A DNA stretch of 53,702 nucleotides, from NCBI GenBank assembly GCA_964583105.1, contig CAZOUV010000005.1, positions 1-53,702 of the forward strand, given 5' to 3'. The notes beneath the pieces were generated by a model. It saw nothing but the letters and a program-made list of their open reading frames with translations, was not told the origin of the DNA and ran no database searches. The DNA is from an uncultured Gammaproteobacteria bacterium. Lineage in GTDB: Bacteria; Patescibacteriota; Microgenomatia; UBA8517. Positions 1-53,702 of this stretch are shown here, in pieces (position 1 is the first letter of the stretch; the number at the start of each line of letters is the position of its first letter). The position numbers were made by a program, and so were the translations under genes.

Positions 1-510
1 TTTCGAAATCCATGTCGCAGCTTTATCTAAAGCAGACGGAGGAATTTCTTCTTCGGGAAGGTATGAAGAAAGGGCTTTTTTGATTTCTTCTTTGCTTTCC
101 TGCTTAATCACAAACTCCATCCTTCCGGGAAAATTGACTGTTTCTATAATTAAAATTTCATCATTTCCTCTTTTGGAAAACCAAAATCTTCCCATTAAGT
201 TCCAGTCGACCTTCTTACCTGCCATTGTTATTCCTCTTGTCGTAATTTTATATTCAACAGTTTGTGGTTCAACTGTATTCATTACGTAAAAAAGGAAAAT
301 AAGAGCAATAAGTAAAATTACAGGCATAAACCCTTCGGCAAGAAACAAAATAAGTCCGACAACAGAGGAAATTGCAATAGCAGTAATGTAAAACTGCCTG
401 GTTCTTCTTTTAAAGGGCCGTGCATATGCACTCCATGCAACCAAGTCCTGTTCAGGTTCACGCCTGACAACAACTGGTTCAGGTTCTTTAGTTTGGACAG
501 TTTCGGGCAT
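1..510 (-). CDS. hypothetical membrane protein (two TM helices followed by a soluble, possibly PH-like domain); C-terminus cut by window edge
   Basis: Absent from the ORF track because it runs off the window. Reverse-complement reading from the ATG at 510-508 gives MPETVQTKEPEPVVVRREPEQDLVAWSAYARPFKRRTRQFYITAIAISSVVGLILFLAEGFMPVILLIALIFLFYVMNTVEP..., open for all 170 codons to base 1. The + ORF 80..289 is its antisense shadow. Confidence 0.55.
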   Translation of the reverse strand, partial: MPETVQTKEPEPVVVRREPEQDLVAWSAYARPFKRRTRQFYITAIAISSVVGLILFLAEGFMPVILLIALIFLFYVMNTVEPQTVEYKITTRGITMAGKKVDWNLMGRFWFSKRGNDEILIIETVNFPGRMEFVIKQESKEEIKKALSSYLPEEEIPPSALDKAATWISK

Positions 511-591
511 ATGAATATTATACCTCATTTCCTGTACACCAACTAGAACAACACTATTGACTCGACATTCGGGTTTTATTAGAATTAATTA

Positions 592-1209
592 ATGCCCAGT
601 GGTTATCCTGCCAAAATTAAAGAATTGTATTCAAAAGGTTGGTCTATCAGGGCCATAGCTTCACAATTTCATACAAAAGATAGCACGGTCATTCGCTATA
701 TTGATAAAAATAAATTTTCTAACAGATCCTTGAGTTATATAAAAAACTGTGAAAGTAAACGCAAAGCATTTTTTGCCTTAGATCGTTTGAAAATAGGTAA
801 AATTGACAAAGAGAAAGCCAAATTTTATACCGCCCTACTTTATTGGTGTGAAGGATCCAAATATCCAGCAAGTAAGACTTTAAATTTTACAACAAGTGAT
901 ATGAAAATGCAGAAACTTTTCCTATCATTATTTAGAAAAGGGTTTAATCCAATCGAATCTAAGTTTAGAGTTTGGTTACAATTTCATAGTGAACAAAATA
1001 GAGAGAAATTATTTAAATATTGGTCAGATATTCTTAAAATTCCCGTTTCTCAATTCATGAAACCTGGTATAACTGATAAAAAAGGTGGAAGATATAGGAG
1101 AATTTATTATGGAACTTGTTCTGTAAGATACGCTGATTATTCAATGATTTTGAGAATGATGGGAATTTATCAAAGATTTTATAAAAGGGCGTTCTCCGCT
1201 TTAGTCTGA
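592..1209 (+). CDS. HTH domain + LAGLIDADG-like (single motif) homing-endonuclease-like protein
   Basis: 205-aa ORF. The N-terminus resembles a resolvase/Hin-type HTH (YSKGWSIRAIASQFHTKDSTVIRYI). The central ALLYWCEGSK fits the LAGLIDADG pattern (hydrophobic run, acidic residue, Gly). Motif-level call only. Confidence 0.5.
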   Translation: MPSGYPAKIKELYSKGWSIRAIASQFHTKDSTVIRYIDKNKFSNRSLSYIKNCESKRKAFFALDRLKIGKIDKEKAKFYTALLYWCEGSKYPASKTLNFTTSDMKMQKLFLSLFRKGFNPIESKFRVWLQFHSEQNREKLFKYWSDILKIPVSQFMKPGITDKKGGRYRRIYYGTCSVRYADYSMILRMMGIYQRFYKRAFSALV

Positions 1210-1225
1210 TATAATTGTCATGCTT

Positions 1226-1310
1226 GGAGGCGTCGGATAGTGGTTTATTCCAGGGGCTTGCTAAGCCTCGCCCCGTAAGGGGCTCGTGAGTTCGAATCTC
1301 ACCGCCTCCG
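1226..1310 (+). tRNA. tRNA-Ser (anticodon GCU)
   Basis: Hand-folded cloverleaf. Acceptor GGAGGCG/CGCCTCC; anticodon stem GGGGC/GCCTC with loop TTGCTAA (GCT). Long variable arm GCCCCGTAAGGGGCTC; T arm GTGAG-TTCGAAT-CTCAC; discriminator G; CCA not encoded. Confidence 0.9.
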
Positions 1311-1314
1311 CTAA

Positions 1315-1406
1315 GGTGAGGTCGCATAGCGGACTAGTGCAGAAGACTTGAAATCTTCCGTGGCGATTTATCGTCACCGTGGGTTCGAATCCCACCCTCA
1401 CCGCCA
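1315..1406 (+). tRNA. tRNA-Ser (anticodon UGA)
   Basis: Acceptor GGTGAGG/CCTCACC; anticodon stem GAAGA/TCTTC with loop CTTGAAA (TGA). Long variable arm; T arm GTGGG-TTCGAAT-CCCAC; discriminator G; CCA encoded. Only 4 nt after the previous tRNA. Confidence 0.9.
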
Positions 1407-1668
1407 ATTGCATATAAATAATTAGGTGTTATATACTACTCCCATATGGCCACCGTTCTTCGGACTGAAGTTGGTAAACTAAATACGGCTGGGGGCATGA
1501 ATCTAAGAAGGGATGAATATAATAGTTTTTGTACATACTCCATACACTTAACAGAAGAAAAGAAAGCGTATTTAGCAACTCTTTTGGAATTGAAGAATAA
1601 AACCGAACCAAATAAAGAATTACAAACACCTTCTCCGGAAAGAAAATAAATCTTGGGTGTTTTAAAAA

Positions 1669-2274
1669 TCATTTCGCAATTGTAAGGCACAAAATTCTTT
1701 TTACCTCGCCTTCCCTTAACACTTTCGAGGCCGCTAGAAGTGTTGAACCAGTTGTCAAAATATCATCAAATAAAATAATTGTTTCGTTTTCTTGTAATTT
1801 GATCTTTTTGTTAAAAATGAAGGCTCTTTCCAAATTTTCTCTTCTTAAATTACCCGTCAGTTGAGTTTGGGGGATAGTTGGTTTTATTCTTACAAGCATA
1901 TCTGGAACAAATTTCCAATTCATCTTTTCGGCAATTAGCCTTCCTAACTCTTCGGATTGATTAAAACCCCTGAAATTTTTTCTTAATCTATGTAGAGGAA
2001 TCGGAACAAGTATGGCATTTTCGGGATCAATATTTTCTCTTTTTAAGATTCTGCAAATACTATCTACAAGCTCTTTGGTAATTGCGGTTGAGTATCTATA
2101 TTTTAGAGCTAGAATTGCCTTCCTAATAACTCCCTGATATCTCCAAACCGAATACACCCAATCTGAATTCCATCCATTTTTCTTTACTTTTTTTAAGCAG
2201 TCTGAACAGATATATTTACCGTAAAGGTTGCACTCCAAGCATTTTTTAGGAAAAAGTAAATCCAAAATAGCCAT
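1669..2274 (-). CDS. comF: ComF family protein (phosphoribosyltransferase-fold, ComFC-like)
   Basis: 201 aa. N-terminal Cys4 zinc-finger-like CLEC...CSDC and C-terminal PRTase motif IILFDDILTTGSTL. Confidence 0.85.
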   Translation of the reverse strand: MAILDLLFPKKCLECNLYGKYICSDCLKKVKKNGWNSDWVYSVWRYQGVIRKAILALKYRYSTAITKELVDSICRILKRENIDPENAILVPIPLHRLRKNFRGFNQSEELGRLIAEKMNWKFVPDMLVRIKPTIPQTQLTGNLRRENLERAFIFNKKIKLQENETIILFDDILTTGSTLLAASKVLREGEVKRILCLTIAK

Positions 2275-2297
2275 ATGAGGTACAATATTAAGTATAT

Positions 2298-2726
2298 ATG
2301 AGAATATTTAACCGAAAAGCCAAGTTTAATTATGATATTGAGGCGGGTTCCAATATGGAAGCAGGTATTTCTTTATCCGGGGGGGAAGCTAAATCTGTAA
2401 GGGAAAAACATGCTGATATTTCGGATAGCCAAATAAGGATTCTTTCCGGAGAAGCTTATCTTGTTAATGCTAATATTCCTGTCCTTGGAGCAAAACTTGA
2501 TCCCACAAGATCAAGAAAACTCCTACTTCATAAAAATGAGCTTCTTTCTATTGCCACTAAAGTAAAGCAGAAAAAACTGGTAATTTTGCCAATTAGCCTA
2601 TACAATAAAGGCCACTTAATTAAGCTTGAACTAGCCTTGGGGAAACCCAAGAAACAGTTCGAAAAAAGGGAGACAATTAAGCGCCGCGATATAGATCGGG
2701 AAATAGAAAAGGAGTTTAAATTATGA
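2298..2726 (+). CDS. smpB: SsrA-binding protein SmpB
   Basis: 142 aa. NRKAKFNYDIE...GISLSGGEAKS...TRSRKLLLHKNE is the typical SmpB core. It lies directly upstream of tmRNA. Confidence 0.93.
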   Translation: MRIFNRKAKFNYDIEAGSNMEAGISLSGGEAKSVREKHADISDSQIRILSGEAYLVNANIPVLGAKLDPTRSRKLLLHKNELLSIATKVKQKKLVILPISLYNKGHLIKLELALGKPKKQFEKRETIKRRDIDREIEKEFKL

Positions 2727-2965
2727 GCGCAGGTTTATTCAAACCAGGGTTAATTTCTGCAATAGAAGTATTCCTATCAAGATCTGGTGTAAAAGAATGT
2801 GAAGAGTTAATAAAAGAGCATCCAGAAATGGATCAGTTAGACGGGTACAATCTTGAACAAGCCGCCTTACAGTTAGCCGAAAATGCTAACTTTTGCGAAA
2901 AATGTGCACTTATGGGCATTACTGTCGTTGCACCAAAATCTTATGGCAAAGAATTTGCTTCATAG
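2723..2965 (+). CDS. hypothetical small soluble protein (80 aa)
   Basis: The ORF start overlaps the smpB stop in an ATGA arrangement, suggesting translational coupling. It ends 26 nt before tmRNA. No recognisable motif. Confidence 0.55.
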   Translation: MSAGLFKPGLISAIEVFLSRSGVKECEELIKEHPEMDQLDGYNLEQAALQLAENANFCEKCALMGITVVAPKSYGKEFAS

Positions 2966-2991
2966 GCCATAATGTGAGATAATTTGAGCTT

Positions 2992-3348
2992 GGGGACGAT
3001 CGGTTTCGACAGAAAGCTCTTTTAAAAGATAGCAAGCAGACATTGATTCTTAAGTCTTTGATTAGAATCAAAAAATTAAAGCTAATCAATCAAATGATTA
3101 CGCCCTAGCCTACGCGCAAGCGTAACTAGCATCCTGAGATTTGATTCTCGACCGAATCAACTGGGTGTAAACCCGTTCGAGATGCTTTACGGATTTTAAC
3201 GATTTACAGATCCGTAACCAAGACAAATAAATCTTACTTTAACTTGCGGGTAAATAGCTTAAGGTTAGAGGAAATTTAAAATTTTACTAAGCTTGTAGAC
3301 ATCTTTTATACGACTTTTTGGACGAGGGTTCGATTCCCTCCGTCTCCA
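2992..3348 (+). ncRNA. ssrA: tmRNA (SsrA)
   Basis: 5' end GGGGACGATCGGTTTCGACAG and 3' end GGACGAGGGTTCGATTCCCTCCGTCTCCA form the tRNA-like acceptor (GGGGACG/CGTCTCC) and T arm. Internal tag frame GCT AAT CAA TCA AAT GAT TAC GCC CTA GCC TAC GCG CAA GCG TAA (3081-3125) reads ANQSNDYALAYAQA*. Confidence 0.9.
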
Positions 3349-3647
3349 CAAAATAATTTTTAATAAATGCCAAACAACAGAAGGCCAACCCACCACGTAT
3401 GCGGACAACTTATAGGTAATTCTGGGAACAAGAGGGGTGAAAGACATTTTGTAAACAAAATCCCAAGTAATATTAATTATATACCTTGCAGTGAACCTGT
3501 TGTTTGTGTTGAAGACGAGATTCCTAAAATTGAAGAGCAAGAAAATATTCCAATAAACAAAGAGGTAGAAAAATAATCCGAATATCTTTTGAATTTACAC
3601 GAATTTTATATATTGGTTAATATATACTGTATTTGATAATTTATTCC

Positions 3648-4898
3648 ATGAATAACACCCCAGATAAACCCAATTTATCAAGGAGGGATTTTCTTAAAAT
3701 CGCAGGTGCTGTTGGTGGTGGACTTGTTGTAAGCGCAGTAACACCAAAAACTCCAGACTTTTTAAAATATGTAGATGAATACGACGGACTTGTTACGGGC
3801 AAGGTTTTTGATCTGGAAAAAATACCAAGTAAAATACCCGACAGTCTTGTGGGTAAGGATATCCCAGAAAATAACTTGTGGTTTAAAAATGCGGATAAAA
3901 TACTCGAAGACGGAATAAGTATGTATCAATCATGGCAAAAAAAAGATTCTTCACTTAATAACCTGTTTTACTCAAAACCCGAAAATTATGTGGATGTACC
4001 TTCCCTGTATAATTTGTTGAAAAATAAAACTGTTCCTTTTTGGGATGAAATCAATATCCGAGACGGAGTTTGGAATAATATTGGCTATCTTTATGACTTG
4101 GCGTCAGAAGGTTTTGATATTCCATACTCAAGATGGTTTTATAGCTCTATAGATACAGTTAAAAGCACGCAAAACTTGATCGAAACCGATCCTGGAACCG
4201 GAATGGTTCAGAAAATAAGAAGGTTTATGAAAGAAAAATATGGGGACGGGTATGAAATATGGGACTCATGCAAAAATAATACTTTAAATGAAGAACAAAA
4301 AAGCCATATCATTCAAACTTCACAAAAATGGTTTTTTGATGCAATGTTTTATATAAACAAGATTAGGGATCAACAAAAAGAACCCATTTCAACCAATTTA
4401 CTCTTTGCATATTTTCTTCACGAAAATAAAGGAAATATTTTGGCAAGCACATGGGATACTACTATGTGGCTAAAAATAATTTCAAGAAACGATCCTACTA
4501 AAGATTTTTTATTTGACCCAAATTATGAACGAGCCAAGCAGACTTGCTATTTATTCAAAGATGAATTTTCAAAAACCATTTCGGCAAACTGGGTAATTGA
4601 TAATGTTGAGTCAAACAATGAAATACTAAATTATATTGGCGATTATGCAAAATACCCAGAATACAAAGACTATATGCCCGCAAACAGGGCGGGTGGACTT
4701 TATCACGCATGGAACATTATAGCTTTATCAATGACCATGCGTCCATTTTTAGTAAAAAGAATTACTGCCCTTCAGGCAAACCTAATATTAACCGATAACA
4801 TTCGTTGGACAGAGCATGGAAAAGTTAAAACCATCGCTGATATGGAAGTCGTAAGTAAGGCTGATAAAATTGATCGAATAATAAACATGTTCGATTAG
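3648..4898 (+). CDS. hypothetical exported protein with twin-arginine-type signal peptide
   Basis: The track ORF starts at TTG 3633; the first ATG at 3648 gives MNNTPDKPNLSRRDFLKIAGAVGGGLVVSAV, i.e. an SRRxFLK Tat motif plus h-region. The rest has no recognisable domain. Confidence 0.75.
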   Translation: MNNTPDKPNLSRRDFLKIAGAVGGGLVVSAVTPKTPDFLKYVDEYDGLVTGKVFDLEKIPSKIPDSLVGKDIPENNLWFKNADKILEDGISMYQSWQKKDSSLNNLFYSKPENYVDVPSLYNLLKNKTVPFWDEINIRDGVWNNIGYLYDLASEGFDIPYSRWFYSSIDTVKSTQNLIETDPGTGMVQKIRRFMKEKYGDGYEIWDSCKNNTLNEEQKSHIIQTSQKWFFDAMFYINKIRDQQKEPISTNLLFAYFLHENKGNILASTWDTTMWLKIISRNDPTKDFLFDPNYERAKQTCYLFKDEFSKTISANWVIDNVESNNEILNYIGDYAKYPEYKDYMPANRAGGLYHAWNIIALSMTMRPFLVKRITALQANLILTDNIRWTEHGKVKTIADMEVVSKADKIDRIINMFD

Positions 4899-4917
4899 CC
4901 CCTCCAGAATAAATTTA

Positions 4918-6777
4918 TTATATATGTTTTAGGTCAATCTGAAGAAGTTTGTCTTTAGTAAGGATAATTGCCTTTTTTAGTTCCTCAGAAATTACAATAG
5001 CTGTTCCTTCTTTTATTTTTTCCGACTGATATTGGGCAAGATAATCCCCATTTTTCTCAAGTACCACAAGCCTTCCATTATCTTTGTCCAACGAATAAAG
5101 ATAATTGTTTTCTTCATTTGTGTGGATAGATTGGATAGTATTTAATTCAGCTGTTTCAGAAATTTTAAATGCCATTGGGTTTCCTTGAGAAAATCTTGAA
5201 ATATTGGGTGTTGAAGTCAAAACCCATATGGTTCCATCTATCACAATTTCCCTAACTTTACTAAAATCCGCACTAATTCCTTCCGTTAACCAATCCTGTT
5301 TCGATCCGAAAGATTCGTTAGATCCCGCATATCTCCAAATTGCATTTTCACTTTTTGAAAGAAGATACATGTTTCCGGTATAGGCGTAAACCAAAATGTC
5401 TCCCTCCCATGTTTTTTCTGCAGCTTTCTTTTTTGCTGTTCCCAACAAATAAATTCCATCTGGAAATACCCCGTATACTGTATCTTGATATGCAAAAATG
5501 TCGATTGCTCCCTCAAGTTGTTCGGGGCCGACGACAACTTGTGTTTTTTTGGATTCGAAGTTAATTTTAACTACTTTCTTTCCGTTTCTATCAAAAACAA
5601 AGATATTTCCTCCAGTTAAAACCAATTTATCGCCGCCAAAACCACTTGAAAGAAGGGAAAGATCCAGGTATAAACTTGGTTCCTCTTTGTAAATTCCCAA
5701 AATCTCAGCCTCCTTTTGATCCAGTTTTTCTTTTAATGAGGCAAGTTCTTTGTCCTCAATTTCTTTAGCAAGTAAATTTTCAGTTTTAGTTCTACTTTCC
5801 AAGAAAAGTTCCCTTGCTCTTTTGGGATCAGTTAAAAATATGTTTTCTGCTTCATTTAAGCTATTTATTGCCCAAGTCAGTTCTTCTTGATATGTCTCTT
5901 TGTATTTTTTCGATGCATTTTGCTTAATGCCAAAGCCTATGCTTACAAAAAGAAGTACCAAAAGAATAATACCCACATAAAAGGTAGTTTTTTTGCTAAC
6001 GCCGGTGCTTTCATCCACACTTTTTTCTTTAACATAAATTTTTCTGTCAGGAATTATTTTTGAAAAAAGTTGTGTAATTTTTCTAAAAGAGATTTTTACG
6101 GGTTTATTAACAATAGGTTGTGGTTGTCTGGAAATTACTTTTTCGATAATCGTTTCCCTATCAAAACTTATGATAACAACTCCCATTCCTCCCGAATTGG
6201 GATTTGAGGAAACAACCGGAGCTAAAGATTCTGCTGATGCAGATGCCCCCGGACCTTCAAGAGAAGCCTTAAGTACACCAGATGGAAGGTTTTCAAAAAA
6301 TACTTTTGTCCCCAAAACCAGATAATCTTTTTCTTTGGGATATCCAGAGGCAACTGCAGCTTCCTGACCATAGCTTTCAATAATTGTTGCAACTGCCCCT
6401 TCCCTATAGATAACCACTTTTCCTCCTCCGTAAGCTGCAGAATAAACAACGTCTCCGACAATTGCGGTTGCAATTATTTCAACATCTCCCCATGTTTGGG
6501 AAAATTCACCTGCTACTTTGGAAACCGCACTTTTAAGAACATTAAATGGCGTTCCTTCCATGTTTCCGAAATATTCCTCATGAAGTCTTGAGAGAAGCTC
6601 TCTTCCTGCAGCAACCGAAGTTACCCCCTCTTCTTTTTTTCTTGTTCCTATAACCGCAAAGAAGTGTCCTCTTTTTTCCAGTTTTTCTAAGTCTTCAGGC
6701 TTAAATTCATGAACCTGGGTCCAACCCGAATCGTTGGGTGTTCCAGTAATTTTTGCAGAAAGTATAGTAAGGCTCAC
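4918..6777 (-). CDS. membrane protein: N-terminal PP2C/SpoIIE-like fold, one TM helix, coiled coil, C-terminal beta-propeller-like repeat region
   Basis: 619-aa ORF. N-terminus has HFFAVIG...DVVYSAAYGGGKVVIYREG...DYLVLGT (PP2C-like pattern, weak). TM helix TTFYVGIILLVLLFVSIGFGI. Function unknown. Confidence 0.7.
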   Translation of the reverse strand: MSLTILSAKITGTPNDSGWTQVHEFKPEDLEKLEKRGHFFAVIGTRKKEEGVTSVAAGRELLSRLHEEYFGNMEGTPFNVLKSAVSKVAGEFSQTWGDVEIIATAIVGDVVYSAAYGGGKVVIYREGAVATIIESYGQEAAVASGYPKEKDYLVLGTKVFFENLPSGVLKASLEGPGASASAESLAPVVSSNPNSGGMGVVIISFDRETIIEKVISRQPQPIVNKPVKISFRKITQLFSKIIPDRKIYVKEKSVDESTGVSKKTTFYVGIILLVLLFVSIGFGIKQNASKKYKETYQEELTWAINSLNEAENIFLTDPKRARELFLESRTKTENLLAKEIEDKELASLKEKLDQKEAEILGIYKEEPSLYLDLSLLSSGFGGDKLVLTGGNIFVFDRNGKKVVKINFESKKTQVVVGPEQLEGAIDIFAYQDTVYGVFPDGIYLLGTAKKKAAEKTWEGDILVYAYTGNMYLLSKSENAIWRYAGSNESFGSKQDWLTEGISADFSKVREIVIDGTIWVLTSTPNISRFSQGNPMAFKISETAELNTIQSIHTNEENNYLYSLDKDNGRLVVLEKNGDYLAQYQSEKIKEGTAIVISEELKKAIILTKDKLLQIDLKHI

Positions 6778-7001
6778 AATATCACAAATCCTATCACAAA
6801 AATTCCAACAGCAAAAAGAAAGTGCATCCAGCCGATCATTCTTATCAGCAGGTTAAATCCCATATCAACTGTTGTAAGCATAAGTTTAATTTGTCTAAGC
6901 ATAACAAGAGAAAAAACTATATACATAATAAGAAAGATAAGGACAAAGGTTTTTGCAACAAGCCAGATTGAAATTCCGAATATTACTGATGAACCTGCCA
7001 C
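6774..7001 (-). CDS. small integral membrane protein (75 aa, 2-3 TM)
   Basis: Very hydrophobic ORF. Its ends overlap both neighbours by 1-4 nt, so it sits inside a three-gene overlapping operon. Confidence 0.6.
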   Translation of the reverse strand: MAGSSVIFGISIWLVAKTFVLIFLIMYIVFSLVMLRQIKLMLTTVDMGFNLLIRMIGWMHFLFAVGIFVIGFVIL

Positions 7002-7654
7002 TATCTTGTCCTCCCTTCTATTTTTTCCTGTTCTTCCTCAACCCTTAATTCTCTTAAGACCCTTGCAACAAGATCGGGTTTTGAAACCGAAGAAAATTCG
7101 ATCCTCGGAACTTCACTTGCGGTTTGAATTAAAACATCGCCGTAATTAAAAACGGTTCTAATAACTCCTCCCATTCTGACGGTTACGTCCTGAATTTGAT
7201 CAATATTTGCCTCGCTAATTTCCCTGTAAACCAAATTCATAAAATCAACATCAAATATTCTTTCATCTGTTACGATACAGACATTGAAAAACCAGCCCAA
7301 AAAGGATTCAAAAGCAAAAGCGGTTGTCAATAAATACCAGATTGCAACCGAAATAAACTTAAAATTTTCTGGTAAAAAAGAGAGAATGGGAAATATTGAA
7401 AGAAACATTGGTGCAAAAAGAAGGATTAAAGTAATTAAAATCCAACCAATATTTGTAATAGGGTGTCTTCTTAAAAAAAGAATTATTTTTTCATCAGAAT
7501 CCTTTCCTATGAATTTGATTGTTGAGGGAAGATAGAAAAAGGAAGAAAACGGACCGTGGGAATATCTTTGCAAACCTTTAATGTTTAAACCCGGAGGAAC
7601 TTTGGGATTTACCGGAAGATTGGGCGCTTTATGAGCTTTAAATACGTCAGGCAT
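7001..7654 (-). CDS. membrane protein with bacterial PH (YdbS/YdbT-like) domain
   Basis: 217 aa. Two TM helices follow LFLRRHPITNIGW, then a soluble VTDERIFDVDF...GDVLIQTAS domain typical of bPH_2-like proteins. Confidence 0.7.
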   Translation of the reverse strand: MPDVFKAHKAPNLPVNPKVPPGLNIKGLQRYSHGPFSSFFYLPSTIKFIGKDSDEKIILFLRRHPITNIGWILITLILLFAPMFLSIFPILSFLPENFKFISVAIWYLLTTAFAFESFLGWFFNVCIVTDERIFDVDFMNLVYREISEANIDQIQDVTVRMGGVIRTVFNYGDVLIQTASEVPRIEFSSVSKPDLVARVLRELRVEEEQEKIEGRTR

Positions 7655-7774
7655 CTTAGTTTTCTAAAGTATACCACCCAAGTTAAATTTCCACTACTTC
7701 TTTTAAGAAAAATATAAATATCTTTACAAGGATAACTGTTTATGTTCTTAATATTATTTGTGTTCTTAAATACT

Positions 7775-9451
7775 TTATTTATGTTCTATGTTAAAGAAGG
7801 CAAAACCTGTTTGGGGAATTGAGAGATATCCCGGAGCTCTTAAATTATATGCCTGTTTAAACTCGTCTCCGGTTAAATAAATGTTTCCGTTAACAACAAC
7901 CTGATTAGTAACCCCGTTTCCTTGGGTTACGTAAATAGAGGAAATTGAAGAAACCCCGCCTTTTGCCTTCATCTCTTCGTAAGAATAGGGGCTTCCTCCC
8001 CAACAAGATGTGGTTATGGGAGTAATTCGAGAATCGTTGCCTCCCTTAAGGGTAATTGCAGCATTAACTATGTCTGTTAGTTCTTCGTTTGTCAGCCAAG
8101 GATTTCCCCTGGCACAGGAATTTCCGCTTCTGTTTTTATACCAAGACTTATAAACCCAAGGGCTTCCTCCGATTTTTTCGTATGTTTTATCCAAAAAGCT
8201 TCCTCCCCCTCCGCCGTCAGTTGTGTCCCACCCCATTGTAGTAATATAACCTCCGGTAGTTGAAGAATAATAGGTAACAACGTCTTCCAAAATCTGTCCA
8301 CGAGTTGCCTGAACAGCTTGTTTCCAAGAATCCGGAGGATTATCTGCTTTACTTTTTCTGAAAACCTGACAGCTTTCGGTTGTACAAATTGTCTTACCTT
8401 CAATTTTATATCTGTAAGCATATGTTCTTGCGGCAATTGCCTGTGCCTTTAAAGCTTCCATATGCCAAGAAGATGGCATTTCGGCAATTCCCATAAGATA
8501 ATAGTCTTCGAAATTTAAGTTCCCGTAACCGGAAACGCTTATTGTTCCTCCCGTATCTTTTCCTACAGGTTCTTTTCCGTAGTAAGCCTTAAGTATCTGG
8601 TTTGCATTTTGACCGTTTTGAGCTCTTCCGCGGGCTCCGTACTGACTCATTCCTTTTCTGTGGGTATATCCTCCAAAAGAAAATATGGCATAACTTCCTG
8701 AAGGAGCAGCTTCTCGAAAACCTTTAATGGATGCATTGTAGTCATCCGCAAGTTCGCTATCTCCCACCGATGCTATGAAACTTCCTGATTTTGCAGCCAA
8801 TATTTCCTGCTGCTTACTGGAAAGAACTGAAAGAAAACTTTCTACTTTATCAACCTCTCCTTGCAAAAACTTGGTTTGTTCATTAACCGTTTTTTGCAAA
8901 GAAGCCAAAGATATTTTGTTTTTTTCTAAAGCTTCCCTTTCTTCTTTTAAAGAAATAATGTCCTGGGAATATTTTTCTATGGTTTTTCTGTCTTCCTCGG
9001 CAACTACTTCCCTGAGCTTAATTCTACGAAATACTTCGGAAGCATCGGACGCGGAAAGAAGAGAAAGAACGGGATCATATAGACGGGAATCTATATACTG
9101 ACTTCTTGCTTTTTCGTCTAGTACCTCTTGAGCAAAAGCCAGATCTTCTTCACCATTTTTAATTTCTTTTTCTTTGTTTTTAAGCTCATTGGAAAGAGAA
9201 ATTATTCTTTTGTTCAAGCTATCCAGTTGTTTTTTAAGATTTGCAAGATCTTGTTTATTTTTTTCCTGAGCCGGAGCATATGCGGAGGCAATACGGGGAA
9301 GAATTACATTTAAACATTCATCCATTTCTCCCGTAGAAAGCTCACTTGCGGATTTATTTAAGCAGTCTGATTCGGATACAGCAAAAGTAAGATTATAGAC
9401 ACCAAAAAAAAGAATGCTAAAAAACAAAAAAATAAATAACTTTAATTTCAT
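7775..9451 (-). CDS. SpoIID/LytB-domain peptidoglycan-remodelling protein with N-terminal signal peptide and long coiled coil
   Basis: 558 aa. Signal/TM MKLKLFIFLFFSILFFGVY, then a coiled coil (LANLKKQLDSLNKRIISLSNELKNKEKE...). SpoIID core reads GMSQYGARGRA...EMPSSWHMEALKAQAIAARTYA...YYSSTTGGYI. Confidence 0.85.
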   Translation of the reverse strand: MKLKLFIFLFFSILFFGVYNLTFAVSESDCLNKSASELSTGEMDECLNVILPRIASAYAPAQEKNKQDLANLKKQLDSLNKRIISLSNELKNKEKEIKNGEEDLAFAQEVLDEKARSQYIDSRLYDPVLSLLSASDASEVFRRIKLREVVAEEDRKTIEKYSQDIISLKEEREALEKNKISLASLQKTVNEQTKFLQGEVDKVESFLSVLSSKQQEILAAKSGSFIASVGDSELADDYNASIKGFREAAPSGSYAIFSFGGYTHRKGMSQYGARGRAQNGQNANQILKAYYGKEPVGKDTGGTISVSGYGNLNFEDYYLMGIAEMPSSWHMEALKAQAIAARTYAYRYKIEGKTICTTESCQVFRKSKADNPPDSWKQAVQATRGQILEDVVTYYSSTTGGYITTMGWDTTDGGGGGSFLDKTYEKIGGSPWVYKSWYKNRSGNSCARGNPWLTNEELTDIVNAAITLKGGNDSRITPITTSCWGGSPYSYEEMKAKGGVSSISSIYVTQGNGVTNQVVVNGNIYLTGDEFKQAYNLRAPGYLSIPQTGFAFFNIEHK

Positions 9452-9494
9452 TTGTCTTTTTTCATTATACAGGTTGTGATAAACTCAAGAAGGA

Positions 9495-10028
9495 ATGAAA
9501 AAAATAATTGCAATCTTTTTGCTGTCAATTTGTTTTTTATTATCTTCTTCAAAAAATACTTCAGCAACTTGTGACAGAAAACAACCGGGTTCTTGTTCTA
9601 AAATTGTTTGTCCCGTTAGCAATGGTAACTTTTGTTGCGACACACAAAGTGAATGTGATGCTAAAAAAACTACGATTGGGACATCAGATAGTGGTATTAG
9701 TGAAGATCTTTGGTGCGACCCAATCTTCGGAATTGGTACAAAGGTAAATACGGCAATAGGGTGTGTTCCGGTTCTTGACAATAATTTATTTATGTCTTTT
9801 TTGCTTAAATGGGCTGTAGGAATTGGAGGAGGAATTGCTTTTCTTTTGATTGTCTATGCGGGATTCATGATAATGACCTCAGCAGGAAACCCCGAAAGAC
9901 TTAAGGCCGGCCAAGAACTTTTAACATCTGCAATATCGGGGCTTATTCTTTTGATTTTTTCGGTAGTTATTCTAAAAATTATTGGGGTTGATATACTTGG
10001 ACTAGATAAATTCGGTTTTAATCAATAA
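9495..10028 (+). CDS. pilin-like paralog P1: Sec signal + Cys-rich module fused to a VirB2/TrbC-like two-TM core
   Basis: Signal peptide MKKIIAIFLLSICFLLSSSKNTSA. Eight Cys follow in the next ~70 aa (TCDRKQPGSCSKIVCPVSNGNFCCDTQSEC...WC...GC). The C-terminal core is TM1-MTSAGNPERLKAGQELLTSAISGL-TM2, shared with the seven downstream ORFs. Confidence 0.75.
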   Translation: MKKIIAIFLLSICFLLSSSKNTSATCDRKQPGSCSKIVCPVSNGNFCCDTQSECDAKKTTIGTSDSGISEDLWCDPIFGIGTKVNTAIGCVPVLDNNLFMSFLLKWAVGIGGGIAFLLIVYAGFMIMTSAGNPERLKAGQELLTSAISGLILLIFSVVILKIIGVDILGLDKFGFNQ

Positions 10029-10029
10029 T

Positions 10030-10359
10030 ATGCTTGAAGAAATTCAACATGGAGCTTTTCCCAAAGCGAAAATAGCTACTAATACGAGTATTGGTAAAAT
10101 TATTTCGGACATTCTTCCTTATGTCTTTACAATTACCGGAATTTTGCTTCTTTTGTATCTTATCTTGGGAGGACTTCAATTAATGCTCGCTGCTGGAGAG
10201 CCTAAAAAGGTGGAAGGTGCACGGGGTAAAATTACAAACGCATTAATAGGTTTTGTAATTGTATTTCTTGCCTATTGGATTACTCAACTTATTGGTAAAA
10301 TATTTGATATTCAAATAATAAACAATATATTTAGTATTACAGGAGGCTTACCAAATTAA
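10030..10359 (+). CDS. pilin-like paralog P2 (VirB2/TrbC-like)
   Basis: 109 aa. TM1-MLAAGEPKKVEGARGKITNALIGF-TM2. Starts 1 nt after the P1 stop. Confidence 0.75.
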   Translation: MLEEIQHGAFPKAKIATNTSIGKIISDILPYVFTITGILLLLYLILGGLQLMLAAGEPKKVEGARGKITNALIGFVIVFLAYWITQLIGKIFDIQIINNIFSITGGLPN

Positions 10360-10668
10360 ATGAAATATCTTACCCAAGTTCCCATAAATACAACTTTCGG
10401 ATCACGTTTCGGAAATGGTAAAACAATTGGTGATATGGTTACTCTTGGGCTTGATATTGCCTTTGTTGTTGCGGGTTTAATACTTCTGGTTACTTTTATA
10501 ATCGGAGGTGTTGGTCTTATTGCGGGAGCGGGACAAAATAACCCCGAGAGACTTGAAAAAGGAAAGAAAGCACTAACTTCAACACTTATTGGTTTTGTTG
10601 TTGTATTTACTGCATATTGGATAGTAAAATTGATAGGACAAATAACCGGTTTGGAATTACTTGAATGA
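10360..10668 (+). CDS. pilin-like paralog P3 (VirB2/TrbC-like)
   Basis: 102 aa. TM1-IAGAGQNNPERLEKGKKALTSTLIGF-TM2. The tail AYWIVKLIGQIT closely matches P2 AYWITQLIGKIF. Starts immediately after the P2 stop. Confidence 0.75.
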   Translation: MKYLTQVPINTTFGSRFGNGKTIGDMVTLGLDIAFVVAGLILLVTFIIGGVGLIAGAGQNNPERLEKGKKALTSTLIGFVVVFTAYWIVKLIGQITGLELLE

Positions 10669-11021
10669 ATAAATTATTGACCGACGCCAGCAAAATATTT
10701 GGAGAAGTAAAACCACCCCCAGCAATATCTAAATATTCCTCAGATCCTGGTCTGGCTATTGGTACTATCCTTGACATAGTTTTAAAATTACTGGTTGTTG
10801 GTGCAGGGATTTACACTCTTATCAACTTGGTTTTGGCTGGTTATAGTTTTTTGTCTGCAGGTGAAGACCCTAAAAAAATTGCAGGGGCTTGGAGTAGAAT
10901 TTGGCAAAGTGCACTTGGACTTGCTGTTACCGCCGGATCTTTCACCTTGGCTGCAATATTTGGTAAGTTAATTTTTGGAAATTGGAATTTTATTCTTAAA
11001 CCAGTTATCCCAACATTATGA
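10665..11021 (+). CDS. pilin-like paralog P4 (VirB2/TrbC-like)
   Basis: 118 aa. TM1-FLSAGEDPKKIAGAWSRIWQSALGL-TM2. ATGA overlap with P3. Confidence 0.7.
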   Translation: MNKLLTDASKIFGEVKPPPAISKYSSDPGLAIGTILDIVLKLLVVGAGIYTLINLVLAGYSFLSAGEDPKKIAGAWSRIWQSALGLAVTAGSFTLAAIFGKLIFGNWNFILKPVIPTL

Positions 11022-11386
11022 AATTATCATCTATAGACATCTCTCCACCTGGCGGATTCAAAGGATTTGGCTATTACGGGTTGGAAACCACCACACCGAA
11101 TAATGCAGCTATAATTTTTGGTGGGTTTATATCTCGAATTATTGGAGTTATTACCATTGTTGCTTTCATTTGGTTCTTGTTTGTTTTTATTACAGGAGCT
11201 ATCTCAATTATTGGAGCAGGAAGCGATAAACAAGCTATGGAAACGGCAAAAAAGAAAATAACAGCTGGATTGATTGGTCTAGTTGTAACAGTTGCTGCAA
11301 TATTTGTCGTACGTTTAATTGGTAGCTTTTTGGGAATTGAAAATTTCTTAAGTCCAGCTAAGTTAATTGAACAAATAACAAAATAA
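11018..11386 (+). CDS. pilin-like paralog P5 (VirB2/TrbC-like)
   Basis: 122 aa. TM1-IIGAGSDKQAMETAKKKITAGLIGL-TM2. ATGA overlap with P4. Confidence 0.75.
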   Translation: MKLSSIDISPPGGFKGFGYYGLETTTPNNAAIIFGGFISRIIGVITIVAFIWFLFVFITGAISIIGAGSDKQAMETAKKKITAGLIGLVVTVAAIFVVRLIGSFLGIENFLSPAKLIEQITK

Positions 11387-11387
11387 C

Positions 11388-11756
11388 ATGAATCCCGATG
11401 AACGCATAGCGCCTGACATTAATGCTTTCGATATTAAAAATCCAGCTATTGGAAAATTAAACGATTTGGCCGGAGAAAGCGGGATTGGCTTTTTTCAAGT
11501 TTTTCTTCCTAAGCTATTAACCTTGGCTTTAATAATTGGCTCTCTTGTGTTCTTTTTTATTATGATAATAGGGGCGATTCAATGGATTTCTTCGGGAGGA
11601 GATAAAACTGCGCTAGAAGAAGCTAAAAAGAAAATTACAAACGCAATAATTGGTCTTTTTATTCTTTTCTCAGTATTTGCAATTCTAAAACTAATCGAAA
11701 ATTTCTTTGGTATTTCAATATTAACCCTTGACATAGGTAGCTTACTAATACGATAA
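11388..11756 (+). CDS. pilin-like paralog P6 (VirB2/TrbC-like)
   Basis: 122 aa. TM1-WISSGGDKTALEEAKKKITNAIIGL-TM2. Starts 1 nt after the P5 stop. Confidence 0.75.
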   Translation: MNPDERIAPDINAFDIKNPAIGKLNDLAGESGIGFFQVFLPKLLTLALIIGSLVFFFIMIIGAIQWISSGGDKTALEEAKKKITNAIIGLFILFSVFAILKLIENFFGISILTLDIGSLLIR

Positions 11757-11766
11757 TTGGTAAAGT

Positions 11767-12105
11767 ATGAAAGATTTGTTGGCACAAGCAGGTGAAATTG
11801 TAGATTTAAACGCTTCAGGTAATTTTAAACCCTTGGGTGGTATTACAATTACATCAATCGTTTCTGCATTAGTTAAGTTTTCATTAGTAATAGCTGCTAT
11901 TGTTTTCTTTTTTATTCTGGTTATTGGAGGAATTAGGTGGATTGCATCGGGAGGAGATAAAGCACACACAGAAGCTGCCAGAAATCAAATTACCGCAGCA
12001 TTAGTTGGGCTTGTAATTGTTTTTGCCGCTTGGGCAATAATTGCACTTATTAAAGTTTTCTTCGGAGTAGATATCTTGGTTCTCGATATCCCTTCAGCCG
12101 TTTAA
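11767..12105 (+). CDS. pilin-like paralog P7 (VirB2/TrbC-like)
   Basis: 112 aa. TM1-WIASGGDKAHTEAARNQITAALVGL-TM2. Shares identical DNA strings with P6 (TTCTTTTTTATT and TCGGGAGGAGATAAA). Confidence 0.75.
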   Translation: MKDLLAQAGEIVDLNASGNFKPLGGITITSIVSALVKFSLVIAAIVFFFILVIGGIRWIASGGDKAHTEAARNQITAALVGLVIVFAAWAIIALIKVFFGVDILVLDIPSAV

Positions 12106-12157
12106 CTTTAAACAGACACTCCTTGCCCTTATTTCTATGTTAGTTTAAAATCTAATT

Positions 12158-12460
12158 ATGGATTGTCCTGTTGATGTTAGCGGCATTGCTACATTGCAAA
12201 ATTTGGAGTGTGTATTTAAAAATGTAGTAGCTGCCGTATTGGGAATAGCGGGGATTGTTTTTTTCATTCTTCTTCTTTCTTCGGGTCTTAAATTTATTAC
12301 ATCAGGTGGGGATCCCAAAGCATTAGAAGGAGCAAAAAAAACTTTAACTTATGCAGTTAGTGGATTTATTTTAATAATTCTTTCATATTTAATTCTTCTT
12401 CTTATTTCAGAACTTACAGGGGTCGAGGTCGGCATCTTCCAAATAACAAATTCCCTCTAG
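12158..12460 (+). CDS. pilin-like paralog P8 (VirB2/TrbC-like)
   Basis: 100 aa. TM1-FITSGGDPKALEGAKKTLTYAVSGF-TM2. Two Cys in the N-terminal leader. Confidence 0.75.
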   Translation: MDCPVDVSGIATLQNLECVFKNVVAAVLGIAGIVFFILLLSSGLKFITSGGDPKALEGAKKTLTYAVSGFILIILSYLILLLISELTGVEVGIFQITNSL

Positions 12461-12482
12461 GGTTAACTGATATAATAAATTT

Positions 12483-14948
12483 ATGAAAAAGTTTGTATTT
12501 GCCCCGATCTTTTTTCTGCTTGTTTTTATTTTTCCTTATTTTTCCACAGTAAAAGCGCAGATTTGTAAAAAGGGTGAGTGCCATTATTTAAGACCATATC
12601 CTACGGAACCCATCAATGTCACTAGCGGAGAACTTGCAAATTTTTGCGGAAGCGATTTAACAATAACCCAGACAGCAACTGTAAAATATAATCCTGATGA
12701 TCCTAATTGCACTTTCAACGGAACAAATAAAATAACTTGCTCATATCAAAAACCGATTGACGATAGGGTAGTTATTAATCTTGAAAACGCAAATCTTCCC
12801 ATAATGGGAAATACTGAAGAGGTTAAAAATACAGAAAACGATGAAGATATAATAACGGATGCAGAAAAGGTAAACGAGTATGTAAGCTGGTATTTAAGCG
12901 GGGTTCCATTTAAAAAAGAATACGGTTTTCCGAATCCAACAGAATCCGATCTTGATACCGAAGAGCAAAAAAACCTTCTTAATTATTCCGGCCCCATAGC
13001 CAAGCTTCTTCCTCAGGAAATTCAACTTGCAAAAAGAATAGAAACCATCGAACGTGTTTCCGGAAAAAACTTGAATGATGATAATATTACTCCCCCAAAA
13101 GACAGAAATAATCAAACAGTTGTTTGTACAAAGACAGAACTTGATACACTACTTCTTCCCGCCACACTTGAGTGGGCTCTTGAAAAACTGGGTATCGGAA
13201 GAGAACATTCTGTCCCCTGTCCTGAAGGTGAAAAAATAAAACTGAGCGAATGGGAAAAAGATCTTTCTGTTATTAATAATTTAATTAGTGCCGAACTTTC
13301 TGTTATGAAATTATTTGCCAAGATTATTCCTTCTGTCCCCGGAGACATAATTCAAAAGGTAATCTCTGAGAATAAACCCTGGAACAGTAGGTTGCCACCC
13401 CTCTCATGGGGAAAAGATTCTGATGGAAACCCATTTGATGATTTAACTTACAAAAAAGCATACAACGAATGGCGTGGTAAATTATGCATAATTATTCCTC
13501 TTCCAAGAATGCTTGTTTGTGTGGAAAACATCTTGATACCAAATAAGTGGGCGGATCTTTTTTCGTATGTCCCACTTTCTTCGACCGAAGATTCAAAAGG
13601 GCAAGTAAATATTACCAGTGCAAGTTTCTCAACAGAAAAACCATCAGATCTTTTCTTTTCCCACATGGAAAAATCGGACGAACTGGCATCACTTCTTCGG
13701 GAAACTTATTTATATGAAGGTGCGGGCGGAGATATGTTGGGAGAAGTCAGTTATTCCGGAATAGAAACTCCAAAATCATGCAGTACCGTTGAAGTTAGAT
13801 CAAACAAGGGGGATAACCTTTTTGCAACCGAAATTGTGGGCAAACTTTCATATAACGCAAGTTTTACCTGCGATTATGTTGTTTCCGAAAATGCTCACGA
13901 TCCACTTTCGTGTAATATCTGTTCTGCAAAAAAATGTGTTTTCAATTCTCTAGCAACAAGTAACTGTAATGTTGAATACAATGAATGCGAATCAGATTTG
14001 GAATGTGCAGATTTTGTGGGTGGAGTAGTTAATAACACCTGCACAAAAACTTTTCAAATCCCCCTTTCCACAAGATCATATACACCCAAGGTTGAAAATA
14101 TTTGGTCAAAGCTGGTGGCCGGTCCCACATCAATATTTAAAAGAATATATCCCAAAGTAGGAACACAAATAGGAATCATTAAAGACATGGCCGGATCAAC
14201 TTTGGTAGATATTTCGGTGGGGGGTACTAAAACAACAGGGGAACTTAAATTTCCCCACTTGGGAGGAATCTCGGAATATTTCTTAAAAGGAATTCAAACA
14301 GCTCTTAGACCAAAGGGTTATGGGGAAACAATATCCTTTGGTGATGTTGAGGGTGGTGGTGAAGATGGGGATATTTGTGCCATCGCCGACAAATATAAAA
14401 TTCCCTGCTGTATGCTTAAAGGAATTATTGAAGTTGAAACCGGAAACAATCCAATATTTATTGGCAGTGGTATATGCAATAGGTCAAATAAAGCATTTGC
14501 CTGTTGCAATGGAAATTACTGTGGGCCAGCAAACATCGGATGTAATCAATATGATGCGTGGGACGGTGGAGACGGTTTAGATCTTTGTGATTACACCGAT
14601 TCTGCAGAACTTTTAGCAAGGGCGCTTCTTTTTAAACTTTGTCAGGCTGACCAAAAGTGTTTAAGTGGTTGGGCAACTGATGGAGATTATATTCTTGAAA
14701 ACTATTCGATTGAGGACGGTAGTTACACGGCAGCCGGATACTTCTATGGTGTAACAAACGGCTGTTTTCCTACAGCCTGTTCACAGTTTAGGTGGGGTGC
14801 GGGGAAAACTTATTGCGATGCTGTAGAGTATTACTGTGATAACGGAGGTATTCTCACATCCGGTCCGGATGTTACATTTTGTGAAGAATGTAATTTTAAG
14901 GAAATGAATGACGCAGGAATGCCAATTACCTGTTCTTTATATGAATAA
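12483..14948 (+). CDS. large secreted Cys-rich protein with C-terminal SLT-like (VirB1-like lytic transglycosylase) region
   Basis: 821 aa. Signal peptide MKKFVFAPIFFLLVFIFPYFSTVKA. About 36 Cys by hand count. From ~nt 14370, ICAIADKYKIPCCMLKGIIEVETGNNPIFIGSG fits the SLT pattern (ia.kY.iP..ll.aii.vES.fNP.a.s), with E-T at the catalytic E-S position. Confidence 0.7.
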   Translation: MKKFVFAPIFFLLVFIFPYFSTVKAQICKKGECHYLRPYPTEPINVTSGELANFCGSDLTITQTATVKYNPDDPNCTFNGTNKITCSYQKPIDDRVVINLENANLPIMGNTEEVKNTENDEDIITDAEKVNEYVSWYLSGVPFKKEYGFPNPTESDLDTEEQKNLLNYSGPIAKLLPQEIQLAKRIETIERVSGKNLNDDNITPPKDRNNQTVVCTKTELDTLLLPATLEWALEKLGIGREHSVPCPEGEKIKLSEWEKDLSVINNLISAELSVMKLFAKIIPSVPGDIIQKVISENKPWNSRLPPLSWGKDSDGNPFDDLTYKKAYNEWRGKLCIIIPLPRMLVCVENILIPNKWADLFSYVPLSSTEDSKGQVNITSASFSTEKPSDLFFSHMEKSDELASLLRETYLYEGAGGDMLGEVSYSGIETPKSCSTVEVRSNKGDNLFATEIVGKLSYNASFTCDYVVSENAHDPLSCNICSAKKCVFNSLATSNCNVEYNECESDLECADFVGGVVNNTCTKTFQIPLSTRSYTPKVENIWSKLVAGPTSIFKRIYPKVGTQIGIIKDMAGSTLVDISVGGTKTTGELKFPHLGGISEYFLKGIQTALRPKGYGETISFGDVEGGGEDGDICAIADKYKIPCCMLKGIIEVETGNNPIFIGSGICNRSNKAFACCNGNYCGPANIGCNQYDAWDGGDGLDLCDYTDSAELLARALLFKLCQADQKCLSGWATDGDYILENYSIEDGSYTAAGYFYGVTNGCFPTACSQFRWGAGKTYCDAVEYYCDNGGILTSGPDVTFCEECNFKEMNDAGMPITCSLYE

Positions 14949-14986
14949 GGCTAACATTTAAACAATTATTTTGATAATATAAAACC

Positions 14987-16693
14987 ATGAAGAAACTGCT
15001 CAAAAAAATAGTTCTTGCTTTCTTTTCTTTTTTCTTTTTAATATCCAGTTTTTTAACATTTCTTGCTCCTTCTGCTAAGGCACAGAGTCCTTGGTATTCA
15101 CAAAGCCCCACCGAGTGGTACATAAAAGTATATGATAAAGAAACTTCTCCTTCTAATGAAATTTTTGGGGAACGTTACACAGCAGCACAAGTTCAATGGA
15201 TTGTGTATAGTTTACTTTCAAACACCATTAATGCTGTTGTCGGAGAAAACATACCATTTGTTGTTTGTGTACTGAAAGCCACGGATGCAACATTTATTTT
15301 AACGGGCTGTCAAGGAAAACTCGAAGAACTGTTAACTGAAATTAGAGGAATTATTGATAAATTTGTTGACACTCGAAATTCAACCAATAATATTTGGTCA
15401 AACGCTTTAGGATTAGAAGGAAGGTCTCTCTCTGGTATAGCTTATTTAAAAAACACTTTTCATAACGTACGTTTCGCTTCAGAGGCCAAGGCTCAAACAG
15501 GATTTGGATTTAGCTCACTTGGTGCAGTACAAAAGTTGTGGAGGGGTACTAGAAATATTGCCTACCTACTCCTGGTAGTCGTGGCTGTCGTTTTTTCGTT
15601 TATGATCATGTTTAAGGTAAAACTTAATCCACAAACAGTTATTACCGTTCAATCAGCCTTGCCCAAAATTATCGCTGCTATGATTCTGGTCACTTTTTCT
15701 TACGCAATTGCAGGATTTGCGATAGATATTATGTACATAGTCATCGGCCTTATTTCTTCTCTTTTCGCAACAGCTGGGATAGCTATGTCAGGCAAGCTTG
15801 GTGTGTCGTTAACTTATGCCTTCATTAGTGGCCACACAATATTATTTGAAGGATTTGTTATTCTAGAATACATGCTTATATATGCCATAACTTTTTTTGT
15901 TGTTGCTTTAATAACCCTCGTTACATCACTCATGTCGGCTTCCATATTCGGATCTTTGACCTCTGTTATTATGTTTATTATTTGGGTTTGGATTTTGATT
16001 CTTGTAATCTGGTATACAGTAAAGGTTCCTTTTGTTTTAATCAAAACTTTAGTGCAAATATATTTGTCAATTATTGTCGCACCAATTCAAATTATGCTTG
16101 GATCACTAGTTCCACAAATGGGTTTTGGCGTGTGGTTTAAAAATTTGATGGCACATGTTCTTGTTTTCCCTGTAATCGGGGCTCTTTTTTATCTTGCGTT
16201 TTTCTTTCTGATTTATGCCGTAGTTACTGCACTTGATGTGGCTATTATTCACAATTGGGCTGTGGAGCTTGTTCAAGTCTTTGGCGGATTTAATCTTGGT
16301 CTTTTAGGGGCTTCACTTTGGTCTCCCCCCCTATTAGCCCCAGGAAAGGTCCTAACCCCAATAATTTTTATGGCAATAAGCTTTGGCGCAATTGTTTTAA
16401 TACCAAAAGTTCCAAATATGTTAAAATCAATCTTTATGAGAGAAAAATTCGATTATGGTTCAGCAATGAATGAAGCAACTGGTATAGCTAAAGGTGCCTG
16501 GGGCATGACTGGCGCACCGTTTGTAAATCAGGCTCGAGAAGGATGGAGTTTGACTACTGCCCCCAACATATGGGCAGGATTGCGAGACTTTACGTCTCGT
16601 GGAGGAACGGGAAATAGGGTATCGAGGTTTTTCGAAGAACGCCGAAGGGTAGCCACAGAGACGGGTAGAAAGGCTGGTGTTATTACCCCATAA
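14987..16693 (+). CDS. polytopic membrane protein, VirB6/TrbL-like
   Basis: 568 aa. Signal peptide ...FLAPSAKAQSPW, a ~170-aa extracytoplasmic region, then at least 7 hydrophobic helices and a basic cytoplasmic tail. Assignment rests on topology and context between the pilin genes and VirB4, not on a motif. Confidence 0.6.
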   Translation: MKKLLKKIVLAFFSFFFLISSFLTFLAPSAKAQSPWYSQSPTEWYIKVYDKETSPSNEIFGERYTAAQVQWIVYSLLSNTINAVVGENIPFVVCVLKATDATFILTGCQGKLEELLTEIRGIIDKFVDTRNSTNNIWSNALGLEGRSLSGIAYLKNTFHNVRFASEAKAQTGFGFSSLGAVQKLWRGTRNIAYLLLVVVAVVFSFMIMFKVKLNPQTVITVQSALPKIIAAMILVTFSYAIAGFAIDIMYIVIGLISSLFATAGIAMSGKLGVSLTYAFISGHTILFEGFVILEYMLIYAITFFVVALITLVTSLMSASIFGSLTSVIMFIIWVWILILVIWYTVKVPFVLIKTLVQIYLSIIVAPIQIMLGSLVPQMGFGVWFKNLMAHVLVFPVIGALFYLAFFFLIYAVVTALDVAIIHNWAVELVQVFGGFNLGLLGASLWSPPLLAPGKVLTPIIFMAISFGAIVLIPKVPNMLKSIFMREKFDYGSAMNEATGIAKGAWGMTGAPFVNQAREGWSLTTAPNIWAGLRDFTSRGGTGNRVSRFFEERRRVATETGRKAGVITP

Positions 16694-16707
16694 CCCTAAA
16701 AACAATT

Positions 16708-19326
16708 TTAGTGAATTAGTTTTTTTATGGTTTCTAAATCAGTATCTCTTAGTTGAGATGTATCTAGTCTTTTTGTTAATCTAAAATTACTCTCCAGGTT
16801 TTCGTTCTTTATCATGCTTGCTGCAAGTTCGGCATATCTAAGGAAAATGGGTGCATAAAAATCCATAAGCATAGCCATTGACTTACCATAGTTTTTGATT
16901 GCACTTCTTTTTAATCCTTTTTGGGGGGGTAAATTAGCCATTTCAACTTGCCAACCGCTCACGGCTGATCGCCAATCTAATTCCATTGCGGGTCCGGACG
17001 TTGGAGTGGAATATCTACCTATAAGGGAATATTTTTTGTAAAGGTGCAGCGAAAGTAACATTGGAATCATTGCTATTTCAATTACACCCATGTCTGCGGG
17101 CTCTCCCCTTGTACCTAATCTTATACGTTTAGCCAACTCTTTAATTGCTTCTGCACTTGGTTCATCTGGAAAAAATTTATCATATTCTCCTTTTATGTCA
17201 TTTGATAATTTATGTGGTAAAAACTGCATCATTAAAACTCGCGCAAACTGTGCGGCGTTAACGTGGGTCCAGTCAACAGAAAGGTCTTTGTATTGAGTAT
17301 ATGGAACTTCAGATAATTTTGATCCTTCTTTAAATCTCTCCCAAAGACTTGGGGCATTCTTAGCATCTTTTCCGTTCTCTCCTAAAGCTCTCCAAAAATT
17401 AATGGACAACCAAGATGCTGGTATGAACATTGGAATAGCAAACCTACATTCTTTTCCACTTTTAGTTTTACCAAATGTGGGCCAAGACACCCAAGCTTTC
17501 ATATTCTTCTTCATATACTTTATTACCCTAGGATCGAGTTCGCCAAAGGTTGTTCCACTCCAAATCTCATTATCTTTAAACCCACCAGAAAACAATTTAT
17601 ATAGCATTTTTCTATTAATTTCGTTATAGCTAAGATAGTTTTCAATTGGGGGTCTCCAGTCTGGTTTATGGGTAATTGCTTCCATTCTAAAATCGTTGGG
17701 CGTTGCTGGTAATAACTGGCTTGTTGTTTCAGCATTACCGTGGTACATCCAAACGTGGTAGTCAGGATACATTGGAGACCATGTATCGAGTGCTGAATAA
17801 ATACTACCTGTTTCAGATGTGCGAAAAACAACAAAACCACAATCCAATTTAACTTTTTCAAAATCTTCTGGTGTTTTTCCTGGATGATTTCTCAAATATT
17901 CTGCCTGTTCGCCTGCAGATAAATCAGACCATTTTGTTTCCGCTTCACCATCTTGTTTAATATTTACATAAAGTCTTTGTTCTTCGGAAGTTAAACCTGA
18001 CCATCTGAATTTTTCATATCTCCACCCCCAACCAAGTTCTCCACAAGCCATTAAACCAGAATCTATGTCAATACCCGCTCTTGCAATAACTCCTGCTAGT
18101 TTATCTCTGAGACTATATTTTTCTTCACCGTAAAGACCTTTAAGTATTTCGTCAGCCTTTTTTCTTACTGCCTCCCCAATATCAACAACATCGCCACCCT
18201 CATTTAATTGTCTAAGGGCATCTAAGGATAGTGCCGCTTGCATAAGTGCTTTATATCTTCTTTTGTTGTCTTCTGTCGGTTCCATGTTGTAATAATTCAA
18301 AAGTTGTTCAGGAACCACACGATTGTTTCCGTTTTTATCAACCCATGTAACATACTTTATTTCGCCTTCCGTACCACTGTTGTCTACTTCTCTTGTTGCA
18401 AATATTTCATGAACAAAATGTCTGTGTCTTTCATCAATAAACATCGCATCTCTTTCTCTTGGGCGTACTGCTGCATCTTGTGAAGGCGGATTATCAAAAT
18501 CCTCTTGTTGAACTTCCGCGACCATCATTGCTATGTGCATCCTGTCATCCTGAAATGTGGTTAGAAGTTCTCTCACACCTTCCACTCCTTGTCCTAATTC
18601 TGTATCCTTAGAAAATTTTTCCTTAAATCTTATTTTTTGTTCATCGTCTGTCTCTAGACCCGGAAGATTTTTACTAAACGCTTTTTCAAACGCAGTTTCT
18701 GTAATTTTTACATGATTAGTAAGAAGTTGTCTTATTTGATCTTCTCCCGCAAAATAGGTGTCTATGGATGTTGCAGAACCCTCCAACACAAAAAAGTTCC
18801 CCTGAGCCCACAAAGCGGTTCTTTTCATTTCTTTAAGAAGGGCTACCTCAATTTTCTTGTCTTCCGGATTTTCTACTCTTCTGGTTTTTCGCAAAGCACT
18901 ATCAACTAAATCAACAATCGAACCATATGTTTGTTCTCCATATCTCGATTCCCACGGAACTTCTTGGTGAAGCCTGTCAAAGGCATCCTCCATATCTAAA
19001 ATTGGTCCCAATTGTGCAACTACATAATCTTCATATTTCTCACGGAGTTTTTCATACGCCTCTGTTTTTAACCCTTCTTTTATTTGATCTTCAGTTAAAT
19101 TTTGCGTTGTGGCCGCCTCACGTATTTGTCTTTGGGTTTCTTCAGAAAAATTACCTTTCTCAAGAGAATCGATGCCCCGAACTGATTCAACAAAATCCGA
19201 TGCTTTTTGAAGAGCAGAAAGTTCATTAGCCCTCCCTTGCTCGGCCAACCATGCCATAACCGCCTCAGGAGTTTTATTACCTTCAGGCGGCTGGAAGCCA
19301 CCTGTTTGTTCAGGTGCTGGTGACAT
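16708..19326 (-). CDS. large orphan protein (872 aa), no signal peptide or TM helix, Trp-rich
   Basis: Uninterrupted 2.6-kb ORF on the opposite strand, in the middle of the T4SS-like locus. About 20 Trp by hand count. No Walker A, no HUH motif, no domain I recognise. Confidence 0.8.
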   Translation of the reverse strand: MSPAPEQTGGFQPPEGNKTPEAVMAWLAEQGRANELSALQKASDFVESVRGIDSLEKGNFSEETQRQIREAATTQNLTEDQIKEGLKTEAYEKLREKYEDYVVAQLGPILDMEDAFDRLHQEVPWESRYGEQTYGSIVDLVDSALRKTRRVENPEDKKIEVALLKEMKRTALWAQGNFFVLEGSATSIDTYFAGEDQIRQLLTNHVKITETAFEKAFSKNLPGLETDDEQKIRFKEKFSKDTELGQGVEGVRELLTTFQDDRMHIAMMVAEVQQEDFDNPPSQDAAVRPRERDAMFIDERHRHFVHEIFATREVDNSGTEGEIKYVTWVDKNGNNRVVPEQLLNYYNMEPTEDNKRRYKALMQAALSLDALRQLNEGGDVVDIGEAVRKKADEILKGLYGEEKYSLRDKLAGVIARAGIDIDSGLMACGELGWGWRYEKFRWSGLTSEEQRLYVNIKQDGEAETKWSDLSAGEQAEYLRNHPGKTPEDFEKVKLDCGFVVFRTSETGSIYSALDTWSPMYPDYHVWMYHGNAETTSQLLPATPNDFRMEAITHKPDWRPPIENYLSYNEINRKMLYKLFSGGFKDNEIWSGTTFGELDPRVIKYMKKNMKAWVSWPTFGKTKSGKECRFAIPMFIPASWLSINFWRALGENGKDAKNAPSLWERFKEGSKLSEVPYTQYKDLSVDWTHVNAAQFARVLMMQFLPHKLSNDIKGEYDKFFPDEPSAEAIKELAKRIRLGTRGEPADMGVIEIAMIPMLLSLHLYKKYSLIGRYSTPTSGPAMELDWRSAVSGWQVEMANLPPQKGLKRSAIKNYGKSMAMLMDFYAPIFLRYAELAASMIKNENLESNFRLTKRLDTSQLRDTDLETIKKLIH

Positions 19327-19452
19327 ATCTATCGAATTTTATCATTTAATCAACAAAACTAGCAAATGGTACTTTTGATTGTGAAAAGGTGTTCTTGTTG
19401 CACTTCCTTGTTCACGCTGTAATCTAAAAACTAGAAGGTATTATTACTGCCT

Positions 19453-20529
19453 ATGGAAAGTCATCCTATACCACAACAAATTTCCTCATATCAATTTCGA
19501 CTTGTTGGTGATATGACCCTTAAGCAGTTTTTTCAGATTGCGGGGGGTGCTTTGATTTCAATTATTATCTACTCCCTTCCTTTAATGGGGATTATTAAGT
19601 GGCCCTTGGTTGTCTTTTTTGCACTTCTGGGAATTGCCCTTGCCTTTTTACCTCTTGAGGAAAGACCGTTGGAGCGCTGGATCATTGCCTTTTTTAAATC
19701 TGTTTATTCTCCTTCTTTGTTTTTTTGGAAAAAAACCAAAAACGAATTTAATTACTATCAAGATGAGGCAACTGCCCCTACCGAAAAAATTGTATATCCC
19801 GGGGGAGAGGCAAAATTGCAGGAATATCTAAAATCTTCTTCTGGTGGTAACCTGGCCGGAAGTTTGGAAAAACTTGAAAATTCTTTTCTTTCGGGCCTAT
19901 CCGGTATTTTTTCCAGCGTAATTCCCACCATGAAAGTAACTTCTACTACTATTCCCCAAGTTGGTATCCAAGAAGGTCCTCCTAAACCGGTTGCTGTACC
20001 TAATGAAATTCCTATTAAAATTCCCGTTGCTACAAATATACCCAAACTAGTTGTTGAAGAAACATCCTTTAAAGAAAATGTTACTCCACTTATTTCAACC
20101 ACTGAAGTTACACCAACCTCATTGGGCCAAAATTTAGTTGCTCAAAAACAAGCACAATTCTCAATTGATGCTGCTCCACCAAGCCCGCCAACTTCTCCAA
20201 ATACATTAACAGGTCAGGTTGTTGATCAGGAAAAACATATTGTGGAAGGTGCAATTATGGAAATTAGAGACAGTTCCGGAAGACCGGTAAGAGCTCTTAA
20301 AAGCAATAAACTCGGACACTTCATGGTTGTAACACCATTAATGAGCGGAAAGTATGAAATCATTACCGAAAAGGAAGGTTTCAATTTCGACCCCATTTCT
20401 TTTGAGGCCGAAGGGGAAATTATCCCCCCGATTGCGGTTTTTGGTAATAAAATTCCGGGGGGTGTTTCTTCTCAGGTTTTACAAACTGGTATAAATCAAG
20501 AAACTGTAGTTAAAACAAATCAATTATGA
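19453..20529 (+). CDS. PrgI/VirB3-like membrane protein fused to a Pro-rich linker and a CarboxypepD_reg-like beta-sandwich
   Basis: The N-terminus PIPQQISSYQFRLVGDMTLKQFFQIAGGALISIIIY plus a second TM is the PrgI-family signature. C-terminus LTGQVVDQEKHIVEGAIMEIRDSSGRPVRALKSNKLGHFMVVTPLMSGKYEIITEKEGFNF resembles a carboxypeptidase-regulatory-like domain. Confidence 0.65.
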   Translation: MESHPIPQQISSYQFRLVGDMTLKQFFQIAGGALISIIIYSLPLMGIIKWPLVVFFALLGIALAFLPLEERPLERWIIAFFKSVYSPSLFFWKKTKNEFNYYQDEATAPTEKIVYPGGEAKLQEYLKSSSGGNLAGSLEKLENSFLSGLSGIFSSVIPTMKVTSTTIPQVGIQEGPPKPVAVPNEIPIKIPVATNIPKLVVEETSFKENVTPLISTTEVTPTSLGQNLVAQKQAQFSIDAAPPSPPTSPNTLTGQVVDQEKHIVEGAIMEIRDSSGRPVRALKSNKLGHFMVVTPLMSGKYEIITEKEGFNFDPISFEAEGEIIPPIAVFGNKIPGGVSSQVLQTGINQETVVKTNQL

Positions 20530-21209
20530 AAAAGATTGTTAAAATTCCCAAAATTCCGTTTTTAAGCATACCTGATGTGCCGCTTACGGCTTCTTCGCAA
20601 ACACATCTTCCTATTGCTGATATTTGTGATGATATTGTTCTTTATAAAGACGGGGGGGCTGCAGTTGTTTTGGAATCAACTTCTCTTAATTTTAGTCTTC
20701 TTTCGGAAAAGGAACAGGAAGCTGTAATTGCAGCTTACGCGGCACTTCTTAATTCCCTTACTTTTTCAATTCAATTCATGGTCAGAAGCCAAAAAAAGGA
20801 CATTTCCAGTTACATGAATTATCTTGATGAATCTGCTAAAAAAATTGCAAACCCCGGCCTTTACCGGTTGATGCAATCTTACAGAAAATTCATTCTGGAA
20901 TCCGTCAAAAAAAGGAATGTTTTAGGGAAAAAGTTTTTTGTTGTTCTTCCTTTTAGTCCACTGGAGTTGGGAGTTACCAAATCGGTTCTTTCCATAACCA
21001 AAGGCAAAGGCCCTCTTCCTTACCCCAAATCTTACGTAATTAAAAAAGCCAAGGTTATTCTTTACCCAAGAAGGGACCATCTTATAAGGCAAATGGGAAG
21101 ATTAAGTATCAAATTAAGACAGCTTTCAACTGAAAATCTGGTTTCTCTGTACCACGAAGTCTACAATCCCGTTAAGCCCGAACCTAGAAAAAAGGAGGAA
21201 AATTTATGA
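20526..21209 (+). CDS. VirB4 N-terminal-domain-like protein (separate ORF)
   Basis: 227 aa. HLPIADICDDIVLYKDGGAAVVLESTSLNFSLLSEKEQEAVIAAYAALLNSLTFSIQFMV resembles the N-terminal region of Gram-positive VirB4/TraE-type ATPases. ATGA overlaps at both ends. Confidence 0.55.
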   Translation: MKKIVKIPKIPFLSIPDVPLTASSQTHLPIADICDDIVLYKDGGAAVVLESTSLNFSLLSEKEQEAVIAAYAALLNSLTFSIQFMVRSQKKDISSYMNYLDESAKKIANPGLYRLMQSYRKFILESVKKRNVLGKKFFVVLPFSPLELGVTKSVLSITKGKGPLPYPKSYVIKKAKVILYPRRDHLIRQMGRLSIKLRQLSTENLVSLYHEVYNPVKPEPRKKEENL

Positions 21210-23014
21210 ATCAAACAAATCAAATAAAAGGTGTTATAAATAACCAACAAGCTCCCGTGCAGGTTGCTGCAAAACCGGTTATTCCGAGTGTTCCTTTTGC
21301 CCTGAAGCAAAAGGAACTAAGGGTTGATGACATCATTGCACCCGAAAAAATAGAGGTTGATTTTGATTATTTCAAAATAAACGATGTCTATTTTAGAACC
21401 ATATTTGTAGCAGGATACCCGAGGTTTGTAACTCCCGGGTGGCTTGAGCCGATTGTTAATTTCGACAGTTCTTTGGACATTTCCTTTTACATCTATCCCG
21501 TTGACGGAAAATCCGTTCTTGACGATCTAAGAAGAAAGATCGCAGAAATGGAAGCGGAAATTTCAACAGACCTTCAAAGAGGAAAGATACTTGATCCTTC
21601 AACCGAAGCAAAACTGGAAGATGCAAGAAGCCTTCAGGAACAACTTGTAAAAGGCGCTGAAAGGTTTTTTGAATTCGGGTTTTACATCACAATTCCTGCA
21701 GCCAACCTTGAAGACCTTAACCATACAACAAAACAGATAGAGTCAACACTTGGTTCTTTAATGATTGTTGCCAAACACGCCCTTCTTGATCAGGATATGG
21801 GCTTTTTAACCACGGTTCCTTTCGGTTTCGACAGATTAAATATTACAAGAAACATGGACACAACATCCCTTTCCACAACATTCCCTTTAACTTCTGCTGA
21901 ACTATCAAGCGACCATGGAATTCTTTATGGAATTAATTCCAAAAACGAATCTTTCATTATCTTTGATAGATTTTCTTTGGAGAATCCGAACATGACGATC
22001 TTTGCTACATCGGGTGCCGGAAAAAGCTTTTTTATCAAACTGGAGGCTCTTCGAAGTTTGATGTTAGGAACAGAAATTATGATTATTGATCCCGAAACAG
22101 AATATAAACCGCTAGCAAAAGCTGTCGGTGGAGAATATATTTCTTTTGGATATAACTCTCCCTCCAAAATAAATCCTTTTGACTTATCCCAAGCTGTTGA
22201 AGAGGGAGAAAACCAATTGGGACTTAAGATTCTTTCTTTACATTCTCTATTTAAAGTAATCATGGGTCAAATTACACCTACACAGGAAGCTTTGCTTGAT
22301 AGAGCATTAGTTACCTGCTACCGAGCCAAGGGAATAACTCAAGATCCCGCAACACAAACCAAAGAACCTCCTTTAATGGAAGATCTTTATAAAACCTTAA
22401 TCGGTATGGAATCGCCCGAAGCCTTGGATTTGGCCGCAAGAATAGAAAAGTTTGTCAGAGGAAGTTTCATGGGAATATTCGACCAGCAAACAAACGTTAA
22501 TTTAAAAAATCCTTTTACTGTTTTTTCTGTCAGAGACTTACAAGATGCATTAAGACCAATCGCTATGTTTATAATTCTTGATTACATTTGGACAAGAGTT
22601 AAAAAAGACCTCAGGAAACGTCTCTTAATCATCGAGGAGGCCTGGCACATGATGAAATACCCCGATACCGCTCAGTTTCTTTGGTCCGTCGTTAAAAGGT
22701 CAAGAAAGTATTTCCTGGGGTTAACAACAATTACCCAAGATGTTGAAGACTTTCTTTCCCAGGATATAGGAAAAGCAATTGTAACCAATTCCGCCCTACA
22801 ACTTCTTTTAAAACAATCCCCTGCGGCAATTGATAAAGTGGGAGAAGTTTTCTATCTTTCTCAGGGAGAAAAGAATTTACTTCTTGCCGCGAATGTTGGA
22901 GAAGGAATATTTTTTGCTGGACCACATCATGCACCAATTAGAATTACAGCTTCGCAAGATGAATATCAGCTCATAACATCAAAGCCGCAGGATATTGTTG
23001 CTAAACAGCCATGA
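21206..23014 (+). CDS. virB4: VirB4-type T4SS ATPase
   Basis: 602 aa. Walker A IFATSGAGKSFFIK (nt ~22004-22030) and Walker B RLLIIEEAWHMM. The upstream part YFRTIFVAGYPRFVTPGWLEPIVNFDSSLDISFYIYP is typical of the VirB4/TrbE/CagE family. Confidence 0.85.
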   Translation: MNQTNQIKGVINNQQAPVQVAAKPVIPSVPFALKQKELRVDDIIAPEKIEVDFDYFKINDVYFRTIFVAGYPRFVTPGWLEPIVNFDSSLDISFYIYPVDGKSVLDDLRRKIAEMEAEISTDLQRGKILDPSTEAKLEDARSLQEQLVKGAERFFEFGFYITIPAANLEDLNHTTKQIESTLGSLMIVAKHALLDQDMGFLTTVPFGFDRLNITRNMDTTSLSTTFPLTSAELSSDHGILYGINSKNESFIIFDRFSLENPNMTIFATSGAGKSFFIKLEALRSLMLGTEIMIIDPETEYKPLAKAVGGEYISFGYNSPSKINPFDLSQAVEEGENQLGLKILSLHSLFKVIMGQITPTQEALLDRALVTCYRAKGITQDPATQTKEPPLMEDLYKTLIGMESPEALDLAARIEKFVRGSFMGIFDQQTNVNLKNPFTVFSVRDLQDALRPIAMFIILDYIWTRVKKDLRKRLLIIEEAWHMMKYPDTAQFLWSVVKRSRKYFLGLTTITQDVEDFLSQDIGKAIVTNSALQLLLKQSPAAIDKVGEVFYLSQGEKNLLLAANVGEGIFFAGPHHAPIRITASQDEYQLITSKPQDIVAKQP

Positions 23015-25221
23015 CTAGGTTACCGGACATAAATTTATTAACCTCCAGACAACTGGAGGAAATTTTGAAAACCTGTGACAGCTATCTTGGAAAAAAATTA
23101 GGCCTTGAAGGATCTTCCGACAACCTAAAACTTCCTGTAATTATTTCGGGTCTAAATCTGTCATGGAAAAGTGTTGATGATTTTGAGGGGGATATTAATA
23201 TATTTACCGGAGAAAAAAACATCCGTTCTGCATATGCAAAACTTTATACTTTATGGGAACAAAAACTTCATCAGGAAAAGTCCGAAAAAGTAGAACGAAC
23301 CACTCCAACAAAAGAATCCCTGAAATCAAGCGAAGAAGAAAGGGTAAAAAGAGAAAAAATTCTAAGGGAATCGGAAGTTAAGGGAAAAGTTCAAACCGAA
23401 AAGTTTATTAAAAGTCAAAAGGTATACCTCGAAGCAAAAGAAAAAACACAAGAAATAACCTTAACCGAACAGGAAAATATTGCTTTGGGTAAGTTAATAC
23501 AATCCGCAGAGAGCGATCCCAAAACCTTTGTGGCGGAAATGGCACAGGAAATTTCAAACAAAACCGGCGCAGATCCTGAAAGCTGTCAGGTTGCTGCCCT
23601 TGATTTTTACACAAAAATAAATTCTAAAACGACCGATGTTCCTCCCAGTGCATTTTTAGCGGTTGCCTCCTCGCAAAAAGATCCGGAAATTATTGAAGCA
23701 TCTCTTAGTTTTGCTCAACTATATGAACTAAAAAATAAGGAATTAAGATCTTTAATACAACCCGTCTTGGGAGAAAAAATTATTCAAGTTTTTTATCCTT
23801 TAGGTAATCAAGAATTTAACGTAACCAACGAGAAAACCGACAAGTCCGAATATGAAATAGATTTGGGACAATTACAGTCCGATTTCCGGAATTTTCAAGA
23901 CTCTCCCGTTCTTGATCAAATTAAAAATCAGGGAAAATCGGTTATTAAAGAATGGGTTGCAAATAAAATTGAATCTCTTCCCGCCCAAAGCGCGTTTAAA
24001 GGGTTTGTTTCAAGAATAAAATCTTCCCAACTTTTCAAACAAGCTCTTCCTTTTTTGGGGATGGCTCCTACAACCGAAGTTGTAACAACTTCATTTGTTG
24101 GAAAAACTATTAATTTTTTGTTTCCTCAGTTTGCACCAAAAATCGCACAAGTAGCTACAAGACTGGGAATTGATTTGGGAATTAGAGCAACCGCAACCGT
24201 TGCCGCCGGAACAACAGGAACTACCGCAGCTAAAGCGCTTGGTGCAAATTTGGGGAAAGTTGCAGCAGGAGCTTTAGCAAAAATAGGCATAAGCATTCCC
24301 GCATCATTTATTCCTGGTTTAAACATTGCTTTATGGGCAATCACAATTATTTCCATTCTTAAAGATTTAAAGAATTTTATTCAACAGTTCGGACCAAAAA
24401 TTAAACAATGGTTAAGTGACAATGCGCATTGGCTTGTTGGAATAGGTGCGGCCGGACTTTTATTTAGAAACCCGATAATAAATGTTTTAGGAATTACTTC
24501 AATTTCTGCAGGCATTCTTTCAGGGGCTTCTTTTGCAAAAATTGCTGGGCGTACTGCTTTTTTCTTTGCAAGATTAGGTGCTTCGATGGCCGTAACAATA
24601 GGTACTCCAATTATCATTACTATAATTGTTTTTCCAATATTAGTTGCAATTATTTTATTTATAATTAATTCCGGGGCATACGTTGTTCCTCCAAAATCGT
24701 CAACAAGTATACCCGGAGAGTGTATGGGAGATGTTGCCGTTAAGCCCGAAGCAACGGGAATTATGTTTTCACCCGACAATAAATATGCTTATCCGGTTGC
24801 TCCCTCAGGTTCGACCGGGGAAAGTTGTACGCACTGGGACAAATCTTTGGCAACAGATATTTTTCCTGCTAACAAACATGCTCCGGTAATTGCATACACT
24901 TCAGGAAGTATTGAGGGAATAAGCTTAACCGATTCTAAAGGGGGAAAATATGTGATTCTTGCCGGAAATGACGGAAGATATTACTACTATGCACACAACT
25001 GTGCATTGTTTGTGAAAGAGGGAGACGCTGTGTTTGCGGGAGATGTTATTGCAACAACAGATCAGTCTGGATCTGCTAACGGAACCGCTGAACATTTGCA
25101 TTTTGCAATCAGCAGTGCCCCTAATTTTGTTAACGGTGGCACGGTTTGTCCTTCTCAGGATTTTGCAGACAAGTTTCCGGATTATAATAAATGTAAACCC
25201 GAAGAAATGTGTATTCCTTAA
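23011..25221 (+). CDS. membrane protein with N-terminal coiled coil, Gly/Ala-rich polytopic segment and C-terminal M23 (LytM) peptidase domain
   Basis: 736 aa. Several TM helices in aa ~370-560. The C-terminus has YYYYAHN...GDVIATTDQSGSANGTAEHLHFAIS (M23 HxH motif). Confidence 0.8.
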   Translation: MTRLPDINLLTSRQLEEILKTCDSYLGKKLGLEGSSDNLKLPVIISGLNLSWKSVDDFEGDINIFTGEKNIRSAYAKLYTLWEQKLHQEKSEKVERTTPTKESLKSSEEERVKREKILRESEVKGKVQTEKFIKSQKVYLEAKEKTQEITLTEQENIALGKLIQSAESDPKTFVAEMAQEISNKTGADPESCQVAALDFYTKINSKTTDVPPSAFLAVASSQKDPEIIEASLSFAQLYELKNKELRSLIQPVLGEKIIQVFYPLGNQEFNVTNEKTDKSEYEIDLGQLQSDFRNFQDSPVLDQIKNQGKSVIKEWVANKIESLPAQSAFKGFVSRIKSSQLFKQALPFLGMAPTTEVVTTSFVGKTINFLFPQFAPKIAQVATRLGIDLGIRATATVAAGTTGTTAAKALGANLGKVAAGALAKIGISIPASFIPGLNIALWAITIISILKDLKNFIQQFGPKIKQWLSDNAHWLVGIGAAGLLFRNPIINVLGITSISAGILSGASFAKIAGRTAFFFARLGASMAVTIGTPIIITIIVFPILVAIILFIINSGAYVVPPKSSTSIPGECMGDVAVKPEATGIMFSPDNKYAYPVAPSGSTGESCTHWDKSLATDIFPANKHAPVIAYTSGSIEGISLTDSKGGKYVILAGNDGRYYYYAHNCALFVKEGDAVFAGDVIATTDQSGSANGTAEHLHFAISSAPNFVNGGTVCPSQDFADKFPDYNKCKPEEMCIP

Positions 25222-25227
25222 AATTAT

Positions 25228-26397
25228 ATGACTAAAAAAATAATAATTATTTTAACCGTATTAATATCCATCACCTCTCTGATTTTTATTTTTATTGTTT
25301 CCAAAAAACCAACCTTAAGTTTAACAATCGAACCTCAAGGCTCAACAGTACTTATTGACGGAGCCGAAATTAAAAACAAAGCTTTAAAAATAAAAGTCGA
25401 CCAAGGTATTCACGAAATTCAAGTCGTAAAAGAAGGGTACCGTCCTTATCAGCAAGAAATAACAATTAAAGAAGATTATTCCCAAAAAATCGTTCTTATT
25501 CCAATCGATCAAGAAATAGTTAAAGAAGAACCCAAGATACTTAAAATATCACCCTATTTCGCCGAAGACTTTCGACCAATTTCTGATAAGGCTTTAATTG
25601 CTATCAACAAAAACAATTCTTATCTAGTTAAAATTACCGATTCTGGCGTAACCACTTTATACTCAAAACCTGTTTATACCTATTCCTATGTTTATCCTTT
25701 TGTGGCCCTGATAGAAAAAGGAGGGCAAGATAAAATAGTTATTATCAATATTGAAAACAACCAAACCAAAATTTATGATGCAAGGACTATCTCCCCCATT
25801 ATTTCTATAGCGCTTGAAACCGGCGCGAAAAAGATGTTTCTTTTAGGAAAACAGGATTTGTCTACCAGAACATCTGTTCTCTATACATCGCCCATTGAAG
25901 CTTTTAACCCTAACGAGATTGGATCATTTGTTGCAGATTCTCTTCACTCTTTACCGGAAAATAAAATTGTTTTTTCTCTTTCTGCCGACGCCATGGATTT
26001 AAGTAAATTTTCTGTTTATGATCTCTCAAATTCAAAATATCTATATCAAACAAAAGGAAATGGAGTTTTAATATCTCCGTCATTTTACAATTTGGTTTTT
26101 TACTCGTCCGATAATATAATTCTTTTTAATTTAGATACAACAGAAACCAAAAACCATCCTTTTTCTTTTGCAAACCAAAAAGTGTTTTGGAAAGACGATA
26201 ATACATTAGGAATTCTTAGCAACAAATATCCCGGGGTAAGCATTTCTTTAATAAATTTTGTTTCTGGATACCAAACATCAAATATCGACATACCGCAACT
26301 TAATCAGATTTCAATAAGGTTTATTCTGGGTTCCTACAACAACGTTCTTTACCTGCTCGACGCAGAAGGAAAAACTTGGTCAGTTAATCTTCCTTAA
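25228..26397 (+). CDS. PEGA-domain membrane-anchored protein with C-terminal repeat/beta-propeller-like region
   Basis: 389 aa. N-terminal TM helix, then LSLTIEPQGSTVLIDGAEIKNKALKIKVDQGIHEIQVVKEGYRPYQQEITI (PEGA). Confidence 0.75.
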   Translation: MTKKIIIILTVLISITSLIFIFIVSKKPTLSLTIEPQGSTVLIDGAEIKNKALKIKVDQGIHEIQVVKEGYRPYQQEITIKEDYSQKIVLIPIDQEIVKEEPKILKISPYFAEDFRPISDKALIAINKNNSYLVKITDSGVTTLYSKPVYTYSYVYPFVALIEKGGQDKIVIINIENNQTKIYDARTISPIISIALETGAKKMFLLGKQDLSTRTSVLYTSPIEAFNPNEIGSFVADSLHSLPENKIVFSLSADAMDLSKFSVYDLSNSKYLYQTKGNGVLISPSFYNLVFYSSDNIILFNLDTTETKNHPFSFANQKVFWKDDNTLGILSNKYPGVSISLINFVSGYQTSNIDIPQLNQISIRFILGSYNNVLYLLDAEGKTWSVNLP

Positions 26398-27500
26398 CTC
26401 TGAATTTTTACAGGCATTATCAAATGAAGGAAATCTGTGTCTTTTGGATCAGTAAATACTCCGGGAGATGCGGAATTGTTAAATTCCATTAAAACTTCTT
26501 CCCCTTCAGTTGTTTTCAAAAAGTCTTCTAAAAATTTGTAGTTAAAAGATATTTCCAATCCCTCTCCTTCAATTTTTGCATCAACTGTTGTTTCCTGACT
26601 ACCTACCTGTGAGCTTTCAGCAGTAAGCTTTATAGAATCCTTCATAATTTTGATCTTGACAATGTTTGCCGAATCCCTTGCAAATACAGATGCAAGTTTT
26701 ACCGCTCTGAGTATTTCTTCTTTATCTACTCTTACTTTTACACTTGAACCTTTAGGTATTATTTTTTCATAATCGGGAAAATCTCCTTCCAAAACCCTTG
26801 AAGAAAGAATTAGATTATCAAAACCAAAAACAACCTGTTTTTCTTTACCTTTAATATCAAGTAATGTGTTTTCATTTTCTTCCCCTATTCTTGAAACTTC
26901 CATAAGAACGTTTTTAGGAATAACAGTTTTTATTTCCTTATAAGAATTTTCCAAATGAACAATCTTTTTGGAAAGCCTAAATCCGTCTGTTGAAACTAAA
27001 GTAAGACTTTTACCTGAAAGGAGAAAATAAATCCCGGTAAGAATAGGTCTTGTTTCATCTGAAGAAGCTGCAAAAGAAACTTGAGACAAGGCTTTTAGAA
27101 ACTCTGTTTTTGAAAGATCAATCGATCCTTCTTTTTTAATAACTTGGGGAACTTTCGGAAAATCTGCAGCGTTCATTCCGGATATTTTTGCACTGAAACC
27201 TAAACTTGAAACTTTTAGATTTTCCTTTTCAGAAGAAAGATGAATATTCCCTTGTGAAAGATTGTTTACAACTTCAAATAAGTTTTTTGCAGGGATTGTC
27301 ATTTCTCCTTCCTCTTTTATTTTCGCCCCTAATGAAATTGAAGCTGAAGTTTCTAAATTGGTTGCAGAAAGTGTTAGTTTTGTTTTATCACTCTTAAGAA
27401 GAATGTTTGAAAGAACAGGAAGTTGTGCTCTTGATGCAACAAATCTTGACGTTATTGAAAGAGCCTTATTTAAATTTTCCTGCAATACTTCTAAATCCAT
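26394..27500 (-). CDS. dnaN: DNA polymerase III beta sliding clamp
   Basis: 368 aa. LNKALSITSRFVASRAQLPVLSNILLKSDKTKLTLSATNLETS is the typical clamp N-terminus. Located downstream of dnaA. Confidence 0.93.
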   Translation of the reverse strand: MDLEVLQENLNKALSITSRFVASRAQLPVLSNILLKSDKTKLTLSATNLETSASISLGAKIKEEGEMTIPAKNLFEVVNNLSQGNIHLSSEKENLKVSSLGFSAKISGMNAADFPKVPQVIKKEGSIDLSKTEFLKALSQVSFAASSDETRPILTGIYFLLSGKSLTLVSTDGFRLSKKIVHLENSYKEIKTVIPKNVLMEVSRIGEENENTLLDIKGKEKQVVFGFDNLILSSRVLEGDFPDYEKIIPKGSSVKVRVDKEEILRAVKLASVFARDSANIVKIKIMKDSIKLTAESSQVGSQETTVDAKIEGEGLEISFNYKFLEDFLKTTEGEEVLMEFNNSASPGVFTDPKDTDFLHLIMPVKIQS

Positions 27501-27540
27501 GTTTTTAGTTAGTTTCTTTAGTGTTTTTTATCTTATTTCT

Positions 27541-27729
27541 AATTAAATTTTCTCTGTTTTAACTTAACTTTATATATCATATATTAATTAGTAGTACTAG
27601 TAGTAGGCAATGTTGATAAGTGGAAAGAAAGAAGTGTTTAAATACAAGCTTCGGAAAAAATTTGTGTTAATAATAAGCCTAGTGAATTGTTGATAAATTT
27701 GTGGATAACTGTTCATACTTTGTTGATAA
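27541..27729. promoter_or_regulatory. oriC core: AT-rich DUE candidate, DnaA-trio-like TAG repeats, four co-oriented DnaA boxes
   Basis: AT-rich stretch 27541-27588. TAGTAGTACTAGTAGTAG at 27589-27606, then GCAA. Boxes: TGTTGATAA 27611-27619, TGTTGATAA 27688-27696, TGTGGATAA (exact complement of TTATCCACA) 27700-27708, TGTTGATAA 27721-27729. Confidence 0.75.
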
Positions 27730-27753
27730 GTGAATTAATCTTAAAAGATATTC

Positions 27754-29136
27754 TCAAAGCCTGTTTTTTATACCCAAAATATCCTCACGAATCTGCACAT
27801 TGGTTGAAGCAAGTTGAGTAATTTTATCAACTGCGTGCATAACTGTTGAATGATCCCTTCCCCCAATAAGCCTTCCCACCTCTTCAAATGGCATTTGAAG
27901 TTCTGTTCGAAGAAGATACATTAAAACCTGACGGGGTCTAGCAACCGGCCTTGAACGGGAGTTTCCCAACAATACCCTTTTACCTATCTGATAATACTTG
28001 GAAACACAGTCAAATATTTCCTCCGGTGTTTTTTTTGTATGTTTTCCGTTTGTTTCAACGCCTTTACCTAAAGAGTTTTCTATCAACTCACTTGTTAAGG
28101 GAACCTTTTTGATTTTTACCTGTGTTAAAAGATTTACCAAAAAGCCTTCTATTTTTCTTGCTGATTCCAGGTTTGAAGCGATCATCTGAACCTGGTCCAT
28201 TTCTAGAGTTAATTCCTTCTCCTTAGCTTTAATCTGAGTGATCGCACATCTTAACTCAAAATCGGGAGGCGCAATGTCGACAATAAGACCCGCTTCAAAT
28301 CTACTTCTTAACCTCTCTTCGAGTTTGGATATTTCGGAGGGGGGTTTATCTGAAGTTAATATTATTTGCCCTCCTGCGGAAGTAACTGCGTTGAAAGTGT
28401 GAAAAAATTCCTCCTGTACGGAATCTTTGCCTGCTATGAATTGAATATCATCGACAAGTAAAATGTCGAGCTTTCGATATTTATTTCTGAAGGCTTGGGT
28501 TGTTTTGTTTCTTATTCCCTCAACAATATCATTTGTAAAATCCTCTCCTGTACAAAAATATACTTTTGTTTGAGAATCTCTTTTTAAGACTTCGTGTGCA
28601 ACTGAAACCATTAGATGTGTTTTTCCTACTCCAACCCCTCCCCAAACAAACAAGGGGTTATAGGCTTTGCCTGGGTTTTGGGCAACGGCTTCTGCTGCAG
28701 CGTGAGCCATTTGATTTGAAGAAGAAACAGCAAAGTTTTCAAAGGTGTGCCCCGGCCTTATCCTTGCTTTAAGCAAAATATTAGTAAACTCTTCATCCAA
28801 CCTGTCTTCCCTGTTTTCTTGTCTTGTTTCAAAAAGAGGTGTGGAGAAATCCCCCTTTTTATACTCGGACGGGATTTCTTTGATAATAAACGTTAGATCA
28901 CAAGGGTTTCCCAATATTTTAGTTAAAGTATCCTGTATCAGACCAAAATATCTTGTTTCAATAGTGTTTTTTACGAAGGAAGAATTACAGCCAATTTCAA
29001 CAACGTATCTTTTCCCGGAATTCGAAAGTTCTGAAATATGAGTTTGGGAAAACCATGTAGAAAATATTGCTGAAGAAACAGAAACCTTTATTGAGTTTAG
29101 GGCGTCCTTCCAAATAGTATTTTTATCTAAATCCAT
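27754..29136 (-). CDS. dnaA: chromosomal replication initiator DnaA
   Basis: 460 aa. Walker A GGVGVGKTHL; C-terminal DNA-binding domain RPRQVLMYLLRTELQMPFEEVGRLIGGRDHSTVMHAVDKI. Confidence 0.95.
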   Translation of the reverse strand: MDLDKNTIWKDALNSIKVSVSSAIFSTWFSQTHISELSNSGKRYVVEIGCNSSFVKNTIETRYFGLIQDTLTKILGNPCDLTFIIKEIPSEYKKGDFSTPLFETRQENREDRLDEEFTNILLKARIRPGHTFENFAVSSSNQMAHAAAEAVAQNPGKAYNPLFVWGGVGVGKTHLMVSVAHEVLKRDSQTKVYFCTGEDFTNDIVEGIRNKTTQAFRNKYRKLDILLVDDIQFIAGKDSVQEEFFHTFNAVTSAGGQIILTSDKPPSEISKLEERLRSRFEAGLIVDIAPPDFELRCAITQIKAKEKELTLEMDQVQMIASNLESARKIEGFLVNLLTQVKIKKVPLTSELIENSLGKGVETNGKHTKKTPEEIFDCVSKYYQIGKRVLLGNSRSRPVARPRQVLMYLLRTELQMPFEEVGRLIGGRDHSTVMHAVDKITQLASTNVQIREDILGIKNRL

Positions 29137-29154
29137 AGAAACCTATTTACAAAG

Positions 29155-29163
29155 TTATCCACA
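29155..29163 (+). promoter_or_regulatory. consensus DnaA box upstream of dnaA
   Basis: Exact TTATCCACA, 19 nt upstream of the dnaA start codon, in the dnaA-rpmH divergent spacer. Confidence 0.6.
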
Positions 29164-29214
29164 ATTAGTCAATAGGTAATTATTAATTTAAAGTAAAAAC
29201 GGGTAACTATTTGA

Positions 29215-29244
29215 TTGCGACATTCTACTTATTGATGTTATAAT
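29215..29244 (+). promoter_or_regulatory. candidate sigma70-type promoter of rpmH-rnpA (extended -10)
   Basis: TTGCGA (29215-29220), an 18-nt spacer including TG at 29236-29237, then TATAAT (29239-29244). The ATG of rpmH is only 6 nt after the -10. Confidence 0.45.
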
Positions 29245-29250
29245 ACCTGC

Positions 29251-29391
29251 ATGTCTACAAAAAGAACATATCAACCCAGTAAGACTAAGCGGGTTAGGAC
29301 ACACGGTTTTAGATCAAGAATGAGTAATTTTAAAGGAAGACTGGTTCTTAAAAAAAGAAGAAATAAAGGAAGAAAAAAACTTAGCCTCTAA
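29251..29391 (+). CDS. rpmH: 50S ribosomal protein L34
   Basis: Below the ORF-track length cutoff. Translation [46 protein letters not shown] (46 aa) is a canonical L34. Its stop abuts the rnpA ATG. Confidence 0.93.
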
Positions 29392-29736
29392 ATGCTTGCA
29401 TCAAAATATACGCTTAAAGGAACAAAAAGGTTTGAGCGGGTTGAAAAAGAAGGAAAAATAACCCAGTCGGATTCTTTTGGTATAGCAGTATTTGATAGAA
29501 AAGACTCCGATGTTTCAAATTTCGGATTTATTGTTTCCAATAAAATTTCTCCCGAATCAACCAATAGAAACAGAGTTAAAAGAGCACTAAAGGCTGCGGT
29601 CCGTTATGAATTGGGACAACTCAAAAACGGTTTGGATGTTGTTTTTCTTGCTAAGCAGAAAATATTAAGAAAATCCACAGAAGATATTATTAACGAAGTA
29701 AGGATTGCTCTCAAAGAAGCCTCCTTATATAAATAA
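29392..29736 (+). CDS. rnpA: RNase P protein component
   Basis: 114 aa, basic, with the RNR-like motif NRNRVKRALK. Conserved position after rpmH. Confidence 0.85.
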   Translation: MLASKYTLKGTKRFERVEKEGKITQSDSFGIAVFDRKDSDVSNFGFIVSNKISPESTNRNRVKRALKAAVRYELGQLKNGLDVVFLAKQKILRKSTEDIINEVRIALKEASLYK

Positions 29737-29750
29737 TTTACGAATAAAAT

Positions 29751-29939
29751 ATGTATAGAATTATTTCTAGATTTATGAGGTTTAATTTTGGTCCTGGATG
29801 TAGATACCAACCAACATGTAGCAGATATACCAAGGAGGCAATAGTAAAATATGGCGTATTTAAAGGTTTTCTTTTAGGATTTAAGAGATTTTTAAGGTGT
29901 AATCCGTGGGGTGGATCTGGTTATGATCCGGTAATATGA
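29751..29939 (+). CDS. yidD: membrane protein insertion efficiency factor YidD
   Basis: 62 aa. [19 protein letters not shown]...[13 protein letters not shown]. Confidence 0.9.
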
Positions 29940-30754
29940 ATACAAATATTTTCAATTTAATTCTTGTTCAACCACTTGCCAACGGCTTGATTCTTTTTTA
30001 TAAGATTCTTTGGCAGAACATGGGACTTGCAATAATAACCTTCAGTTTATTTTTAAGATTTGTTCTTAATCCCCTTACAAAACCCTACATGGCATCAATG
30101 AAAAAGATTAAAGATGCGGAACCTCAGTTAAAGAAGCTTAAAGAAAAATACAAAAACGACAAATCCGGGCTTATGAAGGCACAGGCCGATTTTTACAAAG
30201 AAAAGGGAATAAATCCCGGGGCGGGATGCCTTCCCTACTTATTGCAAATTATTGTTCTAATTGCTCTTTTTAGTGTATTTTCGAAGGTTTTAGTGGGCGG
30301 AGAAGGTGGTATGCAAACTATCAATTCGTATTTATATCAACCTCTTAAATTTAACGAAAGTGAAGTATTAACTACTCAATTCTTATATATGGATATTACC
30401 AAGCCGGATGTTTTTAAGATTCCCGGTTTTCCAATTCCAATTCCAGGACCAATACTTATTTTAGCAGCTCTATTGCAACTGGCCTCCTCGTTAATGATGG
30501 CGCCGGTTGTTAAGATAGAAGAAAAAATGGCATCCAAAACCCCAGGCAAAGAAGACGATTTACAAGCCTCAATGCAAAAATCAACGACATATATGTTTCC
30601 TGCAATGACATTAATTTTCGGAATGAGTTTTTCTTCAGGACTAGCTCTTTACTGGGCGGTTTTTTCGGCTTTTCAAGTTTGGCAGCAATATAAAACTTCC
30701 GGCTGGGGAGGTCTTTCCCCTTTCTTAAGGAAGATAAATTTGTTAAAATCGTAA
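29936..30754 (+). CDS. yidC: membrane insertase YidC/Oxa1 family (short form)
   Basis: 272 aa. [22 protein letters not shown], multiple TM helices, conserved synteny. Confidence 0.9.
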
Positions 30755-30764
30755 ACCAAATTAA

Positions 30765-31247
30765 ATGGAGAGCAAAAACATATCTAAAGAGAAAATCGAC
30801 AAGATTGAGGCGATTGCCAAGACACTACTTAATCTTATGGGTTCTGAGGCGAAAGTTAGTGCTTCTTTCGATGAAGATTCTCAAGTGGTGATTGTTAATC
30901 TGGAATCTGAAAGCGAAACAGGCCTTCTTATAGGAAGGCAAGGCGAAACCTTGAGCGCAATCCAAACAGTAATAGCTTTAATTGCCAGAAATAGTTTTGG
31001 AGAGTGGATAAGAATTGCGGTTAATGTAGGAGACTATCAGGAAAAACAAGAATCCAGACTTAAGGAACTTGCTTTGCAGACAGCCCAAAGGGCCAAGGAA
31101 ACCAAAGAACCCCAACAACTATATAATTTGACTCCTAATCAAAGAAGAATCGTTCACCTTACCCTTTCTGAGGACAAAGAACTTGAAACTGAATCACAAG
31201 GTGAAGGAAAGGACAGATACCTTGTTGTTAAACCCAAAAGCAAATAA
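30765..31247 (+). CDS. jag: Jag/KhpB-like RNA-binding protein (KH + R3H)
   Basis: 160 aa. KH-like GLLIGRQGETLSAIQTV and R3H LTPNQRRIVHLTL. Follows yidC, as is usual. Confidence 0.85.
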   Translation: MESKNISKEKIDKIEAIAKTLLNLMGSEAKVSASFDEDSQVVIVNLESESETGLLIGRQGETLSAIQTVIALIARNSFGEWIRIAVNVGDYQEKQESRLKELALQTAQRAKETKEPQQLYNLTPNQRRIVHLTLSEDKELETESQGEGKDRYLVVKPKSK

Positions 31248-32474
31248 GTGGAGAGATTAATACTTTTTGCGCTAGTATATCTGCTACCTACCCAGCTTGC
31301 ATACCACTTTTGGCCGGATTTTTCATATATATATGGGATACGAGTAGACTATTTGTCACCCACTTTTTATCTTACAGATCTGATTTTTCTTTTTCTTCTC
31401 CCCTACCTCATAAAGGGATTTTTTAAAGACAGATTTAAAATAATCAATAAAAGAAATTGTTTTCTCTTTTTGATAACTATTGTTTTTATTGTATTAAACA
31501 TATTTTATGCACTATCCCCAATAACAGCTTTATTTAAATGGTTAACGGTTTTTAAATTAGTAACTATTGGTTATTATTTTTACTCATGCAAATTACCGGA
31601 TATTAAGAAAATTCTTTCAAGCGCTTTGATTTGTTCATTGGCTACGTTTTCTTTAATAGGGATTATTCAGTTTTTTACCCAAAAAACCTTAGGAGGAATA
31701 TTTTACTTTTTGGGAGAAAGAAGTTTTAGTTTTATTACTCCCGGAATTTCCTTAATGAATATTTTCGGAAACAAACTGATGAGGGCCTACTCAGTCTTTC
31801 CTCATCCAAACTCTTTTGCTGGATTTTTTCTTGCAGCAACCTTAATTGTTTTTGCCCTTTCTTTAGACAAAAAAGGAAACATTAAATTAGACAGGAAAGT
31901 ATTAAGGATTTTACTTCTTACTGATTTAGTGGTTTTGTTTATTACTTTATCTCTTAACGCATTATTAACAACTATCGTAGTGTTTATGGTTTATTACCTA
32001 ATAATTAGTAAACCAAATATTGTATTAAAAACAAAAATCTATTTACCAATTTTATTGTTTACAGCATCTTTGTTGTTTGCCGTCAATTCTAATTTCTTGT
32101 TCAAACACGTGCGATTAAACGAAACATATGCAGACAGACTTTCTTTAGCAAGTAAATCAATGCAGCTTTTTTCTACCAAAACAACTCTTGGTGGAGGATT
32201 AAACAATTTTTTTACCTTTTCCAAAAACACTCAACCTCCGCACAACATATATTTAATTATTTTTTCGGAGACTGGACTTGTCGGAGTAGTAATTGTTTAT
32301 TTTTTAATTACTAAACTTGTTAATAAAAACTTGAATATATACATATTTTTGTCGTTAGTTTTTGTTTTAATTTCAGGACTTTTTGATCACTACTGGTTAA
32401 CTCTTCGACAAAACCAAATTTTATTAACAATGCTTTTGGGCCTTTCTTTAAGGAGGGGCCGGGAGGAAGTATAA
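31248..32474 (+). CDS. O-antigen ligase-like (Wzy_C) polytopic membrane protein
   Basis: 408 aa, GTG start immediately after the jag stop. About 10 TM helices with a loop containing SVFPHPNSFAGF...PPHNIYLIIFSETGLVG, typical of the O-antigen ligase/polymerase family. Confidence 0.7.
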   Translation: MERLILFALVYLLPTQLAYHFWPDFSYIYGIRVDYLSPTFYLTDLIFLFLLPYLIKGFFKDRFKIINKRNCFLFLITIVFIVLNIFYALSPITALFKWLTVFKLVTIGYYFYSCKLPDIKKILSSALICSLATFSLIGIIQFFTQKTLGGIFYFLGERSFSFITPGISLMNIFGNKLMRAYSVFPHPNSFAGFFLAATLIVFALSLDKKGNIKLDRKVLRILLLTDLVVLFITLSLNALLTTIVVFMVYYLIISKPNIVLKTKIYLPILLFTASLLFAVNSNFLFKHVRLNETYADRLSLASKSMQLFSTKTTLGGGLNNFFTFSKNTQPPHNIYLIIFSETGLVGVVIVYFLITKLVNKNLNIYIFLSLVFVLISGLFDHYWLTLRQNQILLTMLLGLSLRRGREEV

Positions 32475-32483
32475 TAATTACCA

Positions 32484-32903
32484 ATGGATGATAATAAAAT
32501 TATAATATATTGTGACGGAGGCTCTCGTGGTAATCCTGGAAAATCTGCCTGCGCCTTTGTTGTTGAAATAAACGGAAAAGATATTTATTCATATGCTAAA
32601 TATTTGGGAATTGCAACCAACAATTATGCAGAATATAGTGCAGTACTTTTAGGGCTTAACTGGTTAAGTGAAAATCAGAAATATTTTAAAAGCGTTACAA
32701 CTTTTATTTTGGATTCTGAACTGGTTGTTAAACAAATAAACGGCGAATATAAAATTAAAAATTTAAAATTAAAAGAAATATATTTACAAATAAAAAATAT
32801 TTTAAAAACTTGTCCAACTAAAATTAATTTTAAAAACGTTTCCAGAGAAAAGAACACAAAACCAGATATATTATTAAACCAGAAATTAGACAGTCTTTTG
32901 TGA
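32484..32903 (+). CDS. rnhA: ribonuclease HI family protein
   Basis: 139 aa. YCDGGSRGNPGKSACAFVV, TNNYAEYSAVLLGL and DSELVVKQINGEYKIKN carry the catalytic D-E-D pattern. Confidence 0.8.
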   Translation: MDDNKIIIYCDGGSRGNPGKSACAFVVEINGKDIYSYAKYLGIATNNYAEYSAVLLGLNWLSENQKYFKSVTTFILDSELVVKQINGEYKIKNLKLKEIYLQIKNILKTCPTKINFKNVSREKNTKPDILLNQKLDSLL

Positions 32904-33031
32904 AAAGTTTCACGTCCTTGCAGGAACCTTTAAAAAATTATCACTTGAAAACATAAAAGTATCACGGGGTACATTTTAAAAACTCAAAATAAAAAATTGA
33001 AAAGATTCGGTAATTGAAATACGATTAATAA

Positions 33032-35578
33032 ATGGAATCTGTAAAAGCCTACAAGGAAAATCTTAAACCCACCGTTTTTATTATTTCAAATTATAGTCCG
33101 TTTTCTTTATATCTTTTGGAAAATCTTTTATCTAGTCAATGTAATGTTGTTGTGTTTTGTGAAGATGTCAGCACTTGGAAAAATAACCTTAGTCACATTT
33201 CAAAAACACAAAACATAATAATCGAGATTGAAAAAAATATTAATAAATTTCCGAAACCAAACTATTTTATTTTATTAGATTTTGATAATACTTCTAATAA
33301 TTTACTATTTAAAAAACTTGGATTGATTTCTAATGCCTTACGTGTAAAGGGTTTTTTGGTTGTTTCAGAAGACGTCAAAATTGATAACAATATTATGCTT
33401 TCTGATAACACAGGGATTATTGTAGTCAATAATTTATTTGGACCTCGAATGAACCTTGAATCGAAAAATAGAATCTCAGACGTAATTTATTCTATATTGG
33501 AAGGTTCTAATTTAAAAATATTTATAAACGAAAAAATTACTCCAATGTTTATGGGAACAGCGGCGAAGATGATTGTGAAATGGCTTTTTTCATTCGGGCC
33601 TTATGGTAAAGCAATTACATTTACTTCAACCAGTTTGGACCTTTTGGATATGTGTCAGAAGCTTCAATCATCATCTCCCAATTTCCAGTATCAATTAATG
33701 GCTTCAAACAAACCTGACCAGATAGATGTGGAAAAGGAAACATATTTAATTAAAGATGATCAAATTAAATTTCTCGAAGATACAATTAGATGGTTTAAAG
33801 ATAATCATGTAACCAAAATTGTTCCTAAAAAAGCTAAGAAAGTTAAGCCTTGGCTAATTCCTGTGATATTAGGTGTTTTATTCCTTTTTATTTCCCCTTA
33901 TATTTTTTTGTCTTTATCAGCAGCCTCTTTCTACCTGTCTGTAAAACTTATATTGTCTAACCGAATTGATCCGGCGAGATATCTTAATAAAACATCTTCG
34001 ATTTTGTCTAAACTATCCTTAGTATCCTCGAAATCTTTAGTTGGGGTGCCTTTATTTAGCAATTTTTATAAACCAGCTGCAAGTTATTCGTATATATTAA
34101 ACAATTCCAACAGTATTACTGAAAGGGGATATGGATTGATTTCACAAGGTCACATACTTGTAAACAATATTTTTTCCGATAAAGGATATGATTTACTGGC
34201 ACTACAAAAGGAGATCGTGACAAACTTGGATTATATTGAAACAAAATTAGCCTTTACTCAAGGAGAACTTAAAAATTATTCTAATCTTTATAACAAGGTA
34301 GACATTACAGAATATAGAAAACTTGTCACAAACATAAATAAACTTTTCTATGAAATACCTGATTTATTGGGAATAAATAAAAACAAAAAATACCTTATTC
34401 TTTTACAAAATAATATGGAATTAAGACCGACAGGGGGATTTATCGGGTCTTTTGCCTTAATCTCATTTAACTCTGGAAATATTGGCGAAATAAGTGTTCA
34501 GGATGTCTATTCAGCCGATGGACAATTAAAAGGACACATCGAACCACCCGAACCAATTAAAAAATACTTAAAGGAAGCCAATTGGTTTTTGAGAGATTCA
34601 AATTGGAATCCGGATTTTACAATTTCAGCCAAACAGGCTAAGTGGTTTTTAGAAAAGGAGATAGATATTTCAGTTGATGGAGTTATCGCCATAGATATGA
34701 ATGTAATTAAAGATTATCTTGAGATCTCGGGTCCAATATTTTTAGACGATTATCAAACGGAAATCACATCCGATAATTTTTACGAAAAAACTCAGGCGGA
34801 AGTGGAGAAAAACTTTTTTCCAGGTTCTACAAAAAAAGCAAGTTTTATAACGGCTTTAACAAAAGAAATTACCAGCACTCTTTTTGAAGGTGCTCAGGAT
34901 AATATAACTGAAATAGCCAAGCTACTGTATACAAATCTTCAAGAAAAGCACATCCAGATATATTTAAACAATGAAAAGACAAAAGAACCTCTAGCCAACC
35001 TTAATTGGGACGGGGGTTTTAATTATGTTCAGTGTAGCAATAATTGCATATCTGACCACTTGGCAATAGTTGAAGCAAACTTGGGGGTTAATAAAGCAAA
35101 TTATTATATTCAAAGAAATTACGAATTAACAGTAAACATAAATGAAAAAAGACTAATTAGGAATTTAAAAGTAATTTTCAAAAATAGTGCAGGTTTGGCT
35201 ATGGGGGAGACGGGTGTATACAAAAACTACGCAAGAATATATATTCCATTAAATTCCGAATTAAATTTTGTCAGAATTAATCAAAACTTGTTGGCGACCG
35301 ACACAAAAATCGTATCTGGGCAAAAAGAAGTTGGATTATATTTTGAGCTTCCACCGGAACAGATAAAAACACTTGATTTGTCATGGAGTGAGTCTCACGG
35401 CATTGATCTACAAAAGGCGGGGGAATACATATTAAATTTAAGAAAACAAGCCGGAATCCCTTCCGAAAATATTACAATTAAGATAAACTCCATAGACAGC
35501 GTTGATTTAAACCCGAACGCAAGCTATAATACTTTATTCGCTAAAGATATTTATACAAAAACAACATGGATAAAATAA
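33032..35578 (+). CDS. DUF4012-domain envelope protein with N-terminal cytoplasmic Rossmann-like region and one TM helix
   Basis: 848 aa. TM helix WLIPVILGVLFLFISPYIFLSL. NMELRPTGGFIGSFALISF is the DUF4012 signature. Confidence 0.8.
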   Translation: MESVKAYKENLKPTVFIISNYSPFSLYLLENLLSSQCNVVVFCEDVSTWKNNLSHISKTQNIIIEIEKNINKFPKPNYFILLDFDNTSNNLLFKKLGLISNALRVKGFLVVSEDVKIDNNIMLSDNTGIIVVNNLFGPRMNLESKNRISDVIYSILEGSNLKIFINEKITPMFMGTAAKMIVKWLFSFGPYGKAITFTSTSLDLLDMCQKLQSSSPNFQYQLMASNKPDQIDVEKETYLIKDDQIKFLEDTIRWFKDNHVTKIVPKKAKKVKPWLIPVILGVLFLFISPYIFLSLSAASFYLSVKLILSNRIDPARYLNKTSSILSKLSLVSSKSLVGVPLFSNFYKPAASYSYILNNSNSITERGYGLISQGHILVNNIFSDKGYDLLALQKEIVTNLDYIETKLAFTQGELKNYSNLYNKVDITEYRKLVTNINKLFYEIPDLLGINKNKKYLILLQNNMELRPTGGFIGSFALISFNSGNIGEISVQDVYSADGQLKGHIEPPEPIKKYLKEANWFLRDSNWNPDFTISAKQAKWFLEKEIDISVDGVIAIDMNVIKDYLEISGPIFLDDYQTEITSDNFYEKTQAEVEKNFFPGSTKKASFITALTKEITSTLFEGAQDNITEIAKLLYTNLQEKHIQIYLNNEKTKEPLANLNWDGGFNYVQCSNNCISDHLAIVEANLGVNKANYYIQRNYELTVNINEKRLIRNLKVIFKNSAGLAMGETGVYKNYARIYIPLNSELNFVRINQNLLATDTKIVSGQKEVGLYFELPPEQIKTLDLSWSESHGIDLQKAGEYILNLRKQAGIPSENITIKINSIDSVDLNPNASYNTLFAKDIYTKTTWIK

Positions 35579-36261
35579 TACTTAAGGCTGGTTTAAGAAA
35601 AGCTATTGGAAGGAAGGTTAAGCTATTAAGAAAAGAAGGGGTTTTACCTGCAAATATTTATGGAAAGAATATCAAATCCGAGTCTATTCAAATTTCATTA
35701 TCCGATTTTAACGATGTTTACAAAAAGGCGGGGGAGACGGGATTAATATACTTACAAATCGAAGAAGGCAAAAAAAAGGAAGAGAAGCCGGCGCTTGTTG
35801 CCAATATCCAAAAAGACCCCGTCTCAGACCTTCTTTTGCATATAGATTTTCATCAAGTTTCACTTAAAGAAAAAGTTGAGGCTAAGGTTCCAGTTGAACT
35901 TATTGGAGAATCTCCTGCAGAAAAACAGTCAATCGGTACGGTTGTTCAATATCTAAATGAAATTGAAGTAGAAGCTCTTCCTACTGATCTTCCCGAAAAG
36001 TTTGAGGTTGATATATCAACTCTTTCCGAAGTTGATCAGATGGTAAGTGTTAAACAATTGACGTACGATAAGTCAAAGATTGAGGTTAAGACGGAACCCG
36101 AGGAAATTATTGTAAAAGTAGAACCTCCCCAGAAAGAAGAGGTTGTAGCTCCTCCCGCAGAAGAAGTGCCATTAGAGGGTGAATCAGTTGTTGCCGAAGG
36201 TGGAGCTGTTCCAGCAGAAGAAGCTACCACACCCCAAGAAGAGTCCAAACCCAAAGAATAA
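35566..36261 (+). CDS. rplY: 50S ribosomal protein L25/Ctc with acidic C-terminal tail
   Basis: 231 aa. LKAGLRKAIGRKVKLLRKEGVLPANIYGK...LLHIDFHQV. Confidence 0.88.
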   Translation: MDKIILKAGLRKAIGRKVKLLRKEGVLPANIYGKNIKSESIQISLSDFNDVYKKAGETGLIYLQIEEGKKKEEKPALVANIQKDPVSDLLLHIDFHQVSLKEKVEAKVPVELIGESPAEKQSIGTVVQYLNEIEVEALPTDLPEKFEVDISTLSEVDQMVSVKQLTYDKSKIEVKTEPEEIIVKVEPPQKEEVVAPPAEEVPLEGESVVAEGGAVPAEEATTPQEESKPKE

Positions 36262-36570
36262 TTATTTATTTGGATCTATTTTAAAAGCTTTATTTAGATA
36301 TTCCTTTTCTCCGGTCAGATTATATAACTCAATCCAACCTTGATAGTATTGAGGATTTTCTTGCGTAAACATATTCCAAAACATAAATTCTCTTGATGTG
36401 TTTGATTTAATACCTAATACCTTGGGTTTACTCAAATGAATGTTTAAATAAAAAGTGGTTAAAAATAGTCCAGATATTAAAAAAAGGGTAATGTAAAAAA
36501 AACTTAAATTTTTTCCAATCTCACTTTTTTTGTCTACATTTTTTATTTTTTCTGGCAGAAAATACATCAA
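36262..36570 (-). CDS. small membrane-anchored protein with TPR-like C-terminus
   Basis: 102 aa. One TM helix (LSFFYITLFLISGLFLTTFYL), then YYQGWIELYNLTGEKEYLNKAFKIDPN. Its start abuts the valS stop. Confidence 0.6.
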   Translation of the reverse strand: MMYFLPEKIKNVDKKSEIGKNLSFFYITLFLISGLFLTTFYLNIHLSKPKVLGIKSNTSREFMFWNMFTQENPQYYQGWIELYNLTGEKEYLNKAFKIDPNK

Positions 36571-38694
36571 CTAAATTTTAGGCCAGGAAGAAAGAATTAG
36601 CAATTGGTCAGGATATTTTCTCAAATCTTTGATTTCTTTCCAAATTGCCTCAGTCACAAACGGAGCAAAGGGGTGGAGTAGTTTTAACAGTGTTATATAG
36701 GTATGTTTTAAAGTATAAAGCGTAGAGCTGTCTTTGTTTTTTGCACTTTCCTTGGTTTTTTCAATATAGTTGTCTGCAAAATTATGCCAAGTAAACTCAT
36801 ATAAACTCTCAATTGCTTGATTAAGTTTGAAACAATCTAAATAGGTATTTACATTTTTAATTAAACTGTTTAACTCGGATAATAATTTTTTATCCTCGGA
36901 ATTTAGTTTAGTGGGTTTATCTACCGTCTTCTCGGTGTTTTCAGAAACCATTTGTATATATCTTGCAATATTCCAAAGTTTATTTGAAAAATTTCTTTGA
37001 CCCCTAACCCTGTCTTCCGAAAGAGAAATATCATTTTCAATTAAAGCTCCCCATATAAGAGAAATTCTTAGGGCGTCAGACCCGTATTTGTTTGTCATGC
37101 TTATCGGATCAATAACATTTCCTTTTGATTTAGATATTTTATTTCCATCCTTGTCCCTTACCAGGCCGTGAATAACAACATTCTTAAAAGGAACTTTTCC
37201 TGTAACATATAGCCCCATCATAATCATTCTTATTACCCAAAAGGGGAGTATGTCATATGCTGTTTCCATAACAGAAGTGGGATAAAATTTCTCAAAATCT
37301 TTAGGTTTATTAGTTTTTAATGTGGCAAACGGCCACTGTGAAGAGGAAAACCATGTGTCAAAAGTATCCAGATCCCGTGTTAAGTTTTCACTACCACAAA
37401 CGGAACATATATTTGGAATAACCCCTTCGGTTATTTCCCAATTATTACATTTAACGCATTTCCACGCGGGTATTTGTATTCCCCAAACTATTTGTCTCGA
37501 TATATTCCAGTCTTTAAGGTTTTTCAGCCAATGCATGGCTATTTTTTGATACTTGGGAGAGTTAAATTTAATTTGCTTTCTACTAATTGCATCAATTGAA
37601 AGACTGGTTAGGGGTTTTACTTTTAAAAACCACTGTTCTATAAGCATTGGTTCTATGGTGTTTTTGCATTTATAACAAACTCCTACACTATGAGTATATG
37701 TATCATCTGTTTTTATCAGCAGGCCTTGTTTTTTAAGATCCTCAACAACCTGTTTTCTTGCTTGATTTACATAAAGTCCCTGATACTTTCCAGTTAAATC
37801 GTTTAACTTTCCGTCTATGCCAATAACTTGCTTAATTTCAAGATCGTGTCTTTGTCCCATCTCGTAATCATTAAAATCATGTGCGGGGGTAATTTTAACT
37901 ACTCCTGTTCCAAATTTCGGATCTACCGCACTATCTGCAATCACCTTTATCTTAAAATCACCAATAAGACCATTTACAAGAATTTCTTGTCCAATATATT
38001 TCTGATATCTTTTATCATCCGGGTGTACCGCAACCGCAGTGTCTCCGAATTTGGTTTCAGGTCTAACTGTAGCTAAAGTAAAAGGCCCATACTTCATGTA
38101 ATAAAGTGGATCCTTTCTTTCTATGTGATCTACTTCAAGGTTTGAAAAAGCGGTTCCACAGTGTGTACAGTAGTTTACAAGGCTTTTTGCTCTATATACA
38201 AGACCATCATCATAAAGTTTTTTAAATGTTTTATATACGATTTTTATAATATCGGGATCTAAAGCAAATTTACTTCTGGTCCAGTCACAAGAAGCTCCAA
38301 GAACCTTAAGCTGATTTTCCATTCCCATTCGATTTCCTTGGACGTAATCCCAAATCATTTTGTACAAGGTATCCCGGTCGAAGTCAAAACGGCTTTTACC
38401 TTCTTCTTTTAGCTTTTTTTCAAATACGAACTGTGTTTCTATTCCAGCATGATCGGATCCCGGAAGCCAAAGCGTTTGAAACCCTTTCATTCTATGATAT
38501 CTGGTCAAAACATCTTCAATGGCAATAAATCTTGCATGCCCAATATGTAAAGGATTATTGGCATTTGGGGGGGGCATGATAATCGTAAATACTTTTTTTT
38601 CATTCGTATCTTGCGGTGTAAATGCTCCGGATTTTTCCCAAAGATCGTAAATTTTAGGTTCTTTTGTGTGATCATAATTTGAGTCCATGTTCAT
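36571..38694 (-). CDS. valS: valine--tRNA ligase (short form, no long C-terminal coiled coil)
   Basis: 707 aa. HIGH-type motif PPPNANNPLHIGHA; KMSKS-type motif KISKSKGN; class Ia editing and anticodon-binding layout. Confidence 0.88.
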   Translation of the reverse strand: MNMDSNYDHTKEPKIYDLWEKSGAFTPQDTNEKKVFTIIMPPPNANNPLHIGHARFIAIEDVLTRYHRMKGFQTLWLPGSDHAGIETQFVFEKKLKEEGKSRFDFDRDTLYKMIWDYVQGNRMGMENQLKVLGASCDWTRSKFALDPDIIKIVYKTFKKLYDDGLVYRAKSLVNYCTHCGTAFSNLEVDHIERKDPLYYMKYGPFTLATVRPETKFGDTAVAVHPDDKRYQKYIGQEILVNGLIGDFKIKVIADSAVDPKFGTGVVKITPAHDFNDYEMGQRHDLEIKQVIGIDGKLNDLTGKYQGLYVNQARKQVVEDLKKQGLLIKTDDTYTHSVGVCYKCKNTIEPMLIEQWFLKVKPLTSLSIDAISRKQIKFNSPKYQKIAMHWLKNLKDWNISRQIVWGIQIPAWKCVKCNNWEITEGVIPNICSVCGSENLTRDLDTFDTWFSSSQWPFATLKTNKPKDFEKFYPTSVMETAYDILPFWVIRMIMMGLYVTGKVPFKNVVIHGLVRDKDGNKISKSKGNVIDPISMTNKYGSDALRISLIWGALIENDISLSEDRVRGQRNFSNKLWNIARYIQMVSENTEKTVDKPTKLNSEDKKLLSELNSLIKNVNTYLDCFKLNQAIESLYEFTWHNFADNYIEKTKESAKNKDSSTLYTLKHTYITLLKLLHPFAPFVTEAIWKEIKDLRKYPDQLLILSSWPKI

Positions 38695-38754
38695 ATTTTA
38701 CACTTTAAACTTTTCTTTTGCAGAAGTAAGGAAAATGTAACAATAAGTTCAATA

Positions 38755-39798
38755 TTATATTTTTATTGAAGGTTTACGATCCAAAAAAGAGTGTTTATTT
38801 ACAAACGTCTTTTTTCCGTTTAAATATGCGCAAACTCCTACCATTGCCGCATTGTCTCCGCAAAGTTTTTTAGTATAAGGAGTGATTACATTTATATTGT
38901 AGGGTTTTAAAAACTTTCTTAATTTACTTCTAAAGTAAATATTATTAACAACACCCCCCCCTAAAAGCAAATGTTTGGGTGGGGGACTAGTAAATTTTTT
39001 TCCCAAATGATATTTTAAAACGCTCGATATGTGTTCAAAAGCTGTGTTTTGATATGAAGCTGCTAAATTATAAATCTTATTTTTTGTCAAGGGTTTTTCT
39101 TTTTCTACAAGTCTAAACATCGCCGTTTTTAAACCTGAATAACTAAACCTGTTTTTAATTTTATCTTCCTTAAGAGGATGGGGTAAATTATAAGAATAGA
39201 TGTTTCCGTATTTAGCAAATTTTTCTAAAACTGCTCCGCCGGGGTAGCCTAATCCAAGCATCCTTGCTCCCTTATCTAAAGCTTCTCCTAATGCATCATC
39301 TACGGTTTCGGCCAGAATTTTATACTTTCCTATTTTTTCAATATATATAAACTGTGTATTTCCACCTGAAACAACCAAACCTAAAGCGGGAAATAATATT
39401 TTATTGTTTATTTCTTTAGTCTTAACGCTAAAAGGTTTTGCAAACGCACTAAGAAGATGTGCTTCTATGTGATTAATGGGAATAATTGGTTTACCATGTT
39501 TAATTGCTAATTCTTTGGCTTTTGCAATTCCTACCTCAAGCGCAATTGCTAGTCCCGGTCCTTGGGTAACTGCGATAGCATCAATATCTTTAAGGTTTTT
39601 GTGTTTTATTCCTAGGGCCCTATTTATTACCCAGTTAATTCTTTCCTTATGAAGTCTTTGTGCCAAGGAAGGCATAACTCCTCCAAACGATGTATGTTGT
39701 ATGGCCTGAGACCAAATAATATTTGAAAACACCCTTAAGCCACGTGTTACGGACGCGGAAGTTTCGTCGCAGCTTGTATCTATTGCAAGAATATTCAT
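38755..39798 (-). CDS. tsaD: tRNA N6-adenosine threonylcarbamoyltransferase TsaD
   Basis: 347 aa. ILAIDTSCDETSASV, HIEAHLL, LLGGGVVNN. Confidence 0.92.
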   Translation of the reverse strand: MNILAIDTSCDETSASVTRGLRVFSNIIWSQAIQHTSFGGVMPSLAQRLHKERINWVINRALGIKHKNLKDIDAIAVTQGPGLAIALEVGIAKAKELAIKHGKPIIPINHIEAHLLSAFAKPFSVKTKEINNKILFPALGLVVSGGNTQFIYIEKIGKYKILAETVDDALGEALDKGARMLGLGYPGGAVLEKFAKYGNIYSYNLPHPLKEDKIKNRFSYSGLKTAMFRLVEKEKPLTKNKIYNLAASYQNTAFEHISSVLKYHLGKKFTSPPPKHLLLGGGVVNNIYFRSKLRKFLKPYNINVITPYTKKLCGDNAAMVGVCAYLNGKKTFVNKHSFLDRKPSIKI

Positions 39799-39799
39799 T

Positions 39800-40846
39800 T
39801 TAGATTATTTTCCAGCTTATATATCTTTCATTTTCTTTTGCCCCATATTCAATGTTTACTTTTATAATAAGTGCGTGTTCTCTTTGTTTTTTAATTTCGT
39901 CTAGAATTTTATCGGCCCATTCTATTGCAATAACCATGTTTTTGTTTTCAATAATTTTTAAAAAATTAATACTCTTAAGTTCCTCAGGCCCTGTCAGCCT
40001 CCAAGCGTCTAAATGAATAAGTTTTCCGTAATCCAAGATTAAATTAAATGTAGGTGAAACAATATTTTCCCTAATTCCCAATGCTTTACCCAAACCTTTT
40101 GTAAATTGCGTCTTACCCGAACCCATTTCTCCTGAGAGAGCAAAAATGATGGGCTTAATACCCAAATATTTTTCATATTTTTGAAAAATTTCTTTTGCTG
40201 TATTTTGAGTGTTAGCCTCAGATTTTGAAAGTACTTTGTTTGTGTTTTTGTATTTTATTTCACCCTGTCTGATAATTTCAGGATTCTCGTAAGTTGTATC
40301 AATGACGGTTGATGGCTCATTATGAGGGAGTTCTCCTGCGTCAATTACCAGATCGATTAAAGATTTCTGTTTATTAGAAATGTTATTTAAGATATCCTCT
40401 ATTTTATACGGCCTTTTTTTGTATGAAGCGTTTGCAGAAGTTGCTGTTATCGGAACTTTCATTTTTTTAACTATTTTATTTACCAAAGGATAACTGGAAA
40501 TTCTTATACCTAATGTTCCTTCTGGCGATTCGACACCCTTTGCTAACTTATGTTTTCCGAGAGAAATTACCGTTACCGGGCCGGGTAAAAATACTTTATA
40601 AAGATTCTTTGCGGTTTTATTTAATAGAACATAGTTTTGAGCCATAGCAATACCATTTACAGCAACAGAGTAGGGTTTTCCTAAAGCCCTTTTTTTATAC
40701 TTGTTTAATTTTTCTATCGCCACAGAGTTGGTGGCGTCAGCAGCAATGCCGTAAGTTGTCTCACAAGGAAATACCACAAGCCCTCCTTGTTTGAGAACCT
40801 CAACTGCTTGATTAACGGCTTTCGTATTTTCTTTGTATAGTAACAT
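39800..40846 (-). CDS. fusion protein: TsaC/Sua5 (YrdC domain) + TsaE (P-loop ATPase)
   Basis: 348 aa. The N-terminal half has GGLVVFPCETTYGIAADATN (YrdC). The C-terminal half has ALSGEMGSGKTQFTKGLGKALGI...VSPTFNLILDY...HLDAWRL (TsaE). Confidence 0.8.
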   Translation of the reverse strand: MLLYKENTKAVNQAVEVLKQGGLVVFPCETTYGIAADATNSVAIEKLNKYKKRALGKPYSVAVNGIAMAQNYVLLNKTAKNLYKVFLPGPVTVISLGKHKLAKGVESPEGTLGIRISSYPLVNKIVKKMKVPITATSANASYKKRPYKIEDILNNISNKQKSLIDLVIDAGELPHNEPSTVIDTTYENPEIIRQGEIKYKNTNKVLSKSEANTQNTAKEIFQKYEKYLGIKPIIFALSGEMGSGKTQFTKGLGKALGIRENIVSPTFNLILDYGKLIHLDAWRLTGPEELKSINFLKIIENKNMVIAIEWADKILDEIKKQREHALIIKVNIEYGAKENERYISWKII

Positions 40847-40855
40847 ACCTATAGT

Positions 40856-42616
40856 TTACTGCAGAGGAGCCGTTCCCCGCAAGTAAACAGCGGCCCAAGG
40901 TTGATATTTTGAGCTAAAGTTTCTTTTATATATAGTTTTTCCGTCTTTTTCAACTGAATAGGTAAAAGTTACGGTTGCTCCCCAAGCTTTATGTTCTGTC
41001 TGTAAAATTGTTCCCGCAGGTTTTGTCGGATCATCCTGGTATACATCCGGTGGGGGAGCTATTTGGTTAAAAACCTTTGGTTTTGTGACAGTCACCACCC
41101 TTCCATCTTTTGTACCATATATTTCAAAGGTAAGCATTGCCTTTTTATTGTCTATTCGGGTTTGGATTAAGATGTGTTTGGCTGTATCATTTTTAAATTT
41201 AAAATCCACACTTGGACTAAATACTGTAGCATCAAGTCCCGGTGGAGAAGACTGCTCATAATAACCAACTCTATATGCGTGTGCGGTTCTTTCTGTAATA
41301 GGAAGACCAGCATTAAGTACGGCTCTAAAAAGAGTGGTTGAAACCTGACAAACGCCCCCACCATCGCCCAAAATTGTTTTTCCTCCGGATATTATGTAGG
41401 CCTGTTTATATCCGGTTTCCGTAGATATATCGCCAATGGTTTTTATAAAAGAGAAGGTTTCTCCCGGAGCAACCAGTATGCCTGTAAATTTTGAGGATGC
41501 AAGATTGATATTATGTATCCTTCCGGGTATGGATCCAGCAAAATATGAAACACCCTGGCCAATAAGTTCCTGAATCCCCAAATTATTAACATCCGATGTT
41601 TTGACCTTTGGAGGAGTCAGTTCTACAGGAATAATAACCGATGCTGCTTCGGCACTTGTTTCTTCTAAGGTTCTTAAATTGCCGATAATCATTGTATAAA
41701 GAAGGTCTTCTTTTACTCTTACACCATCTTTAGATGGAGTAAATTCTTTTACTCTTCCTTCAGTAAATACAAATATGGAGTTTATGGGTTCATGGTTCAG
41801 TTTTTGAGAAATATCCGCAATGTTTTTGGATATTTGCTGCTTATAATAATCACCGTAAGGATTAATCAAATTAAGAAGATTTTCCTTCTGAAAAGTAAAT
41901 GCCTCTTCAGCATATACAAGATCTAGCTTTTTATTCAAAATATTTTGCCCCCTTTTTAAATAATTACTTTCTTCAAGATCACTAAGTTTTGGGTCAAGCA
42001 TAACAATTGGAATTTCTATGTCGGTGATATCTAAAAAAGAAAAACCATAACCTATTTTTGCTTTTAACAGGTTTTTATCAAGTTTGTATCCGACAGATCC
42101 TCTTTTTACTGAAACATTTCCGCCTTTTATTTCTAGGGAAGGGAAAATTGGTTGAGTTTCGGTTTGATCAGAAATAAGAGAAATTATATCGTCTAATTTC
42201 TCCTCATCTTTACTAAAATGAAGACCTAAGTCATTTCTTTTGTACAAAGAAACAAATCGCTGACAGAAATCGTAAAGAATGTTTCCAGTTCTATGGATAT
42301 TGTAAGCATTTTCCACCGAAGACTTGTGGTTTAGTACAAGATCTATTGATTCAGGTGTGATGTTATAAACCTGATCAGAAAAAGTAAGTTTTAAAGAATC
42401 GGGAACTTTAATGGTATTTATTAAAAGTTGTGTTGCCTGTTCTCTGTTTTTTCCACCAAGATTAACTCCTGCAACATAGGTATTCGGATAGATTCTTCCG
42501 GTAAATGAAAGAATGTATATGGATAGTAAAATTATTAAAAATTCAAAAAAGATATACAAAAGTTCTTTTCTGTTTTTAATATTGGGGTTGTCCCAAAAAT
42601 TCTTTTTTTTCGTCAT
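40856..42616 (-). CDS. VanW/YoaR-like peptidoglycan-associated protein
   Basis: The track ORF extends to 42664, but the ATG at 42616 (MTKKKNFWDN..., then a TM helix) avoids overlap with the divergent gene. VanW core GGGVCQVSTTLFRAVLNAGLPITERTAHAYRVGYYE. Confidence 0.8.
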   Translation of the reverse strand: MTKKKNFWDNPNIKNRKELLYIFFEFLIILLSIYILSFTGRIYPNTYVAGVNLGGKNREQATQLLINTIKVPDSLKLTFSDQVYNITPESIDLVLNHKSSVENAYNIHRTGNILYDFCQRFVSLYKRNDLGLHFSKDEEKLDDIISLISDQTETQPIFPSLEIKGGNVSVKRGSVGYKLDKNLLKAKIGYGFSFLDITDIEIPIVMLDPKLSDLEESNYLKRGQNILNKKLDLVYAEEAFTFQKENLLNLINPYGDYYKQQISKNIADISQKLNHEPINSIFVFTEGRVKEFTPSKDGVRVKEDLLYTMIIGNLRTLEETSAEAASVIIPVELTPPKVKTSDVNNLGIQELIGQGVSYFAGSIPGRIHNINLASSKFTGILVAPGETFSFIKTIGDISTETGYKQAYIISGGKTILGDGGGVCQVSTTLFRAVLNAGLPITERTAHAYRVGYYEQSSPPGLDATVFSPSVDFKFKNDTAKHILIQTRIDNKKAMLTFEIYGTKDGRVVTVTKPKVFNQIAPPPDVYQDDPTKPAGTILQTEHKAWGATVTFTYSVEKDGKTIYKRNFSSKYQPWAAVYLRGTAPLQ

Positions 42617-42638
42617 CACAAATATGATACCATTATAA

Positions 42639-44057
42639 TTGGATTCTATGCCTGAACAAAACAATACATCTCAATCGGTTTCAGCGACAGTTACGCAAAA
42701 TCCTGTTTTAAACCAAAACCAAGTACCGGATATGATTGTCACACCTAAAGTTAAAAAACGATTCCCAAAAATTCTTGTAATAATTTTACTTATTATTACT
42801 CTTTTGGGTTCAGGTTTTTTTCTTTTTACTAAGTTTAAAAATCCAAAAAATGAAGCTTCGGGAGAGATTATCTGGTGGGGGCTTTGGGAGAATGAAGCTG
42901 TAATTTCCCCACTCATAGCAGAATATGAAGCGAAAAATCCCAAAGTCAAGGTAAAGTATATTGAACAATCAAAACAGGATTATAGAGAGAGACTTACTAA
43001 CGCCCTGGCTAAAGGCACCGGTCCTGATATTTTTACATTTCATAATTCTTGGACGCCGATGTTTAAGGCACATCTTGATCTGATGCCTGATTCTGTTATG
43101 ACTCCTTCCGAATTTTCCCAGACTTATTATCCAGTAATTATTAAAGATTTAACCTCTGGGTCTGGAATTTTAGGAATTCCTTTAGGCTATGATGCTTTAA
43201 CTTTATACATTAATAACGACATTTTTACCGAGCATGGTAAAAACCCTCCCACAACATGGGACGACTTGCGGCAGATAGCAATAGAGCTTACCAAAAAAGA
43301 CGATATGGGCGTAATTACCCAAGCCGGGATTGCCTTAGGAAGAACGGAAAATGTGGATAATTGGCAGGAGATATTGGCTTTGATGATGCTTCAAAACGGA
43401 GCAAATTTAGCAAATCCTACTGGTCAACTTGCGGAAGATGCTTTGACGTTTTTTACAATTTTTGCTTCCTCGGATGGAGTCTGGGATGCTTCGCTTCCTA
43501 CCTCAACGGCCATGTTTGCTGGAGGAAAACTTGCCATGTATATTGCTCCTTCTTGGAGAGTATTTGAAATAACACAAATTAACCCCTTGCTTAATTTTAA
43601 AACGGTTCCTCTTCCACAACTTGCAAAAACTACTTCTTCACAAAAAGATATATCCTATGCCACTTATTGGGTAGAGGGAGTTTCTAATAAAGGACAAAAC
43701 AAAAATGTAGCCTGGGATTTTCTGAAATTTATTTCTTCAAGCGAATCTCTTTCAAAGATATATACCAACGCATCTAAACAGAGAAAATTTGGTCAGGCTT
43801 TTCCAAGAATTGATATGGCTAATTTACTTGCAGACCACCCCTTTTTGGGATCAATTATTTCCCTGGCTCCGAGTGCCGAAAGTTGGTACCTTAACTCAAG
43901 AACATTTGACGGTCCTACGGGAATAAACTCCTTAATTAATAAATATTTTGAAGATGCTGTAAATTCAGTAAATGCAAGAAATACTGCCGAAAAAGCCCTG
44001 ACCACAACCCCACAGGGGGTTACACAGGTTTTAAAGCAGTATGGAATCACAAAATAA
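42639..44057 (+). CDS. extracellular solute-binding protein (ABC transporter family 1, sugar-type), membrane anchored
   Basis: 472 aa. TM anchor ILVIILLIITLLGSGFFLF, then IIWWGLWENEAVISPLIAEYEAKNPKVKVKY. The start is uncertain (ATG at 42639, 42648 or 42732). No permease or ATPase genes adjacent. Confidence 0.75.
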   Translation: MDSMPEQNNTSQSVSATVTQNPVLNQNQVPDMIVTPKVKKRFPKILVIILLIITLLGSGFFLFTKFKNPKNEASGEIIWWGLWENEAVISPLIAEYEAKNPKVKVKYIEQSKQDYRERLTNALAKGTGPDIFTFHNSWTPMFKAHLDLMPDSVMTPSEFSQTYYPVIIKDLTSGSGILGIPLGYDALTLYINNDIFTEHGKNPPTTWDDLRQIAIELTKKDDMGVITQAGIALGRTENVDNWQEILALMMLQNGANLANPTGQLAEDALTFFTIFASSDGVWDASLPTSTAMFAGGKLAMYIAPSWRVFEITQINPLLNFKTVPLPQLAKTTSSQKDISYATYWVEGVSNKGQNKNVAWDFLKFISSSESLSKIYTNASKQRKFGQAFPRIDMANLLADHPFLGSIISLAPSAESWYLNSRTFDGPTGINSLINKYFEDAVNSVNARNTAEKALTTTPQGVTQVLKQYGITK

Positions 44058-44868
44058 ACCTTCTTTTGATAGGGGTGTAATAACCTCAATATATTACCAC
44101 GATATTTTTGACTACCCATTAACTAGAGAAGAATTAATCAGGTGGAAAACAGGTAAAAAACACGCCCAACTTAATAAAAGAAAAAGAATTATCAGTAAAA
44201 TGGGTTTTTATTTTTTGGAAGGAAGAAAAAATATTGTTTGTAAAAAAATATTAAGACAAAGAATTTCAAAAAGAAAAAACAAGATAGCTTATAAAAAAGC
44301 ACTGATCCTGGCTAAAATTCCCACCGTTTTAGGAATATTTATTACCGGCAATCTTGCAATGAATAATGCTAAAGAGGGCTCGGATATAGATCTGATGATA
44401 ATTACCAAAAGTGGCAGTCTTTGGTTTACAAGACTTATATCATATGTAATCCTTGCCTTAACCAATTCGGAAACTAGAAAATACGGAGATAAAAACCAAA
44501 AAGATAAACTATGCCTGAATATCTGGCTGGATGAAACCGCTTTACTGTGGAACAAAAAGGACAGAAATATCTACACCGCCCATGAAATTGCACAGACTAA
44601 ACCAATTATAGATAAGAGTAATATTTATCAGAGGTTTTTACAAAATAATTCCTGGATTTTGGATTATTGGCCAAATTCAGTAAATATTGAAAAGAAATTA
44701 TATAAAACTAAAATAAAAAGAAAAATATATTTGCTGGAGAAAATTTGTTATCGGCTTCAATATTTGTATATGAAGAAAAAAATCACCAGAGAAAAAATTA
44801 GTTTGCATTATGCAATATTTCATCCTAACAATTTGAGTAAAAATGTTTTTAAAAAACTTTCCTCTTGA
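44041..44868 (+). CDS. nucleotidyltransferase-fold (Pol-beta superfamily) protein
   Basis: 275 aa. GNLAMNNAKEGSDIDLMIITKSG matches the G[SG]-x-DxD minimal NTase motif. Substrate unknown. Confidence 0.6.
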   Translation: MESQNKPSFDRGVITSIYYHDIFDYPLTREELIRWKTGKKHAQLNKRKRIISKMGFYFLEGRKNIVCKKILRQRISKRKNKIAYKKALILAKIPTVLGIFITGNLAMNNAKEGSDIDLMIITKSGSLWFTRLISYVILALTNSETRKYGDKNQKDKLCLNIWLDETALLWNKKDRNIYTAHEIAQTKPIIDKSNIYQRFLQNNSWILDYWPNSVNIEKKLYKTKIKRKIYLLEKICYRLQYLYMKKKITREKISLHYAIFHPNNLSKNVFKKLSS

Positions 44869-44893
44869 CAAGGTAATCTTCCATGCCTAAAAT
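44865..44893 (+). promoter_or_regulatory. consensus sigma70-type promoter of groES operon
   Basis: TTGACA (44865-44870), a 17-nt spacer, then TAAAAT (44888-44893). The -35 overlaps the stop codon of the upstream gene. Confidence 0.6.
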
Positions 44894-44918
44894 AGCACTC
44901 AGTCTAAACGAATGCTAA
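44892..44918 (+). promoter_or_regulatory. CIRCE (HrcA operator) inverted repeat
   Basis: ATAGCACTC-AGTCTAAAC-GAATGCTAA versus consensus TTAGCACTC-N9-GAGTGCTAA: one mismatch per arm and exact 9-nt spacing. Overlaps the -10 and ends 1 nt before the groES ATG. Confidence 0.8.
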
Positions 44919-44919
44919 T

Positions 44920-45216
44920 ATGACCAAGCTAAATTTAATACCAACTGCCGGTTACGTTCTAATAGAACCTCTAGATAAAGAGGTAAAAACTTCTTCGGGA
45001 ATATATCTTCCCGATAATGCTTCTGAAAAACCCCAAAAAGGAAAAGTCTTGGCTGTGGGGGGTGCTGAAATTACAGAGAAAGGTATAAAAAGGAATTCCC
45101 CCGTTAAAACGGGCGATAAAGTAATTTACAAAAAATGGGGAGGAAATGAAGTAAAAATCGGAAATATTGAATACCTTTTTGTAAAATTCGAGGATATTTT
45201 GGCAATTGAAAAATAA
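44920..45216 (+). CDS. groES: co-chaperonin GroES
   Basis: 98 aa. LIPTAGYVLIEP...SGIYLPDNASEKPQKGKVLAVG. Confidence 0.93.
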   Translation: MTKLNLIPTAGYVLIEPLDKEVKTSSGIYLPDNASEKPQKGKVLAVGGAEITEKGIKRNSPVKTGDKVIYKKWGGNEVKIGNIEYLFVKFEDILAIEK

Positions 45217-45219
45217 AAA

Positions 45220-45414
45220 ATGACGGAAGATAAAAATAAACAACAACAAACAGAATCTTTAGCGGGAACTTATGGAATACCTGTTCCAGAAGCTAGAGCA
45301 ATGAACGCCCTTTTAACATTAAACGAAGAAGGCGAGTCACGAATGAAAATGGGCATAAAGAATCCTGAGGTTTTAGAATCGGATTTGTCAATAGATCGTT
45401 CAAAAACTAAGTAA
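45220..45414 (+). CDS. hypothetical small hydrophilic protein (64 aa) between groES and groEL
   Basis: The ORF fills the groES-groEL spacer exactly, with a 3-nt gap upstream and a 1-nt gap downstream. No motif recognised, so coding status is unproven. Confidence 0.45.
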   Translation: MTEDKNKQQQTESLAGTYGIPVPEARAMNALLTLNEEGESRMKMGIKNPEVLESDLSIDRSKTK

Positions 45415-45415
45415 T

Positions 45416-47038
45416 ATGGCCAAACAACTTAAATTTGGAAAAGACGCAAGAACCCTTTTAATGAAAGGTATAGATGTAGTTGCCAAGGCGGTTGTTACAA
45501 CACTTGGCCCGAAAGGCAGAAACATAGCCCTAGATAAAAAATGGGGAGCTCCAAATATAGTTCATGATGGTGTATCCGTTGCCAAAGAAATTGATTTACC
45601 CAATCCATTTGAGAATATGGGGGCCCAGTTGGTAAAGGAAGCCGCTTCCAAGACAAATGATAATGCCGGGGATGGAACCACAACCTCAACCCTTCTTGCT
45701 CAGGTTCTGACTCAAAAGGGAATGAAAAAAATTGAAGCAGGAGCAAATCCCATGGTCGTTAAAAAAGGTATAGAAAAGGCAGTTGAGGTGGTTGTTAATG
45801 AACTTAAGAAAATGGCCAAACCCATCAAAGGAAAGGAAGAAATTACTCAAGTTGCTACAATTTCTGCCGGAAGTCAGGAAATTGGGTTAAAAATTGCCGA
45901 GGCCTTGGATAAAGTTGGTCGTGATGGAGTGGTTACCGTTGAAGAGGGAAAGGGTTTAACAATAGATATTGAATACAAAGACGGGATGGAATTTGATAGA
46001 GGCTATGCTTCTGCATATTTTGTTACAAATCCTGATAAAATGGAGGCAGAGATTGAGGATGCTTATATTCTACTTACCGATAAAAAGATTTCCTCAATTC
46101 AAGATCTATTACCCTTTTTGGAAAAATTTGTTAAAGTTTCCAAGAATCTGGTAATCATCGCCGATGAAGTTGAGGGTGAGGCACTAGCCACTTTGGTTGT
46201 AAATAAGCTCAGGGGAACCTTTAATGTTTTGGCAATTAAAGCTCCGGGATTTGGTGACAGACGCAAAGAATCACTTGAAGATATTGCTGTTCTTACTGGA
46301 GGAACGGTGATTTCCGAAGATACCGGAAGAAATTTTGAGGGCATTGAAGTTAATGATTTAGGTAGAGCAGACAAGGTTTGGGCAGATAAAGATAATGCCA
46401 GAATAATCGGAGGAAAAGGAGATAAGAGTGCAATCGAAGCAAGGATAGCTTCAATTAAAAAGCAAATTAAGATATCTGATTCAGATTTTGATAAAGAAAA
46501 GTTTGAGGAAAGACTGGCAAAACTCGCCGGAGGTGTTGCTCAAATAAATGTCGGAGCTGCTACCGAAATTGAACTTAATGAAAAGAAGGAAAGAGTAAAA
46601 GATGCGGTAGGTGCAACAAAAGCAGCAATTGAAGAGGGGATTGTGCCGGGAGGAGAAACAGCCTTCTTAAGAGCAAGAAAAGCAATTAAAAACATAAAAG
46701 TAGACCAAGGAGACGAACAGTTGGGTGCTGCTATTGTCTATGAATCTTTGGAAGAACCGATTAAATGGCTTGTAAAAAACGCAGGCGATGATGAAGTAAT
46801 GGTGCTTAAAAAGGTGCTGGCTTCAAAAGAAGTAGATTTTGGCTACGATGTTTTAACAGGTAAATTTGGTTCAATGACTAAACTTGGAATTATTGATCCT
46901 GTAAAAGTAACGCGTTCGGCACTTCAAAATGCCGCCTCGGTAGCAGGTATGGTAATTACAACAGAAGGTTTAGTCACCGACCTTCCTGAACCTAAAAAGG
47001 ATATGCCTCAAATGCCTCCTGGAGGAATGGACTATTAA
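45416..47038 (+). CDS. groEL: chaperonin GroEL
   Basis: 540 aa. AKQLKFGKDAR..., DGTTTSTLLAQ, and a C-terminal PPGGMDY tail. Confidence 0.97.
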   Translation: MAKQLKFGKDARTLLMKGIDVVAKAVVTTLGPKGRNIALDKKWGAPNIVHDGVSVAKEIDLPNPFENMGAQLVKEAASKTNDNAGDGTTTSTLLAQVLTQKGMKKIEAGANPMVVKKGIEKAVEVVVNELKKMAKPIKGKEEITQVATISAGSQEIGLKIAEALDKVGRDGVVTVEEGKGLTIDIEYKDGMEFDRGYASAYFVTNPDKMEAEIEDAYILLTDKKISSIQDLLPFLEKFVKVSKNLVIIADEVEGEALATLVVNKLRGTFNVLAIKAPGFGDRRKESLEDIAVLTGGTVISEDTGRNFEGIEVNDLGRADKVWADKDNARIIGGKGDKSAIEARIASIKKQIKISDSDFDKEKFEERLAKLAGGVAQINVGAATEIELNEKKERVKDAVGATKAAIEEGIVPGGETAFLRARKAIKNIKVDQGDEQLGAAIVYESLEEPIKWLVKNAGDDEVMVLKKVLASKEVDFGYDVLTGKFGSMTKLGIIDPVKVTRSALQNAASVAGMVITTEGLVTDLPEPKKDMPQMPPGGMDY

Positions 47039-47072
47039 GTCGGTTGAAAGAAAAAAAGTAATTTTCCTTGTT

Positions 47073-47645
47073 TTAAAGCTTTGAAGAAGCAAGTGTTGGT
47101 AGAACCGCAAAGGGGTTTACTGGAATCCCATTTTTTCTTATTTCAAGATGAAGATGTGGTCCTGTTGAATGGCCGGTGGCTCCGACATTTCCAATGATAT
47201 CAAGAACACTGATAGTATCGGCTTTTGCAACATTAATTTTGGAAAGGTGTGCATAGAGAGAGGTGATTCCGTCTCCATGATTTACAATGATGGCATTTCC
47301 GTAGCCAACCTTTGACCTTGAGACGTCTTCAACAACTCCGTTTTTAATGGGTTTGACCTCCGTTCCTCTTGGTGCGGCGATATCTATAGCTGGATGAAAA
47401 AAAGAAAACCCCTGACTGACATATCCCGTTTGAACTGGGTATTGGATACTTCTTTCGGTTGTCGTTGTGAGAGTTACTTCAGCCTCGGGAATAATAGTTG
47501 TTTCGGGCTGTATTTGATCAGCTTGAACAGGTACAAATGAACCCAAAACAAGCATCAGTGTTAGGTTTGTTCCAACTAGACGCTTTACGCTTTTAGCTTC
47601 AAATAAGCGTCTGAAAAACCTCGAAATTTTACTTCCTTTTCTCAT
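47073..47645 (-). CDS. secreted M23 family metallopeptidase
   Basis: The track ORF starts at 47684. The internal ATG at 47645 gives MRKGSKISRFFRRLF...LTLMLVLGSFVPVQA, a signal-peptide-like N-terminus. M23 motifs HPAIDIA and GATGHSTGPHLHLEI. Confidence 0.85.
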   Translation of the reverse strand: MRKGSKISRFFRRLFEAKSVKRLVGTNLTLMLVLGSFVPVQADQIQPETTIIPEAEVTLTTTTERSIQYPVQTGYVSQGFSFFHPAIDIAAPRGTEVKPIKNGVVEDVSRSKVGYGNAIIVNHGDGITSLYAHLSKINVAKADTISVLDIIGNVGATGHSTGPHLHLEIRKNGIPVNPFAVLPTLASSKL

Positions 47646-47765
47646 ATTAGGCAGGACTAAGAAAACAACTAAAAATCCCACCATATCGGTGGGAGAAGCG
47701 CAATTCTACCCTATGAAACAGCAAAAAGTCAAGTTTGGGGGCTTATTTTTTTATATATGTTTTTT

Positions 47766-47840
47766 TGGAGGCCGAAGCGGGAATCGAACCCGCGCATAGG
47801 TGTTTTGCAGACACCCGTGTTTCCACTTCACCATCCGGCC
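47766..47840 (-). tRNA. tRNA-Cys (anticodon GCA)
   Basis: The reverse complement GGCCGGATGGTGAAGTGGAAACACGGGTGTCTGCAAAACACCTATGCGCGGGTTCGATTCCCGCTTCGGCCTCCA folds as a cloverleaf. Anticodon stem GGTGT/ACACC with loop CTGCAAA; discriminator U; CCA encoded. Confidence 0.9.
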
Positions 47841-47886
47841 GAACTTATGCGTATTTTATCATAGTTTGTGTTAAAATTTCTTCACT

Positions 47887-48735
47887 GTGAACAAATACTT
47901 AAAAATATTTTTGATAGTATTTTCAGTTTTACTTTTTTCTTTTGCGGTATTTTTTATACTAATCAAAATAAAACCCAAGAAAATGGGTGGTATAGCAATT
48001 GAGACAACACCTTCCTCTACAGTGTTTATAAATGGGATTCAGGTTGGAAAAACACCGTATTCGGGGGTTTACGAACCTGGGGAGATCGATTTAAAACTGG
48101 TTCCAGATGCAAATGAAACCCCCCTGATGTTATTCGAAACAAGAATTTTATTAAGCGCAGGTATAGAAACGGTAGTTAAAAGAGATTTTGGGGAAAGACC
48201 GGATTTATCAGGAGGTTATATTGTTTCCTTTGAAAAAACAGGGGAGAATACCCCTTCGGTTGCTGTAATAACTGATCCGGATTCAGCACAAGTTTCAATT
48301 GATGGTAAGGCATACGGTTTTGCCCCTTATAAAACATCTCAAATATCGGCATCAAGTCATCAAATAGTAATTGCCATGGACGGATATTTATCCCAAACCA
48401 TCAATATTAAAGCGTTAACGGGTTATAAACTTACTTTATCGGCAAAATTAATAAAAGATTTAACTAAAGTTGAAAAAACACCTGACCCCACACCTACCCC
48501 AACTCCCCAAATAAAAATTGAAATTCTATCTACTCCCAACGGTTTTTTGAGAGTCAGGCAATCGTCATCGACGGACTCGGAAGAAATTGCCAGAGTAAAC
48601 ACCAAGGATACATTTATCTTAATTGAGGAAAGTTCGGACGGGGAGTGGTACAAGATCGAATACGAAGAAGAAAAAACCGGTTGGATTTCAAGTCAATATG
48701 CCAAAAAAATTAATCAAACCGAAACGCCTCCATAA
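47887..48735 (+). CDS. membrane-anchored protein with two PEGA domains, Thr/Pro linker and C-terminal SH3b-like domain
   Basis: 282 aa, GTG start. IAIETTPSSTVFINGIQVGKTPY and VITDPDSAQVSIDGKAYGFAPY (PEGA). PDPTPTPTPQ linker. GFLRVRQSSSTDSEEIARVNTKDTFILIEESSDGEWYKIEY (SH3b). Confidence 0.75.
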   Translation: MNKYLKIFLIVFSVLLFSFAVFFILIKIKPKKMGGIAIETTPSSTVFINGIQVGKTPYSGVYEPGEIDLKLVPDANETPLMLFETRILLSAGIETVVKRDFGERPDLSGGYIVSFEKTGENTPSVAVITDPDSAQVSIDGKAYGFAPYKTSQISASSHQIVIAMDGYLSQTINIKALTGYKLTLSAKLIKDLTKVEKTPDPTPTPTPQIKIEILSTPNGFLRVRQSSSTDSEEIARVNTKDTFILIEESSDGEWYKIEYEEEKTGWISSQYAKKINQTETPP

Positions 48736-49670
48736 AATATCCAGACTATCATTGATGTCCAGACGATAACTGTAGTAATAAGTGCCTTATCTGTTAGAAG
48801 CAATTTTTCAGGAGCTTCGGATTTTCCCGCAAAAATAAGATATTCATAACGCATTATTCCAAAAATAACTATTGGGATTGTGATCATCAAAAGTTTATTT
48901 ATGGTAGTGGTTTTAGAAAGTTCAGCCAAAAACAACCAAAGATCAAGAGAGGCCTTTGGGCTTTCGAAAAAGGTAAAAAGTGCCCAAGAAACCCATGCTG
49001 CATTTCCAAACATGGTTACATATGAATCAATGAGCTCTTTATTGTAATGGGTGAGGCTTTTTCTGGTCACTTCTGATGTTTCCTTAAGAAGATTAAATTC
49101 ACTTCTTCTTTTACCTGAAGCTAAAAATAAAGCAACCGATACGACACAAAGAAGAAACCAGACGGAAAGATGGGCATTAATTACAAACGCTCCGGAATAA
49201 ATTCTTAATATAAAACCCGTGGCGATAATTAAGATATCTAAAATTGGAATATTTTTTAGCCCCATACTGTAAAAAATCTGAAGCCCAAGATATCCCCAGA
49301 TAATGTAATTAAAAAAAGATGGCAACCCAGATGCAAAAAATAAGGCCAAAAAAACCAAAATTACAGCTTCAAATAGTGCCATACGAACAGGAAGTTTTCC
49401 TGATGCAATCGGCCTATCCCTTTTTGTGGGGTGTAGTCTATCAAGCTTGGCATCAAAAATATCATTAATGATGTAGGTTGCGGATGTTATGAAACAGAAA
49501 GAAATAAAAGCCAAAAATATCTTATCGAATAAAAGAGGGTTAAATAGATTACCAGTAAAAATTAAAGCCGCAAAAACCGCCAAATTTTTAATCCAGTGTA
49601 CTGGCCTAAGAACCCAAAAGGCCGCTTTTATATTTGCCGAGCTCATGTTTTTTGACGGTATGTAAGCCAA
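48714..49670 (-). CDS. UbiA-family prenyltransferase, decaprenyl-phosphate phosphoribosyltransferase-like
   Basis: 318 aa, polytopic. NDIFDAKLDRLHPTKRDRPIASG closely resembles the DPPR synthase motif (ND..D...DR.HPTKR.RPIA.G). Confidence 0.75.
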   Translation of the reverse strand: MAYIPSKNMSSANIKAAFWVLRPVHWIKNLAVFAALIFTGNLFNPLLFDKIFLAFISFCFITSATYIINDIFDAKLDRLHPTKRDRPIASGKLPVRMALFEAVILVFLALFFASGLPSFFNYIIWGYLGLQIFYSMGLKNIPILDILIIATGFILRIYSGAFVINAHLSVWFLLCVVSVALFLASGKRRSEFNLLKETSEVTRKSLTHYNKELIDSYVTMFGNAAWVSWALFTFFESPKASLDLWLFLAELSKTTTINKLLMITIPIVIFGIMRYEYLIFAGKSEAPEKLLLTDKALITTVIVWTSMIVWIFYGGVSV

Positions 49671-50716
49671 AGTATAAGGCCTCCAACAACGATTGCAATT
49701 CCAACCATTGTATATAACTTGGATGCCGTATTCAAATTAAGAGCAATACAGCCTAGGAGGGCGGTTATTGCCCAATAAAAAATAGTAACTCTCCTTTTGC
49801 CCCAACCTATGGCAAGAAGCCTATGATGTAGATGTCCACGGTCTCCCCAAACAGGAGATTTTCCTGAAAGAATCCGTCTAACAATGACATAACCGGTATC
49901 TATAAGGGGGATTCCTAAAACAACTACCAAAATTCCTACTTTTGTTGTTGAGAAAATTGCTAAGATTGCCAAAATATAGCCAGCCATAGTACTTCCCCCA
50001 TATCCCGGCATGATTTTTTGGGGGTAAAAATTCCAAGGAAGAAATCCTAAATAGCTACCGGCAAGTATTGCTGCAAGTGTAATTATTGGCCATTGGGCAA
50101 TATCTGCGGAAAATTTTAATGACATTGCCGCAATTGTCAAAGCCGAGACAACAACTACACCAGGAAGTTGTCCGTCAACTCCCTTGGCACCCATATTAAG
50201 CATGTTCATTATGAAAATAATCCAGACAAGCCCAAATAAATCGGAAAGAATCCAGATACTCCGTTCTTTACCAAAAAGGTCAAAAACAAGTTGGGGCGAG
50301 GAAAGATCGATTATCCCTCCCGCAGGATTTGAAACAAAGGAAATTCCGATACCTGCTGCAATTGGCATAAGAACTGCGAATATTTCCAGGATAAGCCTCA
50401 AATAGGGGTTTAAATTATATTTGTCATCCAGGATTCCAATTACGGTTATTATTATCAGTCCGGATAAAATCCCAATTAGGTGTTTGTCTATGGGCAAAAA
50501 TATCAGTGAGGTTAAAAATATTGCCAAAAAGGTAGCAAGTCCACCCATTCGCGGGACCGGGTATTTATGAATTACCTTTATGTGCTTATTTTTATTAGGA
50601 TCGTCAATAATTTTTAATTTTTTTGCCAGCCTTATTACAAATGGTGTTGCAAAAAATGCTATTAATGTGGCAATGATTCCCGGAATTAAAGCAAGGTTCA
50701 AGATTGGTTGTTTCAT
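49643..50716 (-). CDS. polyprenyl-phosphate sugar-1-phosphate transferase (MraY/WecA family)
   Basis: 357 aa, ~10 TM helices. DDKYNL, NMLNMGAKGVDGQLPG and a GHLHHRL tail are typical of the WecA/TagO-like family. Confidence 0.8.
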   Translation of the reverse strand: MKQPILNLALIPGIIATLIAFFATPFVIRLAKKLKIIDDPNKNKHIKVIHKYPVPRMGGLATFLAIFLTSLIFLPIDKHLIGILSGLIIITVIGILDDKYNLNPYLRLILEIFAVLMPIAAGIGISFVSNPAGGIIDLSSPQLVFDLFGKERSIWILSDLFGLVWIIFIMNMLNMGAKGVDGQLPGVVVVSALTIAAMSLKFSADIAQWPIITLAAILAGSYLGFLPWNFYPQKIMPGYGGSTMAGYILAILAIFSTTKVGILVVVLGIPLIDTGYVIVRRILSGKSPVWGDRGHLHHRLLAIGWGKRRVTIFYWAITALLGCIALNLNTASKLYTMVGIAIVVGGLILWLTYRQKT

Positions 50717-51054
50717 ATGTATCCCACCAAAAAAATTATTTTTAAAGAGGTAATTGATGCAAAAATTGCTGCACCAAACCCCGCAAGAATCAAAGTTTTT
50801 TTGATGAAATCATCCTTTATTGTAGTCGACAAAAGCAAATTAATAATGATAAAAATAAGAGACGACACTGAAGGAATTAAAATTCCCCAAGATGAAAAAA
50901 TTTGAGCCTCTCCTTGGGGTAGGCCATAGAAAAGAGGTATTTCTGGAGGGAGTCTTCCTTGAATAATAATGCCAAAAATAATTACTAAGATATTTAGTAT
51001 CCAAGAAACATGGAAAAATTCCTTAAATGGAAGTTTTTCTAATATCGCATGCAT
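50713..51054 (-). CDS. small polytopic membrane protein (113 aa)
   Basis: Hydrophobic ORF overlapping the downstream gene by 4 nt and 1 nt from the upstream gene, so it belongs to the glycan operon. Confidence 0.6.
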   Translation of the reverse strand: MHAILEKLPFKEFFHVSWILNILVIIFGIIIQGRLPPEIPLFYGLPQGEAQIFSSWGILIPSVSSLIFIIINLLLSTTIKDDFIKKTLILAGFGAAIFASITSLKIIFLVGYI

Positions 51055-51055
51055 A

Positions 51056-52549
51056 TTATTTGAGGGAATTAACTAAACTCCAAATTTCTGCTTCGTCAAT
51101 TTTATTAACCAGAAAATAGTTTTGGCGTAAAAGATCCGCAATTTCAACAAAGGGTCTTGCATCGGGTGTAATTACAATAAATCTGGGTTTTTCCGAAGCA
51201 AGAACTTTAGCCACATCTTCGGTTTTAGAATAGTCCAATATATGATAATCAGCAACATATTTTATGGGAGGAAATCTTCTTGCTAGGGCGTAAATTGTTG
51301 AAGAATCAGGACTCCATATAAAGATGCGATCTTTTTTGTAACTAGAGTTTATTAAAAAATCGGCAATCTGATAATTCCTTGAAGTATATTTACCAAAGCT
51401 TGAAAGATATTTATCTTTATTGGTAATTCCACTAACATATTTAGCAAATCTTAGGTAGTAGGAGGCGGTAGGGTAGTACCAAAACTTGTAATATACGGGG
51501 ACTAGTAAGGCAATAAAAAGTGGGAGAACAATGAAAGATTGTTCTTTAGAAGACTGAGTAAATAGGATGCTCAAAAATATGACAATTGGCCCTACAGACT
51601 GTAAAAGATAGTGGGGATAGGGCCTTTCAGAAATAGTTGCTGCAAATAAAGAAAGCATTAACCAAATGGACGCAAGAACAAACGGCTTTGTTAGTTTTTT
51701 TCGGAATATGTAGGTAAAAGTTATTCCCGATAGTGCAATCAAAAATCTTATTAAAAGAGGAGCGTTTCTTAAGAGAAAACTTTTTTCTGCAGCTGAGGCT
51801 CTCCATGAGGATACATAACCAACGTTTTGCATAAATGCCGCTTTTACGTAATCTCCTAAATTTCCTGAAATCCCATACCAAATAAGGCTAATAATAACTG
51901 GTGTTAGAAAACCTACTGTTATTAAAAGACTGTTTTTAAATACCCTTAATAAGTTCTCTTTATTTAGGCCCTTTAAAATAAGCCAGAAAAGTATAATTAC
52001 CGGTAAATCCAAGAAAGCAGGAACTTTGACAAGGAACGAAAATCCGAACATAATTCCTGAAAAAATAAGGTTTTTTACGGTTAGTTTCTTACAAAGAAGA
52101 ATATAAATTGCGGCCAAGGAAAATACCATCATAAAGTTTTCGGCATTCGCGATATTTCCTTCAAAAAGGGGTATGGTTGTAAGAAGCGCAAAGAGAATGA
52201 CGGACAGTTTTTGAGTTTTAACCTTAGTTTCAAATAGCACTTTTGTAATTTTCTCAAAAAGAACAATTGAAATTATTGAGGCTATTGAAAGAAATAGTTT
52301 AAAGAAGACTATGTTTCCTGCAAGTGCGGCAATTAAGTAAAGTATGGGCGGTTTATTATCATGAAGACCTGAATAAAAAGGTAACCCTTCTTTTAAACCT
52401 TGACCTAAAGTTAAATAAATAGTTTCGTCTCCGTAATAATAAGGTTCAAAAAATGACGGAATTCTAAGTAGAAGGCAAACAAAAAGAAGAACTGCCAGCC
52501 AATTGGGTATATTTAACTTTTCCAAAAAAGCGTGGATTTTCTTTAACAT
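51056..52549 (-). CDS. GT-C fold glycosyltransferase (ArnT/PMT-like, polyprenyl-phosphate-sugar dependent)
   Basis: 497 aa. The first loop FFEPYYYGDETIYLTLGQ carries the DE motif of the GT39/GT83-like families. More than 10 TM helices and a soluble C-terminal domain. Confidence 0.7.
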   Translation of the reverse strand: MLKKIHAFLEKLNIPNWLAVLLFVCLLLRIPSFFEPYYYGDETIYLTLGQGLKEGLPFYSGLHDNKPPILYLIAALAGNIVFFKLFLSIASIISIVLFEKITKVLFETKVKTQKLSVILFALLTTIPLFEGNIANAENFMMVFSLAAIYILLCKKLTVKNLIFSGIMFGFSFLVKVPAFLDLPVIILFWLILKGLNKENLLRVFKNSLLITVGFLTPVIISLIWYGISGNLGDYVKAAFMQNVGYVSSWRASAAEKSFLLRNAPLLIRFLIALSGITFTYIFRKKLTKPFVLASIWLMLSLFAATISERPYPHYLLQSVGPIVIFLSILFTQSSKEQSFIVLPLFIALLVPVYYKFWYYPTASYYLRFAKYVSGITNKDKYLSSFGKYTSRNYQIADFLINSSYKKDRIFIWSPDSSTIYALARRFPPIKYVADYHILDYSKTEDVAKVLASEKPRFIVITPDARPFVEIADLLRQNYFLVNKIDEAEIWSLVNSLK

Positions 52550-52594
52550 CTGTTTATAACTTCAGTTATACGAAGTATAATACAATTCTAACAT

Positions 52595-53533
52595 ATGGAA
52601 ACGGCTTTGGTTACAGGCGGGGCTGGCTTTATTGGCAGTCATTTATGCGAGAAACTTCTTGAAATAGGATATAAGGTAGTTTGTTTGGATAATTTATTGA
52701 CCGGATCTAAAAAAAACATAGAACATCTTATAAATAATGCCAACTTTAAATTTATAGAAGCTGATGTTTGTGACCCTATTGAGATTGAGAATAAAGTGGC
52801 TTTTATTTTTCATCTTGCTTCTCCGGCTTCCCCCGTTGATTATCAAAATCACCCCGAAGAAACATTGTTGGCAAACTCTTTGGGAACTTTAAGTGTACTT
52901 AAGTTAAGCAAAGAAATTCAGGCAAAAGTCTTAATTGCATCAACCTCTGAAGTTTATGGTGATCCCAAGGAACATCCACAAAAAGAAACTTACTGGGGAA
53001 ATGTAAATTCTTTTGGACCAAGAAGTTGTTACGATGAAAGTAAAAGGTTTGCAGAAGCGGCAACGTATGTTTATATCAGTAAACATAAAATTGATGCAAG
53101 GTTAATTAGGATTTTTAATACATATGGACCGAGAATGCAGAAGGATGATGGAAGGGTAATCTCAAATTTTATTAATCAGGCAATAAAAAACGAACCACTT
53201 ACTGTTTATGGAAAGGGTAATCAGACGAGATCGTTTTGTTATGTTTCTGATTTAGTAGAAGGAATTATCAGAGCCATGTTTACGCAAGGAACCAAAAGTG
53301 AGGTAATTAATCTGGGAAATCCAGAAGAGTATAAAATTATCGATTTGGCAGACAAAATTAAAAAACTTACAAATTCAAGTTCAGAAATTGTCTATAAGGA
53401 TTTACCACCGGACGATCCAACACAAAGACAACCTGATATATCAAAAGCAATAAATTTACTTTCGTGGCAACCCCAGATAAATGTTGATGAGGGGCTTCAA
53501 AAAACAATAGAATACTATAGAAGTATAATTTAA
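52595..53533 (+). CDS. uxs: UDP-glucuronate decarboxylase (UDP-xylose synthase)-like SDR
   Basis: 312 aa. GGAGFIGSHL and ASTSEVYGDPKEHPQKETYWGNVNSFGPRSCYDESKRFAEA, which is near-identical in pattern to the UXS family. Confidence 0.85.
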   Translation: METALVTGGAGFIGSHLCEKLLEIGYKVVCLDNLLTGSKKNIEHLINNANFKFIEADVCDPIEIENKVAFIFHLASPASPVDYQNHPEETLLANSLGTLSVLKLSKEIQAKVLIASTSEVYGDPKEHPQKETYWGNVNSFGPRSCYDESKRFAEAATYVYISKHKIDARLIRIFNTYGPRMQKDDGRVISNFINQAIKNEPLTVYGKGNQTRSFCYVSDLVEGIIRAMFTQGTKSEVINLGNPEEYKIIDLADKIKKLTNSSSEIVYKDLPPDDPTQRQPDISKAINLLSWQPQINVDEGLQKTIEYYRSII

Positions 53534-53702
53534 ACTTTTTCCGTAACTTTATATTCAATGTATTTTCCAAGCATAAGGCGGGTGTGAGCATCAAGTCCAG
53601 GTAGTGCGGTAAAAATAAACGCAGCAACAGGCATAAGCACAAATTCAAGTGGACTTAAAATTAATTTCCAAAGAGGGTATTCTTTAGGTCTTTTTGGCCT
53701 GT
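53530..53702 (-). CDS. C-terminal fragment of an unidentified (probably membrane) protein; N-terminus outside window
   Basis: Reverse-complement frame ending at TAA (complement of 53530-53532) reads ...GPKRPKEYPLWKLILSPLEFVLMPVAAFIFTALPGLDAHTRLMLGKYIEYKVTEKV*, open to the window edge. The track ORF 53367..53648 is in another frame and overlaps uxs. Confidence 0.4.
   Translation of the reverse strand, partial: RPKRPKEYPLWKLILSPLEFVLMPVAAFIFTALPGLDAHTRLMLGKYIEYKVTEKV

Follow-up and report, generated by a model that had tools for sequence, protein, structure and literature searches.

A chromosomal type IV secretion locus adjoining dnaN-dnaA in a Woesebacteria-like genome of the Patescibacteria

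Results

Layout of the locus

The locus described here is a type IV secretion system (T4SS), chromosomally fixed in a Woesebacteria-like genome (CPR/Patescibacteria, Microgenomatia) and adjoining dnaN-dnaA. The best explanation, which we hold with good confidence, is that of a vertically inherited chromosomal T4SS typical of Patescibacteria and derived from monoderm MPF-FATA conjugation machinery. The locus is a new member of an already described system, the architecture of which was published in 2023 and 2025.

The window (the whole 53.7-kb stretch of DNA analysed) holds the open reading frames (ORFs) of the original prediction where that prediction had placed them. An upstream operon encodes eight pilins, an 821-aa secreted protein and a 568-aa polytopic protein. 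It is separate from the second block, which reads PrgI, TrsD, VirB4, M23 protein and PEGA protein and is followed by dnaN, DnaA boxes and dnaA. The Pfam domain scan covered 50 ORFs, that is, every non-nested ORF of at least 98 aa in the 53.7 kb. No VirB8-like component was identified.

9495-10028, plus strand: pilin 1; signal peptide, ~90-aa Cys-rich extension (9 Cys) and VirB2-like hairpin
10030-12460, plus strand: pilins 2-8, seven tandem VirB2-like two-TM pilin paralogs (pilin 2, 10030-10359; pilin 3, 10360-10668; pilin 4, 10665-11021; pilin 5, 11018-11386; pilin 6, 11388-11756; pilin 7, 11767-12105; pilin 8, 12158-12460; all plus)
12483-14948, plus strand: 821-aa secreted Cys-rich protein; N-terminal body of ~620 aa with no known fold, and a putative lysozyme/SLT-like C-terminal domain
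14987-16693, plus strand: 568-aa polytopic membrane protein; candidate VirB6/PrgH analog by topology and gene order
16708-19326, minus strand: 872-aa soluble acidic protein; variable slot, divergent from PrgI
19327-19452: divergent intergenic region, 126 bp; expected by position to contain the promoters for the 872-aa gene and for PrgI-TrsD-VirB4
19453-20529, plus strand: membrane protein of PrgI/VirB3 type, continued by a Pro-rich linker and a beta-sandwich domain resembling CarboxypepD_reg
20526-21209, plus strand: TrsD-like protein, a detached VirB4 N-terminal domain; 4-base overlap with virB4
21206-23014, plus strand: VirB4 ATPase, 602 aa (CD1110 / MPF-FATA type), without its N-terminal domain
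23011-25221, plus strand: 736-aa M23 membrane protein; positional analog of PrgK/VirB1-type wall hydrolases
25228-26397, plus strand: 389-aa membrane-anchored PEGA-domain surface protein; second variable position
26394-27500, minus strand: dnaN (Pfam DnaN)
27611-27729, dnaN-dnaA spacer: DnaA-box cluster, four TTATCCACA-like boxes
27754-29136, minus strand: dnaA (Pfam DnaA)

Origin context and synteny

A further TTATCCACA-like box lies at 29155. Across relatives the conserved order is pilins, 821-aa protein, 568-aa protein, slot, PrgI, TrsD, VirB4, M23 protein, dnaN, dnaA, rnpA, yidC and jag, with SpoIID forming the left flank of the synteny and dnaN-dnaA-rnpA-yidC-jag the right. Among 80 related loci, 58 have enough flank for the neighbours to be counted, and dnaN/dnaA lies downstream of virB4 in 55 of these (median distance 1.6 kb). 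We therefore take the locus to be vertically inherited and not an integrated conjugative element (ICE).

No relaxase, T4CP (coupling ATPase) or integrase domain was found in the 50 scanned ORFs of the window, and neither att-like repeats nor an adjacent tRNA were found around the locus, the GC content of which equals that of its flanks. The absence of relaxase and integrase claimed by the original prediction was thus borne out in the window. Its statement that a coupling ATPase is missing holds within these 53.7 kb but does not extend to relatives, where a VirD4-like T4CP sits inside the homologous locus (L084, L044/45/48/50/62). Since the absence covers the 53.7 kb and relatives carry a T4CP in the locus, T4CP-dependent transfer, that of DNA included, may still take place.

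The PrgI-TrsD-VirB4 block

The 602-aa protein was recognised as VirB4 by the NCBIfam model NF045971 ("VirB4-like conjugal transfer ATPase, CD1110 family"; 386 bits, cut-off 325, positions 180-751 of 752) and by Pfam P-loop_TraG (108.6 bits). Both predicted motifs were located, Walker A (ATSGAGKSF) spanning residues 267-275 and Walker B (LLIIEEAW) spanning 473-480; conserved P-loops in the window are confined to VirB4, DnaA and TsaE. Alignment with residues 228-782 of pCF10 PrgJ gives 26% identity over 570 aa (E 2e-44). The 7,962 VirB4 homologs include proteins 73-93% identical in the Woesebacteria-type loci compared. The closest carry the name Candidatus Woesebacteria, and the nearest homologs overall are from Woesebacteria and Microgenomates. 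Together with the conserved synteny, in which gene order and origin proximity are both retained, these homologs back the core of the original prediction, namely a Gram-positive-style T4SS that is fixed in the chromosome of a Patescibacteria-like organism and is not an ICE.

The ORF preceding virB4 had been proposed to be a separate VirB4 N-terminal part. It matches NCBIfam TrsD (E 3.7e-7), VirB4_plasma (positions 129-286) and CD1110 (positions 26-115), and in L018 and L038 the TrsD-like part and VirB4 are fused in a single ORF of 834 and 814 aa, in agreement with the proposal. A TrsD-like ORF is present in 74 of the 80 loci. The PrgI-like protein (hydrophobic region 26-71) scores 26.5 bits against PF12666, just below the Pfam cut-off of 27, and matches PF13620 at E 9e-4; all 28 orthologs match PrgI and 27 of the 28 match CarboxypepD_reg, which upholds the assignment.

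Pfam likewise confirmed the domains predicted for the last two proteins of the block. The 736-aa protein combines a ~420-aa soluble charged N-terminal region, membrane segments (hydrophobic at 429-451 and 521-562) and a C-terminal M23 peptidase (PF01551, 52.5 bits, residues 618-703); identity in relatives is only 23-37% across most of its length. In pCF10 the wall hydrolase gene likewise follows virB4. The PEGA protein (PF08308, 38.4 bits; N-terminal anchor 1-30) had a tblastn match in none of 84 related loci, and its position in relatives is taken by different genes (151-335 aa).

The pilin array

All eight small ORFs, predicted to be VirB2/TrbC-like two-TM proteins, proved to be PF18895 (T4SS_pilin) paralogs. 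Seven match the Pfam model, six of them above the gathering score (pilin 5 scores 23.5 bits, cut-off 26.6); within pilins 2-8, six of the seven match. For the remaining ORF, pilin 4, the relationship is shown by hhalign (probability 96%, E 2e-9). The two-hydrophobic-segment hairpin is seen in all eight. Pilin 1 (PF18895 at 29 bits; hydrophobic segments 1-22, 98-132 and 140-175) shares 65% of its residues with the first L084 pilin, and pilins 2-8 are 47-61% identical to their L084 counterparts.

Within the array, paralogs are 20-33% identical to pilin 2. Pilins 4-8, on the other hand, have colinear positional orthologs that are 44-72% identical across genera (L003, L004, L006, L007, L013). Judged by these alignments, conservation among relatives holds separately for each position checked (pil4-pil8), and the excess of ortholog over paralog identity points to fixed, distinct pilin roles.

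The 821-aa and 568-aa proteins

The 821-aa protein carries a signal peptide, 36 Cys and a conserved ~620-aa N-terminal body. Its 340 homologs are all unnamed CPR proteins, with a variable C-terminus. An SLT-like (VirB1-like) end had been proposed. The protein has no Pfam or NCBIfam match, C-terminus included; some orthologs carry SLT_3 (PF18896). Foldseek searches with its AlphaFold2 model (mean pLDDT 80.5) returned no match at E 0.001 and weak matches mostly to SLT/goose-type lysozyme (GEWL), spanning 130-200 columns, the best being in BFVD (probability 0.99, E 0.028). The orthologs and the modelled fold lend moderate support to an SLT-like end.

The 568-aa protein comprises an N-terminal signal/anchor, a ~150-aa external region, a stretch with ~6-8 hydrophobic segments (187-479) and a C-terminal tail, and its gene precedes PrgI-VirB4, an arrangement also seen for PrgH in pCF10. 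The VirB6/TrbL-like assignment of the original prediction fared less well: the protein is indeed polytopic, yet it has no Pfam, NCBIfam or PDB-profile match, hhalign gives a probability of 0.2% against PrgH, and a TrbL match was obtained for one of 19 orthologs (E 0.0015). A VirB6 role, suggested by topology and gene order only, is not established.

The variable slot and the intergenic region

The 872-aa minus-strand gene between both blocks had been left out of the original prediction. Its product has no Pfam/NCBIfam match and no hydrophobic segments; the AlphaFold2 model is of poor quality and gave no fold match. A search of 5.8e9 proteins gave only eight relatives, and a profile search of 1.84e9 representatives gave 91. 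In L084 and L007 the slot is filled by a homolog. Elsewhere in Woesebacteria the slot holds unrelated large soluble proteins, and in Gottesmanbacteria-type loci a VirD4-like T4CP.

In the adjoining intergenic region, the promoter proposed for the second block (TTGTTG-17-TGTAAT, 19395-19423; consensus match 3/6 and 5/6) exists as described, and the minus strand offers TTGCTA-18-TAAAAT with an upstream TG (19365-19336). Promoter-like sites in the region number 52 against 53 +/- 6.6 expected, however, and neither candidate is distinguishable from chance; the case for a promoter at 19395-19423 is weak.

Discussion

The original prediction held that the composition and function of such loci were largely untested. 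This is outdated. Tn-seq by Wang et al. 2023 (Cell; PMC10633639) showed a homologous locus to be essential in a cultivated Saccharibacterium, Ca. Southlakia epibionticum (SEML1_0006-0019, with no recognisable T4CP or relaxase), and Quinonero-Coronel et al. 2025 (PMC12102498) surveyed 3,035 Patescibacteria genomes, Microgenomatia included, cataloguing the VirB4 clade, TrsD, PrgI, pilin arrays, missing relaxase and dnaA/dnaN proximity. T4CP homologs occur in 2,918 of the 3,035, mostly distant from virB4 (PMC12102498). The locus shares with this clade the MPF-FATA-type VirB4, separate TrsD ORF, PrgI/VirB3, tandem divergent PF18895 pilins, peptidase/lysozyme beside virB4, absence of a relaxase nearby and closeness to dnaA/dnaN. 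It represents the Microgenomatia/Woesebacteria version: in that class VirB6 is scarce and VirB3 lies near virB4 for only 22.6% of homologs (PMC12102498), whereas here PrgI directly precedes TrsD-VirB4 in 72 of the 80 loci and a conserved polytopic protein holds the VirB6 position. The available part of PMC12102498 does not treat the 821-aa protein or the variable slot.

That the locus is an ICE, intact or decayed, whose mobile T4SS module landed near oriC by chance, could be argued from the conjugation-type family of VirB4 (CD1110), from toxin-antitoxin modules inserted in the loci L081 and L082, and from an rve fragment and T4CP inside L084. Yet throughout Microgenomatia the locus is found at one site, with SpoIID on one side and dnaN-dnaA on the other, VirB4 identity in Woesebacteria-type loci drops roughly in step with that of DnaA, and none of the marks of mobility sought (relaxase, integrase, att repeats, flanking tRNA, GC shift) was found. 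The published phylogeny, in which the Patescibacteria VirB4 clade is monophyletic and between-class transfer rare (PMC12102498), points the same way. This reading is largely refuted and very improbable. Origin proximity reflects long-standing vertical inheritance; a contribution of gene dosage is possible, as a conjecture.

In the mechanism that we propose, TrsD/VirB4 would dock on PrgI and the 568-aa protein (as VirB6 analog) and supply the energy to pull pilins out of the membrane and build them into a heteromeric pilus or conduit. With the cell's own wall opened by the M23 and lysozyme-like enzymes, this structure would cross it and reach the host bacterium, and substrates would pass without conjugative DNA processing. 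To date, substrate, pilus and translocation have been demonstrated for no Patescibacteria T4SS, the function of which has been called "completely unknown" (PMC11665869).

As to cargo, export of protein or effectors to the host is the most likely option, favoured tentatively. Import of DNA or other host macromolecules or nutrients, of the kind carried out by ComB in H. pylori or Ced in archaea, was raised in PMC11665869 and would suit an organism unable to make nucleotides; the window, like ComB, is devoid of relaxase and T4CP, and the NCBIfam models of two DNA-import ATPases, CedB (48 bits) and CedD (29 bits), were matched weakly. These scores are far under the cut-offs, however, conjugative VirB4 being the best match; and ComEC is dispensable in Southlakia although the T4SS is essential, which means that the essential role is something other than uptake along the canonical route (PMC12857230). 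We consider import rather unlikely overall; in the ranking by cargo, too, import of DNA or nutrients stands below export, as an unlikely option. A surface pilus serving adhesion or host recognition with no translocation seems more doubtful still. The eight conserved pilin paralogs (of which pilin 1 bears a Cys-rich external domain), the surface proteins with PEGA and beta-sandwich domains and the lack of a T4CP in the window would fit it, but type IV pili already serve adhesion and motility in Patescibacteria (PMC12857230, PMC11665869), the locus still has a candidate VirB6-like channel and wall hydrolases, and in relatives a T4CP has been kept within it.

Among better-known systems, pCF10 Prg/Pcf of Enterococcus faecalis, the MPF-FATA prototype, has the same order of polytopic protein, PrgI, VirB4 (CD1110) and wall hydrolase (PrgH-PrgI-PrgJ-PrgK paralleling 568-aa protein, PrgI, TrsD/VirB4 and M23) and the same monoderm design free of VirB7, VirB9 and VirB10. 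Unlike the window, which is chromosomal, with eight pilins, a split VirB4 and no DNA-processing genes, pCF10 is a plasmid with a single 796-aa VirB4, T4CP PcfC, relaxase PcfG, oriT and adhesins PrgA/B/C, and has no VirB2 pilins. The Helicobacter pylori ComB DNA-uptake T4SS is chromosomal, has VirB2-, VirB3-, VirB4- and VirB6-like parts and works without relaxase or VirD4; its diderm design includes ComB7-10, homologous to VirB7-10, whereas the window lacks ComB7-10-type genes and its VirB4 belongs to a different clade. Tandem, sequence-divergent VirB2 paralogs have a precedent in Bartonella and Anaplasma T4SSs (cited in PMC12102498), where they are thought to give antigenic or host-range variation; in the window, by contrast, each pilin checked has a conserved positional ortholog across genera. 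This position-by-position conservation of the pilins, and likewise the variable slot, would go beyond the published accounts of Patescibacteria T4SSs, insofar as those are available.

The VirB4 ATPase and its partners

The ORF map of the window resolves the T4SS (type IV secretion system) locus into two co-oriented blocks:

9495-16693, plus strand, first gene block
19453-26397, plus strand, second gene block

With 386 bits, the 602-aa VirB4 encoded in the second block passes the cut-off of 325 set for NCBIfam NF045971 ("VirB4-like conjugal transfer ATPase, CD1110 family"), the alignment being confined to model positions 180-751. Its identity to pCF10 PrgJ, over PrgJ residues 228-782, is 26% (E 2e-44). 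Both the Walker A and the Walker B motif quoted in the original prediction were found, upholding the proposal of a VirB4 ATPase. Together, the model score, the similarity to PrgJ and the two motifs assign the protein to the MPF-FATA lineage. Homologs of VirB4 number 7,962. In the 120 listed, identities range from 78 to 94%; where a name is given it is Woesebacteria or Patescibacteria in nearly every case, with one labelled Alphaproteobacteria. Among the matches listed, the closest named homologs are from Candidatus Woesebacteria or Patescibacteria.

A 227-aa ORF lies directly 5′ of virB4 and overlaps it by four bases. It matches the NCBIfam TrsD model (E 3.7e-7, at a score well below the curated cut-off) and also maps onto the N-terminal parts of two VirB4 HMMs; pairwise BLASTP of TrsD against PrgJ was not significant, making the link one drawn by HMMs only. 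In two of the related loci carrying the same T4SS (designated by L numbers throughout), TrsD and VirB4 are fused in a single ORF (L018:1877-4381, 834 aa; L038:390-2834, 814 aa). These fusions support the view that TrsD and the 602-aa VirB4 of the window represent a full-length VirB4 in two pieces, and agree with the predicted separate VirB4-N-like ORF. Elsewhere, L027:7432-9873 may be a PrgI-TrsD fusion.

The predicted PrgI/VirB3-like protein (358 aa) stays just under the cut-off of 27, at 26.5 bits, and its identity is supported by its orthologs, 28/28 of which match PF12666 (PrgI; best E 1e-8). A CarboxypepD_reg-like beta-sandwich domain and a Pro-rich linker are fused to PrgI/VirB3 in the window (19453-20529), and the domain recurs in 27 of the 28 Microgenomatia orthologs. 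The fusion protein has two membrane segments.

Eight pilins with positional orthologs

In Pfam, PF18895 (T4SS_pilin) is matched by seven of the eight small ORFs at the start of the first block, with six exceeding the gathering score; for the remaining one (10665-11021), hhalign to a profile built from the other pilins gave a probability of 96%. In all eight, a short loop bearing a G-G-D/N-P-like motif links two hydrophobic segments, in line with their original description as VirB2/TrbC-like two-TM proteins; pilin 1 additionally has a signal peptide and is extended by a Cys-rich stretch. The paralogs are 20-33% identical to pilin 2. Each of pilins 4-8 has a colinear ortholog in L003, L004, L006, L007 and L013 (44-72% identity), and pilins 2-8 have colinear orthologs in L084 (47-61%), whose array likewise comprises eight genes in this order, the first encoding a long, Cys-rich product. 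Since positional orthologs are so much closer than paralogs, the sequences indicate fixed, distinct subunit roles, a better fit to the data than an antigenic-variation cassette.

Membrane and cell-wall components

The 568-aa product of the last gene in the first block is polytopic, with about 6-8 hydrophobic segments. Its position adjoins virB3/virB4, and relative to pCF10 it stands in the place of PrgH. The protein has no Pfam or NCBIfam match, a PDB profile search returned 0 hits, and hhalign against PrgH gave a probability of 0.2%; with all four approaches negative, a VirB6/TrbL/PrgH assignment finds no support in homology. One of 19 orthologs touches TrbL (E 0.0015). Thus the VirB6/TrbL-like assignment originally made stands as to topology and gene order but not as to sequence or profile homology, and the protein is best described as a positional and topological analog of VirB6/PrgH.

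The 821-aa protein had been predicted to end in an SLT-like domain. The C-terminus of the window protein has no Pfam match even at E 1, but PF18896 (SLT_3) is carried by its ortholog in L007 and by the homologous proteins P0232, P0305, P0308 and P0330. The C-terminal catalytic-type domain is in fact swapped among orthologs, being SLT_3, PF09992 (one ortholog) or a segment without Pfam match. An AlphaFold2 model built from 82 sequences (pLDDT 80.5, pTM 0.67) gave recurrent fold matches, spanning 130-200 columns, to lytic transglycosylases and goose-type lysozymes only. The top BFVD match (probability 0.99, E 0.028) has an SLT domain, and several LT_GEWL proteins come next; in the PDB, SltB1 (best, probability 0.6), g-type lysozyme, MltC, MltE and MltF were matched, all at or below 0.6. 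No PDB or BFVD match reached E 0.001. The predicted SLT-like end is a candidate assignment, with the orthologs and weak SLT/lysozyme fold matches on its side and no Pfam match in the window protein itself. The secreted N-terminal domain (12483-14350, residues 1 to about 620) is conserved in 340 homologs, with motifs that include LPIMGNTE, VSWYLNG and EYFLKGIQTALRPKG. Although well modelled, it has no structural match in the PDB or BFVD.

At the end of the second block, the M23-peptidase membrane protein and the PEGA protein were both confirmed by their domains. The PEGA protein (25228-26397) has no match in any of 84 related loci. Between the M23 gene and dnaN, each relative has a different small surface protein (e.g., Big_5 in L082), making this a second variable position. 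The window holds another M23/PEGA gene pair, resembling the one that closes the T4SS locus and flanking a tRNA-Cys gene:

within 47073-48735, minus strand, M23 peptidase, 203 aa
within 47073-48735, plus strand, PEGA+SH3 protein, 282 aa

Chromosomal setting and conservation

On its 3′ side the T4SS locus is followed by dnaN, a DnaA-box cluster, dnaA, rnpA, yidC and jag. Between dnaN and dnaA, at 27611-27729, are four DnaA-box-like sites, one being the perfect TTATCCACA; another perfect box stands at 29155, upstream of dnaA. The count over the whole window (22 versus 16.6 expected) is not above chance. The cluster puts the putative oriC at a distance of about 1.2 kb from where the locus ends.

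Relatives were scanned using one genome per species, yielding 80 loci, all with Microgenomatia-type context. Where at least 8 kb was available downstream of virB4, dnaN or dnaA was found on that side in 55/58 loci (median distance 1.6 kb) and upstream in a further 2/58. The closest Woesebacteria keep the gene order pilins, 821-aa gene, 568-aa gene, variable slot (see below), PrgI, TrsD, VirB4, M23, dnaN, dnaA, rnpA, yidC, jag, Wzy, and SpoIID is the left neighbour also in L084. The synteny comparison proposed with the original prediction thus finds both locus order and dnaN-dnaA setting conserved, as befits a locus said to be chromosomally fixed next to oriC.

Conservation of locus components (tblastn matches among the 80 loci; amino acid identity to L081, the closest relative compared)
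VirB4: 80/80 loci; 93% identity
TrsD: 74/80 loci; 84% identity
PrgI: 72/80 loci; 78% identity
568-aa protein: 22/80 loci; 38% identity
dnaN and dnaA: 63/80 loci
dnaA: 85% identity
rnpA: 89% identity
yidC: 86% identity
M23 protein: 37% identity
872-aa slot protein: no match in L081
PEGA protein: no match in L081

As judged from these comparisons, the cytoplasmic motor is nearly frozen (VirB4 above all, with TrsD and PrgI conserved too) and the envelope and surface parts turn over.

Metagenome-assembled genome (MAG) records of this Microgenomatia-type T4SS-dnaN-dnaA locus often bear titles such as "uncultured Gammaproteobacteria/Pseudomonadales bacterium", "Candidatus Methanoperedens" or "Nevskiaceae" (L004, L008, L011, L019, L026, L043 and others). 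Such off-lineage titles probably reflect mislabelled taxonomy or mis-binned contigs.

Pfam analysis of the 50 window ORFs (every non-nested ORF of at least 98 aa) detected no relaxase, VirD4/TcpA-type ATPase, integrase, VirB9/10 or VirB11 domain, as originally claimed for the window. Likewise, no HUH-type relaxase motif was present in the unassigned window ORFs, and conserved P-loops were confined to VirB4, DnaA and TsaE. When the coupling protein (T4CP) of L084 was used as a tblastn query against the window, the best match (E 0.19) fell on VirB4 itself. The remaining window genes are housekeeping genes (SmpB, a ValRS-type synthetase, TsaD/TsaE, GroES/EL, YidC, L25 and cell-wall genes). The locus has the GC content of its flanks. 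It would be barely credible as a remnant of an integrative and conjugative element (ICE): against such an origin stand not only the relaxase, T4CP and integrase missing from the window but also the lack of att-like direct repeats flanking the locus (the repeats detected correspond to pilin paralogy) and of any adjoining tRNA gene, together with the conserved synteny. Rather than an ICE, the locus is a vertically inherited chromosomal organelle.

A variable position between the two blocks

The two plus-strand blocks are separated by an 872-aa minus-strand ORF (16708-19326) that the original prediction did not mention. It encodes an acidic, soluble protein of high charge to which neither Pfam nor NCBIfam assigns a family. 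In 5.8 billion proteins it has 8 relatives, and a profile search of 1.84 billion representatives gave 91; of the slots compared, only those of L084 and L007 hold homologs, at the same position. Other Woesebacteria encode slot proteins of 650-920 aa with similar composition (soluble, highly charged) and no detectable similarity to the 872-aa protein nor, mostly, to one another. Slot proteins of relatives, assigned by position, are:

L003:5328-8099, minus strand, slot protein
L009:5845-8067, minus strand, slot protein
L081:3366-5435, minus strand, slot protein
L082:2719-4800, minus strand, slot protein
L007:5750-8173, minus strand, slot protein, homolog of the 872-aa protein (position and profile)

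A single slot-protein family was rejected, as the 872-aa family profile recovers only the L007 protein among these; joining slot families A and B was rejected as well (hhalign probability 0.1%). The AlphaFold2 model of the 872-aa protein, from 9 sequences, was poor (pLDDT 54.5), and Foldseek found nothing in the PDB. A Walker-like motif, AIKNYGKS, is a chance match, its G and K not being invariant in the family.

In five Gottesmanbacteria-type loci the slot is occupied, on the same strand, by a VirD4-like T4CP (DUF87, TrwB_AAD_bind, TraG-D_C). A 47%-identical T4CP interrupts the pilin array of L084:

L050:5581-7773, minus strand, VirD4-like T4CP in the slot (likewise in L044, L045, L048 and L062)
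L084:17108-19243, plus strand, VirD4-like T4CP inside the pilin array
L084:9288-9890, rve integrase fragment

Hence the predicted absence of a coupling ATPase holds for the window by Pfam, tblastn and P-loop scan, but not for the loci of these relatives. The closest relatives, L081 and L082 (VirB4 92-93% identical), have toxin-antitoxin-type genes inserted in the T4SS locus (NTP_transf_2/HEPN, HepT, AbiEii, HicB-like, NYN and 23S_rRNA_IVP):

L081:403-1703 and 6321-8252, toxin-antitoxin-type insertions
L082:587-994 and 5028-8286, toxin-antitoxin-type insertions

The slot gene and PrgI diverge from a 126-bp spacer in which, from its position, promoters must be expected. The hexamers of the promoter proposed for the second block (TTGTTG-17-TGTAAT) are there, but match the consensus at only 3/6 and 5/6 positions, and consensus scanning found promoter-like sites no more frequent than in shuffled sequence.

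The fast-evolving slot proteins of Woesebacteria could be lineage-specific secreted effectors or non-ATPase stand-ins for the coupling protein. We consider it quite unlikely that the slot serves the machine as a position for cargo or an adaptor; if it did, the gene for a host-targeted T4SS substrate would lie at the centre of the locus. The alternative is a plain insertion hotspot at a divergent promoter. No terminal domain resembling a secretion signal is detectable as common to the slot proteins, which argues against a shared signal, and we prefer neither reading.

Discussion

The locus has the hallmarks of the Patescibacteria-clade T4SS: an MPF-FATA VirB4, a separate TrsD, PrgI/VirB3, a PF18895 array, no relaxase, and proximity to dnaA/dnaN. 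In Ca. Southlakia epibionticum, Wang et al. 2023 (PMC10633639) described an "apparent T4SS" (SEML1_0006-0019), nearest to Gram-positive conjugative systems and without recognisable coupling protein or relaxase, that is essential in Tn-seq, pilin series included; the requirement for epibiotic growth has been shown only in that organism. A survey of 3,035 genomes (Quinonero-Coronel et al. 2025, PMC12102498) found the Patescibacteria VirB4 clade to be monophyletic and nested in MPF-FATA, with TrsD as the commonest partner besides PrgI/VirB3 and VirB6. Its authors counted 441 pilin arrays with 2-11 genes each, Microgenomatia and Saccharimonadia being especially represented, and reported that M23 and lysozyme proteins take the place of VirB1. 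Relaxases occurred in just 103 genomes, T4CP homologs in 2,918 but rarely near virB4, and dnaA, dnaN and rnpA were enriched near virB4 in Paceibacteria and Microgenomatia. A 2025 review counts the Patescibacteria systems among the newest T4SS types, and a 2024 perspective calls their function "completely unknown". Because the two studies already describe such loci, the original inference of a fixed, non-conjugative, Gram-positive-style T4SS is correct but restates published work. The feature is real but belongs to a kind already known, of which the window is a clean Woesebacteria example. Only three leads go beyond the cited papers: the slot with its variable content, the set of orthologous pilins, and the secreted domain whose fold matches nothing known.

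Patescibacteria live attached to host cells and make up possibly a quarter of bacterial diversity. To our knowledge, no T4SS before theirs had been shown to be essential to its bearer. Alongside the parts list, gene order, conservation and chromosomal context established here, a mechanism can be proposed. TrsD/VirB4 would dock on PrgI and the VirB6-like 568-aa protein and drive the extraction of pilins and their assembly; the wall would be opened by the M23 and lysozyme-like enzymes; a pilus or conduit would make contact with the host; and substrates would pass without relaxase processing. Protein export to the host is a tentative reading of this function, somewhat short of probable. An importer of DNA or nutrients, similar to ComB or Ced, is unlikely, and a role in adhesion only is very unlikely.

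The window leaves the published picture of the Patescibacteria T4SS unchanged. Its value is in the detail: which parts are nearly frozen, which turn over, and pilins that would be fixed subunits. The variable slot and the 620-aa secreted domain without known fold are the places to seek host-specific functions.

What the first reader, a model, noticed from the sequence alone, without database searches (positions are those of the whole stretch)
9495..12460. Eight tandem VirB2/TrbC-like pilin paralogs in 3 kb
Seen: eight consecutive ORFs of 100-177 aa share one architecture. Each has a variable hydrophilic leader, TM1, a short loop, then TM2. The loops align by eye: P1 MTSAGNPERLKAGQELLTSAISGL; P2 MLAAGEPKKVEGARGKITNALIGF; P3 IAGAGQNNPERLEKGKKALTSTLIGF; P4 FLSAGEDPKKIAGAWSRIWQSALGL; P5 IIGAGSDKQAMETAKKKITAGLIGL; P6 WISSGGDKTALEEAKKKITNAIIGL; P7 WIASGGDKAHTEAARNQITAALVGL; P8 FITSGGDPKALEGAKKTLTYAVSGF. 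The first seven are packed tightly: abutting, overlapping by 4 nt (ATGA at 10665 and 11018), or separated by 1-10 nt. P8 follows after a 52-nt gap. P6 and P7 share identical DNA strings (TCGGGAGGAGATAAA, TTCTTTTTTATT), and P2 and P3 share the tail AYWI..LIG.I, so duplication occurred in steps. Established: classical T4SS encode a single VirB2 pilin. Inference: the array could build a heteropolymeric or modular filament, provide major and minor pilins, or offer a repertoire for different host surfaces. The leaders diverge while the cores are conserved, which fits diversifying selection on the exposed parts.
Basis: partly seen in the sequence, partly recalled or inferred. Interest (0 to 1): 0.8.

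Follow-up and report, generated by a model that had tools for sequence, protein, structure and literature searches.

The report
Conserved eight-gene T4SS pilin array
Eight adjacent genes do encode related two-helix "pilin" proteins of a type IV secretion system in an ultrasmall Patescibacteria (Woesebacteria-like) bacterium, but such arrays were already described in 2023-2025; what this analysis adds is that the same eight are kept one-for-one across related species, which points to a mixed-subunit structure rather than a set of interchangeable variants.

Summary
Eight same-strand ORFs (9495-12460) share a leader, TM1, short loop and TM2 architecture, with the stated spacings and loop sequences. 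Six reach the Pfam T4SS_pilin (PF18895) threshold. P5 is sub-threshold and P4 gets no Pfam hit, but all eight are recognised by a leave-one-family-out HMM.

The locus is chromosomal and close to oriC. It belongs to a monoderm-type T4SS: PrgI/VirB3-like, VirB4-like, a putative VirB6-like protein, and cell-wall hydrolases. No relaxase or coupling protein was found.

This kind of array is already published. Wang 2023 reported an essential pilin series in a Saccharibacterium. Quinonero-Coronel 2025 reported 441 arrays of 2-11 pilins, especially in Microgenomatia. So this is a new member of a known kind.

New points from this analysis:
- The eight genes are collinear 1:1 orthologues in 22 related loci (172/176 positions).
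- The cores are under strong purifying selection. The leaders are relaxed, not positively selected.
- Conserved promoter-like elements precede P1, P7 and P8.
- P1 alone carries a signal peptide and a variable Cys-rich ectodomain.
- Fused multi-hairpin polypeptides exist elsewhere.

Together these favour a fixed hetero-oligomeric pilus or conduit with major and minor subunits. They argue against a host-range or antigenic repertoire. Homology to classical VirB2/TrbC is weak at best.

The parts
9477..9485 (+). Extended -10-like element TGATAAACT, 9 nt upstream of the P1 ATG. Putative promoter of the P1-P6 unit, giving a near-leaderless mRNA.
   Evidence: TAnAnT lies 4-16 nt before the P1 start in 16/20 orthologous loci, and the extended TGnTAnAnT in 10/20 (background 6% and 0.4%). 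Promoter function is inferred, not shown.
9495..10028 (+). P1 (177 aa): signal peptide, a Cys-rich ectodomain of about 80 aa with 8 Cys, and the pilin hairpin. The core is almost invariant across species. This is the ectodomain-bearing subunit.
   Evidence: PF18895 29.0 bits. Hydrophobic residues 1-22 plus two TM segments. About 70 consecutive core residues are identical in 5 orthologues, while the N-domain cannot be aligned. The P1 position always carries a signal peptide and 2-40 Cys in related loci.
10030..10359 (+). P2 (109 aa), pilin hairpin subunit.
   Evidence: PF18895 45.4 bits. AF2 predicts two long helices, 20-53 and 58-103. Orthologues are 35-72% identical.
10360..10668 (+). P3 (102 aa), pilin hairpin subunit. 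Abuts P2 with a 0 nt gap.
   Evidence: PF18895 40.9 bits. Gaps.
10665..11021 (+). P4 (118 aa), the most divergent pilin hairpin subunit. ATGA overlap with P3.
   Evidence: No Pfam hit. 43.2 bits (E 1.6e-9) against an HMM built without any P4 family member. NF045849 E 0.0098. Orthologues are 46-65% identical.
11018..11386 (+). P5 (122 aa), pilin hairpin subunit. ATGA overlap with P4.
   Evidence: PF18895 23.5 bits, below the gathering score. Leave-one-out HMM 74 bits.
11388..11756 (+). P6 (122 aa), pilin hairpin subunit. Its last codons carry the -35 and -10 of the P7 promoter-like element.
   Evidence: PF18895 33.0 bits. for the codon overlap.
11728..11757 (+). Consensus sigma-70-like element TTGACA-18 nt-GATAAT ending 9 nt before the P7 ATG. 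Putative internal promoter giving a near-leaderless mRNA.
   Evidence: 11/12 match to consensus. TTGACA-18-NATAAT is present in 20/20 loci (17/20 within the scan range; background for 10/12 or better is 0.4%). The Asp codon is GAC in 17/17 loci although GAC accounts for 36% of Asp codons. The motif sits in intergenic DNA in L015, L024 and L027.
11767..12105 (+). P7 (112 aa), the best-conserved pilin. Candidate major subunit.
   Evidence: PF18895 32.5 bits. Orthologue identity averages 67%, and TM1, loop and TM2 are 78, 87 and 82% identical. It has its own consensus promoter-like element. The 'major pilin' role is an inference.
12123..12151 (+). Promoter-like TTGCCC-17 nt-TAAAAT ending 6 nt before the P8 ATG.
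   Evidence: A -10-like hexamer lies 4-16 nt before the start in 16/20 loci (background 6%), and a TTGC[CT]C -35-like motif recurs.
12158..12460 (+). P8 (100 aa), pilin hairpin subunit. Followed after 22 nt by the 821-aa gene.
   Evidence: PF18895 38.7 bits.
12483..14948 (+). Secreted 821-aa protein with 36 Cys. Conserved directly downstream of the array. Function unknown; candidate surface or tip component or wall-active factor.
   Evidence: Signal-peptide-like N-terminus and 36 Cys. No Pfam hit at E<=10 and no PDB sequence hit. Syntenic homologues of 754-795 aa in L001 and L003-L006.
14987..16693 (+). 568-aa polytopic membrane protein (signal peptide plus about 8 TM segments). Putative VirB6-like assembly platform.
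   Evidence: TM count. No Pfam or PDB sequence hit. More than 800 unnamed Patescibacteria homologues. AF2 pLDDT 78. The only coherent Foldseek matches are R388 TrwI/VirB6 chains: 7o3v_F (prob 0.98, E 0.08, TM 0.40), 7o3v_J and 8rtd_H. This evidence is weak.
19453..20529 (+). PrgI-family (VirB3-like) protein, 358 aa.
   Evidence: PF12666 26.5 bits against a gathering score of 27, E 9e-6.
21206..23014 (+). VirB4-like ATPase, 602 aa.
   Evidence: PF19044 TraG P-loop 108.6 bits, AAA_10 36 bits.
23011..25221 (+). Membrane-anchored M23 peptidase, 736 aa. Candidate cell-wall hydrolase of the system.
   Evidence: PF01551 52.5 bits.
7775..9451 (-). SpoIID-domain secreted protein, divergently transcribed from the array. 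Conserved neighbour and candidate wall-remodelling factor.
   Evidence: PF08486 72 bits. Same position in L001 and L003-L005.

Best explanation
The eight genes are the pilin module of the chromosomal, oriC-proximal, monoderm-type (MPF-FATA-like) type IV secretion system of a Woesebacteria-like member of Patescibacteria (class Microgenomatia).

Each gene encodes a small helical-hairpin membrane protein of the T4SS_pilin family. The N-terminus is outside, the short basic loop faces the cytoplasm, and the C-terminus is outside.

The eight are not interchangeable variants. They are eight old, individually conserved subunit types that are made together and most likely co-assemble into one hetero-oligomeric extracellular pilus or conduit. 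Assembly would occur on the VirB4 / PrgI(VirB3) / VirB6-like platform, and the structure would pass through the wall with help from the neighbouring SpoIID and M23 hydrolases to reach the host cell.

P1-P6 form one tightly packed, probably translationally coupled unit. P7 and P8 have their own conserved promoter-like elements. P7 is the best conserved and has a consensus promoter, so it is the best candidate for the major subunit. P1 has a signal peptide, a hypervariable Cys-rich ectodomain and an invariant core, so it is a candidate displayed, adhesive or initiating subunit.

Shown: family membership, T4SS context, orthology, selection regime, conserved DNA motifs. Inferred: co-assembly, the roles of individual subunits, promoter activity, and formation of an extracellular filament.
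For: Family: PF18895 hits, leave-one-out HMM, hairpin model.

Context: PrgI-like, VirB4-like, M23 and SpoIID genes are present, dnaN and dnaA lie within about 15 kb, and no relaxase or coupling protein is in the window. The 568-aa neighbour resembles R388 VirB6 in fold, weakly.

Taxon: P2 homologues and P1-related loci are Woesebacteria, Gottesmanbacteria, Roizmanbacteria and other Patescibacteria.

Non-redundancy: 19 non-redundant loci carry a contiguous 8-gene array and 3 carry a 2+6 split. In 172/176 cases a gene's best window match is the paralogue at the same ordinal position. Orthologues are 33-83% identical, against 20-53% for paralogues. Core dN/dS is 0.04-0.12.

Co-expression: overlaps and gaps of 0-1 nt from P1 to P6 are conserved across loci. 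Promoter-like motifs occur only before P1, P7 and P8.

Topology: the P1 signal peptide and Cys-rich N-domain must be extracytoplasmic.

Co-assembly: uninterrupted ORFs with 2-3 hairpins occur in held genomes. Polypeptides with 6, 8, 11 and 17 hairpins occur in the 1.84-billion-protein library, and one fuses P1-, P2- and P3-like units in array order.

Literature: a series of T4SS pilins is essential in Southlakia epibionticum (PMC10633639). Arrays of 2-11 pilins are common in Microgenomatia, and the T4SS lies near dnaA (PMC12102498). A pilus or conduit is proposed in PMC12857230.
Against: No filament made of these proteins has been observed in any Patescibacterium. Sequence or profile similarity to structurally characterised VirB2, TrbC or TraA pilins is absent or sub-threshold. 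P2-P8 lack the long cleavable signal peptide typical of VirB2/TrbC propilins. The charge bias between loop and tails is weak. The array lies 7-9 kb from virB4, separated by three uncharacterised genes, one of them on the other strand. Promoter assignments rest on E. coli-type consensus and conservation only. Very long poly-hairpin fusions (34 TM helices) are hard to reconcile with extraction of subunits into a thin pilus. No hetero-oligomer modelling could be run.
Confidence: 0.55

Rival explanations
1. Membrane-resident hetero-oligomer. The hairpins never form an extended pilus. They build a ring- or channel-like assembly in the cytoplasmic membrane, or a short stalk within the wall, as part of the T4SS translocon. 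'Pilin' would then be a misnomer.
For: Monoderm T4SSs normally lack pili (PMC10633639, PMC12102498). There is no significant similarity to VirB2 pilins of known structure. Fused polypeptides with up to 17 hairpins exist, and these would be awkward to extract into a filament. P2-P8 lack cleavable signal peptides.
Against: The family scores near threshold on the TrbC/VirB2 Pfam model in some members. P1-type subunits display large extracellular Cys-rich domains of up to about 380 aa, which suits a surface-exposed structure. N-out/C-out fusions are geometrically compatible with neighbouring subunits in a helical filament. Structure-based annotation by others calls them pilins (PMC10633639, PMC12857230).
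Confidence: 0.22
2. Variant repertoire. The paralogues are alternative major pilins used one at a time or in changing mixtures to match different host strains or to evade host or phage recognition. This is analogous to the tandem virB2/trwL copies of Anaplasma and Bartonella, and is the reading suggested in PMC12102498 and by the first reader.
For: Leaders and tails, presumably exposed, are far less conserved than cores: 22-45% against 47-87%. Between two near-identical strains the differences cluster in patches that include the P1 ectodomain and P6. The P1 ectodomain is hypervariable, and a Cys-rich module appears on P2 instead in other loci.
Against: Copy number is fixed at eight, with collinear 1:1 orthologues in 22 loci. 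There are no recent duplicates, since P6/P7 synonymous sites are saturated. Leader dN/dS is below 1. P1-P6 overlap or abut and so must be co-transcribed. The paralogues differ systematically in length, in conservation and in having a signal peptide. The pilin series is essential in S. epibionticum (PMC10633639).
Confidence: 0.12
3. Unrelated small hydrophobic ORFs, or decaying duplicates, that resemble each other only through transmembrane composition.
For: Helical hairpins are low-information folds. Foldseek finds only non-specific helical matches. P4 has no Pfam hit.
Against: The leave-one-family-out HMM recognises all eight and no other window ORF. All eight have conserved orthologues under purifying selection in many genomes.
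Confidence: 0.02

Closest known systems
VirB2-like pilin arrays of Patescibacteria T4SS: six essential pilins in Southlakia epibionticum ML1, the 'Sec-secreted array' of TM7x, and 441 arrays of 2-11 genes in 383 assemblies (PMC10633639, PMC12102498, PMC12857230)
   Same: Same Pfam family (PF18895). Same tandem arrangement. Same within-array divergence: the literature reports a mean of 25% and a maximum of 54%, and here the figures are 18-31% in the multiple alignment, mean 32% and maximum 53% in local alignments. Same monoderm-type T4SS without a relaxase, and the same position near dnaA. Reported as especially frequent in Microgenomatia, the class of this window.
   Different: Nothing fundamental. 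This is a Woesebacteria instance with eight genes. The fixed eight-member collinear orthology, the internal promoter-like elements, the P1 ectodomain subunit and the fused poly-hairpin proteins are not mentioned in the texts I could read.
Classical conjugative or effector T4SS pilins: VirB2 (Ti plasmid), TrbC (RP4), TraA (F); Pfam PF04956
   Same: Small protein with two hydrophobic helices joined by a short basic loop. Both termini are predicted on the outer side. Encoded in a locus with VirB3-, VirB4- and VirB6-like genes.
   Different: One gene per system in the classical case, against eight here. No window protein reaches PF04956. hhalign probability is below 1% against an Agrobacterium-type VirB2 alignment. 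P2-P8 have no long cleavable leader. The host is a monoderm. No pilus has been demonstrated.
Tandem virB2/trwL paralogues of Bartonella (Trw) and Anaplasma/Ehrlichia (cited in PMC12102498; PMC3556328)
   Same: Several tandem pilin genes in one T4SS. Exposed parts are variable.
   Different: Those are true PF04956 VirB2 homologues in diderm pathogens of animals, and they are interpreted as antigenic or host-adaptation variants with lineage-specific amplification. Here the copies are ancient, fixed in number and orthologous one-for-one across species.
Mycoplasma ICE 'Mbov_0395 family pilin-like conjugal transfer protein' (NCBIfam NF045849)
   Same: All eight window proteins give sub-threshold full-length hits (13-33 bits, best E 3.5e-8). 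Both are found in wall-less or monoderm T4SSs of the FATA type.
   Different: Below the curated cut-off of 40 bits. The mycoplasma protein is a single-copy gene on a mobile element.
Major and minor pilins of type IV pili and type II secretion pseudopili (analogy only)
   Same: One abundant subunit plus several conserved low-abundance subunits encoded together, some carrying extra domains. A fixed set of non-redundant paralogues.
   Different: Unrelated fold and machinery: a prepilin-peptidase-processed single N-terminal helix plus a globular head.

Membership tests
Pfam PF18895 T4SS_pilin | Score at or above the gathering threshold (26.6 bits) on the family HMM | tested here: met
   P1 29.0, P2 45.4, P3 40.9, P6 33.0, P7 32.5 and P8 38.7 bits. 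P5 scores 23.5 bits (E 6e-5, below threshold). P4 has no hit. P4 and P5 are tied to the family by the leave-one-family-out HMM (43 and 74 bits).
Patescibacteria T4SS 'VirB2 array' (as defined in PMC12102498) | Two or more pilin-profile genes in tandem, or separated by one non-pilin gene, in a Patescibacteria genome that encodes VirB4 | tested here: met
   Eight consecutive genes. VirB4-like gene at 21206-23014. Closest relatives are Woesebacteria and other Patescibacteria.
Patescibacteria T4SS 'VirB2 array' | High divergence within the array (reported mean about 25%, maximum 54% identity) | tested here: met
   18-31% identity to P1 in the multiple alignment. Local pairwise identity 20-53%, mean 32%.
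Patescibacteria MPF-FATA-like T4SS | VirB4 with a PrgI/VirB3-like partner, no relaxase or coupling protein, often near dnaA | tested here: met
   PF19044 108.6 bits and PF12666 26.5 bits. dnaN and dnaA at 26394-29136. No relaxase or T4CP domain in any ORF scanned. Phylogenetic placement of VirB4 was not done.
Pfam PF04956 TrbC/VirB2 pilin | Score at or above the gathering threshold (27.9 bits) on the family HMM | tested here: not met
   None of the eight window proteins at E<=1. 10 of the 63 alignment members (54 P2 relatives plus the eight window paralogues) at E<=0.01, best 27.1 bits.
Classical VirB2 (Agrobacterium type) | Detectable profile-profile or structure-database similarity to VirB2 | tested here: not met
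   hhalign probability 0.4-0.7%. No VirB2, TraA or TrbC chain in the PDB profile search or among the 50 Foldseek matches shown, out of 91 with E<=10. The VirB2 alignment was narrow (55-93% identity), and hairpins carry little fold information, so this is weak negative evidence.
Classical VirB2/TrbC/TraA pilins | Two hydrophobic helices joined by a short polar or basic loop (helical hairpin) | tested here: met
   Hydropathy. AF2 of P2 predicts helices 20-53 and 58-103 with a 4-residue turn, pLDDT 72.
Classical VirB2/TrbC/TraA pilins | Long N-terminal signal peptide removed by signal peptidase before assembly | tested here: inconclusive
   Only P1 has an N-terminal hydrophobic signal sequence. 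P2-P8 have hydrophilic leaders of 23-43 aa without one. No cleavage-site predictor was available.
Classical VirB2/TrbC/TraA pilins | Polymerises into an extracellular pilus with bound phospholipid | not testable with these tools
   Requires microscopy or biochemistry.
NCBIfam NF045849 Mbov_0395 pilin-like conjugal transfer protein | Score at or above the curated cut-off (40 bits) | tested here: not met
   All eight hit but score 13-33 bits.
VirB6 / TrwI family (for the 568-aa neighbour) | Polytopic membrane protein with sequence or fold similarity to VirB6 | tested here: inconclusive
   About 8 TM segments. No Pfam hit. Foldseek finds R388 TrwI/VirB6 at prob 0.98 but E 0.08 and TM 0.22/0.40.

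The most novel reading that the evidence does not exclude
The T4SS of Microgenomatia builds an obligately hetero-oligomeric appendage or conduit from a fixed set of eight distinct hairpin subunits. The set comprises one ectodomain-bearing subunit (P1), one or two separately transcribed major subunits (P7, P8) and five stoichiometric adaptor subunits. In some lineages the same set is covalently fused into poly-hairpin polypeptides. Such an architecture has no counterpart among the homopolymeric VirB2 pili of classical T4SSs.
Probability: 0.35. Interest if true: 0.7.

Novelty: new member of a known kind. Interest (0 to 1): 0.35.

Why it matters
Patescibacteria make up a large share of bacterial diversity and live attached to host cells. 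In the one species tested, their T4SS and its pilin series are essential, yet the function of the T4SS is unknown (PMC10633639, PMC11665869).

The array in this window does not change that picture, because it is another example of a published phenomenon. The comparative results obtained here do sharpen the question. The published suggestion is that arrays provide versatility towards different hosts. Against that, eight collinear orthologues are kept under purifying selection, they appear to form separate transcription units, and hairpin fusions exist. These results argue for a defined multi-subunit structure, and they name specific candidates for experiments: P7 as the major subunit and P1 as the displayed subunit.

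Tried and rejected
(1) PDB sequence search with the eight-protein profile returned only designed helical proteins and a GPCR, with no T4SS pilin.

(2) Foldseek of the P2 model against the PDB had a best E of 0.2, found only generic helical hairpins, and showed no VirB2, TraA or TrbC among the 50 matches shown. This search is uninformative for so simple a fold.

(3) hhalign of the pilin alignments against VirB2 of pTiC58, alone and as a 34-sequence alignment, gave probability below 1%. The VirB2 alignment was narrow, so this does not exclude remote homology.

(4) The generic promoter and terminator scan of 9300-17000 gave counts at the level expected by chance (24 against 24.6, and 10 against 6.4). 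Only comparison across 20 loci singled out the elements before P1, P7 and P8.

(5) The positive-inside rule was tried for topology. Net charges of leaders, loops and tails differ too little to decide. Topology was inferred from the P1 signal peptide and Cys-rich domain instead.

(6) dN/dS is limited. dS exceeds 1 for all pairs except L004/L005, the alignable leader columns exclude the most variable stretches, and the numbers show no average positive selection but cannot exclude site-specific selection.

(7) Recent gene conversion between P6 and P7 was rejected, because pS is 0.64-0.81.

(8) Pfam at E<=10 and PDB sequence searches for the 821-aa and 568-aa proteins found nothing. Pfam at E<=10 found nothing for the 872-aa protein and only chance-level hits (E 0.1-0.14) for the 227-aa protein.

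(9) The 2026 preprint on 'Pam' pili of CPR bacteria concerns Ig-fold, donor-strand-exchange pilins and is unrelated.

(10) Hetero-oligomer modelling was not possible, because the structure tool folds single chains and accepts no fused constructs.

Full report
**Observation.** The window holds eight consecutive + strand ORFs between 9495 and 12460, of 177, 109, 102, 118, 122, 122, 112 and 100 aa. Each protein has two hydrophobic segments around a short polar loop. P1 alone has an additional N-terminal signal-peptide-like segment followed by a domain of about 80 aa with 8 Cys. The DNA strings shared by P6 and P7 exist as described.

**Relatedness.** The similarity is not a compositional artefact. 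Six of the eight proteins exceed the gathering score of Pfam PF18895 (T4SS_pilin). P5 falls just below it and P4 has no hit. When an HMM is built from orthologues of seven paralogue families and the eighth is left out, each left-out window protein is still recognised (43-98 bits). No other window ORF of 60 aa or more scores. Paralogue identity is 20-53%, mean 32%.

**Context and organism.** Upstream, and divergently transcribed, lies a SpoIID-domain protein. Downstream lie, in order:
- a secreted 821-aa protein with 36 Cys;
- a 568-aa polytopic membrane protein;
- an 872-aa cytoplasmic protein on the other strand;
- a PrgI-family (VirB3-like) protein;
- a 227-aa protein;
- a VirB4-like ATPase (PF19044, 108.6 bits);
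- an M23 peptidase;
- a PEGA protein;
- dnaN, dnaA, rnpA and yidC.

The rest of the window is housekeeping: smpB, tmRNA, tRNAs, a class I aminoacyl-tRNA synthetase, GroEL, TsaD and others. No relaxase or coupling protein was found. GC content is about 36%. Homologues of P2 and loci related to P1 come from Candidatus Woesebacteria, from other Microgenomatia and, more distantly, from other Patescibacteria. This is therefore the chromosomal, origin-proximal T4SS of a Woesebacteria-like organism.

**Is it known?** Yes.
- Wang et al. 2023 (PMC10633639) described an essential T4SS in Southlakia epibionticum. [quoted passage not shown]
- Quinonero-Coronel et al. 2025 (PMC12102498) used PF18895 and PF04956 on 3,035 genomes. 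They reported 441 VirB2 arrays of 2-11 genes in 383 assemblies, especially in Microgenomatia and Saccharimonadia, with 25% mean and 54% maximum identity within an array, and they noted the proximity of the T4SS to dnaA.

The window's array matches these descriptions in every measured respect. It also fails for Bartonella and Anaplasma, as cited in PMC12102498.

**How VirB2-like are they?** Membership of PF18895 is met. Membership of the classical TrbC/VirB2 family is not.
- No window protein hits PF04956 at E<=1.
- A profile of the eight finds no pilin chain in the PDB.
- hhalign against VirB2 of pTiC58 and 33 relatives gives probability below 1%.
- Foldseek of an AF2 model of P2 finds only generic helical hairpins. 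The model has pLDDT 72 and helices at 20-53 and 58-103.

The one positive link is that 10 of the 63 members of the P2-centred alignment score on PF04956 at E<=0.01. The best is 27.1 bits against a threshold of 27.9, aligned to the mature two-helix part of the model. All eight proteins also give sub-threshold hits to the mycoplasma ICE pilin-like family NF045849. I conclude that they work like, and may be remotely related to, VirB2-type pilins. Homology is not demonstrated here.

**Comparative analysis: fixed copy number and orthology.** Contigs carrying close homologues of P2 show the same gene order: SpoIID, eight pilin genes, a protein of about 780 aa, one of about 510 aa, one of about 750 aa on the minus strand, then PrgI and VirB4. 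A scan of one genome per GTDB species with the near-invariant P1 core returned 56 loci. Counting with my own HMM shows a contiguous array of exactly eight in 19 non-redundant Woesebacteria-type loci. Three loci (L033, L035, L037) have a 2+6 split. More distant lineages have other numbers, up to 16. In 22 loci, 172 of 176 genes have as their best window match the paralogue at the same ordinal position. Orthologue identity averages 49-67% by position, and P7 and P1 are the best conserved. The eight-fold set therefore predates the radiation of these species and is kept collinear.

**Comparative analysis: selection.** Across 20 loci the leaders are 22-45% identical, against 47-87% for TM1, loop and TM2. 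Pooled Nei-Gojobori estimates give dN/dS of 0.04-0.12 for the cores and 0.1-0.5 for the leaders. The leaders are relaxed but show no average positive selection. There are caveats: dS is saturated for all but one pair, and the unalignable stretches are excluded. P6 and P7, the closest paralogues, are saturated at synonymous sites (pS 0.64-0.81), so there is no sign of recent duplication or conversion.

**Comparative analysis: transcription signals.**
- P7: immediately upstream lies TTGACA-18 nt-GATAAT (11728-11757), ending 9 nt before the ATG. The same TTGACA-18-NATAAT element is present in all 20 loci examined. In 17 loci the -35 overlaps the P6 codons [L/I]-D-I and is always written xTT GAC A, although GAC accounts for only 36% of Asp codons. 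In three loci with longer spacers the motif sits in non-coding DNA. This is constraint at the DNA level.
- P1: preceded by an (extended) -10-like element in 16/20 loci (10/20 for the extended form).
- P8: preceded by a -10-like element in 16/20 loci, with a recurrent TTGC[CT]C -35.
- P2-P6: such elements are at most occasional (1-8 of 20 loci, most often before P2); the genome background is 6% and 0.4%.
- The -10 elements end 6-12 nt before the start codons, which implies leaderless or nearly leaderless mRNAs.

I infer three transcription units: P1-P6 (overlapping or abutting, probably translationally coupled), P7, and P8 with the downstream genes. Promoter activity itself is not shown.

**Comparative analysis: subunit specialisation and fusions.** The P1 position always carries a signal peptide and a Cys-containing ectodomain, whose size ranges from about 50 to about 380 aa (2-40 Cys). 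P2-P8 are almost Cys-free. The P1 hairpin core is nearly invariant over about 70 residues, while its ectodomain cannot be aligned. A 'CCDTQ[SA]EC' module found on P1 in the window is found on P2 in L001. A secreted, disulfide-rich N-domain fixes the topology of the family as N-out, loop-in, C-out.

A profile of the eight proteins against 1.84 billion representative proteins finds 83,520 hits at E<=1e-3 and 16,555 at E<=1e-10. The top hits are single polypeptides with 2-17 hairpin units: 552 aa with 6, 820 aa with 8, 1147 aa with 11, and 1775 aa with 17. Their sequences are continuous, and one fragment fuses P1-, P2- and P3-like units in array order. Uninterrupted ORFs with 2-3 hairpins also occur in genome contigs I hold, from Peregrinibacteria, Saccharibacteria and other lineages. 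By 'Rosetta-stone' reasoning, different hairpins act side by side in one assembly.

**Mechanism proposed.** The eight hairpins are inserted into the membrane and co-assembled into a hetero-oligomeric pilus or conduit directed at the host. Assembly would take place on the VirB4 / VirB3-like / VirB6-like platform. The 568-aa neighbour has no sequence match but resembles R388 TrwI/VirB6 in fold, weakly: prob 0.98, E 0.08. P7, and possibly P8, would be the major subunit. P1 would be a displayed or initiating subunit. P2-P5 and P6 would be stoichiometric minor subunits. The SpoIID and M23 enzymes probably open the wall.

**Alternatives.**
- Membrane-resident ring or channel rather than a filament. 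This is favoured by the very long fusions, the lack of cleavable leaders and the absence of any observed filament.
- Variant repertoire for host range. This is disfavoured by fixed copy number, orthology, co-transcription and purifying selection.
- Chance resemblance. This is excluded.

**Verdict.** The finding is real and correctly recognised as T4SS pilins, but it is an instance of an already published feature of Patescibacteria. It ranks as a new member of a known kind, of moderate-to-low interest by itself. The comparative details above are, as far as I could check in the accessible literature, not reported. They make the hetero-oligomer hypothesis concretely testable.

Noticed in passing
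window 11728-11757 (also 9477-9485 and 12123-12151): A consensus TTGACA-18-GATAAT element is embedded in the last codons of P6, 9 nt before the P7 ATG. It is conserved in 20/20 related loci, including three where it is intergenic, and the overlapping Asp codon is GAC in 17/17. Weaker conserved -10-type elements precede P1 and P8. The spacing implies leaderless mRNAs and three transcription units within the array.
   Followed up: yes
window 9495-9800 (P1 N-domain); L001 9983-10540; P1-position genes in L023, L026, L027, L029, L030, L037: The first pilin always carries a signal peptide and a Cys-rich ectodomain of very variable size and sequence (2-40 Cys) on an almost invariant hairpin core. 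A 'CCDTQ[SA]EC' Cys-rich module sits on P1 in the window but on P2 in L001 and L021, which suggests module shuffling between subunits.
   Followed up: partly
proteins P0314, P0315, P0319, P0323, P0317; L048 10251-10988; L055 7609-8643 and 8650-9699; L057 4775-5545; L058 9722-10411: Single polypeptides contain 2-17 tandem pilin hairpins, for example 820 aa with 8 and 1775 aa with 17. One fragment fuses P1-, P2- and P3-like units in array order. I could not fetch the genomic context of the long ones, so mis-translation or assembly artefacts are not excluded for those. The 2-3-hairpin ORFs are uninterrupted in genome contigs.
   Followed up: partly
window 12483-14948 (+): An 821-aa secreted protein with 36 Cys lies directly after P8 (22-nt gap). 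It is conserved in the same position in related loci (754-795 aa). It has no Pfam hit even at E<=10 and no PDB sequence hit. Its role in the T4SS is unknown.
   Followed up: partly
window 14987-16693 (+): A 568-aa polytopic membrane protein belongs to a large unnamed Patescibacteria family (more than 800 homologues, none with a Pfam domain). The AF2 model's only coherent PDB matches are R388 TrwI/VirB6 chains (weak). This may be the 'missing' VirB6 of Microgenomatia noted in PMC12102498.
   Followed up: partly
window 16708-19326 (-) and 20526-21209 (+): An 872-aa soluble protein on the opposite strand, inside the T4SS locus, has no detectable domain and is conserved in synteny (693-805 aa). 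A 227-aa protein lies between the PrgI-like and VirB4-like genes, and its homologue in L003 carries a weak precomputed TraC-like (PF26593) hit.
   Followed up: no
L004 5601-5800, 7601-7800, 9601-9800, 10801-11000 versus L005: Two otherwise near-identical strains from different metagenomes differ almost only in four short patches: the P1 ectodomain next to TM1, the C-terminal half of P6, and two sites in the 785-aa Cys-rich protein. This could reflect recombination tracts, localised diversification, or strain-mixture assembly artefacts.
   Followed up: partly
L051 4847-16620 (Candidatus Magasanikiibacteriota); L061 2634-9164; L049 6190-11515: My HMM finds arrays of 16, 12 and 10 pilin-like genes in other Patescibacteria lineages. 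The 16-gene case exceeds the 2-11 range reported in PMC12102498. Scores are modest (32-63 bits) and were not checked individually.
   Followed up: no
loci L014-L016, L019, L021-L023, L029-L038 and others: Many TPA metagenome-assembled genomes titled 'uncultured Gammaproteobacteria bacterium' carry this Patescibacteria-specific locus with Woesebacteria-like sequences. The record titles look like mislabelled taxonomy.
   Followed up: no
window 39800-40846 (-): A single 348-aa ORF combines a Sua5/YciO/YrdC (TsaC) domain and a TsaE domain, next to tsaD. This is a fused t6A-synthesis protein.
   Followed up: no
window 2298-2726 and 2992-3351; 1226-1406; 47766-47840: smpB is followed by a full-length tmRNA (127 bits). 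There are two adjacent tRNA-Ser genes and a tRNA-Cys. This is ordinary chromosomal context and confirms that the locus is not on a mobile element.
   Followed up: no
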